From the IMG/VR virus record IMGVR_UViG_3300034374_009547: DNA of 64,000 nucleotides. The stretch is one strand, 5' to 3'. Under the pieces are notes generated by a model. It did no database searches. It was not told the origin of the DNA and was given only the letters and a program-made list of their open reading frames with translations. The number at the start of each line of letters is the position of its first letter. The first letter of the stretch is position 1. Below are positions 1 to 64,000 of this stretch, piece after piece. Both the position numbers and the translations under genes were made by a program. Origin of the DNA: a virus. Taxonomy: Duplodnaviria; Caudoviricetes.

Positions 1-2
1 GA

Positions 3-1637
3 GCACCAGACGATGATGTAGAAGCAATTAGTAGTCTTATGGGTCAAATCAATAGTGCAGGTGATTGGGATAGAGTTGTTGCTAAGTTTAATGACGAGTA
101 CCAACAAAATTTAAATTTTAGACTTGCTGATGAATTAAACGATGAAGACTATGATAGATTTGTACGTAGAAACCTATTTAGAATTCGCAGAATTATGCCA
201 ACTATTTTACATTCAGCAATAAATTGGGGTAATGACCAAGAAAGTTTAGATGTATCCGTAGATAGTGAAACATATCAAGTTAAGAAAAAATTAGAATCTG
301 GTAAGGTAGTAGTTGTCGGTGGACGTAATAGAAACGTAAAAGATGCAATATTAGAAGATACTATTTTAAAAACAGCAATTACACAAACAGGCGGCAACAT
401 TCCAGACATGAATGTAGAAGTCACAAGTGAAAATTTACGTGATGCTGGATTTGTTGTTATAGCCGGTATAGAACAAGCAGCACCAGAAATGGTCGCATGG
501 TACACAGCACAAAATCCTTTTGACGAATCAAGAGCAGCACAATTAGGACCAAGACGACTTGCAGGCATTAGAGAAGAAATGGCTAGATTGCTTGCTAACG
601 GTATGTCAAATACATCAGCTATGTCATGGGTAGCAAACGAAGTTAACAGAGATAGAGAATGGTTAATTGGTGATGGCACTGATGAAAATCCAGGTGCAGC
701 AAATGTTCATTTTGATAGACGCTATTTAGAAGAAGGAGATCCAACTAGAAATGGTGAGTTTGGATCTAATGACGCAGATGAACATGAAATTACAGATGAA
801 GAACAAGAGCTAATTGATCGTTTAACTGGCACTGAAGAAGAACAGCAAGGTGTTATTGCAGAAATTGCAAATGAACCTAATCATATAGAAGTATGGTCAA
901 GTACATATAGAGGCTTTGAAAAAAGTGAACGTGAAACTTGGGATACTACAATCGGCGATGTTGATGAGTTTATAAAAATTGCAAAAGAAGGTGCAGATAG
1001 AAACGGATCCTTGCTTGAACAAGCAATTGGTAATTTTGGTTTGGTGTATGGTGCGCCAAATCTTATGGCACAAGCATTTGAAAAAAGTATGGAAAATAGC
1101 ATTCTTGCACTTATTCCTGGCGGTAGAGGACCAGGAGGTGATAACGAAACATTAGATATACTTGTGGCTGCTATTGATAACAAAACAGAATATGATTTAG
1201 TAAACGAATACTTCCGTCAAATTAGTGGTGTAACAGATGATTTGATTGATGAACTAGCAGGCGAAGAATTATTTAATTCAATGTATAATAACTTGGCAGA
1301 AAAAATTGGTGGAGAAAGTGCGGTTGACTTACGAACATCTGGTTTAACATCTAGTGTTGTACGAAGATTAGAACGTGCAGCAGAAGATCCATCACCAGAA
1401 AACTTAAATGCAATTTTGAGAGCTTTAAGCAGTAAAGAAATTTTAGATAAGGAAAGTATTACAGCAATTGTTGATGCATTAGATAACATTGTACAAGAAT
1501 TTGGTGCAACTTTTGATGATGAACAACGTGAAGAAATTGCATCAATTCAAGAACGCTTAGAAGAAATCAAAGATATAATTGATGACGAAGGCTGGTGGGA
1601 TTATATTTGGCGTAAAGCAGGAGGTTGGTTTGATTAA
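3..1637 (+). CDS. Large acidic hypothetical protein, 5'-truncated by the window edge
   Basis: The ORF 39..1637 frame stays open upstream to position 3 (gca cca gac gat gat gta...). D/E-rich, no motif recognised. Confidence 0.75.
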   Translation, partial: APDDDVEAISSLMGQINSAGDWDRVVAKFNDEYQQNLNFRLADELNDEDYDRFVRRNLFRIRRIMPTILHSAINWGNDQESLDVSVDSETYQVKKKLESGKVVVVGGRNRNVKDAILEDTILKTAITQTGGNIPDMNVEVTSENLRDAGFVVIAGIEQAAPEMVAWYTAQNPFDESRAAQLGPRRLAGIREEMARLLANGMSNTSAMSWVANEVNRDREWLIGDGTDENPGAANVHFDRRYLEEGDPTRNGEFGSNDADEHEITDEEQELIDRLTGTEEEQQGVIAEIANEPNHIEVWSSTYRGFEKSERETWDTTIGDVDEFIKIAKEGADRNGSLLEQAIGNFGLVYGAPNLMAQAFEKSMENSILALIPGGRGPGGDNETLDILVAAIDNKTEYDLVNEYFRQISGVTDDLIDELAGEELFNSMYNNLAEKIGGESAVDLRTSGLTSSVVRRLERAAEDPSPENLNAILRALSSKEILDKESITAIVDALDNIVQEFGATFDDEQREEIASIQERLEEIKDIIDDEGWWDYIWRKAGGWFD

Positions 1638-2281
1638 TGGCTTTTTTAGTCCATCCATTACCACCTATTTCAGTTTATGTACGAAAAGAATACTTGTATG
1701 ATTTAGAGAAGGGGCACGGTGAATATACTCCAGGAATCTGGATTAGTGTTAAAAGCACACAATACAAAGCATTGTATTTTGAAACACTATTAACAGACTA
1801 CGGAGCATTATATGACAAACTTCCTATATCGGCATTTGTTTGGAAAATACCGCACGGCGAGATTCTTCCGCTTGATGTGCTACAGCTTTGGGATTGTTTT
1901 GATTACGACATTACCGTTGTCCAAAAACCCATCTTGTCTAGATGTGAATTTTTTGGAAAGGACAAACGTATGCATGCCGGTGAGTATGAGTTCACCATCG
2001 ATAATTGTCACCGCGATCATTCCGTCCTTGACACCAACTTCTCAGAACACGATCCTGAGCACAAATCATTTAATGTTATTAGACTTGACAACGGTCAATT
2101 CGCTGCTCAGCCTAATAACAGGGTTATCTGGAGAGATAGCTCCTTAACACCTGAGAAACTATTAACACCAGATTTTAAAGTGTGTACACAAAACTATGCT
2201 GTAGAAACAGAACCAAAATGGAGTGTTGGTCATACTGACGAATGGCAGTATAAAACACTTGACGAAGAATCGAAAACATAG
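1637..2281 (+). CDS. Conserved phage hypothetical protein (214 aa)
   Basis: TAATG stop/start overlap. The N-terminus MAFLVHPLPP..KEYLYDLEKGHGE resembles proteins I recall from T4-like aquatic phages. Confidence 0.75.
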   Translation: MAFLVHPLPPISVYVRKEYLYDLEKGHGEYTPGIWISVKSTQYKALYFETLLTDYGALYDKLPISAFVWKIPHGEILPLDVLQLWDCFDYDITVVQKPILSRCEFFGKDKRMHAGEYEFTIDNCHRDHSVLDTNFSEHDPEHKSFNVIRLDNGQFAAQPNNRVIWRDSSLTPEKLLTPDFKVCTQNYAVETEPKWSVGHTDEWQYKTLDEESKT

Positions 2282-2287
2282 TATATT
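2259..2287 (+). promoter_or_regulatory. sigma70-type promoter
   Basis: TTGACG-17 nt-TATATT, upstream of AAGGAG RBS and ATG 2312. Confidence 0.65.
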
Positions 2288-2311
2288 AAAACAATAACCA
2301 AGGAGTATTAT

Positions 2312-2578
2312 ATGAGCGATCGTGTCTATGGCCCTGAAGAAAAGGCCAAACTAGAACGTTTAGTCAAAGAAGGCGTAACCGTTTTACAAGAAATTGAAGA
2401 TTTGCAAGGCGGATTAAAAGAAACAATTAAAGCAGTAGCAGAAGAATTAAATGTAAAACCAAGTTTAATTAACAAAGCAATAAAAGTTGCACAGAAACGT
2501 GATTGGTCACGTGTACAAGACGAGTTTGAAGACTTAGAAACTATCGTAGCTACAACTGGTTACGATAAAGATGCATAA
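2312..2578 (+). CDS. Small dsDNA-binding protein, T4 DsbA/GapR(DUF2312)-like
   Basis: 88-aa helical pattern (KLERLVKEG..EIEDL..LKETIKAVAEELNVKPSLINKAIK), AAGGAG RBS, directly before the polymerase. Confidence 0.55.
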   Translation: MSDRVYGPEEKAKLERLVKEGVTVLQEIEDLQGGLKETIKAVAEELNVKPSLINKAIKVAQKRDWSRVQDEFEDLETIVATTGYDKDA

Positions 2579-2587
2579 GGACTATAT

Positions 2588-5251
2588 ATGCCATACGTAG
2601 ACGCATTTTTTGACAGAGACGCAGACATTATTCGTGCAGTAGAACGCAAAGATGGTAAACGTCACTATCAAGAATATCAAGCAAAGTACACATTTTACTA
2701 TGAAGATCCAAGAGGCAAATACAAAAGTATTTTTGGTGATCAATTGCAACGAGTAGTATGCAAAAACACAAAAGATTTTAGAAAAGAACTTGCTATAAAC
2801 AAAGGCAAGAAAATGTTTGAGTCGGATGTAAACCCAATCTTTCAGTGTTTGAGTGAAAACTATCTTAACCAAGATGCACCTAAACTGAATGTTGCGTTTT
2901 TCGATATTGAGACAGACTTTGATCCAGAACGTGGCTTTGCGGATCCTAGTGATCCATTTATGCCAATTACTGCAATCACGGTACACTTACAATGGCTTGA
3001 TGCACTTGTAACTTTTGCACTTCCACCAAAGACACTTACTATAGAACAAGCACAGGCAGAAGTTGCAGATTTTGATAATACTTATTTGTATGCTAACGAA
3101 GGAGACATGCTAGAAGCATTTCTCGATGTTATTGAAGATGCAGATATTTTGTCTGGTTGGAACTCAGAAGGTTATGATATTCCTTATACGGTAAATCGTG
3201 TTAGTCGTATACTAAGTAAAGATGATACAAGACGCTTTTGTTTGTGGCAGCAATTGCCTAAACGTAGAGAATTTGAAAAGTTTGGTAAGACTGCTGAAAC
3301 ATTTGATACCATCGGAAGAGTCCACATGGATTATCTCGAATTGTATCGCAAGTATACATATGAAGAACGTCATACATATAGACTAGATGCTATCGGTGAG
3401 ATGGAAGTTGGTGAAAATAAAACGGTATATGAAGGCACACTTGATCAACTTTATAACAACGACTTCCGCAAGTTTATTGAATACAACAGGCAAGACGTTG
3501 CACTACTAGATAAAATTGACAAAAAACTACGTTTTATTGATCTTGCTAACGAAATTGCACACGATAATACGGTGCTTCTACAAACTACTATGGGTGCTGT
3601 GGCTGTAACAGAACAGGCTATTATTAACGAAGCACATAATAGAGGTATGCAAGTCCCTAATAGACGTGAACACGAAGGCAACACAGCAGCAGCAGGTGCA
3701 TATGTTGCATTTCCAAAAAAAGGTGTGCATGAGTGGATTGGTTCAATGGATTTGAATTCACTTTATCCAAGTATTATTCGTGCTATGAATATGGCTCCAG
3801 AAACTATTATTGGTCAAATACGTTTAGATTTAACAGATGAATTTTTACACAATGCAACAACACTAGAAAAGAAAAGTTTTGCAGGTGCTTGGGAAGGCAA
3901 GTTTGCTGTATTAGAATATGATGCAGTAATGGAACAGCGTAAAGATGTTGCACTTACACTAGATTTAGAAGACGGTACTAGTCATGTACTAAGTGGTGCA
4001 GAAATATATAAATTAATTTTTGATAGTCAACAGCCGTGGATGTTGAGTGCAAATGGTACTATATTTACTTGGGAAATCGAAGGTGTTGTTCCAGGTTTAT
4101 TAAAACGTTGGTATGCTGAACGTAAAGAACTACAAGCAAAAATGCGCAAAGCAATTGCAGCAGGAAATGATACAGAAATTGCGTTTTGGGATAAAAGACA
4201 GCTGGTTAAAAAGATTAACTTGAATAGTTTGTATGGTGCTATTCTTAATCCAGGTTGTAGATTTTTTGATAAACGTATCGGACAATCAACTACACTTACC
4301 GGCAGACAAATTGCAAAACACATGGCTAGTGAAGTCAATAAAATTATCACAGGCGAATATGATCATGTAGGCAAAGCAATTATATATGGTGATACAGACT
4401 CAGTTTACTTCAGTGCATATCCTGTACTCAAAGATGAAATTGCAGCAGGAGATATTCCTTGGGGCAAAGATAATGTTATTACATTGTATGATCAACTATG
4501 TGAACAAGCAAACACAACATTTCCAGACTTTATGCGTACAGCATTTCATTGTCCACGTCCACGCAGTGAAGTTATTGCAGCAGGTCGTGAAGTTGTTGCA
4601 GACACAGGGTTGTTTATTACTAAAAAACGCTATGCAGTGCGTGTGTATGACTTGGAAGGTAACCGCACTGATAAAGACGGCAAACTAGGTAAAGTTAAAG
4701 CAATGGGTTTAGACTTGAAACGTAGTGATACGCCAGTGTTTATGCAAGACTATTTAAAAACATTGCTAGACATGGTGTTGGATCTAAAGGATGAAAAAGA
4801 TCTACTAGATAGTATTACTGAATTTAGACGTGAATTTAAAGAACGCCCAGGATTTGAAAAAGGTTCGCCTAAACGTGCTAACAAGATTGGACACTATCAA
4901 CGACTTGAAGAAAAGCAAGGCAAAGCAAACATGCCTGGACACGTTAGAGCAAGTATCAACTGGAACACACTCAAGCGTATGAATGGTGACAAGTATTCGC
5001 AAGAGATTGTAGATGGTATGAAAGTTATTGTTTGCAAATTAAAGCAAAATCCGTTACAATATACTAGTGTTGCATATCCAACAGATGAATTGCGTTTGCC
5101 TGATTGGTTTAAAGAACTGCCGTTCGATGGGGATGCTATGGAAGAAGTTATTATTGACAACAAACTTGATAACTTGATTGGTGTACTCAACTACGATTTA
5201 GAAAGTACAAAACAAAATAATACATTTAATAGTTTATTTGAGTGGGGTTGA
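2588..5251 (+). CDS. polB: Family B DNA polymerase (T4 gp43-like) with 3'-5' exonuclease
   Basis: ExoI FFDIETD, ExoII GWNSEGYDIPY, ExoIII YNRQDV. Polymerase motifs DLNSLYPS, KINLNSLYG, YGDTDS, KKRYA. Confidence 0.97.
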   Translation: MPYVDAFFDRDADIIRAVERKDGKRHYQEYQAKYTFYYEDPRGKYKSIFGDQLQRVVCKNTKDFRKELAINKGKKMFESDVNPIFQCLSENYLNQDAPKLNVAFFDIETDFDPERGFADPSDPFMPITAITVHLQWLDALVTFALPPKTLTIEQAQAEVADFDNTYLYANEGDMLEAFLDVIEDADILSGWNSEGYDIPYTVNRVSRILSKDDTRRFCLWQQLPKRREFEKFGKTAETFDTIGRVHMDYLELYRKYTYEERHTYRLDAIGEMEVGENKTVYEGTLDQLYNNDFRKFIEYNRQDVALLDKIDKKLRFIDLANEIAHDNTVLLQTTMGAVAVTEQAIINEAHNRGMQVPNRREHEGNTAAAGAYVAFPKKGVHEWIGSMDLNSLYPSIIRAMNMAPETIIGQIRLDLTDEFLHNATTLEKKSFAGAWEGKFAVLEYDAVMEQRKDVALTLDLEDGTSHVLSGAEIYKLIFDSQQPWMLSANGTIFTWEIEGVVPGLLKRWYAERKELQAKMRKAIAAGNDTEIAFWDKRQLVKKINLNSLYGAILNPGCRFFDKRIGQSTTLTGRQIAKHMASEVNKIITGEYDHVGKAIIYGDTDSVYFSAYPVLKDEIAAGDIPWGKDNVITLYDQLCEQANTTFPDFMRTAFHCPRPRSEVIAAGREVVADTGLFITKKRYAVRVYDLEGNRTDKDGKLGKVKAMGLDLKRSDTPVFMQDYLKTLLDMVLDLKDEKDLLDSITEFRREFKERPGFEKGSPKRANKIGHYQRLEEKQGKANMPGHVRASINWNTLKRMNGDKYSQEIVDGMKVIVCKLKQNPLQYTSVAYPTDELRLPDWFKELPFDGDAMEEVIIDNKLDNLIGVLNYDLESTKQNNTFNSLFEWG

Positions 5252-5781
5252 TGTTTGAATTATTTAAAACAGAACACAAAGGTTTAGGAAGTGTTGTTGA
5301 AGTAAGTATTGATTATTCTGCACAACAAATTAAAAGGCAGTACAAAGAAAACGGAATAACTTGTAACGGAAATGAAACACAGGTAAAAAAACAAGATATA
5401 GATAATTTTTTTCAAAATGAAGTATATTGGCTTAATAAACTTCAAGGGGAATGGATACCAAAAACTCTAAATATAGATATGCATACACAAACAATAATAC
5501 AAGAATATACAGGACCAAACTTATTATACCAAAAAAACAACTTGCCTGAAAATATTGTTGAGCAAGTTATAGAAATGTATAAATTTTTTAAAGATAAAAA
5601 TGTTTTTAAAAGAAATGGAAGCATGAGTAATTTAACTTTAAAAGGAAATAAACTAATTGCTTTTGATTTTAAATGGGCAAAAAAAAGACCTGAAGGATTA
5701 GATATGGAAATTAAAAGTTATAATGATTGGCTTAGTAAAATAGACAAAAATTTAACAAACACTCTTAAGGAAATGTTATGA
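5251..5781 (+). CDS. Protein-kinase-like fold protein (possible pseudokinase)
   Basis: NEVYWL..L, IIQEY, KRNGSMSNL and IAFDFKWA fall in kinase subdomain order. ATG 5251 overlaps the polymerase TGA. Confidence 0.5.
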   Translation: MFELFKTEHKGLGSVVEVSIDYSAQQIKRQYKENGITCNGNETQVKKQDIDNFFQNEVYWLNKLQGEWIPKTLNIDMHTQTIIQEYTGPNLLYQKNNLPENIVEQVIEMYKFFKDKNVFKRNGSMSNLTLKGNKLIAFDFKWAKKRPEGLDMEIKSYNDWLSKIDKNLTNTLKEML

Positions 5782-6215
5782 AAGTAGGATTTACATGTAG
5801 TACATTTGATTTACTACACGCAGGACATATACAAATGTTACGTGAAGCAAAAGAACAATGTGATTATTTGTTAGTAGGATTACAAATTGACCCAAGTGTA
5901 GATAGAGCTGAAAAAAATGCACCAATACAAAGTATTGTAGAACGTTATACTCAACTAAAAGCAGTATCGTATGTAGACGAAATAGTTCCATATGCTACCG
6001 AAACTGACCTAAATGATATCTTGACAATGTATCATATAGATGTTAGAATATTAGGAGAAGAGTATCGTGAAAAGGATTTTACGGGCAAGGATATTTGCAA
6101 GAAGCGGGGTATCCAGCTATATTTCAACAAAAGAGATCACCGCTTCTCATCAAGCGATTTAAGAAAACGAGTATGCGAAAGGGAAAACAATGTGGACACT
6201 TTGGATCATAAGTAG
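5778..6215 (+). CDS. Cytidylyltransferase (glycerol-3-phosphate cytidylyltransferase/TagD-like)
   Basis: TFDLLHAGH (HxGH motif), ER..QL.AV.YVDEI, and C-terminal SSSDLR. Confidence 0.88.
   Translation: MKVGFTCSTFDLLHAGHIQMLREAKEQCDYLLVGLQIDPSVDRAEKNAPIQSIVERYTQLKAVSYVDEIVPYATETDLNDILTMYHIDVRILGEEYREKDFTGKDICKKRGIQLYFNKRDHRFSSSDLRKRVCERENNVDTLDHK
6021..6049 (+). promoter_or_regulatory. sigma70-type promoter internal to the cytidylyltransferase gene
   Basis: TTGACA-17 nt-TAGAAT with an extended -10 TG. Confidence 0.55.
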
Positions 6216-6354
6216 CGTGATTGACAGCGCAGAACCTAAACTCACTCAATATGAAACTTTTGAAACTGCTATGAGTTGTCATATTGAACAGGCTGTACTC
6301 GAAGCAGACTTTACACAAGAAGAAATAGCGTTCTGCGAGGACCCGAATGAATAA
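6190..6354 (+). CDS. Small hypothetical protein (54 aa), not in the ORF track
   Basis: MWTLWIISSVIDSAEPKLTQYETFETAMSCHIEQAVLEADFTQEEIAFCEDPNE*. It fills the gap and overlaps both neighbours. Confidence 0.6.
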   Translation: MWTLWIISSVIDSAEPKLTQYETFETAMSCHIEQAVLEADFTQEEIAFCEDPNE

Positions 6355-7060
6355 ATTTATTTTTGATGTGGACGGAACACTAACTCCGAGTAGACAAACT
6401 ATTGATCCAGAGTTTAAAGAGTTTTTCAAACACTTTATCCAAGATAACAAGGTTTGGCTTGTAACTGGTAGTGATTATGCTAAAACCGTAGAACAACTTG
6501 GAGAGGATATTTGTGAAAGTGTTGTAACCGTGTATAATTGTTCAGGAAACGATACATGGTTCAAAGGCAAACGTGTAAACAGCAAACCATTTGAAGCACC
6601 TAAAGAACTATATGATCTAATGAATGGCTGGTTGCAAGGTAGTCCATTTTCACTACGTACGGGTAATCATATTGAAGAACGCACAGGAACAATCAACTTT
6701 TCAATTGTAGGACGTAATTGTACGTTAGGAGAACGTAAATTATATATTAAGCATGATCTTGAAAATAGAGAACGTGAAAGTATTGCTTTTCAAATTAATA
6801 GTGAGTTTCCTAATATTACAGCAGCAGTTGGTGGCGAAACAGGTATTGACATATATCGCAAAGGTGGCGACAAAAGTCAAATACTAGAAGACTTTAATAA
6901 AAATGATAAGATTTATTTCTTTGGCGATCGTATGGAGCCAGGTGGCAATGATTGGCCATTAGCAGCAAAACTAAACAAACAAAGATGTTACAATGTAAAA
7001 GATTGGCGTGATACTATGGAACGGTTACAATACTTTCAAGAGGCGAAAATAGCAGCATGA
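6347..7060 (+). CDS. HAD-IIB phosphomannomutase (eukaryote-type PMM family)
   Basis: FDVDGTL (DxDGT), VTGSD, IEERTGTINFSIVGR, GGETGIDI, FFGDRMEPGGND. Confidence 0.85.
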   Translation: MNKFIFDVDGTLTPSRQTIDPEFKEFFKHFIQDNKVWLVTGSDYAKTVEQLGEDICESVVTVYNCSGNDTWFKGKRVNSKPFEAPKELYDLMNGWLQGSPFSLRTGNHIEERTGTINFSIVGRNCTLGERKLYIKHDLENRERESIAFQINSEFPNITAAVGGETGIDIYRKGGDKSQILEDFNKNDKIYFFGDRMEPGGNDWPLAAKLNKQRCYNVKDWRDTMERLQYFQEAKIAA

Positions 7061-7803
7061 TTATAGCAGGTCACGGATTTGTAGGTAAAGCATATGAATG
7101 GTTGTTTGCTAACTATAGAAGAAAAATAGAAATACATGATCCTGCAAAAGGGTTTACAGCTGACTTTGATAATACAAGTGCAGTAATTATTTGTGTACCA
7201 ACACCGCAAGCAGATGACGGCTCTTGTGATATGAGTGCAGTTTATGATGTAGTAGGCAAGTGTAGACCAGATACACCAATAATGATCAAAAGTACAATTA
7301 GTTTGCAAGGATGGTATGAACTTAAAGACCGCTTTCCAAATCATAAATTTTGTTTTAGCCCAGAGTTTTTAAGAGCAGCAAATCACATGATTGATATTAA
7401 AAATATGGATACCTTTATTATTAGTGGTGATACAGAATACTGGCGTGATCAAATTAGTTACAACTGGCCACATATGCGTATACGCACCGTAAAACCTGAA
7501 GAAGCTATAGCAATAAAATATTTTAGAAATGCTTTTTTAGCAACTAAAGTTAGTTTTTTCAATGAAATATATGACTTTTGTTCAGCATACGATATCAGCT
7601 TTGATCAAGTTCAAGGCGGTATTATAGCAGATAAAAGAATAGGAGAAAGTCATAGTTACGTATGGCCAGATGAAGGGGTAAGAGGTTGGGGAGGATATTG
7701 TTTTCCAAAAGACACCAGTGCTCTATTAAAAATGGCAGCAGAAAAAAATATTAATCTAAATACACTAGAAGCAGCAGTTGAATACAATAAAAAAATACGT
7801 TGA
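7057..7803 (+). CDS. UDP-glucose/GDP-mannose dehydrogenase family protein (short, apparently no C-terminal domain)
   Basis: GHGFVG, ICVPTP, IKST, SPEFLR, KYFRNAFLATKVSFFNE, catalytic GGYCFPKD. Confidence 0.88.
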   Translation: MIIAGHGFVGKAYEWLFANYRRKIEIHDPAKGFTADFDNTSAVIICVPTPQADDGSCDMSAVYDVVGKCRPDTPIMIKSTISLQGWYELKDRFPNHKFCFSPEFLRAANHMIDIKNMDTFIISGDTEYWRDQISYNWPHMRIRTVKPEEAIAIKYFRNAFLATKVSFFNEIYDFCSAYDISFDQVQGGIIADKRIGESHSYVWPDEGVRGWGGYCFPKDTSALLKMAAEKNINLNTLEAAVEYNKKIR

Positions 7804-7828
7804 CAATCAACAACTTAGGCAGTATAAT
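7800..7828 (+). promoter_or_regulatory. Consensus sigma70 promoter for the clamp-dpdA unit
   Basis: Perfect TTGACA-17 nt-TATAAT, followed by AGGAG RBS and ATG 7849. Confidence 0.85.
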
Positions 7829-7848
7829 AAGAAACATAGGAGAAACAT

Positions 7849-8580
7849 ATGAAAGACATTCTACAAGACATTGTAAGCCATACACATTCGTTAGGCATTA
7901 TTTCAACACTTAAAATTACAACAGAAAATGATATCACAACTATTGAAAGTATGGCAGACGATAGAAGTGTTATTATGACAGCAACAACACATTCACCAGT
8001 AGGCGAATTTGTAGGTACATTTGGTATGCCTGATTTAGGTAAACTAGCTTATCATTTAAAAAATCCAATGTACAGAGAAAATGCTAAAATTGAAGTAATA
8101 AGTGCAGAACGCAACGGTGAAGTTGTTCCAACACATATTCACTTTGAAAACGATACAGGTGACTTTAAAAACGATTATCGTTTTATGATTAAAGAAATTA
8201 TCGAAGAAAAAATTAAAAAGTTTAGTTTTAAAGTTAATACATATGATGTAGAAATCCAGCCAAGAATTGGTAAAATTGAACAAATGAAATACATGCAAGG
8301 CGGACACACAGAAGAAACGGTGTTCCAAGTTAAAACTGAAAATGATAACTTGGTATTTTATTTTGGTGATGATGTAACACACGCAGGTAACTTTGTATTT
8401 GAGCAAGGTATTACTGGAAAACTAACACATACATGGGCATGGCCTGTTTCACAAACTATTGCTATTTTGAACTTGGATGGTGATAAAACTATGAGCATCA
8501 CAGACCAAGGTGCTATGAAGATTAGTGTAGACAGCGGCATGGCAAAATACGATTACATTCTACCGGCTCAACAAAAATAA
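7849..8580 (+). CDS. Putative DNA sliding clamp (gp45/PCNA-like)
   Basis: 243 aa with an alternating beta/alpha pattern of clamp size, in replication-gene context. No catalytic motif seen. Confidence 0.6.
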   Translation: MKDILQDIVSHTHSLGIISTLKITTENDITTIESMADDRSVIMTATTHSPVGEFVGTFGMPDLGKLAYHLKNPMYRENAKIEVISAERNGEVVPTHIHFENDTGDFKNDYRFMIKEIIEEKIKKFSFKVNTYDVEIQPRIGKIEQMKYMQGGHTEETVFQVKTENDNLVFYFGDDVTHAGNFVFEQGITGKLTHTWAWPVSQTIAILNLDGDKTMSITDQGAMKISVDSGMAKYDYILPAQQK

Positions 8581-10136
8581 TGAAAACAAACCTAACTGAA
8601 ACACAAAAAGATTATGCAGTATTTTTACCTAGTATTAGCGGCTTTTATGGCACGTTTGTAGGTAAACAAAGATATGAAGATTATGTTGATCCTTCTCGTG
8701 TTCCAGCAGGTTTAGGCAATGTAGAAAGTCTTAATTTTTTAAATCCTAAAGACGGAGCATTCCATTACAAGTGGGCGCTCTATTCTGCTGGTCACGCAGA
8801 TTTAGATACGACTAAATTTGTTGATAAAGAAGATATGGTGCGTAACCGTGATAGAGATAATTCATGGTTGCTAGGCGACTCAGGTGGTTTCCAAATTGCT
8901 AAAGGGTTGTGGCCCGGTGACTGGACTAGCGAAACTTGTCCACATGCAAATAAAAAACGTGAGCTTGTTGTAAACTGGATGGAAGAATACATGGACTACG
9001 GAATGATGCTTGATATTCCTACATGGACCTTCCAAAGTGCAAAAGCAAGTAAAGCAACTAACATAAAAAGTTATGATGATGCTGTAAAAGCTACTCATAT
9101 TAATGCACGTTATTACATGAAACATAGACGTGGTAACTTTAAGGTATTAAACGTACTACAAGGCAGTAATCATACTAATGCCGATAGTTGGTATGAAGAA
9201 TTCAAAGGTTATTGTGATCCAAAACAATATCCAGATACACACTTTAATGGCTGGGCAATGGGTGGTCAAAACATGTGTGATGTTCATTTGATTTTACGCA
9301 GACTTGTACACATGATACACGATGGATTACTTGAACAAGGGCTGCATGATGTAATGCACTTCTTGGGCACAAGTAAACTAGAATGGGCTGTGTTACTTAC
9401 TGACATACAACGAGCTGTTCGCAAATATCATAATCCTAACTTTATGATTACATATGATTGTGCATCTCCTTTTCTTGCAACAGCAAACGGTCAAATTTAT
9501 CATAACATTAGATTAGATCACAAAGGCAAATGGAGTTATATTATGAGTCCAGGTGCTGACGCTTTGAAATATGCTAGTGATACTAGAAGTTTTATAGACG
9601 CAGTACTACAAGATGGCTTATTACCTACATTTGAAGAATCTCCTGTTAGTCAACACTGCAAAATGAATGATATTTGCATTTATGCTCCAGGCGATAAAAA
9701 CAAAGTTGGTACTATTAAAGTTGAAAAAGGTAAGCCAGAACTTGATAAACAAGGTAATCCTTTACTAGACGATAACGGAAATCCAATTATTATGCGTAAA
9801 GATAGCACAAGTTGGGATTCATTTAGTTATGCGCTACAAATGGGTCATAATGTTTGGATGCATATTGAAAGTACACAACGTGCAAACGAGCGTTATGATG
9901 CAGGAGAATATCCTTACATGATGGTATACGAACCAAGTATTAGACATGTGTTTAGAGATATTGTCAATGAAATCTTTGCACAAAAAGATCGTGAAAAAAG
10001 TCTTGCAGTTATTAACAAATATGGTGACGATAAATCGCTAAGTATTTGGACACACATTATTGGTACTAGATTGAAAGTTGGTAAGAAAACAATAACACCG
10101 GAAGCAAAAGCAGACGAATTATTTGATTGGGGTTGA
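8580..10136 (+). CDS. dpdA: tRNA-guanine transglycosylase-fold protein, putative DNA 7-deazaguanine transglycosylase (DpdA-like)
   Basis: TGT motifs in order: DSGGFQ, MMLDIP, GWAMGG, MHFLG, YDCASP. Co-located with queD, folE and queE. Confidence 0.8.
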   Translation: MKTNLTETQKDYAVFLPSISGFYGTFVGKQRYEDYVDPSRVPAGLGNVESLNFLNPKDGAFHYKWALYSAGHADLDTTKFVDKEDMVRNRDRDNSWLLGDSGGFQIAKGLWPGDWTSETCPHANKKRELVVNWMEEYMDYGMMLDIPTWTFQSAKASKATNIKSYDDAVKATHINARYYMKHRRGNFKVLNVLQGSNHTNADSWYEEFKGYCDPKQYPDTHFNGWAMGGQNMCDVHLILRRLVHMIHDGLLEQGLHDVMHFLGTSKLEWAVLLTDIQRAVRKYHNPNFMITYDCASPFLATANGQIYHNIRLDHKGKWSYIMSPGADALKYASDTRSFIDAVLQDGLLPTFEESPVSQHCKMNDICIYAPGDKNKVGTIKVEKGKPELDKQGNPLLDDNGNPIIMRKDSTSWDSFSYALQMGHNVWMHIESTQRANERYDAGEYPYMMVYEPSIRHVFRDIVNEIFAQKDREKSLAVINKYGDDKSLSIWTHIIGTRLKVGKKTITPEAKADELFDWG

Positions 10137-10137
10137 T

Positions 10138-10359
10138 ATGAGTAACTTTACAGATGAAAAAGATAAACTAAAAAGCTACTTAGAAGAATTAAAACGAAAA
10201 CACAAAAAATTACATGAACAAATTGATCAATATCACGGTATTGAAGTCACTCCAGAAATAAGAAAACTTAAAACACATAAACTTTTTATAAAAGATGAAA
10301 TGCATAGAATTCAAACAAAACTTGAAAACTTAGGACATTACAAAAATGGACGAGCATGA
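10138..10359 (+). CDS. DUF465/YdcH-like coiled-coil protein
   Basis: L..L...H..L..QI...E..KLK..KL.IKDE pattern. Likely start is ATG 10138. Confidence 0.55.
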   Translation: MSNFTDEKDKLKSYLEELKRKHKKLHEQIDQYHGIEVTPEIRKLKTHKLFIKDEMHRIQTKLENLGHYKNGRA

Positions 10360-10516
10360 AAAGAAAGTTAGATTAGAACATATTGATATGGCTTTAGAAG
10401 AACTTGATAAAATCATTGACACAATGAATAAAAAAGGCTATAGTAATGAAAAAATAAACGAGTTTAACAAACAACGTTGGAATCTTTGGAATGAAAGGTA
10501 TAGGCTTAAACAATGA
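10346..10516 (+). CDS. Small hypothetical protein (56 aa), not in the ORF track
   Basis: MDEHEKKVRLEHIDMALEELDKIIDTMNKKGYSNEKINEFNKQRWNLWNERYRLKQ*. ATGA overlap with the next gene. Confidence 0.6.
   Translation: MDEHEKKVRLEHIDMALEELDKIIDTMNKKGYSNEKINEFNKQRWNLWNERYRLKQ
10416..10444 (+). promoter_or_regulatory. sigma70-type promoter
   Basis: TTGACA-17 nt-TATAGT upstream of ORF 10513. Confidence 0.6.
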
Positions 10517-11019
10517 AACGAGATTATGATAGTGGTGTAACATCAGAAGGTGTAAACTTTTTTGTTGGTACTGAAGTAGAACACACACCGCAGTTTGGTA
10601 AGAAAACACTTTTTGTTGTAGGTGTACAAAACTTTGAAGAAATTGTAGAACACGCAGATAAAGCGGGTGTAGATCATATTTACTTGGGTGCTAATATGAG
10701 TTGGAGCAAGGACGAGTCTTGGGACGAAATGGTATTTCCATTGTTGAAAGACGGTTACTGGGTAACACTAGATTTTCCTGTGCAAGACATTGAATGGGTG
10801 CTAGAGTGCGGCTATACAGAATACAATCGCTTTATTCCAATGATTAGCGTAAAAATGCCTTACATTGATCTACTAGGTTACAATGCTTGTTTAAAAGTAG
10901 ATGACAAGGATTTTGATGCTACTAATCCAGGTGTATGGGTACATCGTGTACATGATTTAAAAGATAAATCAAAGTTTACAGATTGGTCTAAATACACCAC
11001 AGATGAAATTATCGCTTGA
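10513..11019 (+). CDS. Hypothetical protein between dpdA and queD
   Basis: 168-aa ORF with enzyme-like beta/alpha pattern (HIYLGAN, WVTLDF, DDKDF). Family not recognised. Confidence 0.75.
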   Translation: MKRDYDSGVTSEGVNFFVGTEVEHTPQFGKKTLFVVGVQNFEEIVEHADKAGVDHIYLGANMSWSKDESWDEMVFPLLKDGYWVTLDFPVQDIEWVLECGYTEYNRFIPMISVKMPYIDLLGYNACLKVDDKDFDATNPGVWVHRVHDLKDKSKFTDWSKYTTDEIIA

Positions 11020-11473
11020 CAATATGCAACAAGAACGTTATTATGAATATATGAAACGGCGCAACAGAGAAGAGGACGCTAAATTGAACGCATTAGAAAA
11101 TGCAAAACGCAGTATTTGGGTAACTTTTACAAAAGAAGGTATCCACAAGTATCCAGCAGCACTGGAAGATCCAGCACTGGCAACAGGTGATGAATATGAT
11201 GTAAGTTTCTTAGGTTATCCACATCGTCATATGTTCCATTTTAAAGTGCAAATTCAAGTTACACACAATGACCGTGACATTGAATTTATCCAGTTCAAAC
11301 GATGGCTGGAATCATTGTATGCAGGAGACATCTTGCAACTAGATTACAAGAGCTGTGAAATGATTGCAGACGACTTGTACACACAAATTAACAGCAAATA
11401 TCCCGGCCGGTTTGTTGTTATTGATGTCGCCGAAGATGGCGAAAACGGCTGTCAAATTGTATACCCAGCATAA
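11003..11473 (+). CDS. queD: QueD-like 6-carboxytetrahydropterin synthase (PTPS/T-fold)
   Basis: HRHMFH metal motif, IEFIQFK, SCEMIA, VAEDGENG. Start uncertain. Confidence 0.75.
   Translation: MKLSLDNMQQERYYEYMKRRNREEDAKLNALENAKRSIWVTFTKEGIHKYPAALEDPALATGDEYDVSFLGYPHRHMFHFKVQIQVTHNDRDIEFIQFKRWLESLYAGDILQLDYKSCEMIADDLYTQINSKYPGRFVVIDVAEDGENGCQIVYPA
11016..11044 (+). promoter_or_regulatory. sigma70-type promoter for queD
   Basis: TTGACA-17 nt-TATTAT. It implies the real queD start lies downstream of 11003. Confidence 0.6.
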
Positions 11474-11487
11474 AGGAAAAAGGTATA

Positions 11488-11676
11488 ATGACTATCTCTA
11501 ATCCGGTAGTAAATAAAATTTTTAACGATCTTGAGGAACTGCACGACTTCTGCAGAACTGAAGGTTATCCATTTAACCAAGCAGATTTGTATAAGAAAGA
11601 TGCTCGTGTATGGCAGGCATTTCAAAAATACAAAAATTGGGTCCGTGCTAGAAATCGCACCAAAGGACGCAAATAA
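11488..11676 (+). CDS. Small hypothetical protein
   Basis: 62 aa, AAGG RBS, TAATG coupling to the next gene. Confidence 0.7.
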   Translation: MTISNPVVNKIFNDLEELHDFCRTEGYPFNQADLYKKDARVWQAFQKYKNWVRARNRTKGRK

Positions 11677-12851
11677 TGCGTAAGCTGTTTTACATGGGCT
11701 TAGAGCCCTATGAAGGCAGGTACACATTACAACTTGAAGAATGGAGTAGGCGTGCGTTTCAACGCCGCTCCATTGATTGGGTTAATGTACCTGGTACAAC
11801 TATTGACAATACAAAAGCAATTCAAGTAGGCCAAGTGTTAGATGCACATGGCCGTTCCTACTTTGCAATGTCGCAAATGATGAACTTGGTGCAAATGATG
11901 CGTAACGGTGAAGTTACAGGCGAAGATGTAGTTTTCTTTGAAGATATGTTCCAGCCTGGTATGGAATCGCTTCCGTATATTATGGATCAGATTCCCACTG
12001 AGCAACGTCCACAGGTTTGGATTCGTTGTTTAGCACAAGCAGTTGATCCAGATGACTTTGTGCATGTTTGGGGCATGGGCAAGTGGATGAGTTTGTATGA
12101 AGAAATGTGCAACGAGTTTGTTACTGGCGTACTAGCAAGTAATGAAGAAATGGTTGCACACATGAAGATTGCAAACTGGAAGGCTCCTATCTACAATGTT
12201 TCAGGTCTTGCATTTGATAAAACAGAAGTTGCTCTACGTGTTGGCGAGATCAACACTTGGGAAAAGCGTGACAATCGTGTGGTATTTGCAGCACGTTTTG
12301 ATCAAGAAAAACAACCAGACTTTTATATGGATTTGATTGAAGAATGGTATGGTACACCAGGTACAGCAGACGTGGAGTTTTGCATTGTGCAAGGTGGCCC
12401 GCTACGCAGTAACAATCAAAAGTATATTGATCGTGCCCGCAAAATGGAAGAGCGTGGACAACTGGTAATTTATGAAAACTTGAAAAAGAATCATTACTAT
12501 GATATTGTAAATCGTAGTAAAGTTTTGTTCAATTGTGCTTTGCAGGATTGGACAAGCAATACGGTAAGCGAAGCAGATGCATTAGGATGCAATGTGTTGT
12601 TTCCAGCGTATCGCAGTTTTCCAGAAATCTTTGCTAATGATCATACACGCATGTATGTGCCTTGGAGTGTTGAAGATGCAATGAACAAGTTAACGCCATT
12701 ACTAAAAAGCGCACATAAAGACTTAGGTAAGATAAGCGATTGGACTAGTGCAACTATTGATCGTTATATTGATATTATGCAAGGTAACGGTGAACAATGG
12801 CGTAGAGATAGCAATCGTTATCGTGATTATGTTGCGGAGACAAAATATTGA
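11676..12851 (+). CDS. GT-B fold glycosyltransferase (GT4-like)
   Basis: FAARFDQEKQP and DWTSNTVSEADALGC (D/E-x7-E motif) in the C-terminal domain. Confidence 0.8.
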   Translation: MRKLFYMGLEPYEGRYTLQLEEWSRRAFQRRSIDWVNVPGTTIDNTKAIQVGQVLDAHGRSYFAMSQMMNLVQMMRNGEVTGEDVVFFEDMFQPGMESLPYIMDQIPTEQRPQVWIRCLAQAVDPDDFVHVWGMGKWMSLYEEMCNEFVTGVLASNEEMVAHMKIANWKAPIYNVSGLAFDKTEVALRVGEINTWEKRDNRVVFAARFDQEKQPDFYMDLIEEWYGTPGTADVEFCIVQGGPLRSNNQKYIDRARKMEERGQLVIYENLKKNHYYDIVNRSKVLFNCALQDWTSNTVSEADALGCNVLFPAYRSFPEIFANDHTRMYVPWSVEDAMNKLTPLLKSAHKDLGKISDWTSATIDRYIDIMQGNGEQWRRDSNRYRDYVAETKY

Positions 12852-13714
12852 GAGTATTGGTCACAGGTGCTACAGGTTATATTGGCAGTCATGTTTGTAA
12901 ACTACTAAAAGAGCATGGACATCACGTTACTGCTTGGGATATAAATATTCATGGTGAATACAATGACATCATGGCATATTGTGACCATTATTCTTCTTAT
13001 GATATAACTAAGTTTGTACATGGTGGCTTTGACGCCGTTGTACACTTAGCAGGACGCAGTGTAGTACCTGATAGTTTACGTGAACCTACAGAATATTATC
13101 GTGTAAACGTGATGGGTACTGCAAACTTGTTAGATCGTGTCGAAACACCACACATACTATTTGCAAGCACTAGTAGTGCTTGGGAAATGGCATCACCATA
13201 TGCACGTAGCAAAGTGGCAGCAGAAGATGTAATTAAGGAGAAAGCCAATGGATACACTATCTTTAGATTTTTTAACGTATCTGGTACTGACGGGCATAAT
13301 CGTCAACTGGGCGTTCCTACCCATCTTATTCGTGTTGCTGCTATGGTGGCTGCTGAAAAACTACCCAACATTAAGATCTTTGGTACGGACTATGATACTA
13401 GGGATGGTACTTGTATTCGTGATTATATTCATGTTGTTGATTTGGCTCGTGCCATTGTCAACGGAGTGGAACGAGGTCCAGCCAATACGGACTATGAGTG
13501 CCTTGGTAGCAACGTAGGTTATAGTGTACGAGAAGTAATCAGTACTATGGAGCAAGTTACTGGTAAAAAGTTAAATATCATTGAAGCAGAACGCAGAGAA
13601 GGCGATGCTGTTGCCAGTGTTGTAGACAACCTAAGTGATCTAGTTACACTGGAAAAAAGCATCGAAGATATGTGTTTGGATCAATACAAATTGGAAGTTG
13701 GTAAAAATGGATGA
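12848..13714 (+). CDS. galE: UDP-glucose 4-epimerase-like NAD-dependent epimerase
   Basis: GATGYIGS, VHLAG, YARSK (YxxxK), FRFFNV, DGTCIRDYIHVVDLA. TTG start. Confidence 0.9.
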   Translation: MRVLVTGATGYIGSHVCKLLKEHGHHVTAWDINIHGEYNDIMAYCDHYSSYDITKFVHGGFDAVVHLAGRSVVPDSLREPTEYYRVNVMGTANLLDRVETPHILFASTSSAWEMASPYARSKVAAEDVIKEKANGYTIFRFFNVSGTDGHNRQLGVPTHLIRVAAMVAAEKLPNIKIFGTDYDTRDGTCIRDYIHVVDLARAIVNGVERGPANTDYECLGSNVGYSVREVISTMEQVTGKKLNIIEAERREGDAVASVVDNLSDLVTLEKSIEDMCLDQYKLEVGKNG

Positions 13715-13937
13715 ATTAGTAGCACAAAGTAAAGTTATTATTGAACATTTAGATAATGGCGACTTGATGAGTTGTTATAGTGTTTTTGAAGCTAATATTA
13801 GAAATATTCTAGATGACTTAGATCAAGATACAAAACTGGTACAACTTTGGCAAACTCAAAGAGGATATGTCGATGATGAAGACTGGGCCTCAGTTATGGA
13901 AAATATTGAAAACATTCGAGCAGTTGTAAATGCGTGA
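13698..13937 (+). CDS. Hypothetical protein
   Basis: 79-aa ORF overlapping both neighbours. Start may be the downstream ATG. Confidence 0.6.
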   Translation: MVKMDELVAQSKVIIEHLDNGDLMSCYSVFEANIRNILDDLDQDTKLVQLWQTQRGYVDDEDWASVMENIENIRAVVNA

Positions 13938-14277
13938 TCACAACAACGATACTATTACAATTACAACTGATGATTTGGATAAATCAGGCGTAACAATTCA
14001 AGGTCATTATTATGGAAATACTATTGATATAGGCACTATATCAACAAGCACACTTGAATACAATGGAATTGATGATTTAGTTTCGCTTGATGATTTTTCG
14101 ATTACACTAAATGATCCTGTTGAGTTTGAAGATCGTATGCCCGATGTTGCCAAGATAGAAGACATGTGCAATGATTATCCAGCACTAGCAAAAGCATATG
14201 AAAATTTTAAAACTATGTATGCTATGGTGCATCAAGACTGGAAAGGTCGACAAGAGGATGACCCACTTCCATTTTAA
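13930..14277 (+). CDS. Hypothetical protein
   Basis: T/D-rich N-terminus and helical C-terminus (MCNDYPALAKAYENFK). Confidence 0.7.
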   Translation: MRDHNNDTITITTDDLDKSGVTIQGHYYGNTIDIGTISTSTLEYNGIDDLVSLDDFSITLNDPVEFEDRMPDVAKIEDMCNDYPALAKAYENFKTMYAMVHQDWKGRQEDDPLPF

Positions 14278-14758
14278 CATAGAACCTGTATGGAATATGG
14301 AACGCTATCGTGCGTTAGACTATAAACTAGACCATCATAAAGATACAAATTTAATACAAAAATATTTAGATGCAGGGCATAGTGCAGAGGCTATGACCCT
14401 GTATAACTATTTTGAACCAAATCCTATGCCACCAAGTATAGAATATATTTGCAGTTATTTTCCTACACTTAAAAACATTTCAATTGCAGTCAACCTATTT
14501 AAGCCAGGACAATATTTGCCTGTACATACAGATCTATATGGTGCATATAAAAAATATCATGGTTTGACAAACGAAACAATTTATAGATATATTGTTATGC
14601 TAGAAGATGGTGTAGAAGGACAAATGTCTGTAATTGGAAACAGAGTTTACACCATGTGGAAAGCAGGACAAATATACGGCTGGCAAGATGATGAAAAACA
14701 CACATTTTATAACTTGAGTACAAAGGATAGATATGCAGTCCAAATTACAGGCACATAA
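14258..14758 (+). CDS. 2OG-Fe(II) oxygenase-like protein
   Basis: PGQYLPVHTD (HxD) ... KHTFYN (distal His) ... RYAVQIT. Likely start ATG 14258 after AGAGG. Confidence 0.75.
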   Translation: MTHFHFNIEPVWNMERYRALDYKLDHHKDTNLIQKYLDAGHSAEAMTLYNYFEPNPMPPSIEYICSYFPTLKNISIAVNLFKPGQYLPVHTDLYGAYKKYHGLTNETIYRYIVMLEDGVEGQMSVIGNRVYTMWKAGQIYGWQDDEKHTFYNLSTKDRYAVQITGT

Positions 14759-16022
14759 CCGATACGACCAAGTTTTAGAAAAACTTTTCATTATATCAAT
14801 TAACAACAATACCAAGTTTGTAGATAAAGAATACAACTTATTACAAAGTATTGACCATGCTGTAGGTATACATCAAGTTTATACTCACGGATATTTAAAA
14901 ACTTTTAAAAAAAATTATATTGTAATACACGATATGGGAACTATAGACTATATTGAAAATTATTTTTTGAATAGTTATGAACGCAAATCATGTAACAATA
15001 AAGGTTTGTACATTTTTTTAACGGAACAAATATTACACACACATATTCCAGAACAAAAAATAATGTTAGATGGTGATAGCAATTTACCTAATATTTCTAT
15101 AGATTGGCAACAATCACAACACGATAAAATTTGGTCTCCTGAATTATCAAGTATTAATGAATTTGTAAAAAATAATCAATTAACAAATGTTTTTGTTTGT
15201 ATTAGTGCAGAAGATAAACATGGAATTTATGCGGGCAAATATAATTTTAACATACTTCGTAATGACGCTTATGTAAACGCAATAGCAACTTTTTTAGACA
15301 AAAATAAATCTCCAACCCAATTTTTTTCTAGTGATAAAATAGATACACATTTTTGGTGTGGTAATTGGGGATATAGACCGCACAGACACATTGTTACTGC
15401 TTTTGCTAGTAGCTTAGACACCTTGTATAGTTGGGGATATACAGATAGTAAACTTAATTTAGCAAATCATCTATGGTTTGATCCTAAAAAATTTAAGTAC
15501 AAAAAAGAATTACTACAATCGCTAAAACAATTACAACCAAACTCAATTGACATAGATACAGGGCAAACTGAAATCACAGGCACATTATTTGATGTAATGC
15601 TTAGACCCGAGTCTGAATACGAAGGTCCTGATTTAAAAAATTATTCAAGTAAAGAATTATTTTCAAATACATTTTGCAGTATTATTAACAGCAGTACATT
15701 TGGTGAACCATTTGCAGTATATGACGAAAAACCTTTAAATGCTATTATAAATTTTAGACCATTTATACTAGTTGGTCCAGCAGGCAGTTTAGAATTAATG
15801 AAAAAGGACGGTTTTAAAACATTTAGTGATTTTTGGAACGAAAGTTACGACAACGAATATAACCATCAAACAAGATTAGAAAAAATATTTGATTTGCTAT
15901 TAGAAATTGACTCTTGGAGTATTGAAAAATGTAAGCAAATGCACAAAGATATGTATAATATATTAATTCATAATTACAACAGAATAGGTAAAGATTTACA
16001 TGAAATGCGCAGCACTTTATAA
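14733..16022 (+). CDS. Putative glycosyltransferase-like protein
   Basis: C-terminal EKPLNAIINFRPFILVG..SLELMKKDGFKTFSDFWNESYD resembles a GT-B donor-binding end. Weak call. Confidence 0.45.
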   Translation: MQSKLQAHNRYDQVLEKLFIISINNNTKFVDKEYNLLQSIDHAVGIHQVYTHGYLKTFKKNYIVIHDMGTIDYIENYFLNSYERKSCNNKGLYIFLTEQILHTHIPEQKIMLDGDSNLPNISIDWQQSQHDKIWSPELSSINEFVKNNQLTNVFVCISAEDKHGIYAGKYNFNILRNDAYVNAIATFLDKNKSPTQFFSSDKIDTHFWCGNWGYRPHRHIVTAFASSLDTLYSWGYTDSKLNLANHLWFDPKKFKYKKELLQSLKQLQPNSIDIDTGQTEITGTLFDVMLRPESEYEGPDLKNYSSKELFSNTFCSIINSSTFGEPFAVYDEKPLNAIINFRPFILVGPAGSLELMKKDGFKTFSDFWNESYDNEYNHQTRLEKIFDLLLEIDSWSIEKCKQMHKDMYNILIHNYNRIGKDLHEMRSTL

Positions 16023-16926
16023 TCATACAAATATACGTGGTGGTAATCGTGTGTATCCTTGTTGTCGTTACAAGGAAAGTGTAATGCACTTTGATGGCAA
16101 TGTTGGTAAAATTATGCATAGTTATATGTATAATAAATTACGTGCAGATATGGAAGATGATTGGTTGCCGGGCTGTGGTAAATGCAAACACGAAGAAGAA
16201 CTAGGGGTAGAAAGTTTAAGACAACGGTTTAATTCTCGTTATCAAATGAGCAAACCTACACTGGATTATTTGGAAGTAGGGTTTGATAACATATGTGATT
16301 TAACTTGTGATGGTTGCTGGGAGGAATGGAGCAGCAGCTGGTGGGCTAAAAAGAATCCCGACCTGCCACACAAACAGGGAATTACCAGCACAGAAGAATT
16401 TACACATATACCCAACACTATAAATCGTGTGGTGTTTTTAGGTGGCGAACCACTTATGACAAATAGACACAGACGTTTTTTACAAACATTTGACAATTTA
16501 GAAAATCTATCTGTGGAATATTTTACAAATGGTATGCACAAATTACAAGAAGAAGATTACCAAGTTTTAAGCAAATGCAAACATGTACACTTTACAATCA
16601 GCATAGACGGTATAGGTGTTTTGAATGAACAGGTGCGTAGCGGTAGTGTTTGGAGCAGAGTGGTCAAAACATTAGATGAAATAGCAGATGTATTTGATTA
16701 TACAATACACAGCGTAGTGCATAAAAATAATTGGCACGGTTTACCAGAACTTGCAGAGTTTGCAAAAAAATATAAAAAATGGACAACAAATGTCTTGACA
16801 TTTCCTAAAGAACTGGATATAATAACACTAGAGCAGTGTGACAAAGCAAAACTAGAAAAAATATTGGATACATATGATATACCAAACAGGCAATATATTA
16901 AGGCACACTTACAAGGAGAAGCATGA
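16000..16926 (+). CDS. Radical SAM protein with N-terminal twitch-like module
   Basis: CDLTCDGC (CxxxCxxC), GGEP, N-terminal C...YPCC...CGKC. Confidence 0.88.
   Translation: MKCAALYNHTNIRGGNRVYPCCRYKESVMHFDGNVGKIMHSYMYNKLRADMEDDWLPGCGKCKHEEELGVESLRQRFNSRYQMSKPTLDYLEVGFDNICDLTCDGCWEEWSSSWWAKKNPDLPHKQGITSTEEFTHIPNTINRVVFLGGEPLMTNRHRRFLQTFDNLENLSVEYFTNGMHKLQEEDYQVLSKCKHVHFTISIDGIGVLNEQVRSGSVWSRVVKTLDEIADVFDYTIHSVVHKNNWHGLPELAEFAKKYKKWTTNVLTFPKELDIITLEQCDKAKLEKILDTYDIPNRQYIKAHLQGEA
16795..16823 (+). promoter_or_regulatory. Consensus sigma70 promoter inside the rSAM gene
   Basis: Perfect TTGACA-17 nt-TATAAT about 100 nt upstream of ORF 16923. Confidence 0.75.
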
Positions 16927-17537
16927 TGGACATGCGCAGTTATGAAAATTGGAGAGAACACGGTGCTGATGAAAGTAGTGTAGAAGAAGTAACTTGGAAT
17001 AATAACGATTTGCTTACACTACCTTGGGAAGCAACATATATGACAGACGAGATTCCAGAAGATAGTTCATGGGATACGTTTGCTACAAAAAATAAAAAAG
17101 CACTAGAAGCCATGTACAAACAATGGGGAGTACCTAAAGAAGGTAGTCTACATTATATGAGTATACGTCCAGAACTAACAAAAGGACTTGCTACACTTAT
17201 TGCTCCGTATGCACATATGAAGTTCAATTACAACTTCCTAAAACTAACACCAGGGTGTAGTTTAATGTGGCACTTTGATACATATGCTACATTTGTAAAG
17301 TTCAATAATATCGATGAAGCAGATGCACATCATGTTTGTAGGACCGTTGTGATGATGGATGACTGGGATAGAGGTCAAGTACTACAAGTAGGTGACGAAG
17401 TTTACACAGGCTGGAGTGCAGGAGATACATATACTTGGAAGGGTGATACTTGGCACGGTATGGCTAATTTTGGTCCTACTAATATTGTTATTGCTCAAAT
17501 AACATTCCTGGATGAAGATGACAAATATTCCCAATGA
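16923..17537 (+). CDS. 2OG-Fe(II) oxygenase-like protein
   Basis: LTPGCSLMWHFD (HxD) ... WHGMAN. Confidence 0.72.
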   Translation: MMDMRSYENWREHGADESSVEEVTWNNNDLLTLPWEATYMTDEIPEDSSWDTFATKNKKALEAMYKQWGVPKEGSLHYMSIRPELTKGLATLIAPYAHMKFNYNFLKLTPGCSLMWHFDTYATFVKFNNIDEADAHHVCRTVVMMDDWDRGQVLQVGDEVYTGWSAGDTYTWKGDTWHGMANFGPTNIVIAQITFLDEDDKYSQ

Positions 17538-18420
17538 TAAGCGTGATATGGATTTTGGCAGTGCTTTTGCTATACAAGATCCAGAAACAATGCGTTTATT
17601 AAGAAAACATTATAACTTTATTGATCTCAATAATGACAGCATTATTGATGAATTTCTGCATGAATACGATACTTGGATTAAATCAGGTACACTAAATGTG
17701 TTTACTGGATTAGAAGATTTTGGTTACAAATGTTATAGTAATGGTACTACAGAAGCATTTGATAAATTTTATATGCGCAATGCTAAACGTAGATTCCGAT
17801 GCTATAAAGGCGAATATATGTATCATAGATTAGCGTGGAGAGACAAGTTTGTTTGGGCATATATTGAAGACGAACCGCTTCACAATGCAGATGCAGTAGT
17901 TATTAGTTTACCATTTGCGGATACAGGTGACAAACACGACAAGTATCACGATCTAATGCGTGAATGTAGTGAACTAGGAATACCAGTATTAGTAGATTGT
18001 GCATATTACGGTGCTTGTAGGCATATACACATAGACTTAGCGTATCCTTGTATTACAGACGTTACGTTTAGTTTGAGCAAAACATTTCCAGTTGCTTACG
18101 CCCGTATAGGTATGCGATATACTAAAGTAGATGACGACGATACAATGTTTGTGTATCACAAAATAAACTACAATAACAAAATAGGTGCATTACTTGGTTT
18201 AGAATATTTTGACAACTTTTCACCCGATTACATACCAAACAAATATATTGACAAACAAGCAGATTTCTGTAATACTATAGGAGTTAGTATTAGTAAAACC
18301 GTGCTATTTGGTATTGATTACAATAATAAGTTTCCGCAATACAACAGAGGCGGACGTACAAATAGACTGAGTTTTCATAAACAATATATTAAAGGATTAG
18401 ATATTGCCGGTACAAAGTAA
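17512..18420 (+). CDS. Fold-type I PLP-dependent enzyme (aminotransferase/decarboxylase-like)
   Basis: NGTTEAF, LVDCAYYG (PLP Asp), SLSKTF (Schiff-base Lys), RIG. Start may be ATG a few codons in. Confidence 0.75.
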   Translation: MKMTNIPNDKRDMDFGSAFAIQDPETMRLLRKHYNFIDLNNDSIIDEFLHEYDTWIKSGTLNVFTGLEDFGYKCYSNGTTEAFDKFYMRNAKRRFRCYKGEYMYHRLAWRDKFVWAYIEDEPLHNADAVVISLPFADTGDKHDKYHDLMRECSELGIPVLVDCAYYGACRHIHIDLAYPCITDVTFSLSKTFPVAYARIGMRYTKVDDDDTMFVYHKINYNNKIGALLGLEYFDNFSPDYIPNKYIDKQADFCNTIGVSISKTVLFGIDYNNKFPQYNRGGRTNRLSFHKQYIKGLDIAGTK

Positions 18421-19462
18421 TAACGATTGGGATCCATTAGAAGAGATTATTATCGGCACAGCAGACAATTGTGTGCATCCTACTATGAATATTAGTACAC
18501 ATAGTTTTATATATGGTGGTGAACAATATGAAGATATCAAACACTTTAACGGGCAACCTATTGAACAATGGATTGTCGATGAAGCAAACGAAGATTTAGA
18601 TGGGTTAGAAAAGTGCTTAAAAGATTTAGGTGTTAAAACTAGACGTCCAAAAAGCATCGATCATAACCAAAAGTTTAGCACACCAGAATGGACTACTACA
18701 GGATGGTATACTTTCTGTCCAAGAGATTTGTTGTTGCCTTTAGACAATATGATTGTAGAATGTCCTAGCCCAATGCGAGCAAGATATTTTGAAACTAGAG
18801 CATACTATGACCATTTATATGAATGGATGAAAGAAGGTACACAATGGATTTGTGCGCCTAAACCTATTTTAACTGATGATAACTATCAATTGGAGGACCG
18901 TAGTGAAGCAACCCTTGTTAACAAAGAAATTATTTTTGATGCTCCTAATATCGTTCGTCTTGGTAGGGATCTTCTCTGCCAAGTTAGCAATAGTGGCAAC
19001 CAACTTGGTTTTGAATGGTTACGTACTATTTTAGAGCCAAAAGGCTATCGTATCCACGTAGCAGAAAAATATTATAGTTTTGCACACTTTGATAGCACCG
19101 TATTGCCACTGCGGCCTGGACTAGTGTTGTTTAATGCAGGACGCCTAAGCGAGGATTGGTATCCACCTATTTTTAAAGACTGGGACAAGATTTGGGTAGG
19201 TGAAGAAGATCTACACGTTCCGCCAGCAAACACAGGTGTTGCTCCTTGCTCACCTTATATTGGATTAAACTTTTTGAGTGTTAATCCAGAACTTGTTATT
19301 GTTGATGAAAAGCAAGAAGCACTTAGACGTATACTAGGCAAACATGGTATTGATACAATAGGCCTTCCAATGCGTCAAGCACGTAGCATGAGCGGAGGGT
19401 TTCATTGTGCTACACTAGACACTAAGCGCAAAGGCAGTTTGGAGGATTATTTTGCAACATAG
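18404..19462 (+). CDS. Amidinotransferase (glycine/inosamine-phosphate amidinotransferase family)
   Basis: WDPLEEIIIG, CPRD, FDAPN, HFDST, GGFHC (catalytic Cys). TTG start. Confidence 0.9.
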   Translation: MPVQSNNDWDPLEEIIIGTADNCVHPTMNISTHSFIYGGEQYEDIKHFNGQPIEQWIVDEANEDLDGLEKCLKDLGVKTRRPKSIDHNQKFSTPEWTTTGWYTFCPRDLLLPLDNMIVECPSPMRARYFETRAYYDHLYEWMKEGTQWICAPKPILTDDNYQLEDRSEATLVNKEIIFDAPNIVRLGRDLLCQVSNSGNQLGFEWLRTILEPKGYRIHVAEKYYSFAHFDSTVLPLRPGLVLFNAGRLSEDWYPPIFKDWDKIWVGEEDLHVPPANTGVAPCSPYIGLNFLSVNPELVIVDEKQEALRRILGKHGIDTIGLPMRQARSMSGGFHCATLDTKRKGSLEDYFAT

Positions 19463-19673
19463 TATAGAACAATGGATTGAACGTATAAATGCAATGAAAG
19501 ATATGTGTATTCAAGCACATAGATTGCGTAATCAATACAGCGAACAAGTTGAAGAAACATACAACTATGCACAAGTAAAAGATATACTAGAGCAAGTGCA
19601 ATCAATGGCCGCCGGTATTGCAAATGAAAAAATAACCGAAATTAAAACAGAAATGGATGAATGGAAAAAATGA
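19452..19673 (+). CDS. Hypothetical protein
   Basis: 73-aa helical ORF, TTG start after GGAGGA. Confidence 0.6.
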   Translation: MQHSIEQWIERINAMKDMCIQAHRLRNQYSEQVEETYNYAQVKDILEQVQSMAAGIANEKITEIKTEMDEWKK

Positions 19674-20224
19674 AACGCAAACATTATACTTGGGACGATG
19701 TACATAAATGTGCTCACAAACTAGCACTGGAAATGTACAAAACTGGATTCAAACCAGATTATATTGTAGGACTCAACAGAGGCGGTCTGCCTATCAGTGT
19801 TGTGTTAAGCCATTTATTAGACTGCGACCATTATGCGCTAGATGTACGGTTACGTGATAACAAAGGAGAAACTGGACCTGAATCTAACTGCTGGATGGCA
19901 GAAGATGCGTTTGGGTATGTATCTCAAATTGATAGAGATGATGTTTGGAGTAAATCTACTAGCGATACTGCTAAGAAAAAGAAAATTTTAATTGTAGATG
20001 ATATCAACGATACTGGTGCTACATTTAAATGGATTAAAGAAGATTGGCAAGCAGGTTGTTTACCAGATAGTCCAAACTGGGATACCATTTGGAATCAAAA
20101 TGTTCGCTTTGCTGTAATGTGTGAAAAAACACATACCGAGTTTGATGGGGTTGACTATGTATGGCAAACCATAGATACAGGTGAAGAAGATACATGGATT
20201 GTGTTTCCATGGGAATATGATTAA
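19661..20224 (+). CDS. Type I purine phosphoribosyltransferase (Gpt/Hpt-like)
   Basis: VGLNRGGLP, PRPP-binding loop ILIVDDINDTGAT, WIVFPWE. Confidence 0.88.
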   Translation: MEKMKRKHYTWDDVHKCAHKLALEMYKTGFKPDYIVGLNRGGLPISVVLSHLLDCDHYALDVRLRDNKGETGPESNCWMAEDAFGYVSQIDRDDVWSKSTSDTAKKKKILIVDDINDTGATFKWIKEDWQAGCLPDSPNWDTIWNQNVRFAVMCEKTHTEFDGVDYVWQTIDTGEEDTWIVFPWEYD

Positions 20225-20233
20225 GGAGATAAC

Positions 20234-20362
20234 ATGAGTTGTACATGTGGAAGATCGCCAACAGGACGTTGTGTAGGTTGGCATAGTTTAACAGAGGAGC
20301 AATACCTTGAGAAAAAAGCCGAATATGAAAAAAGACAAGCACTAAAGGAGAAAAAGGAATGA
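20234..20362 (+). CDS. 42-aa CDGSH-like Fe-S/zinc-finger miniprotein, not in the ORF track
   Basis: MSCTCGRSPTGRCVGWHSLTEEQYLEKKAEYEKRQALKEKKE*. AAGGAG RBS, ATGA overlap downstream. Confidence 0.7.
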   Translation: MSCTCGRSPTGRCVGWHSLTEEQYLEKKAEYEKRQALKEKKE

Positions 20363-20562
20363 AAGAACAACTAGTAAAAGCAGCACGTATGCACGCCGAA
20401 GGTGAGCTCGAAAGAGCAAAAACAAATATTATGGTTTACATGAACCAAAGTGTAGGTATTGGCGAACACAGCGATATCGTCGAAGCAATTCAAGAAGAAC
20501 TTGATAAAATGGCAGCGGCAGAAGATCGTATCGAAATGCTGAGAAAATATTTTGAGGGTTAA
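20359..20562 (+). CDS. Small conserved phage hypothetical protein
   Basis: 67 aa with VGIGEHSDIVEAI. AAGGAG RBS. Confidence 0.7.
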   Translation: MKEQLVKAARMHAEGELERAKTNIMVYMNQSVGIGEHSDIVEAIQEELDKMAAAEDRIEMLRKYFEG

Positions 20563-20579
20563 AAACCATAGTTAACCTA

Positions 20580-20608
20580 TTGACAAATAATCTAAATAAT
20601 GTTACTAT
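20580..20608 (+). promoter_or_regulatory. sigma70-type promoter for folE-queE
   Basis: TTGACA-17 nt-TACTAT. Confidence 0.75.
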
Positions 20609-20613
20609 AAACA

Positions 20614-20640
20614 ATAGACATCCTCGTCTATAACTCGGAG
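20614..20640 (+). promoter_or_regulatory. 5' leader hairpin of folE (candidate cis-regulatory RNA)
   Basis: ATAGAC-ATCCTC-GTCTAT 6-bp stem at the predicted transcript start, followed by GGAG RBS. Confidence 0.4.
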
Positions 20641-20646
20641 AATAAA

Positions 20647-21378
20647 ATGACAGAAGAAGTAAAAGGACTTAATACTGACAATGTTGAGCCTGTAAAGATT
20701 AGTCAAGTAGTACGTGAAAGACTACAAAAAAACGGTGTTCGTTTTTATGCAAATGACAATATTAGTGAACATATTAGTGAATTTGAATTACAAGAGATTC
20801 AAAACGAATTAAAATACAAGTTCCAAGATGTACTAGATACACTTATTATTGATACAGAAAACGATCCAAACAGCATGGATACTGCAAATCGTTTGGCGAA
20901 GATGTATATTCATGAATTGATGCGTGGAAGGTATTATCCGCAGCCTAATGCAACTGCATTTCCTAATCATACAGATGATGCGTATGATGGTATGCTTGTT
21001 GTGCGTAGCGAACTTAAAAGTGTTTGTTCGCATCACCATCAACCAGTTACAGGTGTAGCATATATTGGTATTCTTGCTGCTGATAAACTTATTGGATTAA
21101 GCAAGTATACACGTATTGCACAATGGTGTGCTAGACGTGGCACACTACAAGAAGAACTTGCAATGGATATCTGTAAAGAAATAATGAAAGTTACAGGTGC
21201 TAAAGATTGTGGTGTTTATATTCAAGCAACACACGGTTGCTGTGAAAATAGAGGCATTATGGCACATAGTAGTTTAACACAAACAAGTGTACTAAAAGGT
21301 GCGTTTAAAACTGATCCTGGTACAAAGAAAGAATTTTTTGATAACATTAAATTACAACAGGAGTTTGCACCGCGATGA
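20647..21378 (+). CDS. folE: GTP cyclohydrolase I
   Basis: SVCSHHHQP, GLSKYTRI, QEEL, HGCCENRG. Confidence 0.95.
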   Translation: MTEEVKGLNTDNVEPVKISQVVRERLQKNGVRFYANDNISEHISEFELQEIQNELKYKFQDVLDTLIIDTENDPNSMDTANRLAKMYIHELMRGRYYPQPNATAFPNHTDDAYDGMLVVRSELKSVCSHHHQPVTGVAYIGILAADKLIGLSKYTRIAQWCARRGTLQEELAMDICKEIMKVTGAKDCGVYIQATHGCCENRGIMAHSSLTQTSVLKGAFKTDPGTKKEFFDNIKLQQEFAPR

Positions 21379-22271
21379 AACTAAGATATAGTGAAGCATT
21401 TTATAGTGTGCAAGGCGAAGGCAAATTTGTAGGAGTACCTAGTGTATTCCTACGCACCTTTGGTTGTAACTTTCGTTGTATGAATTTTGGTGTGGATAAA
21501 AGTGTTGGCAGTCGTTGGGAGCAACACGCAAAAGGTCAACGCTACAACGCAGAAGTAAAACAACTGCTAGATGACGGTGTTCATGAAACTACAAAAGAGT
21601 TTAATGATTTGCCTATTGTGCATACAGGCTGCGATACATATGCAAGTATCTATCCAGAATTTAAACACTTCAATATGCTTAAAAGCGTAGATGAAGTTGT
21701 AGAACACTTGTTGAGTTTGTTGCCGGAAGGCAAATGGACTATGGATAATGGACAAGATGTTCATCTTATCCTTACAGGCGGCGAGCCATTACTTGCTTGG
21801 CAACGGTTGTATGTCGAGCTGTTTGAACACCCAGGTATGCAGGATCTAAAAAATGTCACAATCGAAACCAACACTACACAGCATCTACACGATGACTTCT
21901 ACAACTATCTCAATGGTCACGAAAGAATTCAGCTCACTTTTAGCTGTTCTCCCAAACTATCCGTATCGGGCGAGTCTTGGGATGATGCTATTAAGCCTGA
22001 TGTTGCTCGTGAGTATTCCCTTGTTGATGGCAGCAATATGTATTTTAAGTTTGTTGTTGCTGATCAGAGTGATGTTGACGAAGTTGGTAGAGCAGTTGAT
22101 ACCTATCGTAAAGCGGGCGTGGATGTTCCTGTATATCTCATGCCGCTTGGGGGTAGGTCGGAAGAATACACTCTCAACGTACAAGAGGTGGCGAACCTCT
22201 GTATGGAACGAGGGTGGAGGTTCTCGCCAAGACTCCACATTAGCCTATTCGGAAATGCCTGGGGCACTTAA
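21375..22271 (+). CDS. queE: 7-carboxy-7-deazaguanine synthase (radical SAM)
   Basis: EAFYSVQGEG..VG.PSVFLRTFGCNFRC...GCDT, TGGEP, IETN, SPKL, YLMP, RLH. Confidence 0.92.
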   Translation: MKLRYSEAFYSVQGEGKFVGVPSVFLRTFGCNFRCMNFGVDKSVGSRWEQHAKGQRYNAEVKQLLDDGVHETTKEFNDLPIVHTGCDTYASIYPEFKHFNMLKSVDEVVEHLLSLLPEGKWTMDNGQDVHLILTGGEPLLAWQRLYVELFEHPGMQDLKNVTIETNTTQHLHDDFYNYLNGHERIQLTFSCSPKLSVSGESWDDAIKPDVAREYSLVDGSNMYFKFVVADQSDVDEVGRAVDTYRKAGVDVPVYLMPLGGRSEEYTLNVQEVANLCMERGWRFSPRLHISLFGNAWGT

Positions 22272-22340
22272 AGAAAACCTAGATAGTATTCCAAAAGGCA
22301 TAAAAAGCGAAGAAGAATACGAACGCATAAGGAAACAACT

Positions 22341-22934
22341 TTGAGATTAATTACATTTGGTTGCAGTCTTACTTTAGGAAGCGGTTTAGAGGATGTAGGC
22401 ATTCGACCTGAGCATCCTAGTAAATTTGCGTGGCCAAATGTACTTTCTACTTTATTAGGATGCACTTTAGAAAATAAAGCTGCTGCTGGTGCTAGTAACA
22501 AACAAATACAAAAGTTAGTTCAAGAATACAATTTTGTAAGTAACGATGTAGTGGTAATTTTATGGAGTCATAAAGACAGATGGTGTGTTTTTGACGGTGA
22601 TTTTACAAATCAAATTAATGCATGGGATAGTGACATAAAAAGTAAAATGTTTTTTAAATTTTTGCACAATGACACAGATATGTCTATGGATCTACATAAC
22701 AGAATACATTATGTAAATATGTATCTAAACAATAAAAAAATTAAAAACTTTCATTTATATGCAGATATTATGTATAAAAATACATATAAATGGTTTGATG
22801 TTGATATGCTCCATACAAACATGGCAGAACTAAGACATGCAAATCCACCAGCAAAATATGACCATCATCCGGGTATTGAAGCACATAGTATATTTGCTAA
22901 TCAAGTGTATAAAGAAATAAAGGAAAAAATATGA
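22341..22934 (+). CDS. SGNH/GDSL-like hydrolase-fold protein
   Basis: FGCSLT (block I), NKAAAGASN (block II), DHHP (block V). TTG start. Confidence 0.65.
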   Translation: MRLITFGCSLTLGSGLEDVGIRPEHPSKFAWPNVLSTLLGCTLENKAAAGASNKQIQKLVQEYNFVSNDVVVILWSHKDRWCVFDGDFTNQINAWDSDIKSKMFFKFLHNDTDMSMDLHNRIHYVNMYLNNKKIKNFHLYADIMYKNTYKWFDVDMLHTNMAELRHANPPAKYDHHPGIEAHSIFANQVYKEIKEKI

Positions 22935-23314
22935 AACAATGGTTAAAACGTGTAACTGGCATTGAAGCACGAGAAAAAGAACTAGAAGCCAAAGAACTAG
23001 CAGTACTAGATAAAACTGATCCTAAGGCTGCTGCTACAAAACGCAAAGAGCCTTGGGTAAATGTGCTAGACATGCAAGTAAATGAAGAAAATATTCGCAA
23101 CGGTTTTTTTGAGTTAGATTGGAACAAATACTTTATCCAAGAACTACTAGCAGCAGGATATGGTAGTGAAGGTGACGAAGAAGAACAAATTGTCGACCGT
23201 TGGTTCAAAGATATTATTTTTAACATGTTGCAAGAAGAAGGACTTGACACAAGTCGCGGAGCCGGTTATATTAATGTAGTACCAATAGACAAAGGCAAAA
23301 GCGAGGTATCATGA
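22931..23314 (+). CDS. Conserved phage hypothetical protein
   Basis: 127 aa with EPWVNVL..GFFELDWN. AAGGA RBS. Confidence 0.72.
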   Translation: MKQWLKRVTGIEAREKELEAKELAVLDKTDPKAAATKRKEPWVNVLDMQVNEENIRNGFFELDWNKYFIQELLAAGYGSEGDEEEQIVDRWFKDIIFNMLQEEGLDTSRGAGYINVVPIDKGKSEVS

Positions 23315-23505
23315 AAGTTGCAAAAAATATGATTCTGATAAAGGGCAATCATAGTATGGCGTTTAGTGTAAGACGCCGCAAGGAGTTGGTTGAAATTGAC
23401 TTTTACAAAGACACTTACAAATATCTTACACAAAAATTATCTCTTGACGAAGGCTCTGTTGTATACTATAATGCTATTGAACTAGGCTACAAAGAGGCAT
23501 TCTAA
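23311..23505 (+). CDS. Small hypothetical protein
   Basis: 64 aa, GAGG RBS, coupled to both neighbours. Confidence 0.55.
   Translation: MKVAKNMILIKGNHSMAFSVRRRKELVEIDFYKDTYKYLTQKLSLDEGSVVYYNAIELGYKEAF
23444..23472 (+). promoter_or_regulatory. sigma70-type promoter for the flap nuclease
   Basis: TTGACG-17 nt-TATAAT. Confidence 0.7.
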
Positions 23506-24482
23506 TGACATACATTCTTATTGACACTGCTAACACATTTTTCCGTGCTCGACACGTTGTACGTGGAGACATTGATACTAAAGTTGGCATGGCAATGCAC
23601 ATCACCCTTAACAGCATTAAGAAAGCATGGCAGGACTTCAACGGTTCGCACGTTGTTTTCTGCTTAGAAGGACGCAGTTGGCGTAAGGACTTTTATGAGC
23701 CTTACAAGCGCAATCGCAAAGAAGCACGTGATGCACTTACTCCACGTGAAGCAGAAGAAGATAAAGTGTTTTGGGAAATCTTTGATGAGTTTAAAGAGTT
23801 TGTTACAGACAAGACTAACTGCACCGTTTTGCATAATCCTGTACTAGAAGCAGATGATTTGATTGCAGGTTGGATACAAAATCATCCTAACGATGACCAT
23901 GTTATTATTAGTACAGATGGCGACTTTGCACAATTAATTGCACCCAATGTACGTCAATACAACGGTGTTAGTAATACTACTATTACACATGAAGGTTACT
24001 TTGATGACAAAGGTTCACCTGTATTAGATAAGAAAACTAAAGAACCTAAAGAAGCACCTAATCCAGCATTTATGTTGTTTGAGAAGTGTATGCGTGGTGA
24101 CACTAGTGACAATGTGTTTAGTGCATATCCTGGTGTTCGTAAAAAAGGCACAAAGAACAAAGTAGGATTGCAAGAAGCATTTGCAGATAAACAAACAAAA
24201 GGTTATAACTGGAACAATATGATGCTACAGCGTTGGGTAGATCACAAAGGTGTAGAACATCGTGTGCTGGATGATTATACACGCAATGTTACCTTGTGTG
24301 ACTTGACTGCACAGCCCGAACACATTAGACAAGAAATAAATAACACTATCCAATCAGCAGATAGCAAGAATGTATCACAAGTTGGTATGAGACTAATGAA
24401 GTTTTGTGCCCGTTGGGATCTTCAGCGTATTGCAGATAATGCTGCACAATATGCAGAACCATTACAAGCGAGGTATGAATGA
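23505..24482 (+). CDS. rnh: 5'-3' exonuclease/flap endonuclease (T4 RNase H-like)
   Basis: ILIDTAN, YKRNR, EADDLIA, STDGDFAQL, GDTSDNV. Confidence 0.9.
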   Translation: MTYILIDTANTFFRARHVVRGDIDTKVGMAMHITLNSIKKAWQDFNGSHVVFCLEGRSWRKDFYEPYKRNRKEARDALTPREAEEDKVFWEIFDEFKEFVTDKTNCTVLHNPVLEADDLIAGWIQNHPNDDHVIISTDGDFAQLIAPNVRQYNGVSNTTITHEGYFDDKGSPVLDKKTKEPKEAPNPAFMLFEKCMRGDTSDNVFSAYPGVRKKGTKNKVGLQEAFADKQTKGYNWNNMMLQRWVDHKGVEHRVLDDYTRNVTLCDLTAQPEHIRQEINNTIQSADSKNVSQVGMRLMKFCARWDLQRIADNAAQYAEPLQARYE

Positions 24483-24952
24483 CAATAAAAGCAAAACCAG
24501 TTTTAGCAAATAAATTTTGGATTGTTGAAGAAGAAGGTGTGCGAATTGGTACACTTAGTAAAGAGGACGACGGCTTTGTTATTTCTAGCAAAGGTAAAGT
24601 AGATGTTTACAAATCAGAACACCAATTAAAAAAACAATTTGGTAAAAATTTCCTAATTGCTAACATTACAAATACCAACTCAAAACAAGAAAAAGAAGTT
24701 CACGGGTATCCTACTAGAAGTATTCCATATAATAGTATGTTTGACATTCAAAGAAAACTACCTCTTTTTACTAAAAGTGAAAAATCTAAGTCGGTATATT
24801 GTGCCGGTTATTATCTAGTAAAGTTTAATGTAAACTGGCTGAAAAGTTTTTGTCCTAAATTAATTACTATCGAACGTAATGACTTTATGGGTCCTTTTAA
24901 AACTGAATTAGAAATGAAAGTAGCATTAGCTAATGCCAACCGATCCAATTAA
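24479..24952 (+). CDS. Hypothetical protein
   Basis: 157-aa ORF, ATGA overlap. Confidence 0.72.
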   Translation: MTIKAKPVLANKFWIVEEEGVRIGTLSKEDDGFVISSKGKVDVYKSEHQLKKQFGKNFLIANITNTNSKQEKEVHGYPTRSIPYNSMFDIQRKLPLFTKSEKSKSVYCAGYYLVKFNVNWLKSFCPKLITIERNDFMGPFKTELEMKVALANANRSN

Positions 24953-25178
24953 TACTAGCAGTATTCAGCAATTTTTTCAGCAGGTCAAGCAAGCAGAAGC
25001 AAGCAGAGCTAGAGAAGTTAAGTTAGATATTGTACAAGCTAAAAATCTTGCCTTTACTTTAGGAGAGGTAATGGCAAGATTAAATGGTGATTTAGAAAAA
25101 ATTATATCAGAACAAATAGAAAAACTTAATCAAGATCAAATAATAGAAATTAGTATGGACTCTGGGGAGTGGAAATAA
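24933..25178 (+). CDS. Hypothetical protein
   Basis: 81-aa helical ORF. Confidence 0.65.
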   Translation: MPTDPINTSSIQQFFQQVKQAEASRAREVKLDIVQAKNLAFTLGEVMARLNGDLEKIISEQIEKLNQDQIIEISMDSGEWK

Positions 25179-25200
25179 ACTCCCTGTTAACTAAAAAGAG

Positions 25201-25240
25201 ATAAATATATGCGTAGTTTATATTAAAGGATACGCATATG
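25201..25240 (+). promoter_or_regulatory. Putative late promoter (ATAAATA) plus start-codon-sequestering hairpin
   Basis: ATAAATA at 25201-25207. Inverted repeat ATATGCGTA (25207-25215)/TACGCATAT (25231-25239) encloses the AAGGA RBS and covers ATG 25238. Confidence 0.6.
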
Positions 25241-25519
25241 AGCAGACCAAAGCCTACTATTAAATTAGAATATACTAACCCTGCAACTTACAAATGTGAG
25301 CAAGTTTTAGATGCTGAAGCAATTTGGGCAGTTTTCTACCAAGATAAACCTTTTAATCTAAAAAGCTCAAATTCTTTAACAAACTATCCTGGTCCTAAGT
25401 ATAAGAAAACAAGTTTTTCTAATCCTGGACATGCACATAATCTTGCAAAAAAACTTAATAGCATGTTTAAAACAGAAGATTTTAGTGTTTATAAACTAAC
25501 TTCTGGTGAAAAAATCTAA
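25238..25519 (+). CDS. Conserved phage hypothetical protein
   Basis: 93 aa with GPKYKKTSFSNPGHA. AAGGA RBS. Confidence 0.78.
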   Translation: MSRPKPTIKLEYTNPATYKCEQVLDAEAIWAVFYQDKPFNLKSSNSLTNYPGPKYKKTSFSNPGHAHNLAKKLNSMFKTEDFSVYKLTSGEKI

Positions 25520-25905
25520 TGTCAAACAAACTAGTTTTTACAAAGTTGTTTTTACGTGAATTAGGACAAAGCACTAACGAACAAAATGTAAAAGCAATGA
25601 TGCCTTTATGGTGGTATAATACTAGAGACAAAAAAGTGGGTGGACTTAGACTTACACAAGAAGGCTTTGATGTAGTGCAAAAAATAGGATTAGCAACTTA
25701 TGATATACCATATCCTAGAGAAATGCCATTAACTACACAAGTAATTATTTTTTTAGATCAATTTATTGATTGTCCATATTACCTAACAAATAGAAGTATT
25801 ACGGTTACAAACGAACGTAAAGCAGTTGAACTTGGTTTGTTTAGTGGAGATTTGCGCAAATATGGATTAACAAAAGCAATGTCAAGATCAAAGGTTGACA
25901 AATAA
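25519..25905 (+). CDS. Hypothetical protein
   Basis: 128-aa ORF, TAATG coupling. Confidence 0.72.
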   Translation: MSNKLVFTKLFLRELGQSTNEQNVKAMMPLWWYNTRDKKVGGLRLTQEGFDVVQKIGLATYDIPYPREMPLTTQVIIFLDQFIDCPYYLTNRSITVTNERKAVELGLFSGDLRKYGLTKAMSRSKVDK

Positions 25906-25923
25906 ATTATTTCACGTTAATAT
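25895..25923 (+). promoter_or_regulatory. sigma70-type early promoter
   Basis: AAGG-TTGACA-17 nt-TAATAT. Confidence 0.7.
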
Positions 25924-25954
25924 AATTTTATAGGGTAACAAAAAGGGCATCACT

Positions 25955-26488
25955 ATGCAAATCGATTATATAACTACAATGACTAAAGTAGGTCAACTTG
26001 TACGTAGAGAAGGGCATGATAAAAAACTTGCTTTAATTCCTGATGCAAACATTTCAAAAGAACTTCTTAAAGACAATCGAGGCAGAGTATACGCTATTGT
26101 AGTTGATGGGGAAATACACAAGCTAGGTGGATCACAAGCAAAAGGTGGTATTAAATCAACGTTTGATGCCTATTGTGGTGGTTATGCATTTGGTATGAGT
26201 GCAAGAACATATGCTGTATGGAATTATCTCACACAAAAAATAAATCAAGGTAAGTGTGTTGAAATTTATTGTGTATGGGCAGACGTTGTTACGGTTCCAG
26301 TACCCACAATGACAGGTACAGAAATGCAAACTATTCCTGTTGATTTTCATGCAATTGAGAAAAACTTTGTTGATGAGTATGTCGCAAAAGAAGGAAAGTA
26401 CCCTGAATTAAATATGCAAGAATCTGGTCGTAAATGGGAAGATACAGGCTTATTAGAAGGCTGGCCCGGTATGGGAAAAAAGTTTTAA
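25955..26488 (+). CDS. GIY-YIG-family endonuclease (T4 EndoII/Hpy188I-like)
   Basis: GRVYAIVVDGEIHKLGGS (degenerate GIY...YIG hairpin), later AIEK (metal Glu) and PELN. Confidence 0.55.
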   Translation: MQIDYITTMTKVGQLVRREGHDKKLALIPDANISKELLKDNRGRVYAIVVDGEIHKLGGSQAKGGIKSTFDAYCGGYAFGMSARTYAVWNYLTQKINQGKCVEIYCVWADVVTVPVPTMTGTEMQTIPVDFHAIEKNFVDEYVAKEGKYPELNMQESGRKWEDTGLLEGWPGMGKKF

Positions 26489-26495
26489 AAAAAGG

Positions 26496-26524
26496 TTGAC
26501 AATCGATAAAACATATATTATATT
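26496..26524 (+). promoter_or_regulatory. sigma70-type early promoter
   Basis: AAAAAAGG-TTGACA-17 nt-TATATT, with an A-tract upstream. Confidence 0.75.
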
Positions 26525-26560
26525 ATATATATAGGGCAACAAGACAAAGAGGGTTACAAA

Positions 26561-26947
26561 ATGTCTTACACTTATGAAGATAACATTATTTCAGATCTAC
26601 ACAAAGATGCATATGGGTTCCGTCCTACACAGCGTTTCTTTGACGACTGGGCAGAGTACACACCTGCTGAGAAGCAAGAGTGCTGGGACATGCTTTGCGA
26701 GGAGATGGATCGCTCTATGAAAGAGCAAGCGGCTGCTGAAGCTGCTGCACTGGTAGAGTTCCGCAAGCAAGTTGCAGCAACTATGAAGTTCTGCGATTGT
26801 AACTGGAAAAAGGCAGTAGAGTTTCTTGCAGACGCAGAAGACGACGATATTGATTGTGATCAGTATTTTGACTACTTTCTTTGGAAACAAGGCATCGGTT
26901 ACAGCGACCGTGCTAAAATCCGTAAACTTTATAAAGAGGTTGACTAA
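26561..26947 (+). CDS. Hypothetical early protein
   Basis: 128 aa with SDLHKDAYGFRP. GAGGG RBS and its own promoter. Confidence 0.75.
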   Translation: MSYTYEDNIISDLHKDAYGFRPTQRFFDDWAEYTPAEKQECWDMLCEEMDRSMKEQAAAEAAALVEFRKQVAATMKFCDCNWKKAVEFLADAEDDDIDCDQYFDYFLWKQGIGYSDRAKIRKLYKEVD

Positions 26948-26968
26948 CTTACAAATTGTTGCTAATAT
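26940..26968 (+). promoter_or_regulatory. sigma70-type early promoter
   Basis: GAGG-TTGACT-17 nt-TAATAT. Confidence 0.65.
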
Positions 26969-27002
26969 AAGATATAGCACTGATTAGAAAAGGAATACAA
27001 AA

Positions 27003-28085
27003 ATGGAAGTAACACGTACTCTAAGTCCAAACAAAGCGAAAATTGCAATTAAACATGCAATGAGTAAAAAACGTCCAATCTTTTTATGGGGTCCTCCTGG
27101 TATTGGTAAGTCTGATATTATTGCTCAAATTACAGATAGTTTGCCTAACTCACATTTGATCGATATTCGACTATCTCTTTGGGAGCCAACTGATATTAAA
27201 GGCATTCCATATTTTGATGCTAACCTGGGTAAAATGGTTTGGGGGTCTCCTAGTGAACTGCCAGACGAAGAATTTGCTGCACAATACGACAATATTGTTG
27301 TTTTCTTTGACGAAATGAACTCAGCTGCTCCTGCTGTACAAGCGGCAGCATATCAGTTAATTTTGAATCGTCGTGTAGGACAATATAAACTGCCAGACAA
27401 TGTTATCATTGTTGCTGCGGGTAACCGCGAATCAGACAAAGGCGTTACATATCGTATGCCTGCTCCGTTAGCAAACCGTTTTGTACACATTGAAATGGAA
27501 GTTAGCTTCGATGATTGGTTCCAATGGGCTGTTGATAACAATCAGCATAAAGACGTTGTTGGCTACATTACTTTTGCTAAAAAAGACTTGTATGATTTTG
27601 ATCCTCGTTCTCCAAGCCGTTCATTTGCAACTCCACGTAGTTGGGCATTTGTAAGTGAATTGCTAGATGATGAATTAGACGAATCAACTACAACAGATCT
27701 TGTTTCAGGTTCAGTTGGCGAAGGTACAGGTGTCAAGTTTATGGCTCACCGTAAAATTGCATCTAGCATGCCTAACCCAACAGATATTCTATCTGGTAAA
27801 GTAAAAGAGTTGAAAACTAAAGAAATCAGTGCTATGTATTCCTTAACCGTTTCACTCTGCTACGAACTTAAAGAATCATCAGATAGAAATGATTCCAAAT
27901 TTGACAAAAAAGTAAATAATTTCCTTCGTTTTGCGATGGATAATTTTGACACTGAACTTGTTGTAATGGGAATCAAACTTGCACTAACACAATATGCATT
28001 ACCTATTGATCCAGACGAAGTAGAATGCTTCGACGAATTCCATGATAGATATGGAAAGTATATCAAGGCTGCACAGGCTGCATAA
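27003..28085 (+). CDS. MoxR-like AAA+ ATPase
   Basis: Walker A GPPGIGKS, Walker B VFFDE, AAGNR, PLANRF, TPRSW. Confidence 0.88.
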   Translation: MEVTRTLSPNKAKIAIKHAMSKKRPIFLWGPPGIGKSDIIAQITDSLPNSHLIDIRLSLWEPTDIKGIPYFDANLGKMVWGSPSELPDEEFAAQYDNIVVFFDEMNSAAPAVQAAAYQLILNRRVGQYKLPDNVIIVAAGNRESDKGVTYRMPAPLANRFVHIEMEVSFDDWFQWAVDNNQHKDVVGYITFAKKDLYDFDPRSPSRSFATPRSWAFVSELLDDELDESTTTDLVSGSVGEGTGVKFMAHRKIASSMPNPTDILSGKVKELKTKEISAMYSLTVSLCYELKESSDRNDSKFDKKVNNFLRFAMDNFDTELVVMGIKLALTQYALPIDPDEVECFDEFHDRYGKYIKAAQAA

Positions 28086-28092
28086 GGTGCAT

Positions 28093-28123
28093 AATGGGCA
28101 GTTTCGACTGCCCATTTTTTTTT
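28093..28123 (+). terminator. Rho-independent terminator
   Basis: AATGGGCAGT-TTCG-ACTGCCCATT (10-bp stem, UUCG loop) followed by a T run. Confidence 0.9.
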
Positions 28124-28130
28124 GAAAAGG

Positions 28131-28158
28131 TTGACATATTGTTTAAATATGTTATATT
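28131..28158 (+). promoter_or_regulatory. sigma70-type early promoter
   Basis: AAAAGG-TTGACA-16 nt-TATATT with extended -10 TG. Confidence 0.7.
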
Positions 28159-28185
28159 AATACTGAAACAACAAATGAGGATAAC

Positions 28186-29448
28186 ATGTCTGTAAAACAA
28201 ACGTCTAGTAAGCCAAAGAAAAATTGGCAACCTAATCCAGATATTACAGAAAATGAACTTGCTACAATGCGTGAAGAAGTACTTGATCGTATTATCATTG
28301 CACGAGTAGGTTTGTTACTTCGTCATCCGTTTTTTGGTAATATGGCAACTCGTTTGCGTATTATTGCAGCAGATGAATGGTGTCCTACTGCCGCAGTAGA
28401 CGGACGCAATCTTTATTTTAACACTCAGTTCTTTAATGCAATGGACAATAAAGAAATTGAGTTTGTTATTGCACATGAAATTCTGCATTGTGTTTACGGA
28501 CACTTAGACCGTCGTGAAGACAGAGATCCGCATTTGTATAATATTTCAGCTGATTATAAAGTCAACAATCTGCTAGTACGTGATCGCATTGGAACAAAAC
28601 CCAAACTTGTTGATTGTTTTCAAGACTTTCAATATGATGCAGATACATCAGAAGAAATTTATGATAAATTGTACGAGAAATATGACGAACAACAGCTAGA
28701 AGCACTAGGCGAATTGTTGGATGAACATATTGATTGGGAAGATAAAGGAGAGGACGACGGAAAAGGTCCTTCTAAATATAGTAAAGACGAACTTCGTAAA
28801 ATTAGAGACGAAATAAAAGATAGTATGCTTCAAGCAGCTCAATCTGCAGGTGCTGGCAATGTTCCAGGCGAAATTCAGCGCATGATTAAAGAGCTAACAG
28901 AACCTAAAATGAATTGGCGTGAGCTTATACGTTCACAAATTCAAAGCACTATCCGTAACGATTTTACATTCCAACGTCCTAACCGCAAAAGCTGGCATAC
29001 TGGTGCTATTCTGCCAGGTATGAACTTTCAAGAAACTATTGATATTTGTATTAGTTTAGATATGAGTGGTTCAATTGGCGATCCACAAGCACAAGACTTT
29101 TTAGGAGAAGTCAAAGGTATTATGGACGAGTTCAAAGACTACAAAATTAAAATCTGGTGTTTTGATACTAAAGTTTACAATGAACAAGACTTTAGTGCAG
29201 ATGGTGGTGATGAACTAACAGATTATGAAATTTTAGGCGGCGGTGGTACCGACTTTATGGTTAATTGGGAATATATGAAAGAAAATGACATCCAGCCTAA
29301 AAAGTTCATTATGTTTACAGACGGCTATGCTTGGGATAGTTGGGGTGACCCAGATTATTGCGATACTATTTTTATTATTCATAGTAACCACAATAAAAAT
29401 TTAGAAGGACCTTTTGGTATCACTGCACATTATGAGGAAGCTGCGTGA
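28186..29448 (+). CDS. Metallopeptidase-like + vWA domain protein (DUF2201-like), MoxR partner
   Basis: AHEILH (HExxH), MIDAS DMSGS, GGGGTDF, FTDG. Confidence 0.85.
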   Translation: MSVKQTSSKPKKNWQPNPDITENELATMREEVLDRIIIARVGLLLRHPFFGNMATRLRIIAADEWCPTAAVDGRNLYFNTQFFNAMDNKEIEFVIAHEILHCVYGHLDRREDRDPHLYNISADYKVNNLLVRDRIGTKPKLVDCFQDFQYDADTSEEIYDKLYEKYDEQQLEALGELLDEHIDWEDKGEDDGKGPSKYSKDELRKIRDEIKDSMLQAAQSAGAGNVPGEIQRMIKELTEPKMNWRELIRSQIQSTIRNDFTFQRPNRKSWHTGAILPGMNFQETIDICISLDMSGSIGDPQAQDFLGEVKGIMDEFKDYKIKIWCFDTKVYNEQDFSADGGDELTDYEILGGGGTDFMVNWEYMKENDIQPKKFIMFTDGYAWDSWGDPDYCDTIFIIHSNHNKNLEGPFGITAHYEEAA

Positions 29449-29714
29449 AACTAAATGTTCTAGACATACTTGAAAAAAGGCGGGTAGATTTTTGTCCGCC
29501 TCATTTTTCAACTCATAGTATTAAAAGAGTTTACAACTTAGAAAAAGTTATTTGTCAGTGGATTAATGACCATTTAAGTGGTAGATACTACTTAGGCAAA
29601 AATATAAAACTAGATGGTAACAATGGAATTGAAGGCATCTACACAATAGGATTTGAGAATCCTAAAGAATTAAGTTTCTTTATGTTGGCTTGTCCACATT
29701 TGAAATATAATTAA
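29445..29714 (+). CDS. Hypothetical protein
   Basis: 89 aa, GTG start after GAGGA. Confidence 0.68.
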   Translation: MKLNVLDILEKRRVDFCPPHFSTHSIKRVYNLEKVICQWINDHLSGRYYLGKNIKLDGNNGIEGIYTIGFENPKELSFFMLACPHLKYN

Positions 29715-29753
29715 AAAAATCAGTATATATATAATATAGGAGTTAATTAAAAT

Positions 29754-30017
29754 ATGGCTGAACAAACACAATCTAATCCAAACGAACTAAACATTCAAGA
29801 TTTGGTTTTGGCAAGAGCAGTAATTGAGCTTGCTACTGAACGCGGCACATTTAAAGCAAATGAACTTGCAAGTGTTGGAGCATTATATAATAAACTTGAT
29901 GCTTTCTTAAAAGAAGTTGAAGCACAAGCAAAAGCAGCACAAGAAGGTGCAGCAGCAGCGGCGGCACAACCGCCAGAAACCCCAGAGCCAGCTACAGAGG
30001 CTGCAGAAGGAGCATAA
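29754..30017 (+). CDS. Hypothetical protein
   Basis: 87 aa, AGGAG RBS, Ala/Pro-rich tail. Confidence 0.75.
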   Translation: MAEQTQSNPNELNIQDLVLARAVIELATERGTFKANELASVGALYNKLDAFLKEVEAQAKAAQEGAAAAAAQPPETPEPATEAAEGA

Positions 30018-30018
30018 A

Positions 30019-30648
30019 ATGGCATTAAAACATGTAGGTAGGGTAAAAAATAACCGCCGAAAAGTTGTAGTAGCATATAGAGTAGTTCCAGGTGATCCTG
30101 ATCACTGCCTAGTTGTACAAACTGAAAATTTATCTGCAGACGAGCACGATGCTCTTATTCGTGTAGTGGAATCAGCAGCAGGACAAGAGGCATATGAATT
30201 TGGCGAAGCAATGTCAAGATCATACTTGCCTGATGGCCGCAATATGTTAGCAGGATTTCATACAACTGGTAAATTAAACAAATTACCAACAAACGTTATC
30301 GAAATGGTACCTAATAATAATACTATTATTAGTCTTGACGAACTTAACAAGACTATTGCAGAACAAAAAGGTGTAACCGTTGCCGATTTAGCACTTAAAG
30401 GACCAACAGGAGAAACTACTCAACCTCCTGAAAATGTTACCGAAGCACCTGTTAATCCGCAAGAACTTTATACTGAACCAACTTCCACAACAGATGGAGT
30501 TTTGACAAATGAAGAACTAGCAGCACAATACAGATCGCAAGCAGATGCTTTATTTAAAGAAGCAAAAGCGTTGAGAGAACAAGCTGAATCTCTTGTTCCC
30601 ACAAAAAAGAAGGTAACAAAAAAGAGTGTCGAATCAGCTGAAACCTGA
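30019..30648 (+). CDS. Hypothetical protein
   Basis: Likely start ATG 30019 after AAGGAG (MALKHVGRVK...), not 29917. Confidence 0.75.
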   Translation: MALKHVGRVKNNRRKVVVAYRVVPGDPDHCLVVQTENLSADEHDALIRVVESAAGQEAYEFGEAMSRSYLPDGRNMLAGFHTTGKLNKLPTNVIEMVPNNNTIISLDELNKTIAEQKGVTVADLALKGPTGETTQPPENVTEAPVNPQELYTEPTSTTDGVLTNEELAAQYRSQADALFKEAKALREQAESLVPTKKKVTKKSVESAET

Positions 30649-30931
30649 ACAAACCGACGAATATTGGGAGGAAATATTTAACTCCGTAACTATGGATTAC
30701 CTCCCTTTAGAATATATTAAATGTATTATTGTTAAATTTGAAGATGGCAAGATTTGGGAAATTGATATTAAGCAATCTAAAAAAGAGTCGGTAGATATTG
30801 AAAAGACATTGGACGATTTTTTTCAAGAATTTGAACAAAAAATAACCGATGTAGATTTTAGACTTAACACTGAAGCACTAAAAAAAGACATTGGTCGTCG
30901 AACAAAACGTTTTTTAAAATTAAATAAATGA
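30626..30931 (+). CDS. Hypothetical protein
   Basis: 101-aa ORF, GTG start. Confidence 0.68.
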   Translation: MSNQLKPEQTDEYWEEIFNSVTMDYLPLEYIKCIIVKFEDGKIWEIDIKQSKKESVDIEKTLDDFFQEFEQKITDVDFRLNTEALKKDIGRRTKRFLKLNK

Positions 30932-31497
30932 TGTTAAAAACTTTAGATATAGATATTGATTACGGCTTAATTACCCAAGAATACAAAAAGCTAGAAGTTG
31001 ATAGACTTCTAAATGAAGCTAATCATTTAAAACAAATAGCAATACAATGTAGAAAAGAAACTTCCGCAACAGATCAATTGTATGAAAGTTGCGGAAGTTT
31101 ATTTTTTGATTGGACCAAATACGATGGCAACGGTGAAGTACCGTTAAGAGAAGACAGAATCGACGAAACGGATATTACTGAAACTTGTGACTATTTTGTT
31201 GGTTCATACTTTGAAGATATAATTGAAAAAATAAAATTAAAATACGGTTATCAATTATATAGAGGACGTTTTTTAAAAAGTTTACATAAAACTTGTCTAA
31301 CATATCACACAGATCCAAGTCCAAGATTACATATTCCAATATACACCAATGAAAATTGCATGATGATTGTTAATGACAATGTAATAAGACTACCTTTTGG
31401 AAATACTTATGTAGTAGATACAACACTTCCACATACAGCATTAAACGCTAGTAAATATACTCGTGTACACTTGGTATTCTGTCTCGACAAGTTTTAA
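30928..31497 (+). CDS. Aspartyl/asparaginyl beta-hydroxylase-like 2OG-Fe(II) oxygenase
   Basis: YHTD (HxD), RLHIPI, DTTLPHTALN, RVHLV. Confidence 0.78.
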   Translation: MMLKTLDIDIDYGLITQEYKKLEVDRLLNEANHLKQIAIQCRKETSATDQLYESCGSLFFDWTKYDGNGEVPLREDRIDETDITETCDYFVGSYFEDIIEKIKLKYGYQLYRGRFLKSLHKTCLTYHTDPSPRLHIPIYTNENCMMIVNDNVIRLPFGNTYVVDTTLPHTALNASKYTRVHLVFCLDKF

Positions 31498-31514
31498 TGT
31501 TTTATCATAAAGTG

Positions 31515-31521
31515 ATAAATA
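31515..31521 (+). promoter_or_regulatory. Putative late promoter
   Basis: ATAAATA (T4 late consensus is TATAAATA) upstream of AGGAG and a structural gene. Confidence 0.45.
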
Positions 31522-31548
31522 TATAAAACATTACCTAGGAGAGAATAA

Positions 31549-33348
31549 ATGGCATTGCGATTAAGACGCGGAACCAATTTACAAAGACTTGATTTCACCC
31601 CAGAGCAAGGTGAACTTATTTACGTTACAGATTATGATACAGCAAGCGTTTCACCCTTATGGATTGGTGACGGTACTACCGTAGGTGGTGTTGAAGTATC
31701 ATCAAGCGGGGGCGGTGGAATAACAGATGTTTCAAGCGACACAACTCCAGAACTAGGTGGTAATTTATCTTTAGCAGGCTTTGAAATTAATGGTACAGGT
31801 GATATTGATATTACAGGTGATATCACAGCAGTAGGTAATGTTTATGCTAATAACATAGTCGGCGACTTAACAGGCGCTGTAACAGGCAATGTGTCAGGTA
31901 ATGTAACAGGTAACTTAACAGGTAATGCAGCAGGTAACCATACTGGTTTTTTCACAGGTGAAATAAATGCCACAGGTGCTTTTGATGGAGATATAACAGG
32001 TAGTGTTTTTGCAGACGATTCAACTCTATTGATTGACGGCGTAGGACAATTAGTAAAAGGTGCATTTTTAAATAACGCCATTGATTTACAAGAAGGCGCA
32101 TTTAAAATTAATTATCCAACAACAGGTAGTGATCCTTATGTAGACATACAAGTTATAGGTAATAATAACAAACGTGTCGATACAACATTTGTAAGAAAAT
32201 TAGTTGGCGGAAATATAGGCGACAGCGATTTACTTTATCAAGAAGTTATAGTACGTGATGATGATATTGGTTTCCAAAGAGAATGGACCACTTTTGTTAA
32301 TTCAAATGCATACATCATAAACAAAGGTAATACTTATTCACCAGCAAATTCAGTAGCAATTTTAGATGGACAAGTAGGTATCGGTACTTTTGCTCCTAAT
32401 GCTGAACTAGAAGTAAATGGTTCAATTATTGCAACATCAGGTATATTAGGTGATTTAAAAGGTAGTGTTGCAGCAGACGATAGCACAATACTTGTAGATT
32501 CTGTAAGTGGTTCAATAAACATTGCAAATACAAACATAGGTGCTTTTAATGTAACTTCTCCACAAGCAGGTCAAGTTTTAAAATGGAACGGTAGTGAATG
32601 GACTAACGCTGCTGATAATTCAGGCGGCGGCGGTGCTGGCGGTAGTGCATTTACAAATATTGGAATTGGTGCAGATGATAGTGTACTTAGACTAATTGAA
32701 GAAGGTGAAAGTTTCTTAATTTTAGGTGGTGCAGGTATTTCAACTGCTAGTGACACAGAAGGCAACATTACTATCACAGGATTTGATGGTGCATTTAGTT
32801 CATTAACTGGCAAACCAACAACTATAGCAGGTTATGGAATTACAGATGCATTTGATGGTGCGTTTGGTAGTTTAACAGGAACACCTACTACTCTTGCAGG
32901 TTATGGAATAACAGATGCAGCAACCTCAGCTCAAGGTGCTTTAGCAGATACTGCTATACAACCTGCAGATTTAGGGTCACTTACATTTACAGCAAGCGTA
33001 CTTGATACTTCAGATTCTAGTGAAATTACATTTACACCAGCAGTAAGATTTAGTAGCGACATTAACGTAGAAAACGATTTAGTAGTAACTAATAAAATTA
33101 TTGCAAATACAATAGAAGTAGAAAATATTATTACCAATGCAAGCGGTACACCTGAGATAGCATCTGACACGGATATCATTCTTGCAGCAGGAACAAGAGT
33201 TGAAGTATCGTCAAGTCCTTTGAAAATGGCTAGTTACACAACAAGCGACAGAGGAAACATTTCAGCAGAAAATGGCGATGTAATTTACAACACAACAGCA
33301 GGTAAATTTCAAGGATATGCAAACGGCGTTTGGGTAGACTTACACTAA
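31549..33348 (+). CDS. Tail fibre/virion structural protein
   Basis: N-terminal MALRLRRGT..GELIYVTD, GN(V/L)TG repeats, two GSV(F/A)ADDST motifs, PTT(I/L)AGYGITDA fibre repeats. Confidence 0.75.
   Translation: MALRLRRGTNLQRLDFTPEQGELIYVTDYDTASVSPLWIGDGTTVGGVEVSSSGGGGITDVSSDTTPELGGNLSLAGFEINGTGDIDITGDITAVGNVYANNIVGDLTGAVTGNVSGNVTGNLTGNAAGNHTGFFTGEINATGAFDGDITGSVFADDSTLLIDGVGQLVKGAFLNNAIDLQEGAFKINYPTTGSDPYVDIQVIGNNNKRVDTTFVRKLVGGNIGDSDLLYQEVIVRDDDIGFQREWTTFVNSNAYIINKGNTYSPANSVAILDGQVGIGTFAPNAELEVNGSIIATSGILGDLKGSVAADDSTILVDSVSGSINIANTNIGAFNVTSPQAGQVLKWNGSEWTNAADNSGGGGAGGSAFTNIGIGADDSVLRLIEEGESFLILGGAGISTASDTEGNITITGFDGAFSSLTGKPTTIAGYGITDAFDGAFGSLTGTPTTLAGYGITDAATSAQGALADTAIQPADLGSLTFTASVLDTSDSSEITFTPAVRFSSDINVENDLVVTNKIIANTIEVENIITNASGTPEIASDTDIILAAGTRVEVSSSPLKMASYTTSDRGNISAENGDVIYNTTAGKFQGYANGVWVDLH
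32782..32919 (+). repeat. Two in-frame 69-nt tandem repeats (23-aa tail-fibre repeat)
   Basis: FDGAFSSLTGKPTTIAGYGITDA / FDGAFGSLTGTPTTLAGYGITDA, with units starting at 32782 and 32851. Confidence 0.9.
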
Positions 33349-33358
33349 GGGGGCATAA

Positions 33359-36358
33359 ATGACCGAATCACATTACTCGTTAGGTACTTATACAGCAGAG
33401 CAGTATACCGCACTACACAACGAGCTTACAAGCTCTACGGACATAGCAAATGTACCAGATAGGGTTTGCAGTTGCTCAGACGAAAAAGAACATAGTCCAA
33501 CAAGAGGATGTTTTCTTTTAACAGAAGATGAAGCAACAGCACTTAAAAACGATCCTAGGGTATTGTTTATAAACATAGATTACTTATCATATCCTGAAAC
33601 ATACGCACCGCCGCCAGACGAACTACATGCATCAGTAAGTCCATCACTATTAAACAGATGGGGCGGAAATGTAAAAGTTTACAAAGAATTTGAAGATAGT
33701 AACACTCTACCATCAACTCCAACTTCGGCAGATTGGAACAGAACTGGTTATCAAATACTAAGAGGAATGTATGAAGTAGATCCTTGGATAAATGATGGCG
33801 TTGCAGATGATACCGTAAAGTTTGAAAATATTACACAATTAGGCGACGGTATAGATGTCGATGTTATTGTTGCAGATGACGGAGCAGGATGGATAGGTCA
33901 TCCAGAGTTTCAAAACAATTGTGAGGCACCTAAACCAGATGGATACACAGGTGGCAATCTCTTGCCTGGTGAAGGTACATGCGATGTTTTAGATTTAGTT
34001 CTTGATGCGCCTTATTATTTAGATCCGGATTACTTTAATGCAGATCCTGATAATAGACTCACTACACGCTGGGACGGAACAATAGTACCTGTAGAAACTC
34101 ATTCACGTAACTGGTGGTCTAGTTCACTTTATAGGAGCAGTGCCTTTAAAGCAAAACATCCAGGTGCTGGTTATACAAGTAGTATAACAACTAGTTACAC
34201 AAGAAGTAATTGTAATGGTAGTAACACAGCACAGAGCGCTGTAGGACAGCACTGCACGCCCTGTATGGCGCTTACATACGGTAGAACACAAGGTTGGGCA
34301 TACAATGCTAACAAATGGGTTTTAAACTTGTATGGTACATATGGCTCAGATATCGAGCGTGGATTTGACATTCAAAAAATATTTCATAATACAAAACCTG
34401 TGAATAGAAAATATGGTACGCAGGATCCAACGGTGAGCTCAAATAGTTGGGGTTATCGTGCAAGCAAAGGTGATAACCCAGGATGGTATCATTTTAGAGA
34501 AGATTCACCTGTAACATATGCAGGAACAGGTGCAGAACCTACATTTATCTCGCACATGGGATCACAAGGGGATAGCGGTCGCTGGAAAAGTGAAATGAAA
34601 ACCAACTCACTTACAACTGCATTAGACGAACTTATCGACAGCGGAGTAATATTTGTGTGTGCTGCTGGTAATAGTAACCAAAAACAAACCAACTGGGGGC
34701 ATCCTGATTTTGACAACTATATCAGTGCCAACAGCGATGACACTATCGAAGAAAGCAGTTATTTTGAATTTAGCGTAGAAACCACTGGTACAACCAATAG
34801 ACGTGGATTTCCGCAACAAGGTGGCAAACATGATTTAAGTGACGGTCTCGGTAGCGATTTCTTTAAGCGTGAACTTACGGTTAATGGTGTACGTATTGTA
34901 GGAGCCGGTAGCGTTGGTGGGCAGGTAGCAGTGCCAGATGCGTGGTTAGAAAAAGTTGGACGTATGTTTGAACTTTTCTTAGACAAAAATGCCGCAGGTA
35001 TTAACGAAGAATACCAAAGAAACTTAATCAAAACACTAAGTGGCGACACAGGAACTTATCACGCAGGCTTACCAACACTTCAAAGAGTAGCAAGAGGCGC
35101 CGGTGGAGACTATAGCACAAACTTCTTAACAGATGATGGTATTACTTTTTGGAATCTATCACCACTATTTGATAGCCATGTAGCAAACGATATGGTTTGG
35201 TATTTGAATTCAACCGGTGATGGGTATGGCGATGGTGACAACGATGCACAAGAAGTTATTGAACACGTATTCCACACACTACACATGCACGGGTTACCTG
35301 CAGATGATATAAAACTATATCAGTTCTTGGCCCCTGATTGGCAGTCAGGTGATTTGTATGCGGCAATGGAAGAAGCCTATGATGCAGGCAAGTGGGATAG
35401 TTCGGGATATGGCGGAAATGCTTGGAAGACTGATGCAGATGCATTTGAAGTAGCAGCAAAAGAATATTTGTATCTGCTAAACTTTTGTATGTTTGAATAC
35501 ACAGAATTATGGGACGGCGGAAGTCTTGCTCCTGAATGGACAGACGATATGCGTACCCAAGCAGGCATTCAAGCAAATAATCCATTGGGTTATGCTTTCC
35601 ATAATACTTGGATTGCTCCGGTTATTAGTAAGCCATCGCTTGCTACTATTAGAAGCATATTCCAAGATGGCAACACACCAGAACAAGACGATCCAAGTCT
35701 AGCAGGTGTATCAGGATATGTTGTAAGTAACGGAAGTACGCAGGACCCTGAATACAACAATGGACCGCTTATTAGCAATGGAGAAGTTGCATATAAAACA
35801 ATCAACATTGGTGCACTAAATGATCAACATGCTACAGGTCCTAAAGAAAGAAAAGTTGGCTATAGTGATAGAGGAAATGCCATAGACGTATATGCACCTG
35901 CTGATGGTACACTAGCAGCAAATAGAAGTTATACTCCAGAAGGTAGATACCCTGACACGTATCCTGGATTCACAGCAAACAGCGGATCAGGTGCAGGTGT
36001 TCCTGAAGAAACTGGATTTAGTGGTACTAGTGCTGCATGTCCTGTCGCAGCTGGTTTTATTTCTACACTTGTAGGTTTAAATAGAAACTGGGGTTGGCGT
36101 GAAGTCAAAGATTATTTTGAAAGTTTGAACGAACAAAGTGATGCTAATTTTTACAAAGGTAGCGTGTCGACTAGTGCAACTGATGCTAACTGGCTAGACT
36201 ATGATGGTTTAGAAGGTGGAAGAGCAACCGTTATGTACCAAGATGCTAATTTGATTAATCAAACTACATTTCCTAAACGTCAAAGTAAAATTTCAAACGG
36301 GTTGCAAACAAGTGGAATAACTATAAACTATATTAACAAGTTTGATAGAGGACGTTAA
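33359..36358 (+). CDS. Subtilisin-like (S8) serine peptidase with an inserted zincin-like domain
   Basis: Propeptide-like EATALKNDPRV, Asp VIVADDG, His HCTPCMA, oxyanion AAGNSN, Ser GTSAACP. Insert carries EHVFHTLH. Confidence 0.8.
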   Translation: MTESHYSLGTYTAEQYTALHNELTSSTDIANVPDRVCSCSDEKEHSPTRGCFLLTEDEATALKNDPRVLFINIDYLSYPETYAPPPDELHASVSPSLLNRWGGNVKVYKEFEDSNTLPSTPTSADWNRTGYQILRGMYEVDPWINDGVADDTVKFENITQLGDGIDVDVIVADDGAGWIGHPEFQNNCEAPKPDGYTGGNLLPGEGTCDVLDLVLDAPYYLDPDYFNADPDNRLTTRWDGTIVPVETHSRNWWSSSLYRSSAFKAKHPGAGYTSSITTSYTRSNCNGSNTAQSAVGQHCTPCMALTYGRTQGWAYNANKWVLNLYGTYGSDIERGFDIQKIFHNTKPVNRKYGTQDPTVSSNSWGYRASKGDNPGWYHFREDSPVTYAGTGAEPTFISHMGSQGDSGRWKSEMKTNSLTTALDELIDSGVIFVCAAGNSNQKQTNWGHPDFDNYISANSDDTIEESSYFEFSVETTGTTNRRGFPQQGGKHDLSDGLGSDFFKRELTVNGVRIVGAGSVGGQVAVPDAWLEKVGRMFELFLDKNAAGINEEYQRNLIKTLSGDTGTYHAGLPTLQRVARGAGGDYSTNFLTDDGITFWNLSPLFDSHVANDMVWYLNSTGDGYGDGDNDAQEVIEHVFHTLHMHGLPADDIKLYQFLAPDWQSGDLYAAMEEAYDAGKWDSSGYGGNAWKTDADAFEVAAKEYLYLLNFCMFEYTELWDGGSLAPEWTDDMRTQAGIQANNPLGYAFHNTWIAPVISKPSLATIRSIFQDGNTPEQDDPSLAGVSGYVVSNGSTQDPEYNNGPLISNGEVAYKTINIGALNDQHATGPKERKVGYSDRGNAIDVYAPADGTLAANRSYTPEGRYPDTYPGFTANSGSGAGVPEETGFSGTSAACPVAAGFISTLVGLNRNWGWREVKDYFESLNEQSDANFYKGSVSTSATDANWLDYDGLEGGRATVMYQDANLINQTTFPKRQSKISNGLQTSGITINYINKFDRGR

Positions 36359-37236
36359 AAAGGAATAGGTTTAAGATTATAATTGTCTTCTAACAAAGCA
36401 TAATTTAAACCTACTCTATTTACATACCCTTCTCTTGAATATTTTTTACCAAATGTTTTGTTTGTAAAGCTGTATCCTAAAAATACCGTATCACTTGGTT
36501 CAAAATCTATTTCATTGCATATCTTTATTTGTTTACTTCTGTATTTGTTATACACATAGTCTGCTGAAAAATTTTTAAGCAAGTTTGTATGCATTCCTAA
36601 ACTTACATGATTTACATAATAGTATTCATTAATTAATTTCATTGCAATATTTTGTTCATTGGTAAAACATATTCCTGTTCTACAAAATCCAGTAACAAAT
36701 GTTTTGCTTAAACTAAACGCAACAAATTTAATACAAGGTTGATGTACATTTATATTTACATTAGCACAAGTTCCAAAAAAGGCCATATCTAAAAAGACAG
36801 GAATATCACACAAATTACAATAATCGATTATGTCATCAAAATGTTCGTGTTTGTTTCCATGGGCAGAAAATGGATAACTTATAATCAATTTATTTTGTTT
36901 AGATAACTCTTTTAAGTTATCGATTGATTTTATTCCTAAAGTATGATGATAAGGATATTCACCTCTAAATACACATGTTTCTAAATGTTTATAGCTTTTT
37001 TCAAAATCGCTAAATGCACTTGTAACTCCATCAGTGACATATGCACTAAAATTATTTAATCCAGTTACACAATTATTTTTGCTTGTTATAATCCAGTTTT
37101 TATATGTTACAATAAAAGTTTCAATATTATGCCATTTTGCAACTAAATCATATTCAAAATTTGGATCTTTTATTCCTTCAGCTCTATACGTTATCATATT
37201 TTCTTTTGGGAATTTTACTATCTGCTGAACTAACAC
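36355..37236 (-). CDS. Fold-type I PLP-dependent enzyme, paralog of 17512..18420
   Basis: GVTSAF, RGEYPYH, FLDMAFFG, SLSKTF, RTG. Start uncertain. Confidence 0.75.
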   Translation of the reverse strand: MLVQQIVKFPKENMITYRAEGIKDPNFEYDLVAKWHNIETFIVTYKNWIITSKNNCVTGLNNFSAYVTDGVTSAFSDFEKSYKHLETCVFRGEYPYHHTLGIKSIDNLKELSKQNKLIISYPFSAHGNKHEHFDDIIDYCNLCDIPVFLDMAFFGTCANVNINVHQPCIKFVAFSLSKTFVTGFCRTGICFTNEQNIAMKLINEYYYVNHVSLGMHTNLLKNFSADYVYNKYRSKQIKICNEIDFEPSDTVFLGYSFTNKTFGKKYSREGYVNRVGLNYALLEDNYNLKPIPF

Positions 37237-38305
37237 AACTTTCAGTCATACAAGGCATCGGTTTATCAAACAATTTAAATCCTGTTTCTATATTGCCAAG
37301 TGGAACGTCATGACAGCTATAACTACGCTTAATACTACCGTCTGGTTCTCTAATAATAATTCCTTGATATCCTGCATTGCAATTCCACCCTTTAAATTTA
37401 TTAAAGTTAAACGCATTAAAACGTTCTGCTTGATCCATATACCATGCTTTACCAGTACTATCTCTAAATTCAACTTGCATATGCCAAGGTACACTTGCAT
37501 CATGCTTGTACATAATGTCAGTAGGTATTTCAAACTTTGGTTTTGGCCTATCTACAAATTTTCTTTTTGATTCTGTGTAGGCTCTTTGTGGCATACCGTT
37601 CCAGAGTCTTTTAAGCATTTCGTCACTATACCCATCCACAACACGGGAGGCCGTTGGATCGGACTGGGGCTTAAGAGTAACATTAATTCCTTGTTCATGG
37701 AAGAATAAGGCGTTTTCCCAATCTCGCTCAAACCATTCAGGAACCATAACCATATTAATTGTAACTTGTACATCGTGTTCTTGACACAGGATTAGTTTAT
37801 CTGCAAAATCCTGCATTTTCTCCTTTGTGTCTAAATGCTCTGTATGAAGACTTGCTGTAATACTTGCTCTATGAAACGGCTTAACACGTTCTACATAATC
37901 CTCAAACCACTTCATTGGGCGTGAGCAGTTTGATGTCATATGGACAGAAGTATAATTAGTATTATCGACATCATCAGCCAAGTGACCAAGTATGTCCAAG
38001 TACCCTGGATGAAAGGTAGGCTCGCCCCCAGACAAACTAAAATGAAAGCTATTAAATCCGTTATCACGTGCTTGCCTCTTTATTTCATCAATTGTTTTAA
38101 GACAGAGTTCAGTCGGTCTGTGGTCTTTTCGGTCACTCCTGGCATAAGGCCAACAATAACTGCAACGATAATTGCAAAATCTACCTAGTAACCAAGATAC
38201 CGTAAAGATATCTCTGTAGAGCAGCGTTCGTTGTCCCACTTGGACAATGTCGTTAAAAGGTATTTTAGTAAAGTCATAGTTTGACCATTTTAAATCTTCT
38301 GTCAT
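37184..38305 (-). CDS. Radical SAM protein with C-terminal SPASM/twitch-like Cys module
   Basis: CNYRCSYC, SGGEPT, C-terminal CNAG..SC..CMTESC. Confidence 0.9.
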   Translation of the reverse strand: MTEDLKWSNYDFTKIPFNDIVQVGQRTLLYRDIFTVSWLLGRFCNYRCSYCWPYARSDRKDHRPTELCLKTIDEIKRQARDNGFNSFHFSLSGGEPTFHPGYLDILGHLADDVDNTNYTSVHMTSNCSRPMKWFEDYVERVKPFHRASITASLHTEHLDTKEKMQDFADKLILCQEHDVQVTINMVMVPEWFERDWENALFFHEQGINVTLKPQSDPTASRVVDGYSDEMLKRLWNGMPQRAYTESKRKFVDRPKPKFEIPTDIMYKHDASVPWHMQVEFRDSTGKAWYMDQAERFNAFNFNKFKGWNCNAGYQGIIIREPDGSIKRSYSCHDVPLGNIETGFKLFDKPMPCMTESCVSSADSKIPKRKYDNV

Positions 38306-38311
38306 ATTAGT

Positions 38312-38340
38312 ATTATATACTCATTTATTGTTTTTGTCAA
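38312..38340 (-). promoter_or_regulatory. Consensus sigma70 promoter, predicted leaderless transcript
   Basis: TTGACA (38340-38335)-17 nt-TATAAT (38317-38312), then 6 nt to ATG 38305. No RBS. Confidence 0.8.
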
Positions 38341-38999
38341 TTATGATATTTTATAAATTTTCCTACTTCCGGTCTAGGCTGATTTGAATGCACACCACGT
38401 TTGTATACAATACCATCAACCGGGCATCTCCAATATCCTTCGGCTTCAGGATTATGATCAAAATTTGGTTTTGTTCCAATACCCAAGCAAACCCATGTTT
38501 GATGATTGTCATAACCAATTTTTTTAGCAAAATAACTAGGGTCAGGAATACAACCACAAAATCCTGCTTGGTATCCTAAATCATATGCAGCATGTACTAG
38601 GTGCATTGCAGCCATTCCTACTTCCATATGTGATTGTGCAACATTGTCTATCATAACTCCAATAGGCCAATCTGTTTCAGGAACTGGTAAGTCTGTAATA
38701 GGTGTAGTAGGAACGGTAAAAGTTATAAGCAATGGTGCTGCCATTTGGGGTTGTTTGTTAAATGGTTTATGATTAGAACTATCTTGATCAATCCAAGTAC
38801 AATATTCATACATCCATAATCTTAAATCTTTATTGCTCCAATTGAAAACATCTATAAAGTATGGATATCTTCCTTGCTTACTAGGCAATGTTGCACATAA
38901 ATCATTCATTAGTTTTTCAACATGTTCTTCGGGTATAACTTCATTCATATTAAAATTGTTAAAGCTGTGCCGTGAATAAATTAATTCATTCCAGTCCAT
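38337..38999 (-). CDS. Nitroreductase-family flavoprotein
   Basis: SRHSFNNF (R.S.R.F-type FMN motif), PSKQG, EVGMAAMHL..AAYDLG..AGFCG. Confidence 0.75.
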   Translation of the reverse strand: MDWNELIYSRHSFNNFNMNEVIPEEHVEKLMNDLCATLPSKQGRYPYFIDVFNWSNKDLRLWMYEYCTWIDQDSSNHKPFNKQPQMAAPLLITFTVPTTPITDLPVPETDWPIGVMIDNVAQSHMEVGMAAMHLVHAAYDLGYQAGFCGCIPDPSYFAKKIGYDNHQTWVCLGIGTKPNFDHNPEAEGYWRCPVDGIVYKRGVHSNQPRPEVGKFIKYHN

Positions 39000-40203
39000 T
39001 TAATACTTCTCCTAACCAAGGAAATTCAACAAAATAATCTTTTTGCTTCATTCCTCCTTGTAAAATATACCAATCTTTAGCTTTTTGTAATTGGTCTAAT
39101 TTCCTGTTTGTTCCTAGCATTGCTGCAACATTTTTACATAAATTTATATGATGTATGTTATGCTTTATGTTCAAACTTTCTAAGTAATCTATTGTCTTGT
39201 TGATTTCTGTTTTATATTTTAGCGGCAAAATACGAGGACTCATTGCAGCAGGTTCATTAACATAATTATGTCCTAGTTCCCATTTATCATTACCTCTATT
39301 TTTAATTGAAATATCTGTAATAGTTTTTATCATATTATAATGATAAGGCACACTTAATGCACTTATAGTAGGAAGCCAGCTAACACTTGTTACAGAACTA
39401 TCTTGCAAAATAGTTTCTGCATTTTTCCAAAATCTTTCCCATATCAATCCTTCACGTATTGTACTTCCTTCGTTACCCATGGCATCTATACTAGGACAAA
39501 TACGTAGATTTTTTAATCCACTATCTTTCCACATATCTAAAAAGTTTTCTAAAACCTTTGGTTTTACATTTAGGTTTGTTGTTAAACTTATTCCACCAAA
39601 TTTAGCATTTGAATTTTTATGTGCATCGATGATATTTTTAAAAACATCTGTAAACATAGGATCAAGTAAAGGTTCTCCACCAATAAAATTATAATCTAAC
39701 CATTGTTCAGATTTTCTAATATATTTGTACAAGTTGTCTAAGATTTTTGTTTTCCAAATATCTTCATCTGTATTATTGTTTTTTAATCCATCAATATCTG
39801 ACCACATACTACTTACATAACCATTACAATACATACATGTCATATTGCAAGTATTACTAAGCATTATTTCAATATGTCTTCCAGTATCATAATTAGGATT
39901 TTGCAGTTTTATTAAATCACTTTGTGTAAAATTATAATTTTTCCATGTATTCCAAACGCTCCACAAACTATCAGGATGATTTAAAGCACATTCTTTACAT
40001 CCATCAGGAAAATTATTTTGTTTTACAAAAAACTTTTTTTCTTTTTGTTCTTTTTTTCTATGTAAAAAAACTTGAGTGCCTTTTTCATCAATTTCATCTA
40101 TGGTTACTTTTTGATTAGTTTTTTTACAACAATTGACTATAGACTGCTGTGGCACACGAATGTTAATATCTGTCCACATTTTACTACAAACCATATGTTT
40201 CAT
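38986..40203 (-). CDS. Radical SAM protein, N-terminal twitch-like module
   Basis: CNMTCMYC, GGEP, N-terminal C..NCC..CKEC. Confidence 0.88.
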   Translation of the reverse strand: MKHMVCSKMWTDINIRVPQQSIVNCCKKTNQKVTIDEIDEKGTQVFLHRKKEQKEKKFFVKQNNFPDGCKECALNHPDSLWSVWNTWKNYNFTQSDLIKLQNPNYDTGRHIEIMLSNTCNMTCMYCNGYVSSMWSDIDGLKNNNTDEDIWKTKILDNLYKYIRKSEQWLDYNFIGGEPLLDPMFTDVFKNIIDAHKNSNAKFGGISLTTNLNVKPKVLENFLDMWKDSGLKNLRICPSIDAMGNEGSTIREGLIWERFWKNAETILQDSSVTSVSWLPTISALSVPYHYNMIKTITDISIKNRGNDKWELGHNYVNEPAAMSPRILPLKYKTEINKTIDYLESLNIKHNIHHINLCKNVAAMLGTNRKLDQLQKAKDWYILQGGMKQKDYFVEFPWLGEVLNGLE

Positions 40204-40910
40204 TTATAGGATCCTATAACGAGTTCATCTGCATCTGGCGGACCATACTCTTTTAAATTTATATCAAATTCACGTATATCATCAAAATGTTCTAAAATAC
40301 GTTTGGCAAATTGTATGTTATTTTTTTGATTCATATGACATGCTCTTAAATCAGCAAAATCGTCTTTCATAACATTTACCTTAAAAATTTCATGATCTAT
40401 ATCTGCTATCCGTGTCATAGAAGCTTTAATAGGTTCGTTTGCTGTTCTTGTCATAGCAGGAATACACAACTCAACATTTGGCATATTCCTAATTTCTTCA
40501 ACCAACAATTTCCAGTACAAGTTTTGTTCACGTTCGTCACAAATATATTGATAATAAAATTTCAATCCTGGTGCCATCTTTTTTGCTAGTATTGATTTTG
40601 GATCCCAATCTGATCTGTTTTCTCTGCGCATTATATAATGATATCCATAACAATGTTCAATATTGTAGTCAGTTAATTTTGGTAACCATAAACGATTAGG
40701 ATTAGTATAAATTACTATCAATTTATCGTACGCAGCTTCGTGTTGTCTAATTTGGTTGTATGTCCAATACAAACTGCTACCTGCAAATCCATGGTTGCCA
40801 ATATACCAATCTGGACGCATTTCTTGTAAATGCTCTGTCCAACGTTTTTGTTTCGCTTCCAAATCGCCAGTATGTCCTGCAAAGCTATCTCCAAAAACAC
40901 CGATCTTCAT
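40200..40910 (-). CDS. SGNH/GDSL-like protein
   Basis: IGVFGDSF, NHGFAGSS, CHMN. Likely start ATG 40910 (ATGA overlap). Confidence 0.65.
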   Translation of the reverse strand: MKIGVFGDSFAGHTGDLEAKQKRWTEHLQEMRPDWYIGNHGFAGSSLYWTYNQIRQHEAAYDKLIVIYTNPNRLWLPKLTDYNIEHCYGYHYIMRRENRSDWDPKSILAKKMAPGLKFYYQYICDEREQNLYWKLLVEEIRNMPNVELCIPAMTRTANEPIKASMTRIADIDHEIFKVNVMKDDFADLRACHMNQKNNIQFAKRILEHFDDIREFDINLKEYGPPDADELVIGSYK

Positions 40911-41626
40911 GTAATCAACTCTCCTGGTATAAACCAATAATCTACAGGACCGTGTGTCCTAGTAATAGCACTTTTAAATTGTACACTATAGTAATTATTC
41001 TCACGGAGCAAAGGAACCACTATATTCTGAGGACATTCAATTTGTATTATAGGTTTATATTTACTTACCGTCCATTCTGCTCCTAAAATAATCTTAGCAT
41101 CTGCACCTTCTGCATCAACTTTTATAAAGTCTATGTTTTTTATATTTTTTATTCTAACAAATTTGTCTATTGTGTTGGTTTGTACATTTAAGACTTTTGG
41201 TTCAAAATCTTCTTTCCATCTAAATCTGTCTAGGGTGTTACCTCCCATTTTTTCTGGATTTTTAGCTCTATATTCTTCAGGAACAACATAAAATTCTGTA
41301 AGTTTTCTGTGAGAGTATAAGGGTTGTTGTACTAAGGTAAAATTTTCGTATCCTTGTTGTACACACCATTTTTTAATTTCATTAATTGTGAAATCAGGTT
41401 CAAAACCATAAACATAATCATGCCACGAACATACACCCATAGACGTCGGATAATGTAAACCAACATTTATATATGTTCCTAGTTTTTTATAATGTTTTGC
41501 AATTGCATAACCTATATGATAGTTATCGTATTGCTTTTTTCCTAGTATAAATTCATCTCTTGTAATATTTCTAACTAGTTCTATATGGTTAAGGTGAATA
41601 ACTGGCAAACTCGGGAATAATTTCAA
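40907..41626 (-). CDS. FkbM-family SAM-dependent methyltransferase
   Basis: YINVG, YGFEP, TIDKF, IDFIKVDAEG, KPIIQIE. TTG start. Confidence 0.72.
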   Translation of the reverse strand: MKLFPSLPVIHLNHIELVRNITRDEFILGKKQYDNYHIGYAIAKHYKKLGTYINVGLHYPTSMGVCSWHDYVYGFEPDFTINEIKKWCVQQGYENFTLVQQPLYSHRKLTEFYVVPEEYRAKNPEKMGGNTLDRFRWKEDFEPKVLNVQTNTIDKFVRIKNIKNIDFIKVDAEGADAKIILGAEWTVSKYKPIIQIECPQNIVVPLLRENNYYSVQFKSAITRTHGPVDYWFIPGELIT

Positions 41627-42752
41627 TTAAATTTTCTTTCCTACTAATATCTAAATTTTTTGTATAATCAACAAACTTATTATATTTATTTGACCAATCT
41701 TCTGCATACATATAATCAATTATACCTTGCACTTTAGGTAACCAAGTATATGGTTCTAAACGTTTTGCTGCAAGATCTTTTAATTCTTTTGGTAGAACTC
41801 TAATGTTAAGTTCTTCAGGATGATTAAGAATATTAAAGTAAATCTTGTAGTCATAAGGCAATGCCCATTCTATAAAGTCATTTAGTTTTAATATATTGTA
41901 CATTTGTACCGTACAATGAATTTCTACAAATGCATTTTCAAGTTTAGTTATTGCCTCAAAGTTTTCTACAATTTTATCCCAGTTGCTTGGATATCTAATA
42001 TATCTATCTAACTCACCTGTAGCATCAATACTGCAATTTAGCTGTACACGTTTGAAATGACTCCATTTTTGCATCAATTCTGCAGGCACATTTGTAAGAT
42101 TAGTATTGTATTTTAATTTAATTTTTTTTGCTTTACCGCTATCAATATAATAATCTAATAATCTATGTTGTTCTTTGATAATAGTTGGCTCGCCACCAGT
42201 TAAATATATTTCCTCTACCGTATCTGCAATTTTAAAAAGATTATCCCATACCGTTTCGTGTTCTGGCCAATCCATATTTTTTAATCTATTGTATTCACTT
42301 TCTTCTAGTGCATCACTTACTAAATGCCATTCTTTTACCCATTGATTACTTGCATACGGATTGCACATACGGCATTTTAAGTTACATAGATTACCTAAAC
42401 GTATATCAACATAACGTATTGTAAAAGGTGCTTCAACTGGATAATCTCTATCTTGAGCCCATTTTTCATTCCAGTTTTGTCTAGTACTTGTTATACCAGC
42501 ATCTTCTTCTCTAAAGCAACGTGTACACATTTCAGGACGTTCGCCGTTGAGCATTTCTTGTCTAATTTTTTTGTAGGTTTCGCTATTCCATGCTTCTTCT
42601 ATATTGTCTTTGTTGACACGGTAAGCATTGCCATCATCTTTCATAATAAAATTCTTACCCGGTGTACTATTACAGCATACTCTCATAATGCCACTTGCAC
42701 TTGTAGCTAAACTCATCCATGGTAATACGCAAAATGTTTTAGATTGAGTCAT
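41589..42752 (-). CDS. Radical SAM protein, N-terminal twitch-like module
   Basis: CNLKCRMC, TGGEPT, N-terminal CVLPW..RVCC..CTRC. Confidence 0.92.
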   Translation of the reverse strand: MTQSKTFCVLPWMSLATSASGIMRVCCNSTPGKNFIMKDDGNAYRVNKDNIEEAWNSETYKKIRQEMLNGERPEMCTRCFREEDAGITSTRQNWNEKWAQDRDYPVEAPFTIRYVDIRLGNLCNLKCRMCNPYASNQWVKEWHLVSDALEESEYNRLKNMDWPEHETVWDNLFKIADTVEEIYLTGGEPTIIKEQHRLLDYYIDSGKAKKIKLKYNTNLTNVPAELMQKWSHFKRVQLNCSIDATGELDRYIRYPSNWDKIVENFEAITKLENAFVEIHCTVQMYNILKLNDFIEWALPYDYKIYFNILNHPEELNIRVLPKELKDLAAKRLEPYTWLPKVQGIIDYMYAEDWSNKYNKFVDYTKNLDISRKENLIEIIPEFASYSP

Positions 42753-43836
42753 AAATTTCTATTCCCTTTTCATCTAATAAATGAGGCAAAACTTGTTTTA
42801 AAGATTGATTTCTTATTTTATCTAATCTAGCAGTACTAACTATAAAGTTATTATACATTTTGAGATCAGTAGGTTGCTGCAACAAAGTTTTTATACCGTG
42901 TAATTTTGTAGGATCATTGTTGTATATATCTTCAATTTTTTCAATATCTGATATAATCGACTTTTTACTTTTTTCTGGCATCAAATTACATACCAAATAT
43001 TTTGGATTATCTAATATTATCCAATTAATTCTATGGTTAACAATTTTAGTAAATTCGTACATATTGTGTATGGTTAAATTTTGAACAACATAGTTATAAC
43101 TAAAACTTGTAAAGTTTAATTCTTCAATTTGTTTGATTCTTTCCAAACATTGTTTCCAACTAAATGTATTATCACCTCTCACATATTCGTATGTATTGCC
43201 TACTCCGTCTATACTTAGCTGGTAATCAATTTCAATATGCGAGGATAAATCAATAAACCATTGAGGAAGTTTGGTACCATTAGAAATAACTACAAGTTTC
43301 ACAGGAATGTTTAACTTGCTTATTTTTTCTAAAAAGTATTGTGCATTGGGATTAATTAAGGGCTCGCCGCCTTTGAGTTCAACTACAATACGTTTTTGAT
43401 TTTTTATATAATTTAAAATTTTATCAATTTCTTCTTTGGTAATTTGCCATTGAACCTGTTTCTTTCTTCCTAACTTTATTGCGTCTGCAAACCAGCTAGT
43501 GCTTAAATGTTCATTACACATCCTGCATTTTAAATTACAAAAATTACCTAAACTTATGTCTAATAAAAAATCACCATACTCAAATCTATAGTCATAACTT
43601 TGTCTACGACTTAGCAAATTATTTTCTTCAGCAAATTTACAACTACTGCATCCGTCAGGCCAATATCCGTTTTGTAATAATTTTTTTGTTTTTTTCCATT
43701 GTTTGCTAGAAAAAATATTGTCCACACTTTTATAATCCATAAGCATATCAAAAGTGTCTCTAAACTTACAACAAGGTCTTACATAACCATTAGGATCAAT
43801 AGAAATACTATGATGTAAACTATAACAATCATTCAT
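42739..43836 (-). CDS. Radical SAM protein, N-terminal twitch-like module
   Basis: CNLKCRMC, KGGEP, N-terminal C..RPCC..CSSC. Confidence 0.92.
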   Translation of the reverse strand: MNDCYSLHHSISIDPNGYVRPCCKFRDTFDMLMDYKSVDNIFSSKQWKKTKKLLQNGYWPDGCSSCKFAEENNLLSRRQSYDYRFEYGDFLLDISLGNFCNLKCRMCNEHLSTSWFADAIKLGRKKQVQWQITKEEIDKILNYIKNQKRIVVELKGGEPLINPNAQYFLEKISKLNIPVKLVVISNGTKLPQWFIDLSSHIEIDYQLSIDGVGNTYEYVRGDNTFSWKQCLERIKQIEELNFTSFSYNYVVQNLTIHNMYEFTKIVNHRINWIILDNPKYLVCNLMPEKSKKSIISDIEKIEDIYNNDPTKLHGIKTLLQQPTDLKMYNNFIVSTARLDKIRNQSLKQVLPHLLDEKGIEIYDSI

Positions 43837-45013
43837 AGTACTTGTATACCTTTTGCTTTGTAAAATCTTGGTCTCTATAAGGATCTCTTATTTTTGTGTA
43901 AAGTAAAAATTTGTTTTTTTGTTGTAACTCGTCTTCAGGTTTTTGTTTAATTTTATTTTTTATATCGTTTATGAATGTTTTTTCGTTATTATTTAAAACT
44001 TTAATTTTTTGTATTTCATTTAATGCATCATTTTTTAAACTTATTGGCGCATTTTTCACATCTAAGTATAACGGATTATCCAAAGGTATACAATTAATTT
44101 TACTTTTTAAATTACGTGTTAAATGTAACATATTTTTTATTTCTAACATGTTGTAAATTTGTAAAGTAAAAGTTAAATTACATACTATGTTTTGATAACC
44201 TGAATTATGAGAAATTTTCAATCTATTATAAGTATCTTTCCAATCTGTAGGATATCTAATGTACTCATAAGTTTCTTTTGTACCATCAATACTAAAACTT
44301 AAAATACATAATTTAAACTTGCTTAATAAATCAATCCATTCTTGTGTAATCAAAGTACCATTTGTTATCAATTGTATTGTAATTTCTTTTGCTCTATCTG
44401 TTTTAATACAATAATCTATAACTTCCTTCACTCCTGGAACCATCATAGGTTCGCCGCCAGTAAACTTTAATTCTAATAATCCTTTGTCTATGTAATGTTT
44501 TACTCTTGCAACAAAAACAGGATCTAAATACCATTTATCTTGTTTATAATTAAGTTCATTATCTTGCTTACTTGCTAAATTAATACCTGTTTCGTTATAT
44601 ATTTTAACATTTTCTGCATGTACTTTGCTGCTGCTGTAACTATTACACATCCTACAACTTAAATTGCAGTAATTACCTAGTTTTAAATCTAATTCTAAAG
44701 GTGTTTCAACGGTAGTATGCAAATTATCAATATAATCTTGCCAACGTCCACTTTTTTTGTATTTGTGTATTAACCCTTGCCGTAAACTTTGTATACCTAA
44801 ATCTTCTTTATTCCAACAAGATTGACATATTTCTGGTCTTTCATCGTTGAGCATTTGCTGCTTGACTTCTGATCGCAAGCCATGCCAGTGATTTTTAAAA
44901 TTAGTTAGATACCAATCCTCATTCTGAGTTACTGCATTACAACATAATCTATTTGATCCTCGTGTGTTAATACACAAATGATGCCATACAGCAGGACAAA
45001 TAGTTTTAGACAT
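43829..45013 (-). CDS. Radical SAM protein, N-terminal twitch-like module
   Basis: CNLSCRMC, TGGEP, N-terminal CPAVW..RLCC..CQSC. Confidence 0.92.
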   Translation of the reverse strand: MSKTICPAVWHHLCINTRGSNRLCCNAVTQNEDWYLTNFKNHWHGLRSEVKQQMLNDERPEICQSCWNKEDLGIQSLRQGLIHKYKKSGRWQDYIDNLHTTVETPLELDLKLGNYCNLSCRMCNSYSSSKVHAENVKIYNETGINLASKQDNELNYKQDKWYLDPVFVARVKHYIDKGLLELKFTGGEPMMVPGVKEVIDYCIKTDRAKEITIQLITNGTLITQEWIDLLSKFKLCILSFSIDGTKETYEYIRYPTDWKDTYNRLKISHNSGYQNIVCNLTFTLQIYNMLEIKNMLHLTRNLKSKINCIPLDNPLYLDVKNAPISLKNDALNEIQKIKVLNNNEKTFINDIKNKIKQKPEDELQQKNKFLLYTKIRDPYRDQDFTKQKVYKYYE

Positions 45014-45887
45014 TTACCTCTCTTAGAAACGTTAGCAATAAGCCCATTTTGTTACTCCAATGGTTGTCTGTAAATCCTTTATTAGTAGCGTGTAATTGTA
45101 CTGCATCAAAAACAATAGGACAACCAGGCTTCCATTCACAAGTAGTTTCAGGTGCAAGTCCTGTTAAACGTCTATAAGGCGTATAATATAAGTATTTTTC
45201 GTGATGTTCTTTATCATACGGAGTTAGGTTATCATCTCTGTTTTGCTTGGTTCCGTCTAGTAAATGGAAATCAATATCTCCATGATTTTCAACAATAGGA
45301 TAGGTAGTAGCTATTTTTTGTTCCGGTTTTTTACCATGATGATAAACGTGTGCAAAATCAACATGTCTTTGTTTAAAGAATACACCATGACTTTCTACAC
45401 CTACAGGATTTGTCCAAAGTGGTATAATTATATTTCTCCAAGGAACCCATTTACGTCCTTCTGCTAATAAAGGAGTACGTTCTAAACTATTTTGCCAATC
45501 ACTTTCACGTGTGCTGTCGTTATGCAAACCATATTGATCAGGAGTAATAAAAAAGTTACCGCCAACAACAGGTGAATTTTCTGCTCCTGGAATCATTTCA
45601 TCAATTTTATCTTTGAACTTACGATATACACCTTCTAAATTACCACTTATAAAAATAGTACCGTTAGGATTATGACGAACACATCCGCAATTTGCAAATG
45701 CATAACCATACATCCATTTTAATTCTTCTTCAGTAAATTGATTATCAAAAACACCAACAGGTTGAAAATTTTGAGCCATATCTGCAATAACTTTTTCATT
45801 GCTTAAATCCATCAGATGGTGTTCGTATTCTAACCTGTACTTTTTATATTCTTGTAATTCTTCAATTTGATCCATGTTTACTAACAT
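45006..45887 (-). CDS. 2OG-Fe(II) oxygenase-like protein
   Basis: YGLHNDS (HxD), IIIPL, VFDAVQLHAT (distal His). Confidence 0.6.
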   Translation of the reverse strand: MLVNMDQIEELQEYKKYRLEYEHHLMDLSNEKVIADMAQNFQPVGVFDNQFTEEELKWMYGYAFANCGCVRHNPNGTIFISGNLEGVYRKFKDKIDEMIPGAENSPVVGGNFFITPDQYGLHNDSTRESDWQNSLERTPLLAEGRKWVPWRNIIIPLWTNPVGVESHGVFFKQRHVDFAHVYHHGKKPEQKIATTYPIVENHGDIDFHLLDGTKQNRDDNLTPYDKEHHEKYLYYTPYRRLTGLAPETTCEWKPGCPIVFDAVQLHATNKGFTDNHWSNKMGLLLTFLREVNV

Positions 45888-46645
45888 AGTGTCTCCTTTA
45901 AATATTCTGCAAATGCATCGTGAGCATATTCTTTAAAATGATATTGCGGATATAGATCGTAATATTTTGTTTCTTTTATTATACTATACTTTGCAAAATC
46001 TTGCAATCTTTTTTTGTTAGAAGCAATTTTTGTTAGCTCTTGCCCTGTTACTTTACTATTCATTTTATCTGCAATATTAATTAAATGTACTTTAGGAAAT
46101 ACACTTTTTATATAAAAATATATTCCTGCATTAAAAGCACACCAACTAAAGTCTGTTGGGCCATGCATGTGTGCAAGTTTTATAAATTGCTTTACATCTG
46201 CACTTTTTCCTGCAACATAGTTGAGATTTCTATTACCATCAAATCGTGTTTCATCAAACATAAATCTATGTGCAAATGTATACGATACTAATACAATGTC
46301 AGTATCCCAATTTATTTTATCTGCATATTGATATAACATGTAAAGTGTTCTATCAGCACCGCTTCCTCTAATGCCATGATTTTCTAAATCAAAGTCTAAT
46401 TTATTTGCCAACCTACCCACAAAACTTAATTCACGTTCCTTTTGGGCAATGTCAGTATTTGCTCTTAAGTTTTCTAATATATTATGCCATTCGTCTTGTA
46501 ATTTTTCTCTTGAATTAGTATCCAAATGCATGATATCTGTATGCCCAACACGTTCCTTCATCCATGCATCTGTATCCATATGCTCACTTACACCTAATTC
46601 GGCTCCTTGAACATGACTACATCCAAATCCCCATACCTTAGGCAT
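45881..46645 (-). CDS. SGNH/GDSL-like protein
   Basis: WGFGCSH, NHGIRGSG, YHF..YAH. Likely start ATG 46645. Confidence 0.62.
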   Translation of the reverse strand: MPKVWGFGCSHVQGAELGVSEHMDTDAWMKERVGHTDIMHLDTNSREKLQDEWHNILENLRANTDIAQKERELSFVGRLANKLDFDLENHGIRGSGADRTLYMLYQYADKINWDTDIVLVSYTFAHRFMFDETRFDGNRNLNYVAGKSADVKQFIKLAHMHGPTDFSWCAFNAGIYFYIKSVFPKVHLINIADKMNSKVTGQELTKIASNKKRLQDFAKYSIIKETKYYDLYPQYHFKEYAHDAFAEYLKETLC

Positions 46646-47261
46646 AATGCTTCTCCCAAATTTTTTTTGGTACAAAGTAAAATTTAAAAAAATTAGATGG
46701 TGTTTCAACTTTTTGATATTCAAGTTCTGTAAATACTTCATCCATTGCTGTTTCGTAATGATGAACTTGAATTATAGGAGTATGTTTTTTAATAATTTCT
46801 TTAGCACCTTGTAATACAAAAATATCATTCCATTCTGTATCTATTTTTATATAATCAATTTTAAAATCATATTCAACAAATTCGTTGTCTAACGTGTTGC
46901 ATTCAACTTCATATGTCGTAAAACTATGATTGTCTGGAATGTTATCTAATAAACTTGAACAACCTGCATTTTCCAAGTCCTCATTAAATTTTGCAGTACC
47001 TACAAAATTGCTAATTGCTTTGTTTTCTAAGAAAATATTATTTAAATAATACGTCTGTGTTTCAGTTTGTTTTTGTTTTTCTAAAATTTTATTGAATAGC
47101 GTTTTATTGGGCTCATATGCATACACCATTTCGCACACATCGTTATAACGTTGAGCATAACTATAATCATATAACCCTACATCAATAATAGTATGAGGAT
47201 CTATACCAAATTTATAAAATAAGTAAGTTGAATAATGGTGATGCATCCAATGTCTACGCAT
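46638..47261 (-). CDS. FkbM-family SAM-dependent methyltransferase
   Basis: IIDVG, VYAYEPN, NKAIS, TLDN, IDYIKIDTE. Confidence 0.8.
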   Translation of the reverse strand: MRRHWMHHHYSTYLFYKFGIDPHTIIDVGLYDYSYAQRYNDVCEMVYAYEPNKTLFNKILEKQKQTETQTYYLNNIFLENKAISNFVGTAKFNEDLENAGCSSLLDNIPDNHSFTTYEVECNTLDNEFVEYDFKIDYIKIDTEWNDIFVLQGAKEIIKKHTPIIQVHHYETAMDEVFTELEYQKVETPSNFFKFYFVPKKIWEKHYA

Positions 47262-48450
47262 AATATTTTTCCTTTAAATAATCAAAGTCTTCATAGTAAT
47301 CAAACAAGCAAGTTTTGTTAATTTTGTCTTGAATGCGCATCCATGCAACAAATTGATCACTATAATCAATATCAGCAGGTTGTTGCAGCCAATCTATTAC
47401 CTTTTGTAAGTTAGCGCCGTTTTGATTTTCAACCCATTCTTGGTAATAGATGTTATCAAACTTATAGTGATCATAGTGCAAATCAATTTTTGATAATTTA
47501 TTTACAAGCTGCTGTTTTTGCCATTCGGGTAAATTTTTAATATTCATCATTTTAGGATATTGTACAAAACTTACATGAAATCTACTGCCTAAATCAGTAA
47601 ACTCTTGCATAATTTTTGGAATGTTAAAAACGTTTAGTACATTTACGGTGCAAGTAGCATGTAAATCAAGTGTTCTATTTTCTATTCTGTCTTGCATAGC
47701 CGATTCTATAGCAAACCAATTATTTTTTAATTTATTGTAATCACCATTTGTTCTTACATAACTAAAAGTTTTTTCGTCTGCATCTACACTAACTCTACAT
47801 GTAACTTTTTTAAATTTTTTCCAGTAATCGATCACATCATCAATAATATGTAAATTAGTATTATATTCAAGCCATATATTATGTTCATGTCCACGTAAAC
47901 TTTGTAACAAATCTTTATGCTTAGGGTGCATCAGAGGTTCGCCGCCAGTTATCTTTATACGTTTTAGTGTAGGAGCAATTGTTTTAAATTCTTCTATAAT
48001 ATTATCTGGCAATTCTGTAATACTCAATTTTGTACTACTATCATCAAATTTTTTCATTTCTTCAAGCAAATTTTTATTTTGTTTAATTTGCTTCATCCAT
48101 TGACTGCTATATTTAGGAGAACAATGTCTGCATTGTAAATTACACAAATTTCCAAAACGTATTTCTACTTCTTGTATATTTGGATTATCATAATCAACTG
48201 AATATTCTTTTAAGGCTGTTTGTCTAGTGCTTAATACACCATTTTTTTCCGTTTCCCAACAACTACGACATCCTGCTGGTTGTTTATTGTTTCGATGTTG
48301 TTCTCTAAATTTTTGCCAAGCAGAATTATGCCATATTTCAAGCAAACCTTTTTGTGTGTAATCTCCATGGACTTCTAAACAACGCCAACAACTTGTAACA
48401 CTTGTATCTGGCTTGATGTTCATATGCACAAACGGTAATGGACATGTCAT
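47254..48450 (-). CDS. Radical SAM protein, N-terminal twitch-like module
   Basis: CNLQCRHC, TGGEP, N-terminal CPLPF..SCWRC..CRSC. Confidence 0.92.
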   Translation of the reverse strand: MTCPLPFVHMNIKPDTSVTSCWRCLEVHGDYTQKGLLEIWHNSAWQKFREQHRNNKQPAGCRSCWETEKNGVLSTRQTALKEYSVDYDNPNIQEVEIRFGNLCNLQCRHCSPKYSSQWMKQIKQNKNLLEEMKKFDDSSTKLSITELPDNIIEEFKTIAPTLKRIKITGGEPLMHPKHKDLLQSLRGHEHNIWLEYNTNLHIIDDVIDYWKKFKKVTCRVSVDADEKTFSYVRTNGDYNKLKNNWFAIESAMQDRIENRTLDLHATCTVNVLNVFNIPKIMQEFTDLGSRFHVSFVQYPKMMNIKNLPEWQKQQLVNKLSKIDLHYDHYKFDNIYYQEWVENQNGANLQKVIDWLQQPADIDYSDQFVAWMRIQDKINKTCLFDYYEDFDYLKEKYYA

Positions 48451-48482
48451 ATAAATACTTATAATATGCGTAGTTTATTGTT
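48450..48482. promoter_or_regulatory. Divergent control region with exact T4 late-promoter consensus and a shared 15-mer
   Basis: TATAAATA at 48450-48457. ATATGCGTAGTTTAT at 48464-48478 is identical to 25207-25221. Confidence 0.55.
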
Positions 48483-49181
48483 ATGAAAATTGGTATCATC
48501 GGAACTAGTCACAGCGAAGGCAATATTCAATATACAGGTAGCGTAAAAAGAACATTACCTTTTGAACAGCATTTAAAAAATGCAATGCCTCAACACGAGT
48601 TTATAAATTTGGCAAAAGCAGGTAGAGGTAGTGAAAGATATTTAGATTGTATTGTAACTGCAAAAGAAAAATATAATGTAGATGCTATACTAATAGAGTA
48701 CGCAGCAGATAGATCAAGTAATCATTATTGGTATAACGAATCTGCAATTGATAAACTAAAAGATGCAAAAACAATTGCTAGTGAACTGATTGAAGATACT
48801 CATTGTTATATACGTAGCCTACAAGGTATTAAAGAAGATAACGAAGGAATATTAAAAGATATTCCTCAAAAGAAATTTGAAATATTTAAAGAAGTAAATT
48901 CAATAATTTTTAGAGAAAGCAAATATGTTATTACTATGGGGATAAAAAATGTTTATCAATCACTACAACTTTGTAAACTATTAGATATAAAATTTATACC
49001 ATGGGAGTACACCTACACAGAAATTCCAATAAAAAGAGAATATGTAAAAACAATGTTGCAGTATATAAAAGAAAATAATTTACAAGCCGAATTATGTGAT
49101 GGTTATCATAGTAATGACAAAGTATATAATCTAGCAGCACACAACTTTTTTAAGCCGTTGGTAGAACAATGTATAAAATAG
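48483..49181 (+). CDS. SGNH/GDSL-like protein
   Basis: IGIIGTSH, NLAKAGRGSERY, DGYH. Confidence 0.65.
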   Translation: MKIGIIGTSHSEGNIQYTGSVKRTLPFEQHLKNAMPQHEFINLAKAGRGSERYLDCIVTAKEKYNVDAILIEYAADRSSNHYWYNESAIDKLKDAKTIASELIEDTHCYIRSLQGIKEDNEGILKDIPQKKFEIFKEVNSIIFRESKYVITMGIKNVYQSLQLCKLLDIKFIPWEYTYTEIPIKREYVKTMLQYIKENNLQAELCDGYHSNDKVYNLAAHNFFKPLVEQCIK

Positions 49182-49843
49182 GAATAGTCGGTGGTAGTTT
49201 TGCTCAAGGCAAGCAAGAAATAAACAATACAGCAAAATTTACAAAACCATTTGAATGGCATTTGAAAAAAGCAATGCCAAATTATGAATTTATAAATCTT
49301 AGTAGTAGCGGTACTGGCAGTGAAAGATATCTTAGTTGTATTTTAGAACTACATAATAATCATAATATTGATTTGTTGTTGTTAGATATACAAACAGATA
49401 AAAGTAATACACAATATCCTCGAGGCGAGAAATATATGCATAACAAGGATTATAAAGATTACATATATAATCATACAAAATATTCTACATTTTTACGCAC
49501 AAAATGTGATAGTAGTGTACTAGTAGATGTTCCAGATAACAAAATAAAAATTTGGAAAGATGTTGGGTATTTTATAGATTATGAAAGCAAATTTCATGAA
49601 TACAAAGGTAATCTAAATATTATACAAAGTGTTGAATTGTGCAACGTATTAAATTTGCCCTATGCAATTTGGGGAACAAGTGTTTGGGATAATACTTACA
49701 AATATTATCCTATGCATGATTATATTGAAGATAATAATTTACAAACATGCGATGGGCATCATCCAGACGATGCTGCTATGGAACATATGGCACAAAACTA
49801 TTTTAAGGATTTAATAAATGAAAATATTAATAGTAGGAGATAG
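49169..49843 (+). CDS. SGNH/GDSL-like protein, tandem paralog of 48483..49181
   Basis: IGIVGGSF, NLSSSGTGSERY, DGHHP. Confidence 0.65.
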   Translation: MYKIGIVGGSFAQGKQEINNTAKFTKPFEWHLKKAMPNYEFINLSSSGTGSERYLSCILELHNNHNIDLLLLDIQTDKSNTQYPRGEKYMHNKDYKDYIYNHTKYSTFLRTKCDSSVLVDVPDNKIKIWKDVGYFIDYESKFHEYKGNLNIIQSVELCNVLNLPYAIWGTSVWDNTYKYYPMHDYIEDNNLQTCDGHHPDDAAMEHMAQNYFKDLINENINSRR

Positions 49844-50372
49844 TTTTAGTGCAGACTGGACTATAAAACACAAAGGCAGAGGATGGCCTAATTTATTAGC
49901 AAGCAAATATAATGTTACAAACTTATCACAAGCAGGTGTAAGTGAATACAAAATTTACAAACAAATAAAAAGTGTAGATACAGATTCCTATGATAAAATT
50001 ATAATATCACACACTAATCCTTTTAGGATATACACAAAAGTAAATCCATTTACTAGAAAAGATCCTCTTAGATATAATAGTGACATTGTGTTAAATGATT
50101 TATATTCAAAACATAATTTTAGTGCGTTTATAATTAAGAAATTTTTAAAATATCATTTTGACGAAACTTATTATTTAGATATGTATCAATGTTGGTTTGA
50201 AAAACTTAAATCTTTTAATAATTGTGTACACATAAAACATTTAAATATACCTATTGATGTAGATATAGACTTTCATAAGTATTGGCTAAGTAATCGAGGA
50301 TTTATAAATCATTACAATAGTCTTGGTAATCAACATATTTTTGAAATACTGGATGAACATTTAAAAGGTTAG
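49818..50372 (+). CDS. SGNH/GDSL-like protein
   Basis: ILIVGDSF, NLSQAGVSE, NHYNSLGN. Confidence 0.68.
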   Translation: MKILIVGDSFSADWTIKHKGRGWPNLLASKYNVTNLSQAGVSEYKIYKQIKSVDTDSYDKIIISHTNPFRIYTKVNPFTRKDPLRYNSDIVLNDLYSKHNFSAFIIKKFLKYHFDETYYLDMYQCWFEKLKSFNNCVHIKHLNIPIDVDIDFHKYWLSNRGFINHYNSLGNQHIFEILDEHLKG

Positions 50373-51375
50373 TTTTTCTACTTTTATCTAAAATTTTATT
50401 TACTTTAAAAAATTCTTCTAAATTTGTGTATTCATTTGTACATTCAATTTTAATTAATTTTGAAAGCCTATCGTTTGAAATTTGTTTTAAAATTTGCTCT
50501 GCCTCGTATTTACTCCATTGACCTGTGCGTAAATATTTAGGTAAATTAACCGTGTCAAAATGCACATTCCAATTTGGAAAATTATTTTTTATAAAATTTA
50601 ATATTTCTGGCATTCTGTGTAAATTTAATGCATTTAATACAACATGAAATGTCAATATAAAATTATATTCATTTAATTTATTACAGGTGTTTATAACTTG
50701 TTCAAAGTTTCCACCTGTTCTAAAATATTCAAATCCTTCAAATACATCATCTAAACTTACACTTACTATAACATTTTTTGCACGTTTCCAAATATCTAAT
50801 ATTTCTTTTTTTGGCAGCACACTTCCATTTGTTGTATATTCAAATGTAACTTGTTCAACATTTTTTATTCTTAACAATAATTCATCGTGAGATTTATTAA
50901 GTAATGGTTCACCACCTAAAAATTTGTAGTATTTTATATCATCTATGTTATTAATCTTTTCAATATCAAATACAACTAATTTTTTATTAGGCAAAGGTCT
51001 ACCTAACAATTTATCGTCTTCATACCATTTACTACTACTAAAACTATTACAATGTCTACAAGAATAATTACAATGGTTACTAAATGCAAGTTCTATACTT
51101 TGTAATTTTGATTTCCATTTGCCTTTAGACGAAAATTGTTGCCGCATACTTTCTACATTGGCATCTTCATCATGCCAACACTTCCTGCAACCGTCAATCT
51201 TTATACCATCCTGTAACTGAGATCGTATTTCTCCTATCCAAGGTCCATTAAAAATATTATGTAAATTATCATCTGCAATATTAGGACCTTCAGTTTTTTT
51301 GTAACGAGTACAAGGTAATACTCTGCCAGAAGTAGTAACAGCAACGTGATTTTCACTTAGCCAACAGCGTGTCAT
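50302..51375 (-). CDS. Radical SAM protein, N-terminal twitch-like module
   Basis: CNYSCRHC, LGGEPLL, N-terminal CWL..LPCT..CRKC. Confidence 0.92.
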   Translation of the reverse strand: MTRCWLSENHVAVTTSGRVLPCTRYKKTEGPNIADDNLHNIFNGPWIGEIRSQLQDGIKIDGCRKCWHDEDANVESMRQQFSSKGKWKSKLQSIELAFSNHCNYSCRHCNSFSSSKWYEDDKLLGRPLPNKKLVVFDIEKINNIDDIKYYKFLGGEPLLNKSHDELLLRIKNVEQVTFEYTTNGSVLPKKEILDIWKRAKNVIVSVSLDDVFEGFEYFRTGGNFEQVINTCNKLNEYNFILTFHVVLNALNLHRMPEILNFIKNNFPNWNVHFDTVNLPKYLRTGQWSKYEAEQILKQISNDRLSKLIKIECTNEYTNLEEFFKVNKILDKSRKTNLLNVHPVFQKYVDYQDYCNDL

Positions 51376-52517
51376 AGATATCTCTCAAAATAAGGATGAA
51401 CATCAAGTAAATGTGTATTTCTACTTTTGTCTAGTAATTGGTTTGTTTCAAGTAATCTTGTAAAGTTGCATTTATCACTAGTACAAGACGCTTTTAATAA
51501 TTTTACAATTTTACTTATGTTACGTTTTTTATGATCATTTAACAAACTATCTAACGGTATGCTTTTATCTATTTCTTGAAGTTTATATATTTGGTGTCCA
51601 GCATGTTGATGACTCCACTGCGAAATATCTAAGTATGCAGGATGTATAATTTTATCAAATGTAAAATGCCAATTAGGAAAATTGTCTAACATAAACTGCA
51701 CAATTTCATCTAGGTTATACAAATTTAATACATTAATACAACAATGTATATTACACCACATGTAATGGTGCTGTTGACGTAGTTCTTCAAACTTATGCAT
51801 AGTATCTTGTATTGTGTTAAAGTTGCTATCTGTTCTAAAATAATCGCTTCTATCAAATATGTCATCAAGGCTTACAATTATGTGTAAACTTTTTGCACGT
51901 TTCCATAATTCTACAATTTCGTCGTCTGGCCATATACTACCGTTTGTAACATATTCTAAATTTATATTTTCAATGTCTATACTTTGTAATAATTTTTTAT
52001 GTTGTTTACTAAGCAGAGGTTCGCCTCCAAGCATTTTTATGTGTTCTAAGTTTACAAGTTTATCTAATTCTAAACTTTCTACATCTGGTTCAAGCAGTAA
52101 TCGTTCTGGTACAGGATTACCCAGCATTATATCATCTTCTTTCCAACGACTACTATTAAAAGTATTGCAATGTCTACATTTGTAATTGCAATGATTACTA
52201 AATGCAATTTCTAAACTATGTATTTTTTCATATGTTGAATAATTTTCTAATAAAGAAAAGTCACGTTCTTTATTATACTGAACACGCATACTTAAAATGT
52301 TGTTTTCTTCCTGCATCCAACATTTACTACAACGTTTGTGTTTATTACCATTACGTAAACTATTTCTTAGTTCTTCAAGTTCTTCATTTTGGAATATATT
52401 TTTTATTTTATCATCAAAATTAACATTCCATTTGTTCTGCTTGAATCTACAGCAAGGTAAAACTTTGCCTACAGGAGTAATTGCTAAGTGTGTTTCGCTT
52501 AACCAACATCTACTCAA
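51372..52517 (-). CDS. Radical SAM protein, tandem paralog of 50302..51375
   Basis: CNYKCRHC, LGGEPLL, N-terminal CWL..LPCC..CSKC. Confidence 0.92.
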   Translation of the reverse strand: MSRCWLSETHLAITPVGKVLPCCRFKQNKWNVNFDDKIKNIFQNEELEELRNSLRNGNKHKRCSKCWMQEENNILSMRVQYNKERDFSLLENYSTYEKIHSLEIAFSNHCNYKCRHCNTFNSSRWKEDDIMLGNPVPERLLLEPDVESLELDKLVNLEHIKMLGGEPLLSKQHKKLLQSIDIENINLEYVTNGSIWPDDEIVELWKRAKSLHIIVSLDDIFDRSDYFRTDSNFNTIQDTMHKFEELRQQHHYMWCNIHCCINVLNLYNLDEIVQFMLDNFPNWHFTFDKIIHPAYLDISQWSHQHAGHQIYKLQEIDKSIPLDSLLNDHKKRNISKIVKLLKASCTSDKCNFTRLLETNQLLDKSRNTHLLDVHPYFERYL

Positions 52518-53502
52518 TTTTGTTATATCCTTGACAACTTACACATCGAACAATTTCTTTATCTTTCCATTTTTTTGGTAATATATCTGTATAATATGTA
52601 TTATTAAGAATTTCTTGTAATTTATTTTTGTTAATAGAATTAAATTTCCATAAATCTGTAAGTCTTTCTTTGCGTTCCATATTACCAAAGATATCTAATG
52701 TAAAGTAACAGCAAGGATATATTCTTCCATACATGTCTATTTGTACTCTATTATCTTGTGCCCACGGACAAACACTTTTGCTTTTTATAAAATCTACTTG
52801 TACGTCAGGTTGAAAGTTAAAACGATCTGACAAATCTTTAACAACATTTTTTTCTGGTGCAGTTATAGTTTGTGCAGGAAAATCTTTATATAGTTTCATT
52901 TCAATTGTTTTTGAAATACTACGATTTAATTTAAATTCTTTAAAACCATATTCTTTTGCTAGTTTTGCTGCCTGCTCTACTTGATCTATATTATGATCAA
53001 AAACAATGTAACGCCATACAGCATACCCGCCGGCATCAATAAAACTTTTTGCATTGCTAATTACATTATTAAAATTTACACCTCTGCGATATTGCGGTGC
53101 AGTATCCTCTAAACCATCTACTCCAAAAGTTATATTGTGCAAAGCAAACTTGTTTAAAACTTTGCTAAGTTGTTTATAAAATTCTGGAGTTCTCGCACCG
53201 CCATTAGTGTGTATACTTACAAACATTTTATCTTTAACTTGTGCTAAGTGTTCTAAAAATTCTAGCAATAATGGATGCATTGTTGCATCACCGTAATTTC
53301 CATTAAAAATAATTTGTTTAATATTTCTTAAATTATCTTCTGTAGCTAGTTTAAACCATGTAGCTGGTTGCATATGATGTAGTTCCAACCGTGGATGATT
53401 TTCGCCACCTTGAACATTTCTACTGCATTCGCCGCAAAAGCTGTTGCAATAGCTAGTAACATCAATAGCCAAAGATGTTGTTGTTTCAAAAGAAAAACTC
53501 AT
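52510..53502 (-). CDS. Radical SAM protein with C-terminal twitch module
   Basis: CNSFCGEC, GNYGD, C-terminal CPW..YPCC..CVSC. Confidence 0.88.
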   Translation of the reverse strand: MSFSFETTTSLAIDVTSYCNSFCGECSRNVQGGENHPRLELHHMQPATWFKLATEDNLRNIKQIIFNGNYGDATMHPLLLEFLEHLAQVKDKMFVSIHTNGGARTPEFYKQLSKVLNKFALHNITFGVDGLEDTAPQYRRGVNFNNVISNAKSFIDAGGYAVWRYIVFDHNIDQVEQAAKLAKEYGFKEFKLNRSISKTIEMKLYKDFPAQTITAPEKNVVKDLSDRFNFQPDVQVDFIKSKSVCPWAQDNRVQIDMYGRIYPCCYFTLDIFGNMERKERLTDLWKFNSINKNKLQEILNNTYYTDILPKKWKDKEIVRCVSCQGYNKIE

Positions 53503-54815
53503 AGATATTTTCCAAGACTTGGCACTACTTCTATTATACTTTCGTTTCTAATTTTGTCAAGTGAGTAGGTATAATTTAAAAATTCATCCCATTGTTCATT
53601 ATACGACTCGCTATTCATATAATTACAAACACCATTTTTAACACTCTCTGCAGCAATAACATATTTCCTATCATAATTTTTTTCTGCAACCCAAAGAACA
53701 AAATCTTCAAATTTTTGTGTTATTTCTTGTTTGTATTCGTCTGGTAATACTCTTATGTTCAAATGGGGAGGGTTGTGTGCTACATGATATGTAATAATAG
53801 GCTTAATAGCACTACTATTAATTTTTACAAAATTACTTTTTTCTAATTTCCATTTCATAAAATCAATCATATGTTCTACATTATATGCAGTAACGGTAAA
53901 CGCTATCCATGCTTTAATATTTTTTGGAAGTTCGTCAATGGTTTTTAAATTTTTTAAAACTTTTGTCCATTTTACTGGATGCCTTTGATATTCTAATACA
54001 GAACCCATGCCGTCGATACTAACACCTAATCTAACTTCCTTAAATTGTGTCCATAGTTTTACAACTCTAGGTGGCAAGGTTGTTCCATTAGTATTATATT
54101 CTAACATAATTTTTTCTGCGTAGCCGCTATCAATACATTTTTGTAAAAATTCGTAATGACGCTCAATCAACATTGGTTCGCCACCTGCAAAATAAACATG
54201 CTCCATGTATTCAATGTTGTTTTCTAGTTGTGTCCAAAACATTTCGCTACTTGGCCAATCAAAATCAGCAGCGCAAAGTTTGCCATTTACTTCTTCTATA
54301 GTAATTTCGCCGCTAGTATCTCTAAAAGTATTTTTTCCAGTTAATTTAAGCCAATCTTCAAACCATGCATTACTATCACTAGGTCCGCACATTCTACATT
54401 TCAAATTACAAAAGTTGCCAAAACGTAAATCATAGTAACGTGTAGGAGATTTATTTACATCAATACTTCCATCTGGTTTTGTACTTTTAAGTGCGTCTAC
54501 GATACTAAATTTCCACTGAACACGTTCGTATTGTCTTCTACTTGTAAGTTTATTTTCTTCTTCTTGCCTACATCTGCCACACTCATCGCTCCATTTACTG
54601 CTTAACATGTTCTTGCGTATGTCTTTCATTAATTGAGCATTACGTGCTTCGCTTAGGTCGTCTACGCCGGCATTGTAAGCTGTGCCGTCTTCTTTCCGTA
54701 CAACACCTCTATTTTTTGTTACATTTGCTTGACAACAAACACGTATATCACCGTTGCTGCGCACAGCTTGAAATATCCAAGGTATAGGGCAAAATGTTTT
54801 TTCACCTTTTATCAT
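53499..54815 (-). CDS. Radical SAM protein, N-terminal twitch-like module
   Basis: CNLKCRMC, AGGEP, N-terminal CPIPW..RVCC..CGRC. Confidence 0.92.
   Translation of the reverse strand: MIKGEKTFCPIPWIFQAVRSNGDIRVCCQANVTKNRGVVRKEDGTAYNAGVDDLSEARNAQLMKDIRKNMLSSKWSDECGRCRQEEENKLTSRRQYERVQWKFSIVDALKSTKPDGSIDVNKSPTRYYDLRFGNFCNLKCRMCGPSDSNAWFEDWLKLTGKNTFRDTSGEITIEEVNGKLCAADFDWPSSEMFWTQLENNIEYMEHVYFAGGEPMLIERHYEFLQKCIDSGYAEKIMLEYNTNGTTLPPRVVKLWTQFKEVRLGVSIDGMGSVLEYQRHPVKWTKVLKNLKTIDELPKNIKAWIAFTVTAYNVEHMIDFMKWKLEKSNFVKINSSAIKPIITYHVAHNPPHLNIRVLPDEYKQEITQKFEDFVLWVAEKNYDRKYVIAAESVKNGVCNYMNSESYNEQWDEFLNYTYSLDKIRNESIIEVVPSLGKYL
53533..53560 (-). promoter_or_regulatory. Possible internal sigma70 promoter
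   Basis: TTGACA (53560-53555)-16 nt-TATAAT (53538-53533), upstream of ATG 53502. May be coincidental to the LDK codons. Confidence 0.4.
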
Positions 54816-55963
54816 TAAAATATCTCCGGTACAATATACGGTTCAATCATATTCCATAGTTCTGTATTGTGTGTAAGCCAATGTTCTTTTCTTATCTTAT
54901 TAAATTCAGCATCATTGCGCACAAACATGCCAAAATCACCGGGCTGTTCCAATTCATTTAACAACTTTTTCCATATACTTAAATTTCTATATTCATACTT
55001 TTGTTGTTGCATAGTAATTATATCATAAATTTTTGGTTTTACTTTATCTGGTAAATTTTTTACAGCCATCCAAGTAGGACCGTCTAGCATGTCTATTTTT
55101 AAATCTGCTTCTACACTATCTGCATAATCAATTAATTTATCAAGCACATTAACATTATAAAAACTACACACACTATCTATGCCAAATGGCTTATCAATTT
55201 TACTTACTAAGTTTTCTTTATACCAAAGAAGATTAGAATTTACATTTTTCCATACACTATCTTTACGTAAAAATTCATTTAATGAACCATATGCATCAAT
55301 ACTTAAATGTAAACTTACATTTTCACATTGTAGTAACAAATCTAAAAGTTCTTTATTAGGAACTAAACTACCATTTGTAACTAATAAAATACCTAATTTA
55401 GGAAGATTACATTTCTTAAGTATTTTTATAAATTGTTCTTGCTCCATCAAAGGCTCGCCGCCGATTAGTTTTATGAAACGTAAATCGGTTAAATCATAAT
55501 TTTCAATAATACTATTTTTTGCTACAACACCTCTTGGTATTTGATATCCTAATTTTTTAGCATCACTATACCAATGTGTGCTGAGATCAGGACCGCACAT
55601 TCTACATTTGTTGTTGCATTTGTTACTAAATGCTAAATCTATGTTTGTAAGTTTTTCCGTATTACCACGTTCAGGAGGAAATGGTAATCCAAATTCCCAA
55701 CTTTGATTCATACGTGTACGCATACTGCTACCACTTAATTCTTCATCTTTGTAACAGCCTACACATCCATCTACATAAGCGTCTTCACGCATTTGTTGTC
55801 TTATATATTTTAGGTAAGGATGATTAAATGGATCTGGATGACTAATGTTTAAATCTTTAGGAACAACTTCTTGCCTAAAATAACAACACGGAAATATTTG
55901 TCCATCAGGACGTATTGCCATATGATGAAATGGCAAATCACATCCATGTTTACGAAGCGTCAT
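54815..55963 (-). CDS. Radical SAM protein, N-terminal twitch-like module
   Basis: CNNKCRMC, IGGEP, N-terminal CDLPF..FPCC..CVGC. Likely start ATG 55963. Confidence 0.92.
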   Translation of the reverse strand: MTLRKHGCDLPFHHMAIRPDGQIFPCCYFRQEVVPKDLNISHPDPFNHPYLKYIRQQMREDAYVDGCVGCYKDEELSGSSMRTRMNQSWEFGLPFPPERGNTEKLTNIDLAFSNKCNNKCRMCGPDLSTHWYSDAKKLGYQIPRGVVAKNSIIENYDLTDLRFIKLIGGEPLMEQEQFIKILKKCNLPKLGILLVTNGSLVPNKELLDLLLQCENVSLHLSIDAYGSLNEFLRKDSVWKNVNSNLLWYKENLVSKIDKPFGIDSVCSFYNVNVLDKLIDYADSVEADLKIDMLDGPTWMAVKNLPDKVKPKIYDIITMQQQKYEYRNLSIWKKLLNELEQPGDFGMFVRNDAEFNKIRKEHWLTHNTELWNMIEPYIVPEIF

Positions 55964-56510
55964 ACCAAATCTCCGGTTGCATAGGATCAATACTAAGTTC
56001 ATTTATATTCAAATGTTTAGGTTGATCAACTATCCATTTAATGTATTCAGCAGCAACATCAATATCCATACACTTTCTGTCAGGGTGCTTTTCTTGATTA
56101 TTACTAAGTGTACCAAAACTAATGTAAGTTACTTTTGGACCACTTGCCCAAACACCAGTTAACCCTAATGTATTTGAATAATCACGCAACGCTTTCTTTT
56201 CCGCATTGTACAACCACGCTCCGCCTTTTTTTACACGATCAGTTGTACTACCAATATTAATAATATGACAATTATGTTTTTCTAAAATGCATTTTTTGTA
56301 AACAATATCTAATAAACTTGTTTGTGTAAATCTAAATAATGCACTACAATTAACAAAAACATCATGACGTAACACAGCTTCAGCACAACGTTCCATGTCA
56401 AGTTTTTTACCAAAGTCGTAACCTGTATCTCTACTAATAAATTCAGCGTCTGGATATAGTTTAGCAAGTGCTCCTGCTACTCCTACGTCTTTATTACCTG
56501 TTATAATCAT
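55950..56510 (-). CDS. Short-chain dehydrogenase/reductase (SDR)
   Basis: IITG...VAG, FVNCS, IINIGS, YNAEK (YxxxK). Confidence 0.8.
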   Translation of the reverse strand: MIITGNKDVGVAGALAKLYPDAEFISRDTGYDFGKKLDMERCAEAVLRHDVFVNCSALFRFTQTSLLDIVYKKCILEKHNCHIINIGSTTDRVKKGGAWLYNAEKKALRDYSNTLGLTGVWASGPKVTYISFGTLSNNQEKHPDRKCMDIDVAAEYIKWIVDQPKHLNINELSIDPMQPEIWYDAS

Positions 56511-57648
56511 TCATTACCCCTAACTCAATATGATTGCCTAGTACATCAAAAAATCTATCTTGTTGCATACTTTTTGGCGCACACAATCCGCAGCCACAAG
56601 TTTGTTTAGGACAAACAATTGTAGGCAATGAGTTGCTTTCCATTTGTTTTTTTAAGTCAGCAATTAATTTTTTTCCTTCACTGATACGTCCTATAGATCC
56701 ACGCTTACCGTCAAAACGTGCTTGACATGTTTGATGATGATATATTTGATCTGTTTGTTGTTCTAAATGCAAAAAGAACCAGTTCACACTGCAATTCCAA
56801 CCTTTGAATTCTCTAAAGTCTACAAAGTTGCTTTTGCGTGACTCACTGCCGTTGTGTAACAACATGTCTCTACTGCCACAACAGGGTCTTCCAATGCTGT
56901 TGCCCAATTTTTTTGCATTTTTTACCACATCACCAGCAGCACTATTAGCATATGTTGCATCATTTTTTTGTTTCCAGTAGTTTTTCATCCATGCTAATTG
57001 TTCTTCGCTATACTTATGTGCAAATGTAGGTTTACTATCTGGCTCTTCACCTATTACTCTTGGTACAAAATCAACATTATGCTTCTGTAAAAACTCAACA
57101 AGTTCAACACATTCATCAAAATATTCAGCATGAAACATAACATTTACACTACAAGTAAAGTCGAGCATATCTCCTTGATAATGAAATTGTAAAATTCTAT
57201 CTTTAACTTGTTCTTTGAGCTTATCATCGCTTTCTGCATGATAACTTACCGTTGCATGACCAAAATTGTTCATTACAGCATAACCCATTTTTTCACTCAT
57301 AGCACCATTTGTTGTCAGTGCAAATCCAGCTTCCCATTTATCTGAGTATTTCTTTTCGTATGTATCTCGTAAATATTGCGCAAATGGTATAAAATTAGGA
57401 TTAACCGTTGGTTCGCCTCCTGTAAATCCAAAATTTGCTTCTTTAAAATTCCTATACGTCATATACAAGTCAACATATTCAAACAAAAAGTCAACATTGT
57501 TTTTTAATTCTTCTAAAGTTGCATGTTTGCTAAAATTATCGTGTCTATGCGCTGGACAATATGTGCAATCATAATTGCATCTACGTCCAGTATCCCATGT
57601 AACTTGAAAAACTTTGCCTGTTAACAGGTCAATTGTATCAAAACTCAT
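56494..57648 (-). CDS. Radical SAM protein with C-terminal Cys-rich module
   Basis: CNYDCTYC, TGGEPT, C-terminal CSV..TC..CPKQTCGCGLC. Confidence 0.9.
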   Translation of the reverse strand: MSFDTIDLLTGKVFQVTWDTGRRCNYDCTYCPAHRHDNFSKHATLEELKNNVDFLFEYVDLYMTYRNFKEANFGFTGGEPTVNPNFIPFAQYLRDTYEKKYSDKWEAGFALTTNGAMSEKMGYAVMNNFGHATVSYHAESDDKLKEQVKDRILQFHYQGDMLDFTCSVNVMFHAEYFDECVELVEFLQKHNVDFVPRVIGEEPDSKPTFAHKYSEEQLAWMKNYWKQKNDATYANSAAGDVVKNAKKLGNSIGRPCCGSRDMLLHNGSESRKSNFVDFREFKGWNCSVNWFFLHLEQQTDQIYHHQTCQARFDGKRGSIGRISEGKKLIADLKKQMESNSLPTIVCPKQTCGCGLCAPKSMQQDRFFDVLGNHIELGVMNDYNR

Positions 57649-58462
57649 TTATTTCCTTAATTGTTTCTACAACTTTTCTTTCTGCCCATGCTCTTTCCTC
57701 GCACCACCAACATTGTGTACAAATAGGAATAGTCATTCCTTCTTTATAATCCTTAAAATGGCTACATGCCTCTTTAACATTGTCATGATGATTGATATCT
57801 CCTTCACAACTTCTTGTAAGTCTGTATAAATCACCAATATTAAAAATGTAGTATTGAGCAACTATCCAATCTTTTTTTACAAATCTAAAAGGATGCACAA
57901 ATATACTTTCGGCCTTTTTACTTTGCATCCATAAATCAGTAATGTTTCCGTCTTCGGCATCTTTATCTCTATTTGTCATACGATCTTCACGTAAATCATC
58001 AGGATTTTTACTAGTAGCATTGTATACAGCATCTAAGTTATACTGCCATGCAGCAAACTTATTGTAACTTCCTACAATAATTTGATCACCACTACGTCCG
58101 TCAACAATTGGTCCTATAACTCCATGCTCTAATTCGGGTGGAATATAACATAAATGTCTTTCTTGTATAATATTAGGAAATCTATTTGCTAACCATGTGT
58201 AAACTTGATGTGCTATGTATCCTTGCCAAGGTCTAGTTTCCCAACAACGTTGATATGTAATAATATCAATTTTTGTATCAAGTTCGTTAGTATCAATAAT
58301 TGTGCATAACAAAAAGGTAAGCAATGCACTATCAGCACCACCACTTAGATTGACGCCAATTTTATTCCAATTTTTATCAAAAGGAATAATTAAATTTGAA
58401 AATTCAGATAATAAAATATCTTTAGGCACATTTTGATACATGCTATTGTTAACTTTAAACAT
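57638..58462 (-). CDS. QueC-like PP-loop ATP pyrophosphatase
   Basis: LSGGADS, TRSC..CTQCWWC..ER (QueC-type Zn site). Confidence 0.72.
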   Translation of the reverse strand: MFKVNNSMYQNVPKDILLSEFSNLIIPFDKNWNKIGVNLSGGADSALLTFLLCTIIDTNELDTKIDIITYQRCWETRPWQGYIAHQVYTWLANRFPNIIQERHLCYIPPELEHGVIGPIVDGRSGDQIIVGSYNKFAAWQYNLDAVYNATSKNPDDLREDRMTNRDKDAEDGNITDLWMQSKKAESIFVHPFRFVKKDWIVAQYYIFNIGDLYRLTRSCEGDINHHDNVKEACSHFKDYKEGMTIPICTQCWWCEERAWAERKVVETIKEINEF

Positions 58463-59783
58463 TTGCTACAATATCTCCATTTAAAAATTTATAATTTTCA
58501 AAATAATTATTAAAATCTTGTTTCCATATCACGTCAGTTTTTTCTATATACTTACAAAAACTTTTCCAATGACTACGTTTAGCCGAATAATTGAGAATAT
58601 ACTTACGTATATCTTCTAATGCACGAATAGCACTTAATATATCTTGCCATACGTGTATATTTAAAACATCATCCCAATAATATGATTCTAACTTTTTAGT
58701 ATTTTCTAAATCTAATTCTCTCTGCTTTTGCAAATCAAAAATTGAATTACGTGTATTTTCAATGTCATTTAGAACTTTACTTCTAAATTTTAGCATCATA
58801 ACAGCAGGATTAAGATAGAAGGGTGTGTATATAATACTTGCATCTATAAAATTACAATTTAAATCCAAGAAATTTAAAAAAGCATCTTTTATTTCCATTA
58901 ATTGATATGTACCTGTAGTACACACAACATTCATTTCTGTGTGTCCTTGATTGACTTCTCTAAATTTATCAATATTGCGTTTTAATACGTCCCAATCACC
59001 GTCTCTAAAATACGAATAGATACGTGGCCCTGCATCAATACTCATCATAATATGTGCATATCCAAACTTTCTCAAAGCATCACTTAATTTTACAGGATCA
59101 AAATCAGCATTAAAGTTACTATGAAAAATAATTTTAATATTTTTTGCATTAGGGTGTTGAGCTAATCTTTCTAATGTTGGAAAAAATTGTTTTTGATACA
59201 ATACTTCGCCGCCTGCAAAATCAACACGTTCTAAATTAGGAAAATTAGCATTCAAGTCATCGACAATTTCTAACGCTCTAGGCAAAGATAGTTGCATAGT
59301 CAGATCATCATTTGTATCTTGTCTATGCATCTTACCGGCTAATTGTAATAAATCATATTTTTCAACTTCTTCGTCAGGTGTATATCTTTTGAGTTTACTT
59401 AACCAGCCACTGCTAAACACTTGACTGCAATGCAAACAAGCCATATTACAACTATGACTGAAACGTATTTCTACGGTTTTTAAACCTTCAAAACTACTTT
59501 CTCCAGTTTCTTTGTTATAAAAAGAAGTGTCAGCATCTAACTGCTGTCTCATACTTTTACCAGCATTTACATGTTCAACATGCTCACACATATCACAGCC
59601 TTTACTCCATTTTCCTGACATCATTTCAAGTCTGTGTTTTTTAAAATACTCGTTATTAAATATTTCAGACGGTAAATAGGCTTCATCCATAATTTGCATT
59701 TTTTCATGCTGTTGTGGACAACTTGTTACAAATCCATTTTTATAATTTAAACCACCTAATGTGTAATAGCAATCGAGACTCAT
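58455..59783 (-). CDS. Radical SAM protein, N-terminal twitch-like module
   Basis: CNMACLHC, AGGE, N-terminal CYY..SCP..CDMC. Confidence 0.9.
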   Translation of the reverse strand: MSLDCYYTLGGLNYKNGFVTSCPQQHEKMQIMDEAYLPSEIFNNEYFKKHRLEMMSGKWSKGCDMCEHVEHVNAGKSMRQQLDADTSFYNKETGESSFEGLKTVEIRFSHSCNMACLHCSQVFSSGWLSKLKRYTPDEEVEKYDLLQLAGKMHRQDTNDDLTMQLSLPRALEIVDDLNANFPNLERVDFAGGEVLYQKQFFPTLERLAQHPNAKNIKIIFHSNFNADFDPVKLSDALRKFGYAHIMMSIDAGPRIYSYFRDGDWDVLKRNIDKFREVNQGHTEMNVVCTTGTYQLMEIKDAFLNFLDLNCNFIDASIIYTPFYLNPAVMMLKFRSKVLNDIENTRNSIFDLQKQRELDLENTKKLESYYWDDVLNIHVWQDILSAIRALEDIRKYILNYSAKRSHWKSFCKYIEKTDVIWKQDFNNYFENYKFLNGDIVANV

Positions 59784-60634
59784 AAATTCTCCAATAAAAA
59801 TCCTTCACTATTGTCAATACCCCACTGACGCTCTTGACAAAAGAAACAATCTCCACAAACAGGCGGCATTAAGCCATTCTTAATCCACATGTTACCTAGT
59901 TTTACAACATCTGCTTCGCAACTTCTTGTAAGACTTAATAAGTCATCTAAATCGTAATTTTTGTATTGAGCCATTGTAAAACTTTTTCTTACAAGGCCAA
60001 ACGGATTACAATTATTTAAAGACAATACCCATTCAAGGTTGTCTTTTATTAATTCTTCGTCTCTAAACTTGGGCTGATCTTCAGTGTTTAAAGGTGGATT
60101 CATTGTAGTTCCTGTATACATAAAATCTATTTTGTGTTTTTTCATTAAAAAATGCTCATACTCATTAACACAAATAGTATCACACTTTGAATACTTAGGA
60201 TATATTTTTTCTAAAAAAGGTTTGTTAAGTTGTGAAACATAAACATCTTCTAACTCCGTCGGAACAAATCCCCAATGATGTTCTTCAATTATATCTCCAA
60301 ACTTTTCTTTTAAATAACTTGCTACTTCTTGTGCATTGCGTTCTAACCATGGCTTTGAATTCCAAAATCTTACTGCACTAAAAAAATGTACTTTGGTAGC
60401 AATCTTATTTGTTTTTATATAATCTAACAACATGTATGCTAATATAGCACTATCAGCACCACCACTTAAACTAATAAGTATTTTATCAAAACTGCTATCA
60501 AAATGGATAGGTAATCCGTTGATATAAATCAAGTCAGGATATTTTCTCCTGTACAAAAGTTCATATTTTGCAATTTCTTTTTTATTTTTGTAAAGATTAT
60601 CTAAGTGCTTTAAATAATTTTTATCGTCCATCAA
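59780..60634 (-). CDS. QueC-like PP-loop ATP pyrophosphatase (second paralog)
   Basis: LSGGADS, TRSC..CGDCFFC..ER. Confidence 0.72.
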   Translation of the reverse strand: MMDDKNYLKHLDNLYKNKKEIAKYELLYRRKYPDLIYINGLPIHFDSSFDKILISLSGGADSAILAYMLLDYIKTNKIATKVHFFSAVRFWNSKPWLERNAQEVASYLKEKFGDIIEEHHWGFVPTELEDVYVSQLNKPFLEKIYPKYSKCDTICVNEYEHFLMKKHKIDFMYTGTTMNPPLNTEDQPKFRDEELIKDNLEWVLSLNNCNPFGLVRKSFTMAQYKNYDLDDLLSLTRSCEADVVKLGNMWIKNGLMPPVCGDCFFCQERQWGIDNSEGFLLENL

Positions 60635-62021
60635 ATATGTCCTTCATTTCAGGAAATACTTCTGCAAAACTATTACCACGCTGAGCATCACATCTTTGTA
60701 AAAATTCTTGCATCTCTGGTAAACGTCTACTCCAGTCTTCACTTTCCATAAATGATAACATACCTTCTAAACGTTTTAAGCCGTAAGGTGCGTTATCGAA
60801 CATTTCTTTTGTGACTTTACCTTTGTGCCAACTGGGCACACCAAGTTCCCAGTTTTCCTCCCACCAAGGATAAAACTCCTCATACTTTTTACGCACTTCT
60901 GCTTTAAACCATTCTGGTAACACTTTTACATTAAGGTGTGGCGGATGATACACAAAGTGATAGTTAATACCTCCTGCGCCAAATGGCCACATGTTTATTT
61001 TGTTAAACTTTTGTGTTAACTTCCATTTGATAAAATCAGGCAAATAATAGATGTTTAATGCTTGTACTGCACAAGCAACCGTAACTTCTACATTATTGCT
61101 TGTTTCTTTATCTAAAATATGAAACACTTCTTCTGTGCGTTTCCATTCACTTGGATAACGTATATAGCTGTTCATTTCATGTATACTATCTACCGAATAG
61201 TGAAAACGCACAAGTTTGAATTCTCTCCATAGATCAAATAAATCTTCTCTCCATTCGACTCCATTTGAGTTATAACGTAGTTCAAGGTCTTTTGCAATAC
61301 CTTGTCGAATTGCTTCTTCAAGTATTTCATAATGCTCCTCAATAATAAGACTTTCGCCACCTGCAAAATATATCTGTTGCATATTTGGCATTTGTTCGTA
61401 AAACTGCTTCCAAAACACATCATTTTGTTTGTGCCAGTTGTAACTACTGCCATTTGTACTTCCTTTATCTTGCCATTGCATAGTTTCTTTAAGAGATTCA
61501 TTTTGAACAGCAGGAAAAATCTTTTTATAATCTTTAATCCAGCCACTACTATCATGCGGACTACACATAACACAAGCAAGTTGACATTTTGTTCCAAAAC
61601 GTAAATCAATGTATGCTAGTTGAGGAGGTACTTCTCCATCTTCTGTTGTATTTGCAATTAAGTCATTTACATTAACACGCTGACTCCAGTATGCTGTTTC
61701 CCACATACGTTTTGAATTGTGTCCTGCTGCTTCTTCTTTATAACACTTTAAACAACTAGGAGGCTTTTCGCCATTCATCATTTGCTTGCGCACATTCTTC
61801 ATATAATCACTATTCCAAGCAGTCTGGAAATCAGTAACATTCAAATTGTTGGGTTTACCATCATCTGTTTTTAAGATGCCAACTTGTCCACCATGTTCTT
61901 TGTCATTTGTTGGACCAACACTTGATGCATTGGCTGTGCAACATACTCTCATGCTGCCATCTGGTCTTGTGCTTAGATGCACCCATGGTAGGATGCAGAA
62001 TGTATCGGAAACTTTGCTCAT
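60621..62021 (-). CDS. Radical SAM protein, N-terminal twitch-like module
   Basis: CQLACVMC, AGGES, N-terminal CILPW..RVCC..CLKC. Confidence 0.92.
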   Translation of the reverse strand: MSKVSDTFCILPWVHLSTRPDGSMRVCCTANASSVGPTNDKEHGGQVGILKTDDGKPNNLNVTDFQTAWNSDYMKNVRKQMMNGEKPPSCLKCYKEEAAGHNSKRMWETAYWSQRVNVNDLIANTTEDGEVPPQLAYIDLRFGTKCQLACVMCSPHDSSGWIKDYKKIFPAVQNESLKETMQWQDKGSTNGSSYNWHKQNDVFWKQFYEQMPNMQQIYFAGGESLIIEEHYEILEEAIRQGIAKDLELRYNSNGVEWREDLFDLWREFKLVRFHYSVDSIHEMNSYIRYPSEWKRTEEVFHILDKETSNNVEVTVACAVQALNIYYLPDFIKWKLTQKFNKINMWPFGAGGINYHFVYHPPHLNVKVLPEWFKAEVRKKYEEFYPWWEENWELGVPSWHKGKVTKEMFDNAPYGLKRLEGMLSFMESEDWSRRLPEMQEFLQRCDAQRGNSFAEVFPEMKDIFDGR

Positions 62022-62032
62022 ATTGTACTTAC

Positions 62033-63307
62033 CTAATTATCTGCGTATTTAATTAATGTTTGAAAACATGCGTCTTTCCAACTCGATGTTTTACCATATT
62101 CGTCAGGAAATCCAGCAAATCCTTGTTTAGGAGCTGGTGTTTTTTTATACATGAATTTATAATAGTCTTTTAACGTTTGCTTGTCTGCTTCTGCTAAGTA
62201 TTGCTTGCTATTCATAAACCTTCTATCTAGAAATGGTGCTCTTGATTCAATAGTAAAACATCCTAATGCTAAATTTGCACCCATACATGCAGCTGGAATA
62301 AAATACTTTTGATCACTTAACTTATTATTAACTAAAAAGTTAGATTTGTCAATCTCAAAATAATCAGAATAAGGAGTTCTTTGTTTTAAACTATACCCAG
62401 GATAACCGCCAAATATTTCATCCGCACCTTCACCTGTGTAAAGTATGTTAATTTTTCCTTGTAATTTTTTACCTAAAATATAGTACCCTATCCAACTCCA
62501 TGTATATGGAAACAAATATGTTGCTTCAATAAATTCATCTGTATAATTACACCATTCTTCTTCTGTGATATTATATGCAAAATCTAAGTCATTACTAACA
62601 AAATCTTTTCCAATATGATTGAGTGCCACTTGAAATTCACCAAACCATTTACTTACTAAACCGCTATCAACTCCACCGCTGTTTATACTTGCACTTTTAA
62701 GTTTACTAGAATAATCAATTATCATGTTATGGAACGTTGTATACACAGGCACATCTTCATAACATGGTTCAACACTATAAGGTTCTACACTATAAATATC
62801 TTGCCACGGTGTTTCATTAAAAATATAATGTTTAGATTGTTTCCATAAATGTAAAGCATTTTTATTAATACATGTATTTGTAGTTTTTACTATACTTTTA
62901 ATTGTATTAGATATAACAAAATGTCCGTCTTTGTTATATACAAATAAAGGTATTTGTCCAGTTTTATCTCTACCATACTTTATTTCTTTAGTTTTTTTAT
63001 TATAAAATACATAGGCATACATTCCGTTATAATGAGATATAGAATTACCATTTACTAAATCATGGAAAAACATTTCTGTATCGCAGGTAAACTTTCTATT
63101 GTAATTGTAAATTTCACCTGTGTACAAAAATAAAAAATTATCATTTTCATATAAATCAAAATTTATATCATTTACACAAGGTAGCACACTTTGAATAGCA
63201 AAATAATCTTTGTCTATAAAAACCCTATCATCTATTCCACGTTGCAAAACATCTTTAAAATCATAATCAAATTTTGGATGCTGGTTACTAAAATAAAATC
63301 CGCACAT
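62033..63307 (-). CDS. asnB: Asparagine synthetase B-like glutamine-dependent amidotransferase (compact)
   Basis: N-terminal MCG (Ntn Cys2), GEIYN, GRDKTG, SGGVDS, GEGADEIFGGY, ESRAPFLD. Confidence 0.88.
   Translation of the reverse strand: MCGFYFSNQHPKFDYDFKDVLQRGIDDRVFIDKDYFAIQSVLPCVNDINFDLYENDNFLFLYTGEIYNYNRKFTCDTEMFFHDLVNGNSISHYNGMYAYVFYNKKTKEIKYGRDKTGQIPLFVYNKDGHFVISNTIKSIVKTTNTCINKNALHLWKQSKHYIFNETPWQDIYSVEPYSVEPCYEDVPVYTTFHNMIIDYSSKLKSASINSGGVDSGLVSKWFGEFQVALNHIGKDFVSNDLDFAYNITEEEWCNYTDEFIEATYLFPYTWSWIGYYILGKKLQGKINILYTGEGADEIFGGYPGYSLKQRTPYSDYFEIDKSNFLVNNKLSDQKYFIPAACMGANLALGCFTIESRAPFLDRRFMNSKQYLAEADKQTLKDYYKFMYKKTPAPKQGFAGFPDEYGKTSSWKDACFQTLIKYADN
62042..62051 (-). promoter_or_regulatory. 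Putative late-promoter motif variant
   Basis: TAAATACGCA on the - strand, 20-30 nt upstream of ATG 62021. Related to the TGCGTA motif at 25210 and 48467. Confidence 0.35.
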
Positions 63308-63999
63308 TACAAATTGTTACTACCCCATTCAAACATTTCAAACATTATTTTATTTTCAACTTCTTTACTATTAGGAATAGTAATTTCAAATTTTTGAAAT
63401 TGATATTTGACGTTTAAAGGTATGCTAACTTTTTCTCCATCTAAATCTTGTGTGTGTTTTTGTAACCTTTCTAAAAATAAATCGATCCTAAAGCGGTCTT
63501 CTGGTACATCACTATTCCATCTTAAATATCCGTTAGGATCCCATCTATTAAAGTTACCATGTTTTACCATACATTGTAGTCCATGATGTTTTTCTTTTCC
63601 AACAAAAAATGCATATAATTTTTTATCTGCATATATGTCCTGTATGTCTTGTAAACTTTTTATTGTTTTTAAAACTTTGCCATTATCATTAAAAAATTGT
63701 GGAACTACTCTAATTACACAACAAGGCTTGTTAAGCCAAATTAATGAGTTCATAAGTGTGTTACCAGGATGAACTCTACTAGGCCAAATGTATACTGGAT
63801 AAACATTTACAGAATTCTTATACAAATCACAGCATAATTCAATTATTTGGGTTGCACGCCGTTGACATTCGTCAGCTACAAAACATTTAAATAATTTCAT
63901 GTCTGTATAACCTAAATACTTGTGTGGCGGATCGAGCCATTCTTTTCCTTTTACATACTTGTGCTGATCATACCATTCATGTGTTTTATAATATACAAA
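63307..63999 (-). CDS. Hypothetical protein, 5'-truncated by the window edge
   Basis: The frame of ORF 63307..63900 stays open to 63999 (FVYYKTHEWYDQHKYVKGKEWLDPPHKYLGYTD-MKLF...). Confidence 0.7.
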   Translation of the reverse strand, partial: FVYYKTHEWYDQHKYVKGKEWLDPPHKYLGYTDMKLFKCFVADECQRRATQIIELCCDLYKNSVNVYPVYIWPSRVHPGNTLMNSLIWLNKPCCVIRVVPQFFNDNGKVLKTIKSLQDIQDIYADKKLYAFFVGKEKHHGLQCMVKHGNFNRWDPNGYLRWNSDVPEDRFRIDLFLERLQKHTQDLDGEKVSIPLNVKYQFQKFEITIPNSKEVENKIMFEMFEWGSNNL

Positions 64000-64000
64000 T

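What the first reader, a model, noticed from the sequence alone, without database searches (positions are those of the whole stretch)
2588..10136. TGT/DpdA-like enzyme shares the polymerase's C-terminal tail and abuts the clamp gene: replication-coupled base exchange
Seen: the polymerase ends ...SLFEWG* (DNA 5231-5251) and the TGT-fold protein ends ...ELFDWG* (10116-10136). The last 18 nt match at 17 positions (TTATTTGA[G/T]TGGGGTTGA). No other predicted protein in the window ends this way. The TGT gene overlaps the stop codon of the putative clamp gene and sits under the same perfect sigma70 promoter (7800-7828). Established: T4 gp43, gp55 and gp33 dock on the gp45 clamp through a C-terminal hydrophobic LDF(L/F)-type peptide. 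Inference: the transglycosylase rides the clamp and swaps guanine for a 7-deazaguanine on newly replicated DNA. I do not know of a described clamp-tethered DpdA. It also argues that the substrate is DNA rather than tRNA.
Basis: partly seen in the sequence, partly recalled or inferred. Interest (0 to 1): 0.85.

Follow-up and report, generated by a model that had tools for sequence, protein, structure and literature searches.

The report
Clamp-docking tail on phage DNA transglycosylase
A large uncultured phage encodes an enzyme of the kind that swaps guanine in DNA for 7-deazaguanine, and its floppy tail ends in the same short peptide that the phage DNA polymerase uses to hold the sliding clamp, so DNA modification is probably tied physically to replication.

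Summary
The polymerase (2588-5251) ends SLFEWG and the 518-aa protein (8580-10136) ends ELFDWG; no other ORF in the window ends this way.

- ORF 7849-8580 is a PCNA-like sliding clamp: pLDDT 96, and all of the at least 500 best Foldseek PDB matches counted had E <= 0.001 (the 50 listed are PCNA or related clamps).
- The 518-aa protein has a tRNA-guanine-transglycosylase fold (Z 18) with both catalytic Asp motifs. It has no Pfam hit and no Zn site.
- FolE and a QueE-like gene lie 10 kb downstream.

The exact WG ending is local. The conserved unit is [FY]xxLF[DE].

- It ends the polymerase in 74 of 74 related loci, and all 120 closest transglycosylase homologues carry it or a variant.
- It recurs in Pseudomonas phage PA5oct and Vibrio phage 2.275.O. 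Whole-proteome scans of those two phages find it only in these two proteins.
- In four genomes both tails changed in parallel.
- The transglycosylase gene follows the clamp gene in 80 of 80 loci.

A co-fold of the clamp trimer with the tail gave weak support: 0.60 against 0.01 for the best control. Binding is untested.

The nearest precedent is T4 alpha-glucosyltransferase binding gp45. No paper found describes a clamp-tethered DpdA. This scan had already noted the same idea in at least 21 other genomes.

The parts
2588..5251 (+). Family B DNA polymerase of the T4/RB69 type (887 aa)
   Evidence: Pfam DNA_pol_B 4e-35 and exonuclease domain 1.5e-18; phrog_262 4e-197. RB69 polymerase matches in the PDB at 1e-64.
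5225..5248 (+). Polymerase C-terminal peptide FNSLFEWG, the presumed clamp-binding tail
   Evidence: The same TFxxLF[DE][WF]G-type ending occurs in 74 of 74 related polymerases. T4 gp43 ends SLDFLFG and gp55 ends SLDFLYEAND.
7800..7828 (+). Sigma-70-like promoter consensus (TTGACA, 17 nt, TATAAT) ahead of the clamp gene
   Evidence: 12/12 match. Pattern match only.
7849..8580 (+). PCNA-like sliding clamp (243 aa)
   Evidence: AlphaFold2 pLDDT 96.4, pTM 0.91. All of the at least 500 best Foldseek PDB matches counted had E <= 0.001, and the 50 listed are PCNA, 9-1-1 or viral clamps (best E 2.7e-11, TM 0.65-0.70). No Pfam or NCBIfam hit; phrog_12062, unknown function.
8580..10136 (+). TGT-fold, DpdA-like transglycosylase (518 aa)
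   Evidence: pLDDT 85. Foldseek matches to tRNA-guanine transglycosylases at E about 2e-5. VIA-align Z 18, about 300 residues aligned, rmsd 4.6-4.9 A. Nearest viral models include phage Motura TGT and the Vibrio phage nt-1 protein. No Pfam, PHROG or NCBIfam hit.
8871..8894 (+). LGDSGGFQ motif (residues 98-105, Asp100)
   Evidence: Invariant in 48 homologues. E. coli Tgt has LTDSGGFQ with Asp89.
9450..9473 (+). TYDCASPF motif (residues 291-298, Asp293)
   Evidence: Invariant except Y292. hhalign places it on E. coli Tgt MFDCVMPT with Asp264.
10062..10109 (+). Basic, low-confidence linker GTRLKVGKKTITPEAK (residues 495-510)
   Evidence: pLDDT below 50 for residues 497-509. G495, T496 and G501 are invariant; K502 and K503 are at least 90% conserved.
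10110..10133 (+). Transglycosylase C-terminal peptide ADELFDWG, the proposed clamp-docking motif
   Evidence: F515 is at least 90% conserved. All 120 closest homologues carry a tail motif. Co-fold with the clamp trimer: ipSAE 0.60 against 0.01 for the best control, weak support.
20647..21378 (+). GTP cyclohydrolase I (FolE), first step of 7-deazaguanine synthesis
   Evidence: PF01227 1e-38; phrog_2197 4.5e-43.
21375..22271 (+). QueE-like radical SAM enzyme (7-carboxy-7-deazaguanine synthase type)
   Evidence: phrog_2076 6.5e-52.

Best explanation
The 518-aa protein is a divergent DNA-acting member of the TGT/DpdA superfamily. It ends in a flexible basic linker followed by a short hydrophobic-acidic peptide with the family core [FY]xxLF[DE] (here ELFDWG).

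This is the same short linear motif that ends the phage's T4/RB69-type DNA polymerase. In T4 and RB69 that polymerase tail is the peptide that docks on the sliding clamp.

The transglycosylase is co-expressed with the phage's PCNA-like clamp; its gene starts inside the clamp's stop codon. It most likely docks on clamps loaded on, or left behind on, newly replicated phage DNA. There it exchanges guanine for a 7-deazaguanine base made by the neighbouring FolE/QueE pathway.

Shown here: the folds, the catalytic motifs, the synteny, the conservation of the motif, and its restriction to these two proteins.

Inferred: binding to the clamp, DNA as the substrate, and coupling to replication.
For: - **Clamp fold.**
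- **TGT fold and both catalytic Asp motifs.**
- **Polymerase tail.** It resembles T4 gp43 SLDFLFG and gp55 SLDFLYEAND.
- **Related IMG/VR loci.** The polymerase ends in FxxLF in 74 of 74 loci that hold a polymerase. The transglycosylase gene follows the clamp gene within 10 nt in 51 of 80 loci and within 595 nt in all 80. Of 1690 ORFs of at least 100 aa in these loci, all 90 with [FY]xx[LM]F[DE] in the last 12 residues are polymerase or transglycosylase.
- **Closest homologues.** All 120 keep a tail motif: 58 have terminal FxxLF, 44 have FxxLF plus an acidic extension, and 18 have a terminal [LFV][WF][DESG].
- **Distant cultured phages.**
  - PA5oct is 35% identical. Its polymerase ends HFDSLFGW and its transglycosylase has SFNSLFDVD. 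F[ND]SLF occurs exactly twice in its 85,413-residue proteome, in these two proteins.
  - In Vibrio phage 2.275.O the polymerase ends NNTDLFDW and the transglycosylase ends NNNDLFGW. They are the only two of 473 ORFs that end this way.
- **Parallel changes within one genome.**
  - L052: DMFSVQ and AMFSKA (M and S are unique to that locus in both proteins).
  - L138: LFDWG and VFDWS.
  - The window: LFEWG and LFDWG.
- **Tail flexibility.** The tail is predicted to be flexible.
- **Co-fold.** Clamp trimer with residues 470-518: ipSAE 0.60, against 0.01 for the best of 3 controls. The runs agree in at least 69% of contacts, and the partner pLDDT is at least 45. This is weak support. The mark was reached by 58 of 80 solved complexes and 2 of 110 mismatched pairs, but a score of 0.60 or under was seen in only 7 of those 80 solved complexes and in both mismatches that passed.
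- **Experimental context.** PA5oct DNA resists several restriction enzymes in a pattern that points to a modified G (PMC12191111).
Against: - No binding, activity or modification data exist for this phage.
- The co-fold pass is rated weak, gives no contact list, and may partly reflect memory of PCNA-peptide complexes.
- The window's own tail lacks the first aromatic residue of the family motif (A511 in place of F/Y).
- The protein matches no curated TGT or DpdA sequence model and lacks the TGT Zn site. Its chemistry rests on fold and two motifs.
- The characterised DpdA2 of Vibrio phage nt-1 shares no tail with its polymerase, so tethering is not general to DpdA.
- For T4 alpha-GT, a 2026 study found that clamp binding is not the main determinant of modification level.
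- The parallel tail changes are few and confounded by shared ancestry.
Confidence: 0.7

Rival explanations
1. The shared peptide is a docking motif for a replisome partner other than the clamp, such as the single-strand-binding protein, the clamp loader or a helicase. The transglycosylase would still be recruited to replication, but not by riding the clamp.
For: The comparative data show only that the two proteins share a conserved motif. They do not show what it binds. The co-fold with the clamp is only weak support.
Against: The polymerase is of the T4/RB69 type, and its tail resembles the T4 gp43 and gp55 tails, which by established biochemistry bind gp45. The transglycosylase gene is fused to the clamp gene's end in 80 of 80 loci. 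In the co-fold, replacing the clamp dropped the score to 0.00.
Confidence: 0.12
2. The protein is a tRNA-modifying TGT, or another TIM-barrel enzyme that does not act on DNA. The tail would serve another purpose, such as regulation, turnover or packaging.
For: All solved structural neighbours are tRNA enzymes. No DpdA sequence model matches. The PA5oct clamp homologue was detected in virions by mass spectrometry and annotated as structural.
Against: - There is no Zn site.
- No model region matches a tRNA-binding C-terminal domain; the aligned range is residues 9-450.
- The gene sits between the clamp and deazaguanine-synthesis genes in this phage, PA5oct and Vibrio phage 2.275.O.
- The nearest named viral structures are phage TGT/DpdA-type proteins.
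- PA5oct DNA carries a modified G by restriction assay.
Confidence: 0.08
3. The resemblance of the two tails in this window is coincidence or a local micro-conversion with no function.
For: Only 6 residues are involved. Codon identity given the residues has p about 0.03. The WG ending is almost unique to this genome among the transglycosylase homologues.
Against: The underlying FxxLF[DE] core is conserved in both proteins across 80 loci and three distant cultured or uncultured lineages. It is absent from every other ORF scanned.
Confidence: 0.03

Closest known systems
T4/RB69 sliding-clamp clients (gp43 polymerase, gp55, gp33) that bind gp45 through a C-terminal hydrophobic peptide
   Same: The polymerase here is of the RB69 type. 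Its tail, FNSLFEWG, resembles T4 SLDFLFG and SLDFLYEAND. As in T4, several unrelated proteins of one phage carry the same terminal peptide after a flexible linker.
   Different: The second client is a base-exchange enzyme, not a transcription factor. The clamp is PCNA-like by fold but matches no gp45 sequence model. The motif consensus is FxxLF[DE] rather than SLDFL[FY].
T4 alpha-glucosyltransferase binding gp45 (Sommer et al. 2004; re-tested in PMC13216743)
   Same: A phage DNA-modifying enzyme that physically binds the phage sliding clamp and has been proposed to modify DNA as it is replicated.
   Different: The chemistry differs: glucosylation of 5-hmC against exchange of the whole guanine base. 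No shared terminal peptide with the polymerase is evident in T4 alpha-GT, which ends FKEQFDIITK. In T4 the clamp interaction was found not to be the main determinant of modification level.
Phage DpdA transglycosylases (DpdA1-4; Hutinet 2019, PMC6884629; Cui et al. 2023, 10.1101/2023.04.13.536721)
   Same: TGT-derived fold, conserved DSGG and DC Asp motifs, and linkage to FolE/QueE genes. The nearest named viral structures include the Vibrio phage nt-1 protein.
   Different: - At 518 aa it is larger than the phiST DpdA3 (259 aa) and the nt-1 protein (464 aa).
- It is not detected by Pfam TGT.
- It has no significant profile match to phiST DpdA3.
- The nt-1 DpdA2 lacks a polymerase-like tail.
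- None of the papers found mentions clamp binding.
Eukaryotic DNMT1-PCNA coupling through a PIP box (own knowledge, not tested here)
   Same: A DNA-modifying enzyme recruited to newly replicated DNA by a short clamp-binding peptide.
   Different: That system is methyl transfer in eukaryotes with a QxxLxxFF-type PIP box. Here it is base exchange in a phage with a different motif.

Membership tests
TGT/DpdA superfamily (P0003, 8580-10136) | TGT-type TIM-barrel fold | tested here: met
   VIA-align Z 17-18, about 300 residues aligned, rmsd 4.6-4.9 A over residues 9-450. Foldseek E about 2e-5.
TGT/DpdA superfamily (P0003, 8580-10136) | Catalytic Asp in the DSGG[FY]Q motif | tested here: met
   LGDSGGFQ at residues 98-105 is invariant in 48 homologues. 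E. coli Tgt has LTDSGGFQ at Asp89.
TGT/DpdA superfamily (P0003, 8580-10136) | Nucleophile Asp in the [FY]DC motif | tested here: met
   hhalign places YDCASPF (Asp293) on E. coli Tgt FDCVMPT (Asp264). The pairwise E-value is only 0.006.
TGT/DpdA superfamily (P0003, 8580-10136) | Match to curated sequence models (Pfam PF01702, NCBIfam) | tested here: not met
   No hit even at E 10. A PDB profile search also found nothing.
TGT/DpdA superfamily (P0003, 8580-10136) | Zn-binding CxCxxC...H site of tRNA TGTs | tested here: not met
   P0003 has no CxCxxC; its cysteines are at 120, 212, 233, 294, 360 and 366.
TGT/DpdA superfamily (P0003, 8580-10136) | Genomic linkage to 7-deazaguanine synthesis genes | tested here: met
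   FolE and a QueE-like gene lie in the window. QueE is nearby in PA5oct, and QueF, FolE and a queuosine biosynthesis gene are nearby in Vibrio phage 2.275.O.
TGT/DpdA superfamily (P0003, 8580-10136) | Guanine to 7-deazaguanine exchange in DNA | not testable with these tools
   Needs LC-MS of virion DNA or an in vitro assay. The only indirect evidence is for PA5oct, whose DNA carries a modified G by restriction assay.
PCNA-type sliding clamp (P0002, 7849-8580) | Two-domain beta-alpha-beta clamp fold | tested here: met
   pLDDT 96. All of the at least 500 best Foldseek PDB matches counted had E <= 0.001; the 50 listed are PCNA, 9-1-1 or viral clamps, TM 0.65-0.70.
PCNA-type sliding clamp (P0002, 7849-8580) | Closed trimeric ring around DNA | not tested
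   Three copies were co-folded (pLDDT 91 for the clamp chains), but the ring geometry was not reported.
PCNA-type sliding clamp (P0002, 7849-8580) | Sequence-model match to gp45 or PCNA families | tested here: not met
   No Pfam, NCBIfam or PDB sequence hit. Only phrog_12062, of unknown function.
T4-type C-terminal clamp-interaction peptide | Short hydrophobic/aromatic-acidic peptide at or near the C-terminus, after a flexible linker | tested here: met
   Residues 497-509 have pLDDT below 50, followed by ELFDWG. The family core is FxxLF[DE].
T4-type C-terminal clamp-interaction peptide | Same peptide on the replicative polymerase of the same phage | tested here: met
   Seen in the window, 74 IMG/VR loci, PA5oct and Vibrio phage 2.275.O.
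T4-type C-terminal clamp-interaction peptide | Physical binding to the clamp | tested here: inconclusive
   Co-fold ipSAE 0.60 against 0.01 for the best control, rated weak support. Contact agreement at least 69%; partner pLDDT at least 45.

The most novel reading that the evidence does not exclude
Clamp docking is a general, sequence-readable way in which this very abundant family of jumbo-phage transglycosylases, and possibly other phage DNA-hypermodification enzymes, achieves genome-wide modification. The enzyme would scan newly made duplex while held on the PCNA-like clamp. A polymerase-like terminal peptide would then predict which modification enzymes are replisome clients and how completely they modify DNA.
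Probability: 0.35. Interest if true: 0.8.

Novelty: new variant of a known kind. Interest (0 to 1): 0.7.

Why it matters
How DpdA-type enzymes find and replace guanines across a whole phage genome is unknown. So is why modification levels range from below 0.1% to 100% between subfamilies (Cui et al. 2023).

A clamp-docking tail gives a concrete and testable mechanism: recruitment to freshly replicated DNA. It also supports DNA rather than tRNA as the substrate of a very large, unannotated protein family. More than 7,000 homologues came back from one search, and none of the 120 listed carries a Pfam domain or a more specific name than "hypothetical protein".

Homologues exist in the culturable Pseudomonas phage PA5oct, whose DNA already shows a modified G by restriction assay. 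The idea can therefore be tested at the bench now.

Tried and rejected
- **Sequence-model searches.** Pfam, PHROG and NCBIfam searches of the 518-aa protein found nothing. PDB sequence and profile searches also found nothing.
- **Megablast.** A search of the locus against cultured phages gave no match.
- **phiST DpdA3.** Comparison with the family profile gave no significant match (hhalign probability 1.5%). The family is therefore not filed under DpdA3.
- **Sinorhizobium phage Phosso.** The 240-aa neighbour of its homologue does not match the clamp profile. That phage was left out of the argument.
- **Vibrio phage nt-1.** Neither the family profile nor PF01702 finds its DpdA2. It was located by the DSGG motif instead, and its tail is unlike its polymerase's. 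Clamp tethering is therefore not a general DpdA property.
- **Co-variation statistics.** A formal test of the two tails was not pursued. My motif anchoring mis-set several rows, and the loci fall into two clades, so only the four clear parallel cases are reported.
- **Gene conversion.** The 17/18-nt identity was considered as evidence for gene conversion between the two tails. At p about 0.03 given the residues, with no similarity upstream, this remains undecided.
- **Whole genome.** None is held for this window, so other clamp clients elsewhere in this phage could not be sought.
- **Complex prediction.** The verdict was weak support, not a clear pass.


Full report
**1. Observation**

The window is 34% G+C and phage-like.

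- The ORF at 2588-5251 encodes an 887-aa family B DNA polymerase: Pfam DNA_pol_B 4e-35, phrog_262 4e-197, and RB69 polymerase in the PDB at 1e-64. It ends ...NTFNSLFEWG.
- The ORF at 8580-10136 encodes a 518-aa protein that ends ...KADELFDWG.
- The last 18 nt of the two genes differ at one position.
- Given the shared residues, the window's codon usage puts identical codons and stop at p about 0.026. This is mildly unusual. It fits either chance or a small conversion event.
- Of 76 non-overlapping ORFs in the window, only these two end this way.
- The stop of ORF 7849-8580 overlaps the next start as TAATG.
- A 12/12 sigma-70 consensus lies at 7800-7828, ahead of a Shine-Dalgarno sequence and the ATG at 7849. 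This is a pattern match only.

**2. What the genes are**

*ORF 7849-8580 (P0002)*

- It has no Pfam, NCBIfam or PDB sequence match.
- A search of 1.8 billion representatives gave 591 relatives.
- With 66 of them the AlphaFold2 model reaches pLDDT 96.4.
- All of the at least 500 best Foldseek PDB matches counted had E <= 0.001. The 50 listed are PCNA, 9-1-1 or viral sliding clamps, with best E 2.7e-11 and TM 0.65-0.70.
- It is a PCNA-type clamp.

*The 518-aa protein (P0003)*

- It has no hit in Pfam, PHROGs, NCBIfam or PDB sequences.
- Its model (pLDDT 85) matches tRNA-guanine transglycosylases: Foldseek E about 2e-5, and VIA-align Z 17-18 over about 300 residues, rmsd 4.6-4.9 A, spanning residues 9-450.
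- LGDSGGFQ (98-105) and T-Y-DCASPF (291-298) are invariant across 48 homologues.
- These motifs correspond to E. coli Tgt LTDSGGFQ (Asp89) and MFDCVMPT (Asp264).
- The CxCxxC zinc site of tRNA TGTs is absent.
- Among viral models, the nearest named ones are the Achromobacter phage Motura TGT (3e-10) and a Vibrio phage nt-1 protein (3e-8). The phiST DpdA3 is far behind (6e-3).
- FolE (20647-21378) and a QueE-like gene (21375-22271) lie downstream.
- The protein is therefore best read as a divergent DpdA-like DNA transglycosylase. It falls outside the four described subfamilies, with no significant profile match to phiST DpdA3.

**3. Is the tail more than chance?**

*Within the transglycosylase family*

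- The first search returned more than 7,000 homologues. None of the 120 listed has a Pfam domain or a more specific name than "hypothetical protein".
- The exact ELFDWG ending is found only in this genome's own sequences.
- All 120 closest homologues (58-100% identity) nevertheless keep a hydrophobic-aromatic-acidic motif after a conserved basic linker (GTR-x-x-GKK):

| Tail class | Homologues |
|---|---|
| Terminal [FY]xx[LF]F | 58 |
| The same motif followed by an acidic extension of about 25-35 residues | 44 |
| Terminal [LFV][WF][DESG], such as SLWEI | 18 |

- F515 is at least 90% conserved, although residues 497-509 have pLDDT below 50.

*In 80 IMG/VR loci plus the window and PA5oct*

- Every polymerase present (74 of 74) ends in TFxxLF[DE][WF]-type peptides.
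- The transglycosylase gene follows the clamp gene within 10 nt in 51 of 80 loci and within 595 nt in all 80.
- Of 1690 ORFs of at least 100 aa in these loci, all 90 that carry [FY]xx[LM]F[DE] in the last 12 residues are polymerase or transglycosylase.

**4. Distant, cultured relatives**

*Pseudomonas phage PA5oct (35% identity)*

- The gene order is the same: a polymerase split by a homing endonuclease, a 248-aa clamp homologue, an 86-aa ORF, the transglycosylase homologue, and QueE further on.
- Its polymerase ends HFDSLFGW. Its transglycosylase has SFNSLFDVD followed by an acidic tail.
- F[ND]SLF occurs exactly twice in its 406-ORF, 85,413-residue proteome, in these two proteins.

*Vibrio phage 2.275.O*

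- The order is polymerase, clamp homologue, transglycosylase homologue, then QueF, a queuosine biosynthesis gene and FolE.
- The polymerase ends NNTDLFDW and the transglycosylase ends NNNDLFGW.
- They are the only two of 473 ORFs with such an end.

*Parallel departures from the consensus within single genomes*

| Genome | Polymerase tail | Transglycosylase tail |
|---|---|---|
| L052 | DMFSVQ | AMFSKA |
| L138 | LFDWG | VFDWS |
| Window | LFEWG | LFDWG |
| Vibrio phage 2.275.O | DLFDW | DLFGW |

- In L052 the M and the S are unique to that locus in both proteins.
- These cases are few and not corrected for phylogeny. They still point to one shared binding partner.

**5. What the partner is**

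- T4 gp43 ends SLDFLFG and gp55 ends SLDFLYEAND. By established biochemistry these peptides bind the gp45 clamp. I did not re-read that literature here.
- The polymerase in this window is of the same type, and its tail is alike.
- A co-fold of three clamp copies with residues 470-518 of the transglycosylase scored ipSAE 0.60 (runs 0.63, 0.59, 0.60). The three controls scored 0.01, 0.00 and 0.00, including one with the clamp replaced.
- The runs agreed in at least 69% of contacts, and the partner pLDDT was at least 45.
- The tool rates this as weak support. The mark was reached by 58 of 80 solved complexes and 2 of 110 mismatched pairs. At 0.60 or under, only 7 of those 80 solved complexes reached it, as did both mismatches that passed. 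A pass may also reflect memory of PCNA-peptide structures.
- I therefore take clamp binding as the most likely reading (about 0.7), not as shown.

**6. Comparison with the known**

- A phage DNA-modifying enzyme that binds the clamp is not without precedent. T4 alpha-glucosyltransferase co-purifies with gp45 (Sommer 2004, confirmed in PMC13216743). The 2026 study attributes the predominance of alpha-glucosylation mainly to expression rather than to this interaction.
- For 7-deazaguanine systems, the papers found describe DpdA1-4 as post-replicative enzymes, with efficiencies from below 0.1% to 100%. None mentions the clamp.
- Iyer et al. 2021 note a deazaguanine synthesis and incorporation system in PA5oct.
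[quoted passage not shown] It names QueE and a PTPS but no transglycosylase.
- The nt-1 DpdA2 has no polymerase-like tail, so tethering belongs to this family rather than to DpdA in general.

**7. Earlier notes of this scan**

- The same idea was noted in at least 21 other genomes, and several follow-ups reached similar verdicts. Those notes are not independent evidence.
- One note says that nt-1 DpdA2 is the nearest characterised structure. That agrees.
- This window adds four things:
  - the near-identical LF[ED]WG pair;
  - the whole-proteome specificity in two cultured phages;
  - four cases of parallel change;
  - the negative control in nt-1.

**8. Verdict**

- Novelty: a new variant of a known kind (a clamp client).
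- Interest: 0.7.

Noticed in passing
window 63307-63900 (- strand): A 197-aa ORF ends MFEMFEWGSNNL. It carries an FEWG like the polymerase tail, but 4 residues from the end. It has no Pfam or PHROG match. It could be another clamp client or chance.
   Followed up: partly
L025-L081 and P0079-P0117 (homologues of 8580-10136): In 44 of the 120 closest homologues, and in PA5oct, the FxxLF[DE] motif is followed by a conserved acidic extension of about 25-35 residues. It often ends LDETKLEELEDEQL. This looks like a second conserved tail element of unknown function.
   Followed up: no
window 5778-7803: Nucleotide-sugar genes sit between the polymerase and the clamp: a cytidylyltransferase-like gene, a phosphomannomutase-like gene and a truncated-looking UDP-glucose dehydrogenase. 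A GT1-family glycosyltransferase (11676-12851) and an epimerase (12848-13714) lie downstream of the transglycosylase. Together they hint at a sugar-bearing modification. The same set is present in L138.
   Followed up: no
window 27003-28085: A 360-aa ATPase (phrog_1297 1e-99) has a weak match to the clamp-loader family phrog_168 (4e-4). It is a candidate loader for the PCNA-like clamp.
   Followed up: no
L001 (PA5oct MK797984) 6912-7658; L084 (Phosso) 8181-8903: The PA5oct clamp homologue is annotated 'structural protein' on the basis of virion mass spectrometry. The unrelated 240-aa gene upstream of the Phosso homologue is annotated 'virion structural protein' and does not match the clamp profile.
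   Followed up: partly
L001 (PA5oct) 1605-6831: The PA5oct family B polymerase is split into two ORFs by a Hef-like homing endonuclease gene. The clamp-type tail is on the second piece.
   Followed up: no
P0062, P0059 (homologues): Some homologues carry two copies of the motif. In P0062, QFNKLFDIEY is internal and ESLFEVK is at the very end.
   Followed up: no

What the first reader, a model, noticed from the sequence alone, without database searches (positions are those of the whole stretch)
8580..22271. 7-deazaguanine pathway wrapped around tailoring enzymes: candidate new hypermodified base
Seen: dpdA-like and queD on the left and folE-queE on the right enclose GT4, GalE, two 2OG-Fe(II) oxygenases, a GT-like protein, a twitch-rSAM, a PLP enzyme, an amidinotransferase, a purine PRTase and a CDGSH-like miniprotein. 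Established: FolE, QueD and QueE make CDG from GTP, and phages carry dCDG, dADG, dPreQ0, dPreQ1, dG+ and related bases. I recognise no QueF or ArcS here, and no QueC within this locus. Inference: the inserted base is elaborated further (glycosylated, hydroxylated or amidinated) into a derivative outside that known set.
Basis: partly seen in the sequence, partly recalled or inferred. Interest (0 to 1): 0.85.

Follow-up and report, generated by a model that had tools for sequence, protein, structure and literature searches.

The report
Deazaguanine DNA-modification locus with glycosyltransferase
An uncultured freshwater giant phage carries the genes to replace guanine in its DNA with a 7-deazaguanine, and a sugar-transferring enzyme sits inside this gene set in five phage lineages, so the final base may be a sugar-bearing one that nobody has described.

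Summary
The locus is real. It is a 7-deazaguanine DNA-modification module in a PA5oct-related freshwater jumbo phage. FolE, a QueE-type radical-SAM enzyme and a TGT-fold DpdA-like protein are confirmed.

The gene read as queD is not QueD. It is DpdL, the QueD paralogue with the LxxxHRHxF signature that was proposed to decarboxylate CDG to 7-deazaguanine (dDG, known from Cellulophaga phage phiST). No canonical QueD, QueC, QueF or ArcS was found.

The main new result concerns the GT-B glycosyltransferase. It lies within one or two genes of DpdA and DpdL in five phage lineages: this clade, PA5oct, ACP17, Xanthomonas X1/BUDD and Synechococcus BUCT-ZZ01. It keeps its catalytic-type residues. A Gpt-like phosphoribosyltransferase also recurs.

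The block of radical SAM, Fe/2OG-like, PLP-like and StrB1-like amidinotransferase genes is a mobile accessory cassette. About a third of relatives carry it, in a variable slot.

The CDGSH-like call is wrong, and the "GT-like" 429-aa protein stays unassigned.

A glycosylated deazaguanine, guanidinylated in some relatives, is plausible but chemically untested. Culturable carriers such as PA5oct and ACP17 make it directly testable.

The parts
5778..6215 (+). Small nucleotidylyltransferase (RfaE-domain-II / TagD-like); candidate activator of the sugar or polyol donor
   Evidence: PF01467 1.2e-15. TIGR02199 1.8e-22 and TIGR01518 1.4e-18, both below their cut-offs. In relatives L045, L047 and L059 it sits between o168 and DpdL.
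6347..7060 (+). Phosphomannomutase-type HAD-IIB enzyme
   Evidence: PF03332 2.2e-27. Found in 63 of 80 related loci.
7057..7803 (+). Short NDP-sugar dehydrogenase (N-terminal and central domains only)
   Evidence: PF00984 2.3e-23 and PF03721. TIGR03026 5e-39, covering positions 72-295 of 413.
7849..8580 (+).
   Evidence: phrog_12062 4e-36. 33% identical to PA5oct gp170. A 12/12 sigma-70 consensus lies at 7800-7828.
8580..10136 (+). DpdA-like TGT-fold protein, the candidate DNA guanine transglycosylase; disordered C-terminal tail ends ELFDWG
   Evidence: AF2 pLDDT 91. Foldseek top 50 all TGT. Profile against PDB hits only TGT. D100, D145 and D293 are invariant in 55 homologues. hhalign to ACP17 gp123 95.6%, X1 TGT 95.1%, phiST DpdA3 81.7%.
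10513..11019 (+). Conserved core protein of unknown function (o168)
   Evidence: Found in 78 of 80 related loci. Homologue of ACP17 gp122, E 1e-19. No match in Pfam, NCBIfam, PHROG, Atlas or a PDB profile search.
11003..11473 (+). DpdL (QueD paralogue, proposed CDG decarboxylase), not QueD
   Evidence: L70-x3-H74-R-H76-x-F78 is invariant. This matches the LxxxHRHxF signature in PMC10516641. tblastn finds phiST CGPG_00067 (36%, 3e-11), ACP17 gp125 (54%) and PA5oct gp166 (64%).
11676..12851 (+). GT-B (GT4-like) glycosyltransferase, a conserved member of the DpdA/DpdL module
   Evidence: PF00534 8.9e-5, below cut-off. Foldseek finds only GT-B retaining transferases, E about 2e-8. Homologues adjoin DpdL and DpdA in BUCT-ZZ01, ACP17, X1/BUDD and PA5oct gp167. 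22 residues are invariant, including R207, E211, K212, K271 and E299.
12848..13714 (+). GalE-like NDP-sugar 4-epimerase (SDR)
   Evidence: PF01370 4.8e-37. TIGR01179 7e-60, at 202 bits against a cut-off of 262. Present in all 39 relatives with at least 6 kb downstream of DpdA.
14198..14758 (+). Fe(II)/2OG-oxygenase-like protein (o186), accessory
   Evidence: HxD...H is invariant with its paralogue o204. Marginal hits to AtsK (0.029) and PF05118 (0.12).
14733..16022 (+). Phage-only 429-aa protein, accessory, function open
   Evidence: No family hit. Atlas gives a GT10 lead at 0.79. Structural neighbours are fused to epimerase or methyltransferase domains in other phages.
16000..16926 (+). N-terminal-twitch radical SAM enzyme (first gene of the four-gene cassette)
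   Evidence: NF033640 at 172.5 bits against a cut-off of 170; PF04055 2e-9. 22-30% identical to the island paralogues.
16923..17537 (+). Fe(II)/2OG-oxygenase-like protein (o204), cassette
   Evidence: Invariant H117-x-D119...H178. Always found together with the radical SAM, o302 and o352.
17512..18420 (+). Putative fold-type-I PLP aminotransferase (weak evidence), cassette
   Evidence: SLSK motif. TIGR01140 0.013 and PF00155 0.079. A profile search against PDB found nothing.
18404..19462 (+). StrB1-like amidinotransferase, cassette
   Evidence: Profile against PDB: 1bwd E 9.2e-89 over residues 3-349. HsvA, SxtG and AGAT score 1e-58 to 1e-64. The GGFHC335 catalytic-Cys motif is present.
19661..20224 (+). 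Gpt-like purine phosphoribosyltransferase, core
   Evidence: PF00156 2.2e-12. PRK09177 1.3e-10. BUCT-ZZ01 has an annotated XGPRT between QueE and QueD. Weak match to PA5oct gp163.
20359..20562 (+). 67-aa conserved protein; not CDGSH
   Evidence: phrog_1811 2e-27. It has no cysteine, and no CDGSH motif occurs in the region.
20647..21378 (+). GTP cyclohydrolase I (FolE)
   Evidence: PF01227 1.1e-38 at 133 bits. NF006824 1.7e-39.
21375..22271 (+). QueE-type CDG synthase with about 50 residues inserted between the second and third cluster cysteines
   Evidence: phrog_2076 6.5e-52. QueE NCBIfam models hit below their cut-offs. C31, C35 and C86 are conserved across seven lineages.

Best explanation
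This is the guanine-modification module of an uncultured freshwater jumbo phage related to Pseudomonas phage PA5oct.

Shown:
- It encodes FolE and a QueE-type radical-SAM enzyme.
- It encodes a very divergent TGT-fold protein that keeps the three TGT aspartates (DpdA-like).
- It encodes DpdL in place of QueD.
- There is no QueC, QueF or ArcS.

Inferred pathway:
1. FolE converts GTP to H2NTP.
2. CPH4 is made by a host QueD or an unrecognised phage enzyme.
3. QueE makes CDG.
4. DpdL makes 7-deazaguanine.
5. The DpdA-like enzyme exchanges it for G in phage DNA.
6. The Gpt-like PRTase salvages the released guanine back towards GTP.

Shown by comparison: a GT-B glycosyltransferase with conserved catalytic-type residues belongs to this module in five phage lineages.

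Inferred from that: the end product is a GT-dependent derivative, most simply a sugar attached to the deazaguanine on DNA. In this clade the NDP-sugar would come from the phage's own nucleotidylyltransferase, mutase, dehydrogenase and GalE-like enzymes.

Inferred for the cassette: about a third of relatives carry a four-gene cassette of radical SAM, Fe/2OG-like, PLP-like and StrB1-like amidinotransferase genes. It would turn a hydroxyl of that sugar into a guanidino group by oxidation, transamination and amidination.
For: - The backbone is syntenic with PA5oct: PolB, gp170, gp168, gp166, QueE gp162, exonuclease, ATPase.
- PA5oct DNA resists G-site restriction enzymes and is hit by nucleases specific for modified G (PMC12191111).
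- TGT fold and catalytic residues of the DpdA-like protein.
- DpdL signature and homology to phiST CGPG_00067.
- FolE and QueE.
- GT-B fold. GT-B next to DpdA and DpdL in PA5oct (gp167, hhalign 96.1%), ACP17 gp124, X1/BUDD and BUCT-ZZ01. Invariant R207, E211, K212, K271 and E299.
- The core order is kept in all 39 relatives with enough flank.
- The nucleotidylyltransferase lies inside the cluster in three relatives.
- Slot genes in relatives include a Vut_1/YhhQ-family transporter, a PnrA-like protein, DegT and MetK.
- StrB1-like amidinotransferase at E 9e-89. The cassette moves as a unit.
- Cui et al. could not obtain dDG from ACP17 or phiST DpdA plus DpdL alone and suggested missing enzymes.
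Against: - No chemistry is available for any carrier of the GT-B.
- phiST makes plain dDG without a GT-B.
- 7-deazaguanine offers no obvious O- or N-handle in the major groove.
- DpdL's decarboxylase activity has never been demonstrated.
- No QueD was found, either here or in a 93%-complete relative.
- The N-terminal (acceptor) domain of the GT-B model has low confidence.
- PA5oct, ACP17 and BUCT-ZZ01 lack the clade's sugar-nucleotide genes near the module.
- The cassette is absent from 31 of 37 complete intervals.
- The cassette's radical SAM belongs to a family that is massively expanded elsewhere in the genome.
- BUCT-ZZ01's GT-B is 69% identical to this one, so that lineage is not fully independent.
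Confidence: 0.5

Rival explanations
1. The DNA carries plain 2'-deoxy-7-deazaguanosine, the base already known from phiST. The GT-B has another role. It could be a structural or accessory partner of this long DpdA type, or it could glycosylate a protein, a lipid carrier or a metabolite. The sugar-nucleotide genes and the cassette would then serve virion or host-surface glycans, or the product of the neighbouring radical-SAM island. They would sit here only because the interval is a hot spot for accessory genes.
For: - phiST has DpdL and dDG without a GT-B.
- The interval between the epimerase and the PRTase is highly variable. It also takes in unrelated genes such as a 1048-aa subtilase and MetK.
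- The cassette is absent from most relatives.
- Relatives without the cassette still have 9-13 N-twitch radical SAM genes elsewhere.
- The best structural matches of the GT-B act on small molecules and lipids: BshA, MshA, PimA, LmbT.
Against: - GT-B adjacency to DpdA and DpdL survives rearrangement of gene order in five lineages down to 23% identity. That is hard to explain without a shared function.
- A deazapurine-transporter-family gene and a purine-nucleoside-binding protein occupy the same slot.
- DpdA plus DpdL alone failed to give dDG in E. coli.
Confidence: 0.3
2. The module works before replication, or not on DNA at all. The PRTase would couple 7-deazaguanine or CDG to PRPP, as ToyH and TubE do in toyocamycin and tubercidin biosynthesis (from my own knowledge of those pathways). 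The resulting deaza-nucleotide would then be incorporated by the phage polymerase. Alternatively the GT-B would convert it into a free deazapurine glycoside, with the TGT-like protein acting on RNA or in repair.
For: - A purine PRTase is conserved inside the module here, in BUCT-ZZ01 and weakly in PA5oct.
- There is no QueC, as in the tubercidin route.
- The GT-B's nearest folds glycosylate small molecules.
- In phiST a MazG-like dNTP pyrophosphatase adjoins DpdL.
Against: - A TGT-fold enzyme with intact catalytic aspartates is the most conserved member of the module.
- It sits in the replication block directly after PolB and the gp170 homologue.
- It carries the same type of C-terminal LF[DE] tail as the polymerase.
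- The PRTase is closest to Gpt-type guanine/xanthine enzymes, which fits guanine salvage.
- Cui et al. found a DpdA in every deazaguanine phage.
Confidence: 0.12

Closest known systems
Cellulophaga phage phiST dDG system (FolE, QueD, QueE, DpdL, DpdA3; Cui, Hutinet et al. 2023, PMC10516641)
   Same: FolE, QueE and DpdL with LxxxHRHxF, plus a distant TGT-like transglycosylase. No QueC. The module lies next to the polymerase genes.
   Different: phiST has a canonical QueD, a MazG-like gene and a short 259-aa DpdA3. It has no GT-B, PRTase or sugar genes. The transglycosylase here is 518 aa and only weakly related to DpdA3 (hhalign 81.7%). No QueD was found here.
Pseudomonas phage PA5oct gp168-gp162 (Wroclawvirus)
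   Same: Same backbone synteny. gp168 is DpdA-like (35% identity), gp167 is the GT-B (hhalign 96.1%), gp166 is DpdL (64%) and gp162 is QueE. Its DNA is reported to carry a modified G of unknown structure.
   Different: PA5oct lacks the GalE-like gene, the cassette, an adjacent FolE and the N-twitch radical SAM island. It has two canonical PTPS genes elsewhere. The published analysis named only QueE and PTPS, not gp166-gp168.
Acidovorax phage ACP17 gp119-gp126, Xanthomonas phages X1/BUDD, Synechococcus phage BUCT-ZZ01
   Same: All keep a TGT-like protein, the GT-B and DpdL as neighbours of QueE and FolE. ACP17 also has the o168 homologue, and BUCT-ZZ01 also has the PRTase.
   Different: These are other virus families, with shorter TGT-like proteins (416-437 aa). 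ACP17 and BUCT-ZZ01 have a QueD. None has the cassette, and none has a GalE-like neighbour.
T4 alpha/beta-glucosyltransferases on 5-hydroxymethylcytosine DNA (own knowledge)
   Same: A phage GT-B-fold enzyme encoded among replication genes that would decorate an already modified base on DNA using an NDP-sugar.
   Different: The acceptor there is a pyrimidine hydroxymethyl group. No ThyA-type hydroxymethylase is present in a 93%-complete relative. There is no sequence similarity. No glycosylated purine is known in DNA.
Streptomycin StrB1 / aminoglycoside 'oxidise, transaminate, amidinate' logic (BtrN-type twitch radical SAM dehydrogenase: own knowledge)
   Same: The amidinotransferase aligns with StrB1 end to end at E 9e-89, with the catalytic Cys motif. 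It is paired with a twitch radical SAM enzyme and a putative aminotransferase.
   Different: The twitch domain here is N-terminal (NF033640). The aminotransferase assignment is weak. The substrate is unknown. The setting is a phage replication module.
Bacterial Dpd system (DpdA, DpdB, DpdC; PMC10164549)
   Same: A TGT-family enzyme inserts a 7-deazaguanine into DNA.
   Different: Dpd uses preQ0 made by QueC and needs the DpdB ATPase. Neither is present here, and the DpdA-like protein lacks the CxCxxC Zn motif.

Membership tests
DpdA / TGT superfamily | TGT (beta/alpha)8 fold | tested here: met
   AF2 pLDDT 91, pTM 0.90. Foldseek PDB top 50 are all TGT, E 5e-7, probability 1.00.
DpdA / TGT superfamily | Catalytic aspartates (Z. 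mobilis D102, D156, D280) | tested here: met
   D100 (DSGGFQ) and D145 (LDIPT) align in the profile-to-TGT alignment. D293 (YDCA against FDCV) is assigned by motif inspection. All three are invariant in 55 homologues at 26-58% identity.
DpdA / TGT superfamily | Zn site CxCxxC...H | tested here: not met
   No CxCxxC in the 518-aa sequence; only C359 and C366 lie in that region.
DpdA / TGT superfamily | Match to Pfam PF01702 or membership of a named subfamily (bDpdA, DpdA1-4) | tested here: inconclusive
   No Pfam hit even at E 1. hhalign 95.6% to ACP17 gp123, 95.1% to the X1 TGT and 81.7% to phiST DpdA3. DpdA1, DpdA2 and DpdA4 were not compared.
DpdA / TGT superfamily | Exchange of G for a 7-deazaguanine in DNA | not testable with these tools
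   Needs an enzyme assay or nucleoside mass spectrometry.
DpdL | LxxxHRHxF replacing QueD's CxxxHGH, with the three His and the Glu retained | tested here: met
   L70, H74, H76 and F78 are invariant and R75 is nearly invariant. H48, E119 and E144 are invariant in 20 sequences including PA5oct gp166. The signature is given in PMC10516641.
DpdL | Homology to phiST CGPG_00067 and ACP17 DpdL | tested here: met
   tblastn 36% at 3e-11 and 54% at 1e-34. The hits fall on CGPG_00067 and gp125.
DpdL | CDG decarboxylase activity | not testable with these tools
   The activity is only proposed in the literature, and heterologous tests there failed.
QueD / PTPS | CxxxHGH motif and a PF01242 match | tested here: not met
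   No Pfam hit. Leu replaces the catalytic Cys. No PF01242 match in a 93%-complete relative, although the same search finds two in PA5oct.
QueE | Radical-SAM cysteine triad, N-terminal QGEG motif and full-length family match | tested here: met
   C31, C35 and C86 are conserved, with about 50 residues inserted. phrog_2076 6.5e-52 over residues 1-297. NCBIfam QueE equivalogs hit at 37-49 bits, far below their cut-offs of 200-300.
FolE | PF01227 above the gathering score | tested here: met
   132.9 bits against 27.
QueC | PF06508 match anywhere in the window or in relatives | tested here: not met
   Relatives give only partial hits of 19-25 bits, and PA5oct gives none. The window ORFs called 'QueC-like' give PP-loop matches at E 0.01-0.14 only.
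GT-B (GT4-like) glycosyltransferase | Two-Rossmann GT-B fold with a donor-binding C-terminal domain | tested here: met
   Foldseek finds only GT-B transferases, E 2e-8 to 2e-6. The C-terminal domain has pLDDT 70-92 and the N-terminal domain is low.
GT-B (GT4-like) glycosyltransferase | Pfam PF00534 above the gathering score; conserved EX7E-type Glu and basic donor-binding residues | tested here: inconclusive
   22.5 bits against 26.4. E299, R207, K212 and K271 are invariant across five lineages. Their roles are assigned by analogy only.
Amidinotransferase (StrB1 / AGAT) | Full-length homology and the C-terminal catalytic Cys | tested here: met
   1bwd at 9.2e-89, residues 3-349 against 4-346. 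GGFHC335AT is conserved.
N-terminal-twitch radical SAM (NF033640) | Score over the curated cut-off | tested here: met
   172.5 bits against 170.
Fe(II)/2OG oxygenase | HxD/E...H triad and a family match | tested here: inconclusive
   The triad is invariant in 18 sequences. Only marginal matches were found: AtsK 0.029 and PF05118 0.12.
CDGSH iron-sulfur protein | CDGSH cluster-binding motif | tested here: not met
   No such motif in six frames of 8001-23000. The 67-aa protein has no Cys.

The most novel reading that the evidence does not exclude
In phages that carry the DpdA / GT-B / DpdL module, G is replaced by a sugar-bearing 7-deazaguanine. One route would be C-glycosylation of the electron-rich C7 freed by DpdL. 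Another would be N2-glycosylation, as in the deazapurine antibiotics. In the relatives that carry the cassette, the sugar would be further converted to a guanidino sugar. As far as I know this would be the first glycosylated purine in any DNA. It would also explain why DpdA plus DpdL alone could not be reconstituted.
Probability: 0.33. Interest if true: 0.9.

Novelty: new variant of a known kind. Interest (0 to 1): 0.7.

Why it matters
- **Known set.** Eight 7-deazaguanine DNA bases are known, and none carries a sugar. The DpdL branch is the least understood: its enzyme activity is unproven and its reconstitution failed.
- **Candidate missing component.** A catalytically intact-looking GT-B enzyme, and often a purine PRTase, travels with DpdA and DpdL across phage families. 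That gives a concrete candidate for the missing component or for an unrecognised further modification.
- **PA5oct.** The same comparison assigns roles to PA5oct gp166-gp168. PA5oct is a therapy-relevant phage whose modified G is still undefined.
- **Scale.** The DpdA-like family is invisible to Pfam yet very large. Deazaguanine DNA may therefore be far commoner in aquatic jumbo phages than annotation shows.
- **Applications.** New bulky or cationic purine modifications matter for restriction, CRISPR and type IV evasion, and for sequencing and enzyme tools.

Tried and rejected
- **Nucleotide search.** Megablast of the locus against 50,697 phage records found nothing.
- **Own genome.** No whole genome is held for the window, so the rest of this phage could not be searched. 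Relatives were used instead: a 330-kb IMG/VR contig rated 93% complete, and PA5oct.
- **Single-sequence PDB searches.** The DpdA-like protein and DpdL gave nothing useful.
- **DpdL profile against PDB.** No PTPS was found. Its T-fold rests on the published DpdL/QueD relation and on an Atlas neighbour cluster where 10% of members carry PTPS.
- **o168.** Pfam, NCBIfam, PHROG, Atlas and a PDB profile search were all empty. The idea that it replaces QueD is untested.
- **o429.** Only a sub-threshold GT10 lead.
- **o302.** A profile search against PDB was empty.
- **Alternative acceptor for the GT-B.** A ThyA-type hydroxymethylase (hmC/hmU route) is absent from the 93%-complete relative, and a normal ThyA occurs in only some relatives. 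Rejected.
- **Phosso.** The gene next to its DpdA-like gene is a primase, not a GT-B. The module is dispersed there.
- **Ahp1.** The 290-aa neighbour of DpdL is not detectably related to this DpdA family.
- **Wide search with the GT-B.** It listed only proteins at least 92% identical. It could not test whether distant GT-B homologues occur without DpdL.
- **Public sequencing runs.** They hold the locus only as contigs from freshwater metagenomes and some marine ones. No read-level or signal-level evidence of modification could be sought.
- **Complex prediction.** None was run, because I do not claim a specific protein-protein contact.

Full report
**What the window is.** From 1 to about 36.3 kb all genes run on the + strand. 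This stretch is a replication and nucleotide-metabolism block: PolB, a 5'-3' exonuclease, an AAA ATPase and others. There is no nucleotide match to any deposited phage. At protein level the backbone is syntenic with Pseudomonas jumbo phage PA5oct. The shared order is PolB, the gp170 homologue, gp168, gp166, QueE gp162, gp160, the exonuclease and the ATPase. The same DNA is present in at least 13 freshwater metagenome samples and some marine ones. The 518-aa protein has at least 7,345 metagenomic relatives at 90% clustering. Eighty related IMG/VR loci were retrieved for comparison.

**The deazaguanine genes.**
- FolE (20647-21378) is unambiguous.
- The 298-aa protein at 21375-22271 matches the phage QueE family over its whole length. 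It also matches five QueE NCBIfam models below their cut-offs. Its three cluster cysteines are conserved in seven lineages, with about 50 residues inserted between the second and third.
- The 518-aa protein (8580-10136) has no Pfam, NCBIfam, PHROG or single-sequence PDB hit.
  - A profile of 55 diverse homologues hits only tRNA-guanine transglycosylases, in register with DSGGFQ, the LD-x-PT aspartate and GWAxGG.
  - The AF2 model (pLDDT 91) retrieves only TGT structures.
  - D100, D145 and D293 are invariant. The Zn-binding CxCxxC motif is absent.
  - The family is related to the TGT-like proteins of ACP17, Xanthomonas X1 and BUCT-ZZ01 (hhalign 93-96%). It is more weakly related to phiST DpdA3 (82%).

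**The 'queD' is DpdL.** The 156-aa protein (11003-11473) has no PTPS hit. Twenty homologues share an invariant L-x3-H-R-H-x-F. Cui, Hutinet et al. (PMC10516641) describe exactly this change, from QueD's CxxxHGH to LxxxHRHxF, as the signature of DpdL. DpdL is the proposed CDG decarboxylase behind 2'-deoxy-7-deazaguanosine in phiST. tblastn places the matches on phiST CGPG_00067 and ACP17 gp125, the two DpdL genes that paper tested. It also places them on PA5oct gp166.

A canonical PTPS is missing from the locus and from a 93%-complete 330-kb relative. The same search finds two in PA5oct. QueC is absent: relatives give only partial PP-loop-level hits, and the window's island ORFs give only marginal PP-loop matches. 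The encoded route therefore stops at CDG and DG, and step two (CPH4 synthesis) is unaccounted for.

**The glycosyltransferase belongs to the module.** The 391-aa protein (11676-12851) is a GT-B enzyme by fold and weakly by Pfam. Its homologues in deposited phages are few, and every one lies beside DpdL:

| Phage | Gene order |
|---|---|
| BUCT-ZZ01 | QueE, PRTase, hyp, QueD, FolE, hyp, TGT-like, DpdL, GT-B |
| ACP17 | FolE, o168-like, TGT-like, GT-B, DpdL, QueE |
| X1 / BUDD | GT-B, TGT, DpdL, QueE |

PA5oct gp167, which lies between gp168 and gp166, is the same family (hhalign 96.1% over 292 columns). Across these lineages 22 residues are invariant. They include an N-terminal E-x2-E-x-RYT, R207, EK(211-212), K271 and E299. 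This fits a retained donor site, although the roles are assigned by analogy. The neighbour of the DpdA-like gene in Phosso is a primase and serves as a negative control. phiST, which makes plain dDG, has no GT-B. Cui et al. could not obtain dDG from DpdA plus DpdL alone and suggested that enzymes were missing.

**Other core genes.**
- A Gpt-like PRTase (19661-20224) is kept in the clade. It recurs inside the BUCT-ZZ01 cluster and matches PA5oct gp163 weakly.
- A 168-aa unknown is core and has a homologue in ACP17 gp122.
- In this clade the GT-B is always followed by a GalE-like epimerase.
- Upstream lie a small RfaE-II/TagD-like nucleotidylyltransferase, a PMM-type mutase and a short NDP-sugar dehydrogenase. 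In three relatives the nucleotidylyltransferase sits between o168 and DpdL.

**The cassette.** In 39 relatives with at least 6 kb downstream, the order DpdA, o168, DpdL, GT-B, epimerase ... PRTase, o67, FolE, QueE is constant. The interval after the epimerase varies. The radical SAM, o204, o302 and o352 always travel together, with or without o186 and o429. They occur in 6 of 37 fully captured intervals and in about a third of the loci with enough flank.
- o352 is a StrB1-type amidinotransferase (E 9e-89).
- The radical SAM is an N-terminal-twitch enzyme.
- o186 and o204 share an HxD...H triad.
- o302 is a weak aminotransferase candidate.

In other relatives the same slot holds several different genes:
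- a Vut_1/YhhQ-family transporter; from my own knowledge this is the family of the preQ0/preQ1 importer;
- a PnrA-like purine-nucleoside-binding protein together with a bona fide 2OG oxygenase;
- a DegT-type sugar aminotransferase fragment;
- MetK;
- a subtilase.

The cassette's radical SAM is only 22-30% identical to the 11 island paralogues it matches. Relatives without the cassette still carry 9-13 such genes, whereas PA5oct has none.

**Mechanism, with status.**

Shown:
- gene identities as listed above;
- conserved synteny.

Inferred:
- GTP goes to H2NTP via FolE;
- CPH4 comes from the host or an unrecognised enzyme;
- QueE makes CDG and DpdL makes DG;
- the DpdA-like enzyme inserts DG into DNA;
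- the PRTase salvages the released guanine;
- the GT-B transfers a sugar to the deazaguanine;
- the cassette turns a sugar hydroxyl into a guanidino group.

I put about 0.9 on the claim that this is a DpdL-type deazaguanine DNA module. I put about 0.5 on the full chain including a GT-dependent product, and about 0.35 on the cassette acting on the same product. The rivals are plain dDG with unrelated sugar genes (0.3) and a nucleotide-level or non-DNA route through the PRTase (0.12).

queD is DpdL. No CDGSH-like protein exists. The 'GT-like' 429-aa protein is unassigned.

**Novelty.** The kind of system is known: phage 7-deazaguanine DNA modification on the DpdL branch. Three things are not described in the papers I could search. 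They are the long Pfam-invisible DpdA family of jumbo phages, the constant GT-B partner, and the sugar and amidino accessory genes. I therefore rate it a new variant of a known kind. It has a realistic chance of leading to a new base, and it is directly testable in PA5oct or ACP17.

Noticed in passing
window 6021-28158, + strand: Eleven sigma-70 consensus promoters with at least 11 of 12 matches lie on the coding strand of 1-36.3 kb. Two are perfect: 7800-7828 and 16795-16823. About one is expected from shuffles (maximum 6 in 100), and only one lies on the opposite strand. Several sit just upstream of gene starts: the gp170 homologue, o168, the radical SAM, o204 and the exonuclease. A 10/12 match lies at 20580-20608, just upstream of FolE. 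This suggests early transcription by host RNA polymerase from many promoters rather than one operon.
   Followed up: partly
window 5231-5251 and 10116-10136; 80 IMG/VR loci: PolB ends ...SLFEWG and the DpdA-like protein ends ...ELFDWG. In relatives both keep a C-terminal LF[DE] tail: PolB has (S/N)LF(D/E)(W/F)x and the DpdA-like protein has (E/K)LF(E/D)E. The DpdA tail (497-518) is disordered in the model. This fits a shared docking motif, for example for a clamp. Binding was not tested.
   Followed up: partly
window 36355-63900, - strand; relatives G001, G003, G004: There is a large island rich in N-terminal-twitch radical SAM genes (NF033640). Eleven island ORFs match the cassette's radical SAM. 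Relatives carry 9-13 genes each above the family cut-off, and PA5oct has none. FkbM methyltransferase, nitroreductase and AsnB-like genes are interspersed. The two ORFs noted elsewhere as 'QueC-like' (57638-58462 and 59780-60634) are only marginal PP-loop matches.
   Followed up: partly
window 21375-22271; PA5oct, BUCT-ZZ01, X1, Ahp1 QueE: The QueE of these phages has about 45-50 residues inserted between the second and third cysteines of the radical-SAM cluster motif (C-x3-C...C). ACP17 and phiST have the short form.
   Followed up: partly
PA5oct NC_071039.1, 167111-171944: PA5oct has a thymidylate-synthase-family gene and two canonical PTPS/QueD genes together, about 55 kb from its DpdA / GT-B / DpdL / QueE block. 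The freshwater clade shows no canonical PTPS at all.
   Followed up: no
window 7057-7803: The NDP-sugar dehydrogenase is only 248 aa. It has the N-terminal and central domains and no C-terminal nucleotide-sugar-binding domain, yet it is conserved in 60 of 80 relatives. Whether it is active is unclear.
   Followed up: no
L092 (Synechococcus phage BUCT-ZZ01), 9001-10167: Its GT-B is 69% identical to the window's, whereas its DpdL and QueE are only 38% identical. This suggests recent exchange of the GT-B gene between freshwater cyanophages and this jumbo clade, with insertion again next to DpdL.
   Followed up: no
window 22341-22934 and 30928-31497: A 197-aa SGNH-like protein (motif FGCS in place of GDS) follows QueE. 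A separate 189-aa Asp/Asn beta-hydroxylase-family protein (PF05118, 1.3e-9) lies 9 kb downstream.
   Followed up: no

Follow-up and report, generated by a model that had tools for sequence, protein, structure and literature searches.

The window, a 64,000-nucleotide stretch of viral DNA (Caudoviricetes), carries three overlapping genes, A204, B302, and C352 (A, B, and C where homologues are meant), directly behind a radical-SAM gene. The features of this region are as follows.

14198..14758, + strand: o186, paralogue of A204 from the same cupin family (alignment A1)
14733..16022, + strand: o429, viral orphan protein and recurrent neighbour of the cassette (synteny)
16000..16926, + strand: rSAM308, radical-SAM protein with an N-terminal twitch domain (NF033640 N_Twi_rSAM, PF04055), the conserved companion directly 5' of the trio
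16795..16823, + strand: probable internal sigma-70-type promoter TTGACA-17-TATAAT (12/12 match), with a transcription start predicted near 16830
16913..16918, + strand: Shine-Dalgarno AAGGAG, 4 nt ahead of the A204 ATG, read from the sequence and kept in the promoter-region alignment
16923..17537, + strand: A204, orphan protein with a predicted double-stranded beta-helix (2OG/Fe(II)-oxygenase) fold and HxD...H (model, structure matches, alignment)
17512..18420, + strand: B302, divergent predicted fold-type I PLP enzyme of class I/II, HisC/CobD-like (model, Foldseek, motifs)
18404..19462, + strand: C352, StrB1-type L-arginine:amine amidinotransferase with a TTG start (phmmer against PDB, invariant residues)
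19452..19673, + strand: o73, small ORF 3' of C352 and overlapping it, probably on the same transcript (ORF coordinates)
19661..20224, + strand: PRT187, XPRT-like phosphoribosyltransferase (PF00156, E 2e-12), probably co-transcribed

The trio spans 16923-17537 (204 aa), 17512-18420 (302 aa), and 18404-19462 (352 aa). Overlaps of 26 nt (A/B) and 17 nt (B/C) agree with the three overlapping genes of the original prediction, and rSAM308 shares a further 4 nt with A204. The rSAM308 protein belongs to the N_Twi_rSAM family, with 172.5 bits for NF033640 (curated cut-off 170), E 2e-9 for PF04055, and a CxxxCxxC motif that reads CDLTCDGC in the translation. Upstream of it, o429 gave no match in Pfam and PDB searches and fell only into viral orphan clusters of the Atlas; its copies (26-48% identity) adjoin rSAM-A-B-C in several locus groups. 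On the 3' side, o73 was conserved in close relatives only (49-75% identity), and a family search gave it no assignment. PRT187 goes with FolE/QueE in groups of loci and is missing from many trio-bearing loci.

C352 matched Streptomyces griseus StrB1 (PDB 1BWD), the L-arginine:inosamine-phosphate amidinotransferase in the streptidine branch of streptomycin biosynthesis, with a phmmer E value of 1.5e-86 over query residues 4-349, nearly end to end and nearly gap-free. Further PDB matches were HsvA (2.6e-64), SxtG (2.1e-59), and AGAT (5.6e-56), and phrog_25854 was matched at E 7e-34. At 352 against 348 aa the two proteins are alike in length, unlike the longer AGAT-type enzymes. C335 (FHCATLD), H228, D230, and D108 aligned with the StrB1 motifs and did not vary across 32 homologues from phages and bacteria, so that the Cys-His-Asp core and the guanidinium-binding Asp are both kept. 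Judged by sequence, C352 is a member of the AGAT/StrB1-type amidinotransferase family (EC 2.1.4.x), as had been predicted.

B302 gave no Pfam match at E 0.01. Its PF00155 score of 12.6 bits stays below the gathering threshold of 19.7, 20 of the 29 family members give weak PF00155 matches, and a fused relative (P0216) passes the cut-off with 25.6 bits; B302 therefore appears to belong to a divergent branch outside the reach of the Pfam model. The family is large, with 838 cluster representatives. The AlphaFold model (pLDDT 86.5) matched HisC, histidinol-phosphate aminotransferase (E 1e-11, TM 0.59-0.64), and CobD, L-threonine-O-3-phosphate decarboxylase (E 9e-10), in Foldseek, the whole range for the two being E 1e-11 to 1e-9 and TM 0.59-0.67, and all of the top 50 matches were fold-type I PLP enzymes. 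K190 (SLSK), S189, D162, Y165, and R198 were invariant in 29 sequences, as was R285, and B302 shares with HisC and CobD the motifs GT-x-E, D-x-x-Y, S-x-S-K...R-x-G, and a C-terminal Arg. It differs from them in its low identity (12-16%), its shorter length (~300 aa), its score under the PF00155 threshold, and the replacement of Asn-Pro-Thr-Gly by Ala-Asp-Thr-Gly. The predicted fold together with the Lys, Asp, and Arg motifs thus bears out the proposed PLP-enzyme class in a HisC/CobD-like form, with an activity that is presumably aminotransferase and possibly decarboxylase. The nearest folds are enzymes of amino acids or phospho-amines (HisC, CobD, C-S lyases, MppP), not DegT-type sugar aminotransferases.

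A204 had no Pfam, NCBIfam, or PHROG match and no PDB match by sequence. Foldseek alone could not separate the 2OG-oxygenase matches of its predicted structure (pLDDT 88.7) from small cupins, but in VIA-align ranks 1-33 were all 2OG oxygenases (Z 10.9-8.5, 140-160 residues aligned), with Z 9.8-10.9 to PHD, P4H, AspH, and proline 3-hydroxylase. H117, D119, and H178 were invariant in the 24 sequences of alignment A1, which includes o186, and the HxD...H triad was also present in an alphaproteobacterial homologue. R140 and K107 were invariant in the same alignment and are candidate anchors of the 2OG C5-carboxylate by strand position only. Unlike the AspH/prolyl-hydroxylase-type enzymes (PF05118 and relatives), to whose solved structures it is ~9-13% identical, A204 has no Arg/Lys 9-10 residues past H178 and no usual RxS/Lys motif after the distal His. 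PF05118 was matched by just one of the 24 members of alignment A1 (E 0.12); it occurs on ~20% of members of the nearest named Atlas clusters, on paralogous viral clusters, and on the o186 homologue of viral contig L075. The paralogue o186 is 25% identical to A204 and retains H, D, H, R, and Q (alignment A1). The predicted fold and the iron triad uphold the 2OG/Fe(II)-oxygenase-like class proposed for A204, its use of 2OG being putative.

The promoter hexamers lie within the 3' end of the radical-SAM ORF (16000-16926), ~100 nt 5' of the ATG at 16923, and the perfect match claimed for this position was recovered at 16795-16823. The 12/12 match stood at the identical offset in each of nine close relatives and also in viral contig L024 (11 sequences with the window), although the radical-SAM protein of L024 shares only 50% identity with the copy of the window. 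Both hexamers were invariant across 10 related loci, while the spacer, the flanking columns, and nearby synonymous positions varied; for this reason we consider the internal promoter probably real. Because the hexamers double as codons for Leu-Thr and Asp-Ile-Ile in the radical-SAM protein, part of this conservation is amino-acid conservation. The window has 13 sites with one mismatch or none, where 1.8 would be expected (~7-fold enrichment; 0/100 shuffles reached 13), and most were on the coding strand shortly 5' of gene starts. Weak sigma-70-like sites in an 18-kb region showed no excess (72 observed, 70.9 in shuffles). The trio had been described as separately promoted, which holds as far as the conserved internal promoter goes; this is, however, one of 13 such sites, and there is no terminator-like site between the trio and the upstream genes, so the promoter adds to read-through and does not define an isolated unit. 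Transcription of the trio would accordingly combine read-through from upstream promoters with initiation at 16795-16823.

Dozens of viral contigs carry rSAM-A-B-C, in the same order in most of 60 IMG/VR loci, with identity of C down to 60%. The pairing kept most consistently is B-C, with the two genes adjacent in almost all of these 60 loci. Among metagenomic B homologues there are fusions with radical-SAM domains, a PhyH oxygenase, and a methyltransferase. The module was also found on bacterial chromosomes (Bdellovibrionales, Alphaproteobacteria). A-B pairs without C occur in alphaproteobacterial MAGs, one of which, from Methylocystis, has a GT4 next to the pair; amidination therefore looks like an add-on and not the purpose of A-B. 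The expectation that the trio is conserved together is thus borne out in many viral contigs, but the set is not closed, since the N-twitch radical-SAM gene travels along and A-B exists without C.

The island around the cassette in the window holds a phosphomannomutase, a UDP-Glc/GDP-Man dehydrogenase, a GT4-like glycosyltransferase, a NAD epimerase/dehydratase, and radical-SAM tailoring genes, and the sugar-gene context in L075 is similar. We lean, with limited firmness, towards reading the trio and the upstream N-twitch radical-SAM gene as one conserved enzyme cassette of a large uncultured aquatic phage (T4-like or jumbo); this cassette would make an amine and then a guanidino group on a sugar-like precursor. 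We infer the step order, the substrate class, and the donor as follows. The radical-SAM enzyme or the oxygenase-fold A204 would oxidise a carbon of a sugar, cyclitol, or sugar-linked precursor, and HisC/CobD-like B302 would install or expose a primary amine at the oxidised carbon. C352 would then move the amidino group of L-arginine onto this amine via a Cys335 thiouronium intermediate, giving a guanidino group and ornithine, and phage glycosyltransferases would attach the guanidino-bearing sugar unit to a target. As the cassette sits in a sugar-nucleotide/glycosyltransferase island, such a unit is the most likely product.

Several observations count against this reading. The resemblance of B302 to amino-acid and phospho-amine enzymes means that the substrate may be a non-sugar and B302 a decarboxylase or lyase. 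The guanidinylated sugar of the original prediction is preferred from its gene context, and the folds nearest to B302 are not of the sugar-aminotransferase type. The flanking sugar genes are neighbours only, A204 lacks the usual RxS, and A-B occurs without C in Alphaproteobacteria. The substrate of StrB1 itself is phosphorylated, and no kinase was found (compare the Pfam scan for inosamine kinase below).

An unlikely alternative, though the one that fares best beside the cassette reading, is DNA hypermodification, with an early sigma-70-driven cassette that makes a guanidino group for the phage DNA, for example on a base-attached sugar. The cassette lies between the DNA polymerase (2588-5251) and an exonuclease with a clamp-loader-like ATPase (23505-28085), it adjoins PRT, FolE, and QueE, and the replication block has many consensus host-type promoters. 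Radical-SAM and PLP enzymes are reportedly parts of thymidine hypermodification pathways. If this were the case, the group would introduce positive charge and protect against restriction, like putrescinyl or aminoethoxy groups on thymidine in other phages. However, other phages carry the cassette in radical-SAM islands by tail-fibre-like genes (Mtd_N in L075; also L074), neither a dU/dC hydroxymethylase nor a base kinase turned up near the cassette, and the module is present in bacterial chromosomes as well.

Slightly less probable again is the synthesis of an arginine-derived non-proteinogenic amino acid, with chemistry of the VioC/VioD or MppP kind. A204 would hydroxylate arginine or an amino acid related to it, B302 would eliminate, cyclise, or oxidise it, and C352 would supply or recycle a guanidino amino acid; the product would be a free small molecule acting on the host or on competitors. 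The nearest folds of B302 are amino-acid enzymes, including the L-Arg oxidase MppP at ranks 36 and 50 of the Foldseek list, the best structural matches of A204 are amino-acid or peptide hydroxylases (prolyl, aspartyl), and the A-B pair stands alone in Alphaproteobacteria. A related module, ORF301-310 of Synechococcus phage S-SCSM2R, was labelled 'antibiotic synthesis genes' by its authors (PMC12801897). Against this, the neighbourhood holds no peptide synthetase, ligase, or exporter, the module is accompanied by glycosyltransferases, sugar-nucleotide enzymes, and radical-SAM arrays, and C352 has its nearest relative in the aminocyclitol enzyme StrB1 and not among amino-acid amidinotransferases.

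A link to archaeosine or an amidinated 7-deazaguanine had also been proposed, in which C352 would guanidinylate the aminomethyl of a preQ1-type base or nucleotide supplied by the neighbouring FolE, QueE, and PRT. PRT187, FolE, and a QueE-like gene do lie within 2 kb 3' of the trio, with this synteny retained in two locus groups, a PTPS (QueD) gene is found 5 kb upstream of B-C in viral contig L073, and Campylobacter phage CP220 combines an amidinotransferase with a 7-deazaguanine DNA base. The proposal nevertheless found no support and is quite improbable: the complete S-SCSM2R genome has a cupin-amidinotransferase pair without FolE or true QueE, FolE, QueE, and PRT are all missing within 8 kb of the cassette in more than 25 loci, and in CP220 and the 91%-complete contig G004 FolE and QueE are ~25 kb or more from the amidinotransferase. 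A search of related contigs turned up no matches to the QueF and TGT families and none to QueC that exceeded noise, and the scheme leaves the 2OG oxygenase and the HisC-like PLP enzyme without a role. C352 does not fit with amidine formation of the archaeosine type (ArcS, Gat-QueC, QueF-L), as the archaeosine amidine is formed by enzymes unrelated to the AGAT/StrB1 family of C352, and obligate co-occurrence with preQ0 genes was not seen.

The notion that the promoter match merely reflects coding sequence, with the three genes just neighbours in a long read-through operon and sharing no pathway, could draw on the shuffle-like total of promoter-like sites and on the hexamer-encoded residues, but it is very improbable in view of the 12/12 hexamers in 11 sequences (one with a 50%-identical radical-SAM protein) amid varying synonymous and spacer positions, the enrichment of near-consensus sites, and the gene order, fusions, and pairwise adjacencies in distant phages and bacteria, which point to a common function.

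Returning to the cassette reading, the placement of a twitch-domain radical-SAM gene directly before a PLP-enzyme gene resembles, in its arrangement, the use of BtrN, a radical-SAM dehydrogenase followed by an aminotransferase step in 2-deoxystreptamine biosynthesis. This arrangement, together with the rSAM-B fusions, would fit radical-based oxidation from alcohol to ketone and subsequent transamination. The twitch domain is C-terminal in BtrN, whereas that of rSAM308 is N-terminal (NF033640).

Related modules have only been annotated in the literature. The S-SCSM2R amidinotransferase (PMC12801897) is 36% identical to C352 and lies amid glycosyltransferases and a radical-SAM gene. Directly 5' of it is a cupin of the A204/o186 family, annotated '2OG-Fe(II) oxygenase' and 44% identical to o186, but a DegT-type (AHBA_syn-like) aminotransferase fragment takes the place of the B302-type enzyme. 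The 'glycine amidinotransferase' in the radical-SAM module of Campylobacter phages CP220/CPt10 (PMC2853527) is 30% identical to C352; in CP220 it is surrounded by radical-SAM and glycosyltransferase genes, unlike here with no detectable A or B homologue.

The streptidine pathway, to which the original prediction had likened the trio, shares with the proposed cassette the logic of oxidation, amination, and amidination. The window is without a StrI-type dehydrogenase, a StsC/DegT-type aminotransferase, an inosamine kinase, or an inositol gene, and Pfam searches on the ORFs of 11676-22271 gave no DegT/StsC-type aminotransferase, NAD-dependent inositol dehydrogenase, or inosamine kinase. The amine would here presumably come from the HisC/CobD-like PLP enzyme with the radical-SAM enzyme and the cupin oxygenase, and the amidinotransferase is, unlike StrB1, encoded by a phage. 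Because B302 is HisC/CobD-like and not of the DegT/StsC type, this part of the prediction stands as analogy and not as homology. By that analogy, the cassette would work like the streptidine pathway without being a member of it, and the most economical reading is that an amine is made and then amidinated by a StrB1-type enzyme.

The three linked genes belong to the enzyme classes originally predicted for them (a 2OG oxygenase, a PLP enzyme and an amidinotransferase), as judged by folds, invariant catalytic residues and StrB1 homology. Each overlaps its upstream neighbour:

16923-17537, plus strand: A204, the oxygenase-fold cupin, overlapping the upstream radical-SAM gene by 4 nt
17512-18420, plus strand: B302, the PLP enzyme, overlapping A204 by 26 nt
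18404-19462, plus strand: C352, the amidinotransferase, overlapping B302 by 17 nt

None of the three matched Pfam at E 0.01, and when A204 and B302 were compared by sequence with the PDB, no match rose above chance level. C352 aligned end to end with the solved amidinotransferases StrB1 (1bwd, E 1.5e-86), HsvA (2.6e-64), SxtG (2.1e-59) and AGAT (5.6e-56). Its length is similar to that of StrB1, with a near-gapless alignment, whereas the glycine amidinotransferases are longer. The catalytic residues Asp108, His228, Asp230 and Cys335 were invariant across 32 phage and bacterial homologues. The B302 model (pLDDT 86.5) showed a fold-type I PLP enzyme, with histidinol-phosphate aminotransferase and threonine-phosphate decarboxylase as its nearest structures (Foldseek E 1e-11 to 1e-9). 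The Schiff-base Lys190 (SLSK), Asp162 and Tyr165 of a D-x-x-Y motif, Arg198 and the C-terminal Arg285 were invariant in 29 sequences, 20 of which matched PF00155 weakly.

The proteins returned by the homologue search for A204 were all metagenomic, without names or Pfam domains. For the A204 model (pLDDT 88.7), Foldseek on its own could not tell 2OG oxygenases and small cupins apart, but exhaustive comparison with VIA-align did: ranks 1-33 were all 2OG/Fe(II) oxygenases (Z 10.9-8.5), with prolyl, aspartyl and proline hydroxylases among the top matches. The HxD...H triad (His117, Asp119, His178) was invariant. The usual basic residue after the distal histidine is absent, and the invariant Arg140 and Lys107 are candidate 2OG anchors by position only; on the model, 2OG dependence of A204 is plausible. 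A match to carbonic anhydrase covered a 30-residue stretch only and was rejected.

The coordinates confirmed that a perfect TTGACA-17-TATAAT lies inside the upstream radical-SAM gene, within the 3′ end of the ORF at 16000-16926, ahead of the three overlapping genes. It is one of the following perfect sites:

7800-7828, plus strand: perfect TTGACA-17-TATAAT
16795-16823, plus strand: perfect TTGACA-17-TATAAT, about 100 nt before the ATG of A204 (16923), which has the ribosome-binding site AAGGAG at 16913-16918
38312-38340, minus strand: perfect TTGACA-17-TATAAT

Sites with at most one mismatch were enriched about 7-fold in the window (13 against 1.8 expected), and none of 100 shuffles reached 13. 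Weak promoter-like sites were not enriched in the 18-kb region scanned (72 observed against 70.9 in shuffles). The 13 near-consensus sites span 6021-62829, and the majority lie just 5′ of gene starts on the coding strand. The phage evidently often relies on host-type consensus promoters, and this distribution suggests that much of the region is read by unmodified host RNA polymerase. The site at 16795-16823 was conserved 12/12 at an identical offset in nine close loci and in one further locus, where the radical-SAM protein shares only 50% identity with that of the window. In the DNA alignment both hexamers were invariant while the spacer and flanking positions varied, which is good comparative evidence, at the sequence level, that the internal promoter is functional. 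Between the trio and the upstream genes the plus strand has no terminator-like site; the promoter would therefore add to read-through, and the trio would not be an isolated transcription unit. A second strong promoter-like site (TTTACA-17-TATAAT, 15995-16023) overlaps the annotated radical-SAM ATG at 16000; its use would require the radical-SAM protein to begin at a downstream codon.

Scanning IMG/VR with C352 gave 60 loci, in which neighbour genes were sought by tblastn. The order radical-SAM, A, B, C was kept in most of them, even where C had fallen to 60% and A to about 45% identity. Some groups (L012-L017) showed the order B, C, radical-SAM without A, and others (L052, L053 and L058) had B and C alone. 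B-C adjacency was the most constant feature. The C352 homologues of L012-L017 and L073 are 87-89% identical to that of the window, but their B proteins are only 34% and their radical-SAM proteins 38-40% identical. Because close C is paired there with distant B and radical-SAM, the amidinotransferase gene seems to move among otherwise diverged cassettes. A PTPS (QueD) gene and one for a protein of more than 3,100 aa occur in the vicinity; the L073 PTPS/QueD protein found nothing in the window by tblastn.

An exhaustive profile search gave 838 cluster representatives for the B302 family (E 0.001 or better). Natural fusions of B were radical-SAM-B, B-radical-SAM, PhyH-type 2OG dioxygenase-B and B-class I methyltransferase (P0214, P0215, P0235, P0216, P0192). 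The PhyH domain of P0216 showed no homology to A204 beyond the WHFD motif and was rejected as a family member; it is an analogous partner, and two different oxygenase families therefore partner B. In bacterial MAGs (Acetobacteraceae, Methylocystis and uncultured Alphaproteobacteria), B homologues of 38-42% identity lie beside true A204 homologues (for Methylocystis, hhalign probability 98.4%, E 4.6e-15). The Methylocystis pair (L077, 4269-5974) adjoins a GT4 glycosyltransferase and a ferredoxin-reductase-like gene. No amidinotransferase or radical-SAM gene was found near the alphaproteobacterial A-B pairs of MAGs and SAGs (L076-L080). The Bdellovibrionales MAGs place B amid multiple N-twitch radical-SAM genes; in one of these MAGs an amidinotransferase of 25% identity also lies next to it. 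The window itself holds a second member of the orphan cupin-oxygenase family:

14198-14758: o186, a paralogue of A204 (25% identity), 2 kb apart

In the isolated Synechococcus phage S-SCSM2R, the '2OG-Fe(II) oxygenase' immediately preceding the amidinotransferase is a homologue 44% identical to o186, and is of the o186 type, not the A204 type; another o186 homologue bears PF05118. The N-twitch radical-SAM, cupin oxygenase, B-type PLP and StrB1-type amidinotransferase families are thus a network of partners. The linked genes recur across IMG/VR loci, but the trio is not closed: B and C occur alone, A and B occur without C, and a radical-SAM partner belongs to the cassette.

Sugar-related genes lie upstream of the trio, in part in the early region of the phage:

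6347-7060: eukaryotic-type phosphomannomutase (PF03332), early region
7057-7803: UDP-Glc/GDP-Man dehydrogenase, early region; 248 aa, N-terminal and central domains only, truncated-looking
11676-12851: glycosyltransferase, weakly GT1/GT4-like (22.5 bits, under the Pfam cut-off)
12848-13714: NAD epimerase/dehydratase

For 8580-10136, neither Pfam nor sequence comparison with the PDB gave a DpdA-like match. The viral orphan ORF o429 (14733-16022) had no assignable family, and a weak Atlas lead to GT10 (0.79) was at chance level. At the related locus L075 the cassette is accompanied by the sugar enzymes listed above and by a tail-fibre-like Mtd_N gene; at L074 it stands within radical-SAM runs with a TauD oxygenase. 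Glycosyltransferase and radical-SAM genes flank the amidinotransferase in S-SCSM2R and in the Campylobacter phage CP220. The viral-looking L070 (1-20507; also L071 and L072) showed a B-radical-SAM fusion within a run of nine consecutive radical-SAM genes. Genes for ClpS, the FTR1 iron permease, NifU, an Fe-S assembly protein and ClpP come before this run, as though the element supplied its own iron-sulfur needs.

The most economical reading of the cassette is oxidation, amination and then amidination. The radical-SAM enzyme and/or the Fe(II) oxygenase would oxidise one position of a sugar-like precursor, B302 would generate a primary amine there, and C352 would move the amidino group of arginine onto it, giving a guanidino group on a unit usable by the phage glycosyltransferases. 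Enzyme classes, catalytic residues and gene linkage are supported directly; the step order, substrate and target we infer. A real rival is an arginine-derived amino-acid pathway of the VioC/VioD or MppP kind. B302 is closer to amino-acid and phospho-amine enzymes than to DegT-type sugar aminotransferases, and may take an amino-acid-type substrate, or serve as a decarboxylase or lyase. The logic of oxidation, amination and amidination stands from the original prediction, while its closed trio and its link to deazaguanine fall.

That link to an amidinated deazaguanine had been suggested for a cassette followed in the window by a small ORF and these genes:

19661-22271: contiguous run of an XPRT-like phosphoribosyltransferase (PRT), FolE and a QueE-like radical-SAM gene (298 aa, longer than usual)

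The arrangement of this run is reminiscent of deazapurine pathways at the nucleotide level, with a ToyH-like step. Neither QueC nor QueD turned up in the window. In related viral records, which are fragments where absence proves little, QueC gave only marginal PP-loop matches and TGT none. The link is unsupported on four counts. S-SCSM2R, whose genome is complete, carries the cupin-amidinotransferase pair yet lacks both FolE and a true QueE. In CP220 and in a 91%-complete contig of 340 kb, some 25 kb or more separates the amidinotransferase from FolE and QueE. More than 25 loci with the cassette lack FolE, QueE and PRT within 8 kb. Finally, the known enzymes that form archaeosine come from families other than that of C352. 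The adjacency of the trio to PRT, FolE and QueE is seen again in two groups of loci, and conserved genome order explains it more simply.

The window comes from a large uncultured phage. Its family-B DNA polymerase (2588-5251) shares 42-51% identity with counterparts from jumbo phages, among them Sinorhizobium phage Phosso, Agrobacterium phage Atu_ph07 and Rak2-like coliphages, and related IMG/VR contigs reach 170-340 kb. The G+C content is 28-40%, and the trio region is densely coding on the plus strand; a DNA-level search of it against 50,697 phage records gave zero matches. As the cassette lies in a replication module with host-type promoters, the target might be DNA: it is conceivable, though improbable, that the cassette is expressed early and hypermodifies the DNA of the phage itself with a guanidino group, perhaps as a base-linked guanidino-sugar or as a guanidinylated side chain. 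If so, it would be the first natural DNA modification carrying guanidinium. The cassette also sits beside the sugar-nucleotide genes and PRT-FolE-QueE.

Guanidino groups on sugars or cyclitols have been described almost exclusively in aminoglycoside-type antibiotics. The cassette would rebuild the same end-chemistry from other parts, namely an N-twitch radical-SAM enzyme, an orphan iron-oxygenase-fold protein, a PLP family with no Pfam model and a StrB1-type amidinotransferase. It occurs widely among uncultured aquatic giant phages, and related modules are present in isolated phages of cyanobacteria and Campylobacter as well as in Bdellovibrio-like bacteria. Identification of the product would give functions to several large orphan families at once, account for the radical-SAM islands of these phages and reveal whether phages attach a group with a permanent positive charge to a glycan, a virion protein or DNA.

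The literature on such genes is annotation only, with no activity or product reported. Timms et al. (2010) described radical-SAM genes and a 'possible glycine amidinotransferase' in CP220 and CPt10 (PMC2853527). The 2025 description of S-SCSM2R termed ORF305, 306 and 309 'antibiotic synthesis genes' and, in the virion proteome, reported another amidinotransferase, ORF266 (PMC12801897). The phage cassette would follow a streptidine-like logic of guanidinylation, with unrelated enzymes as its building blocks.
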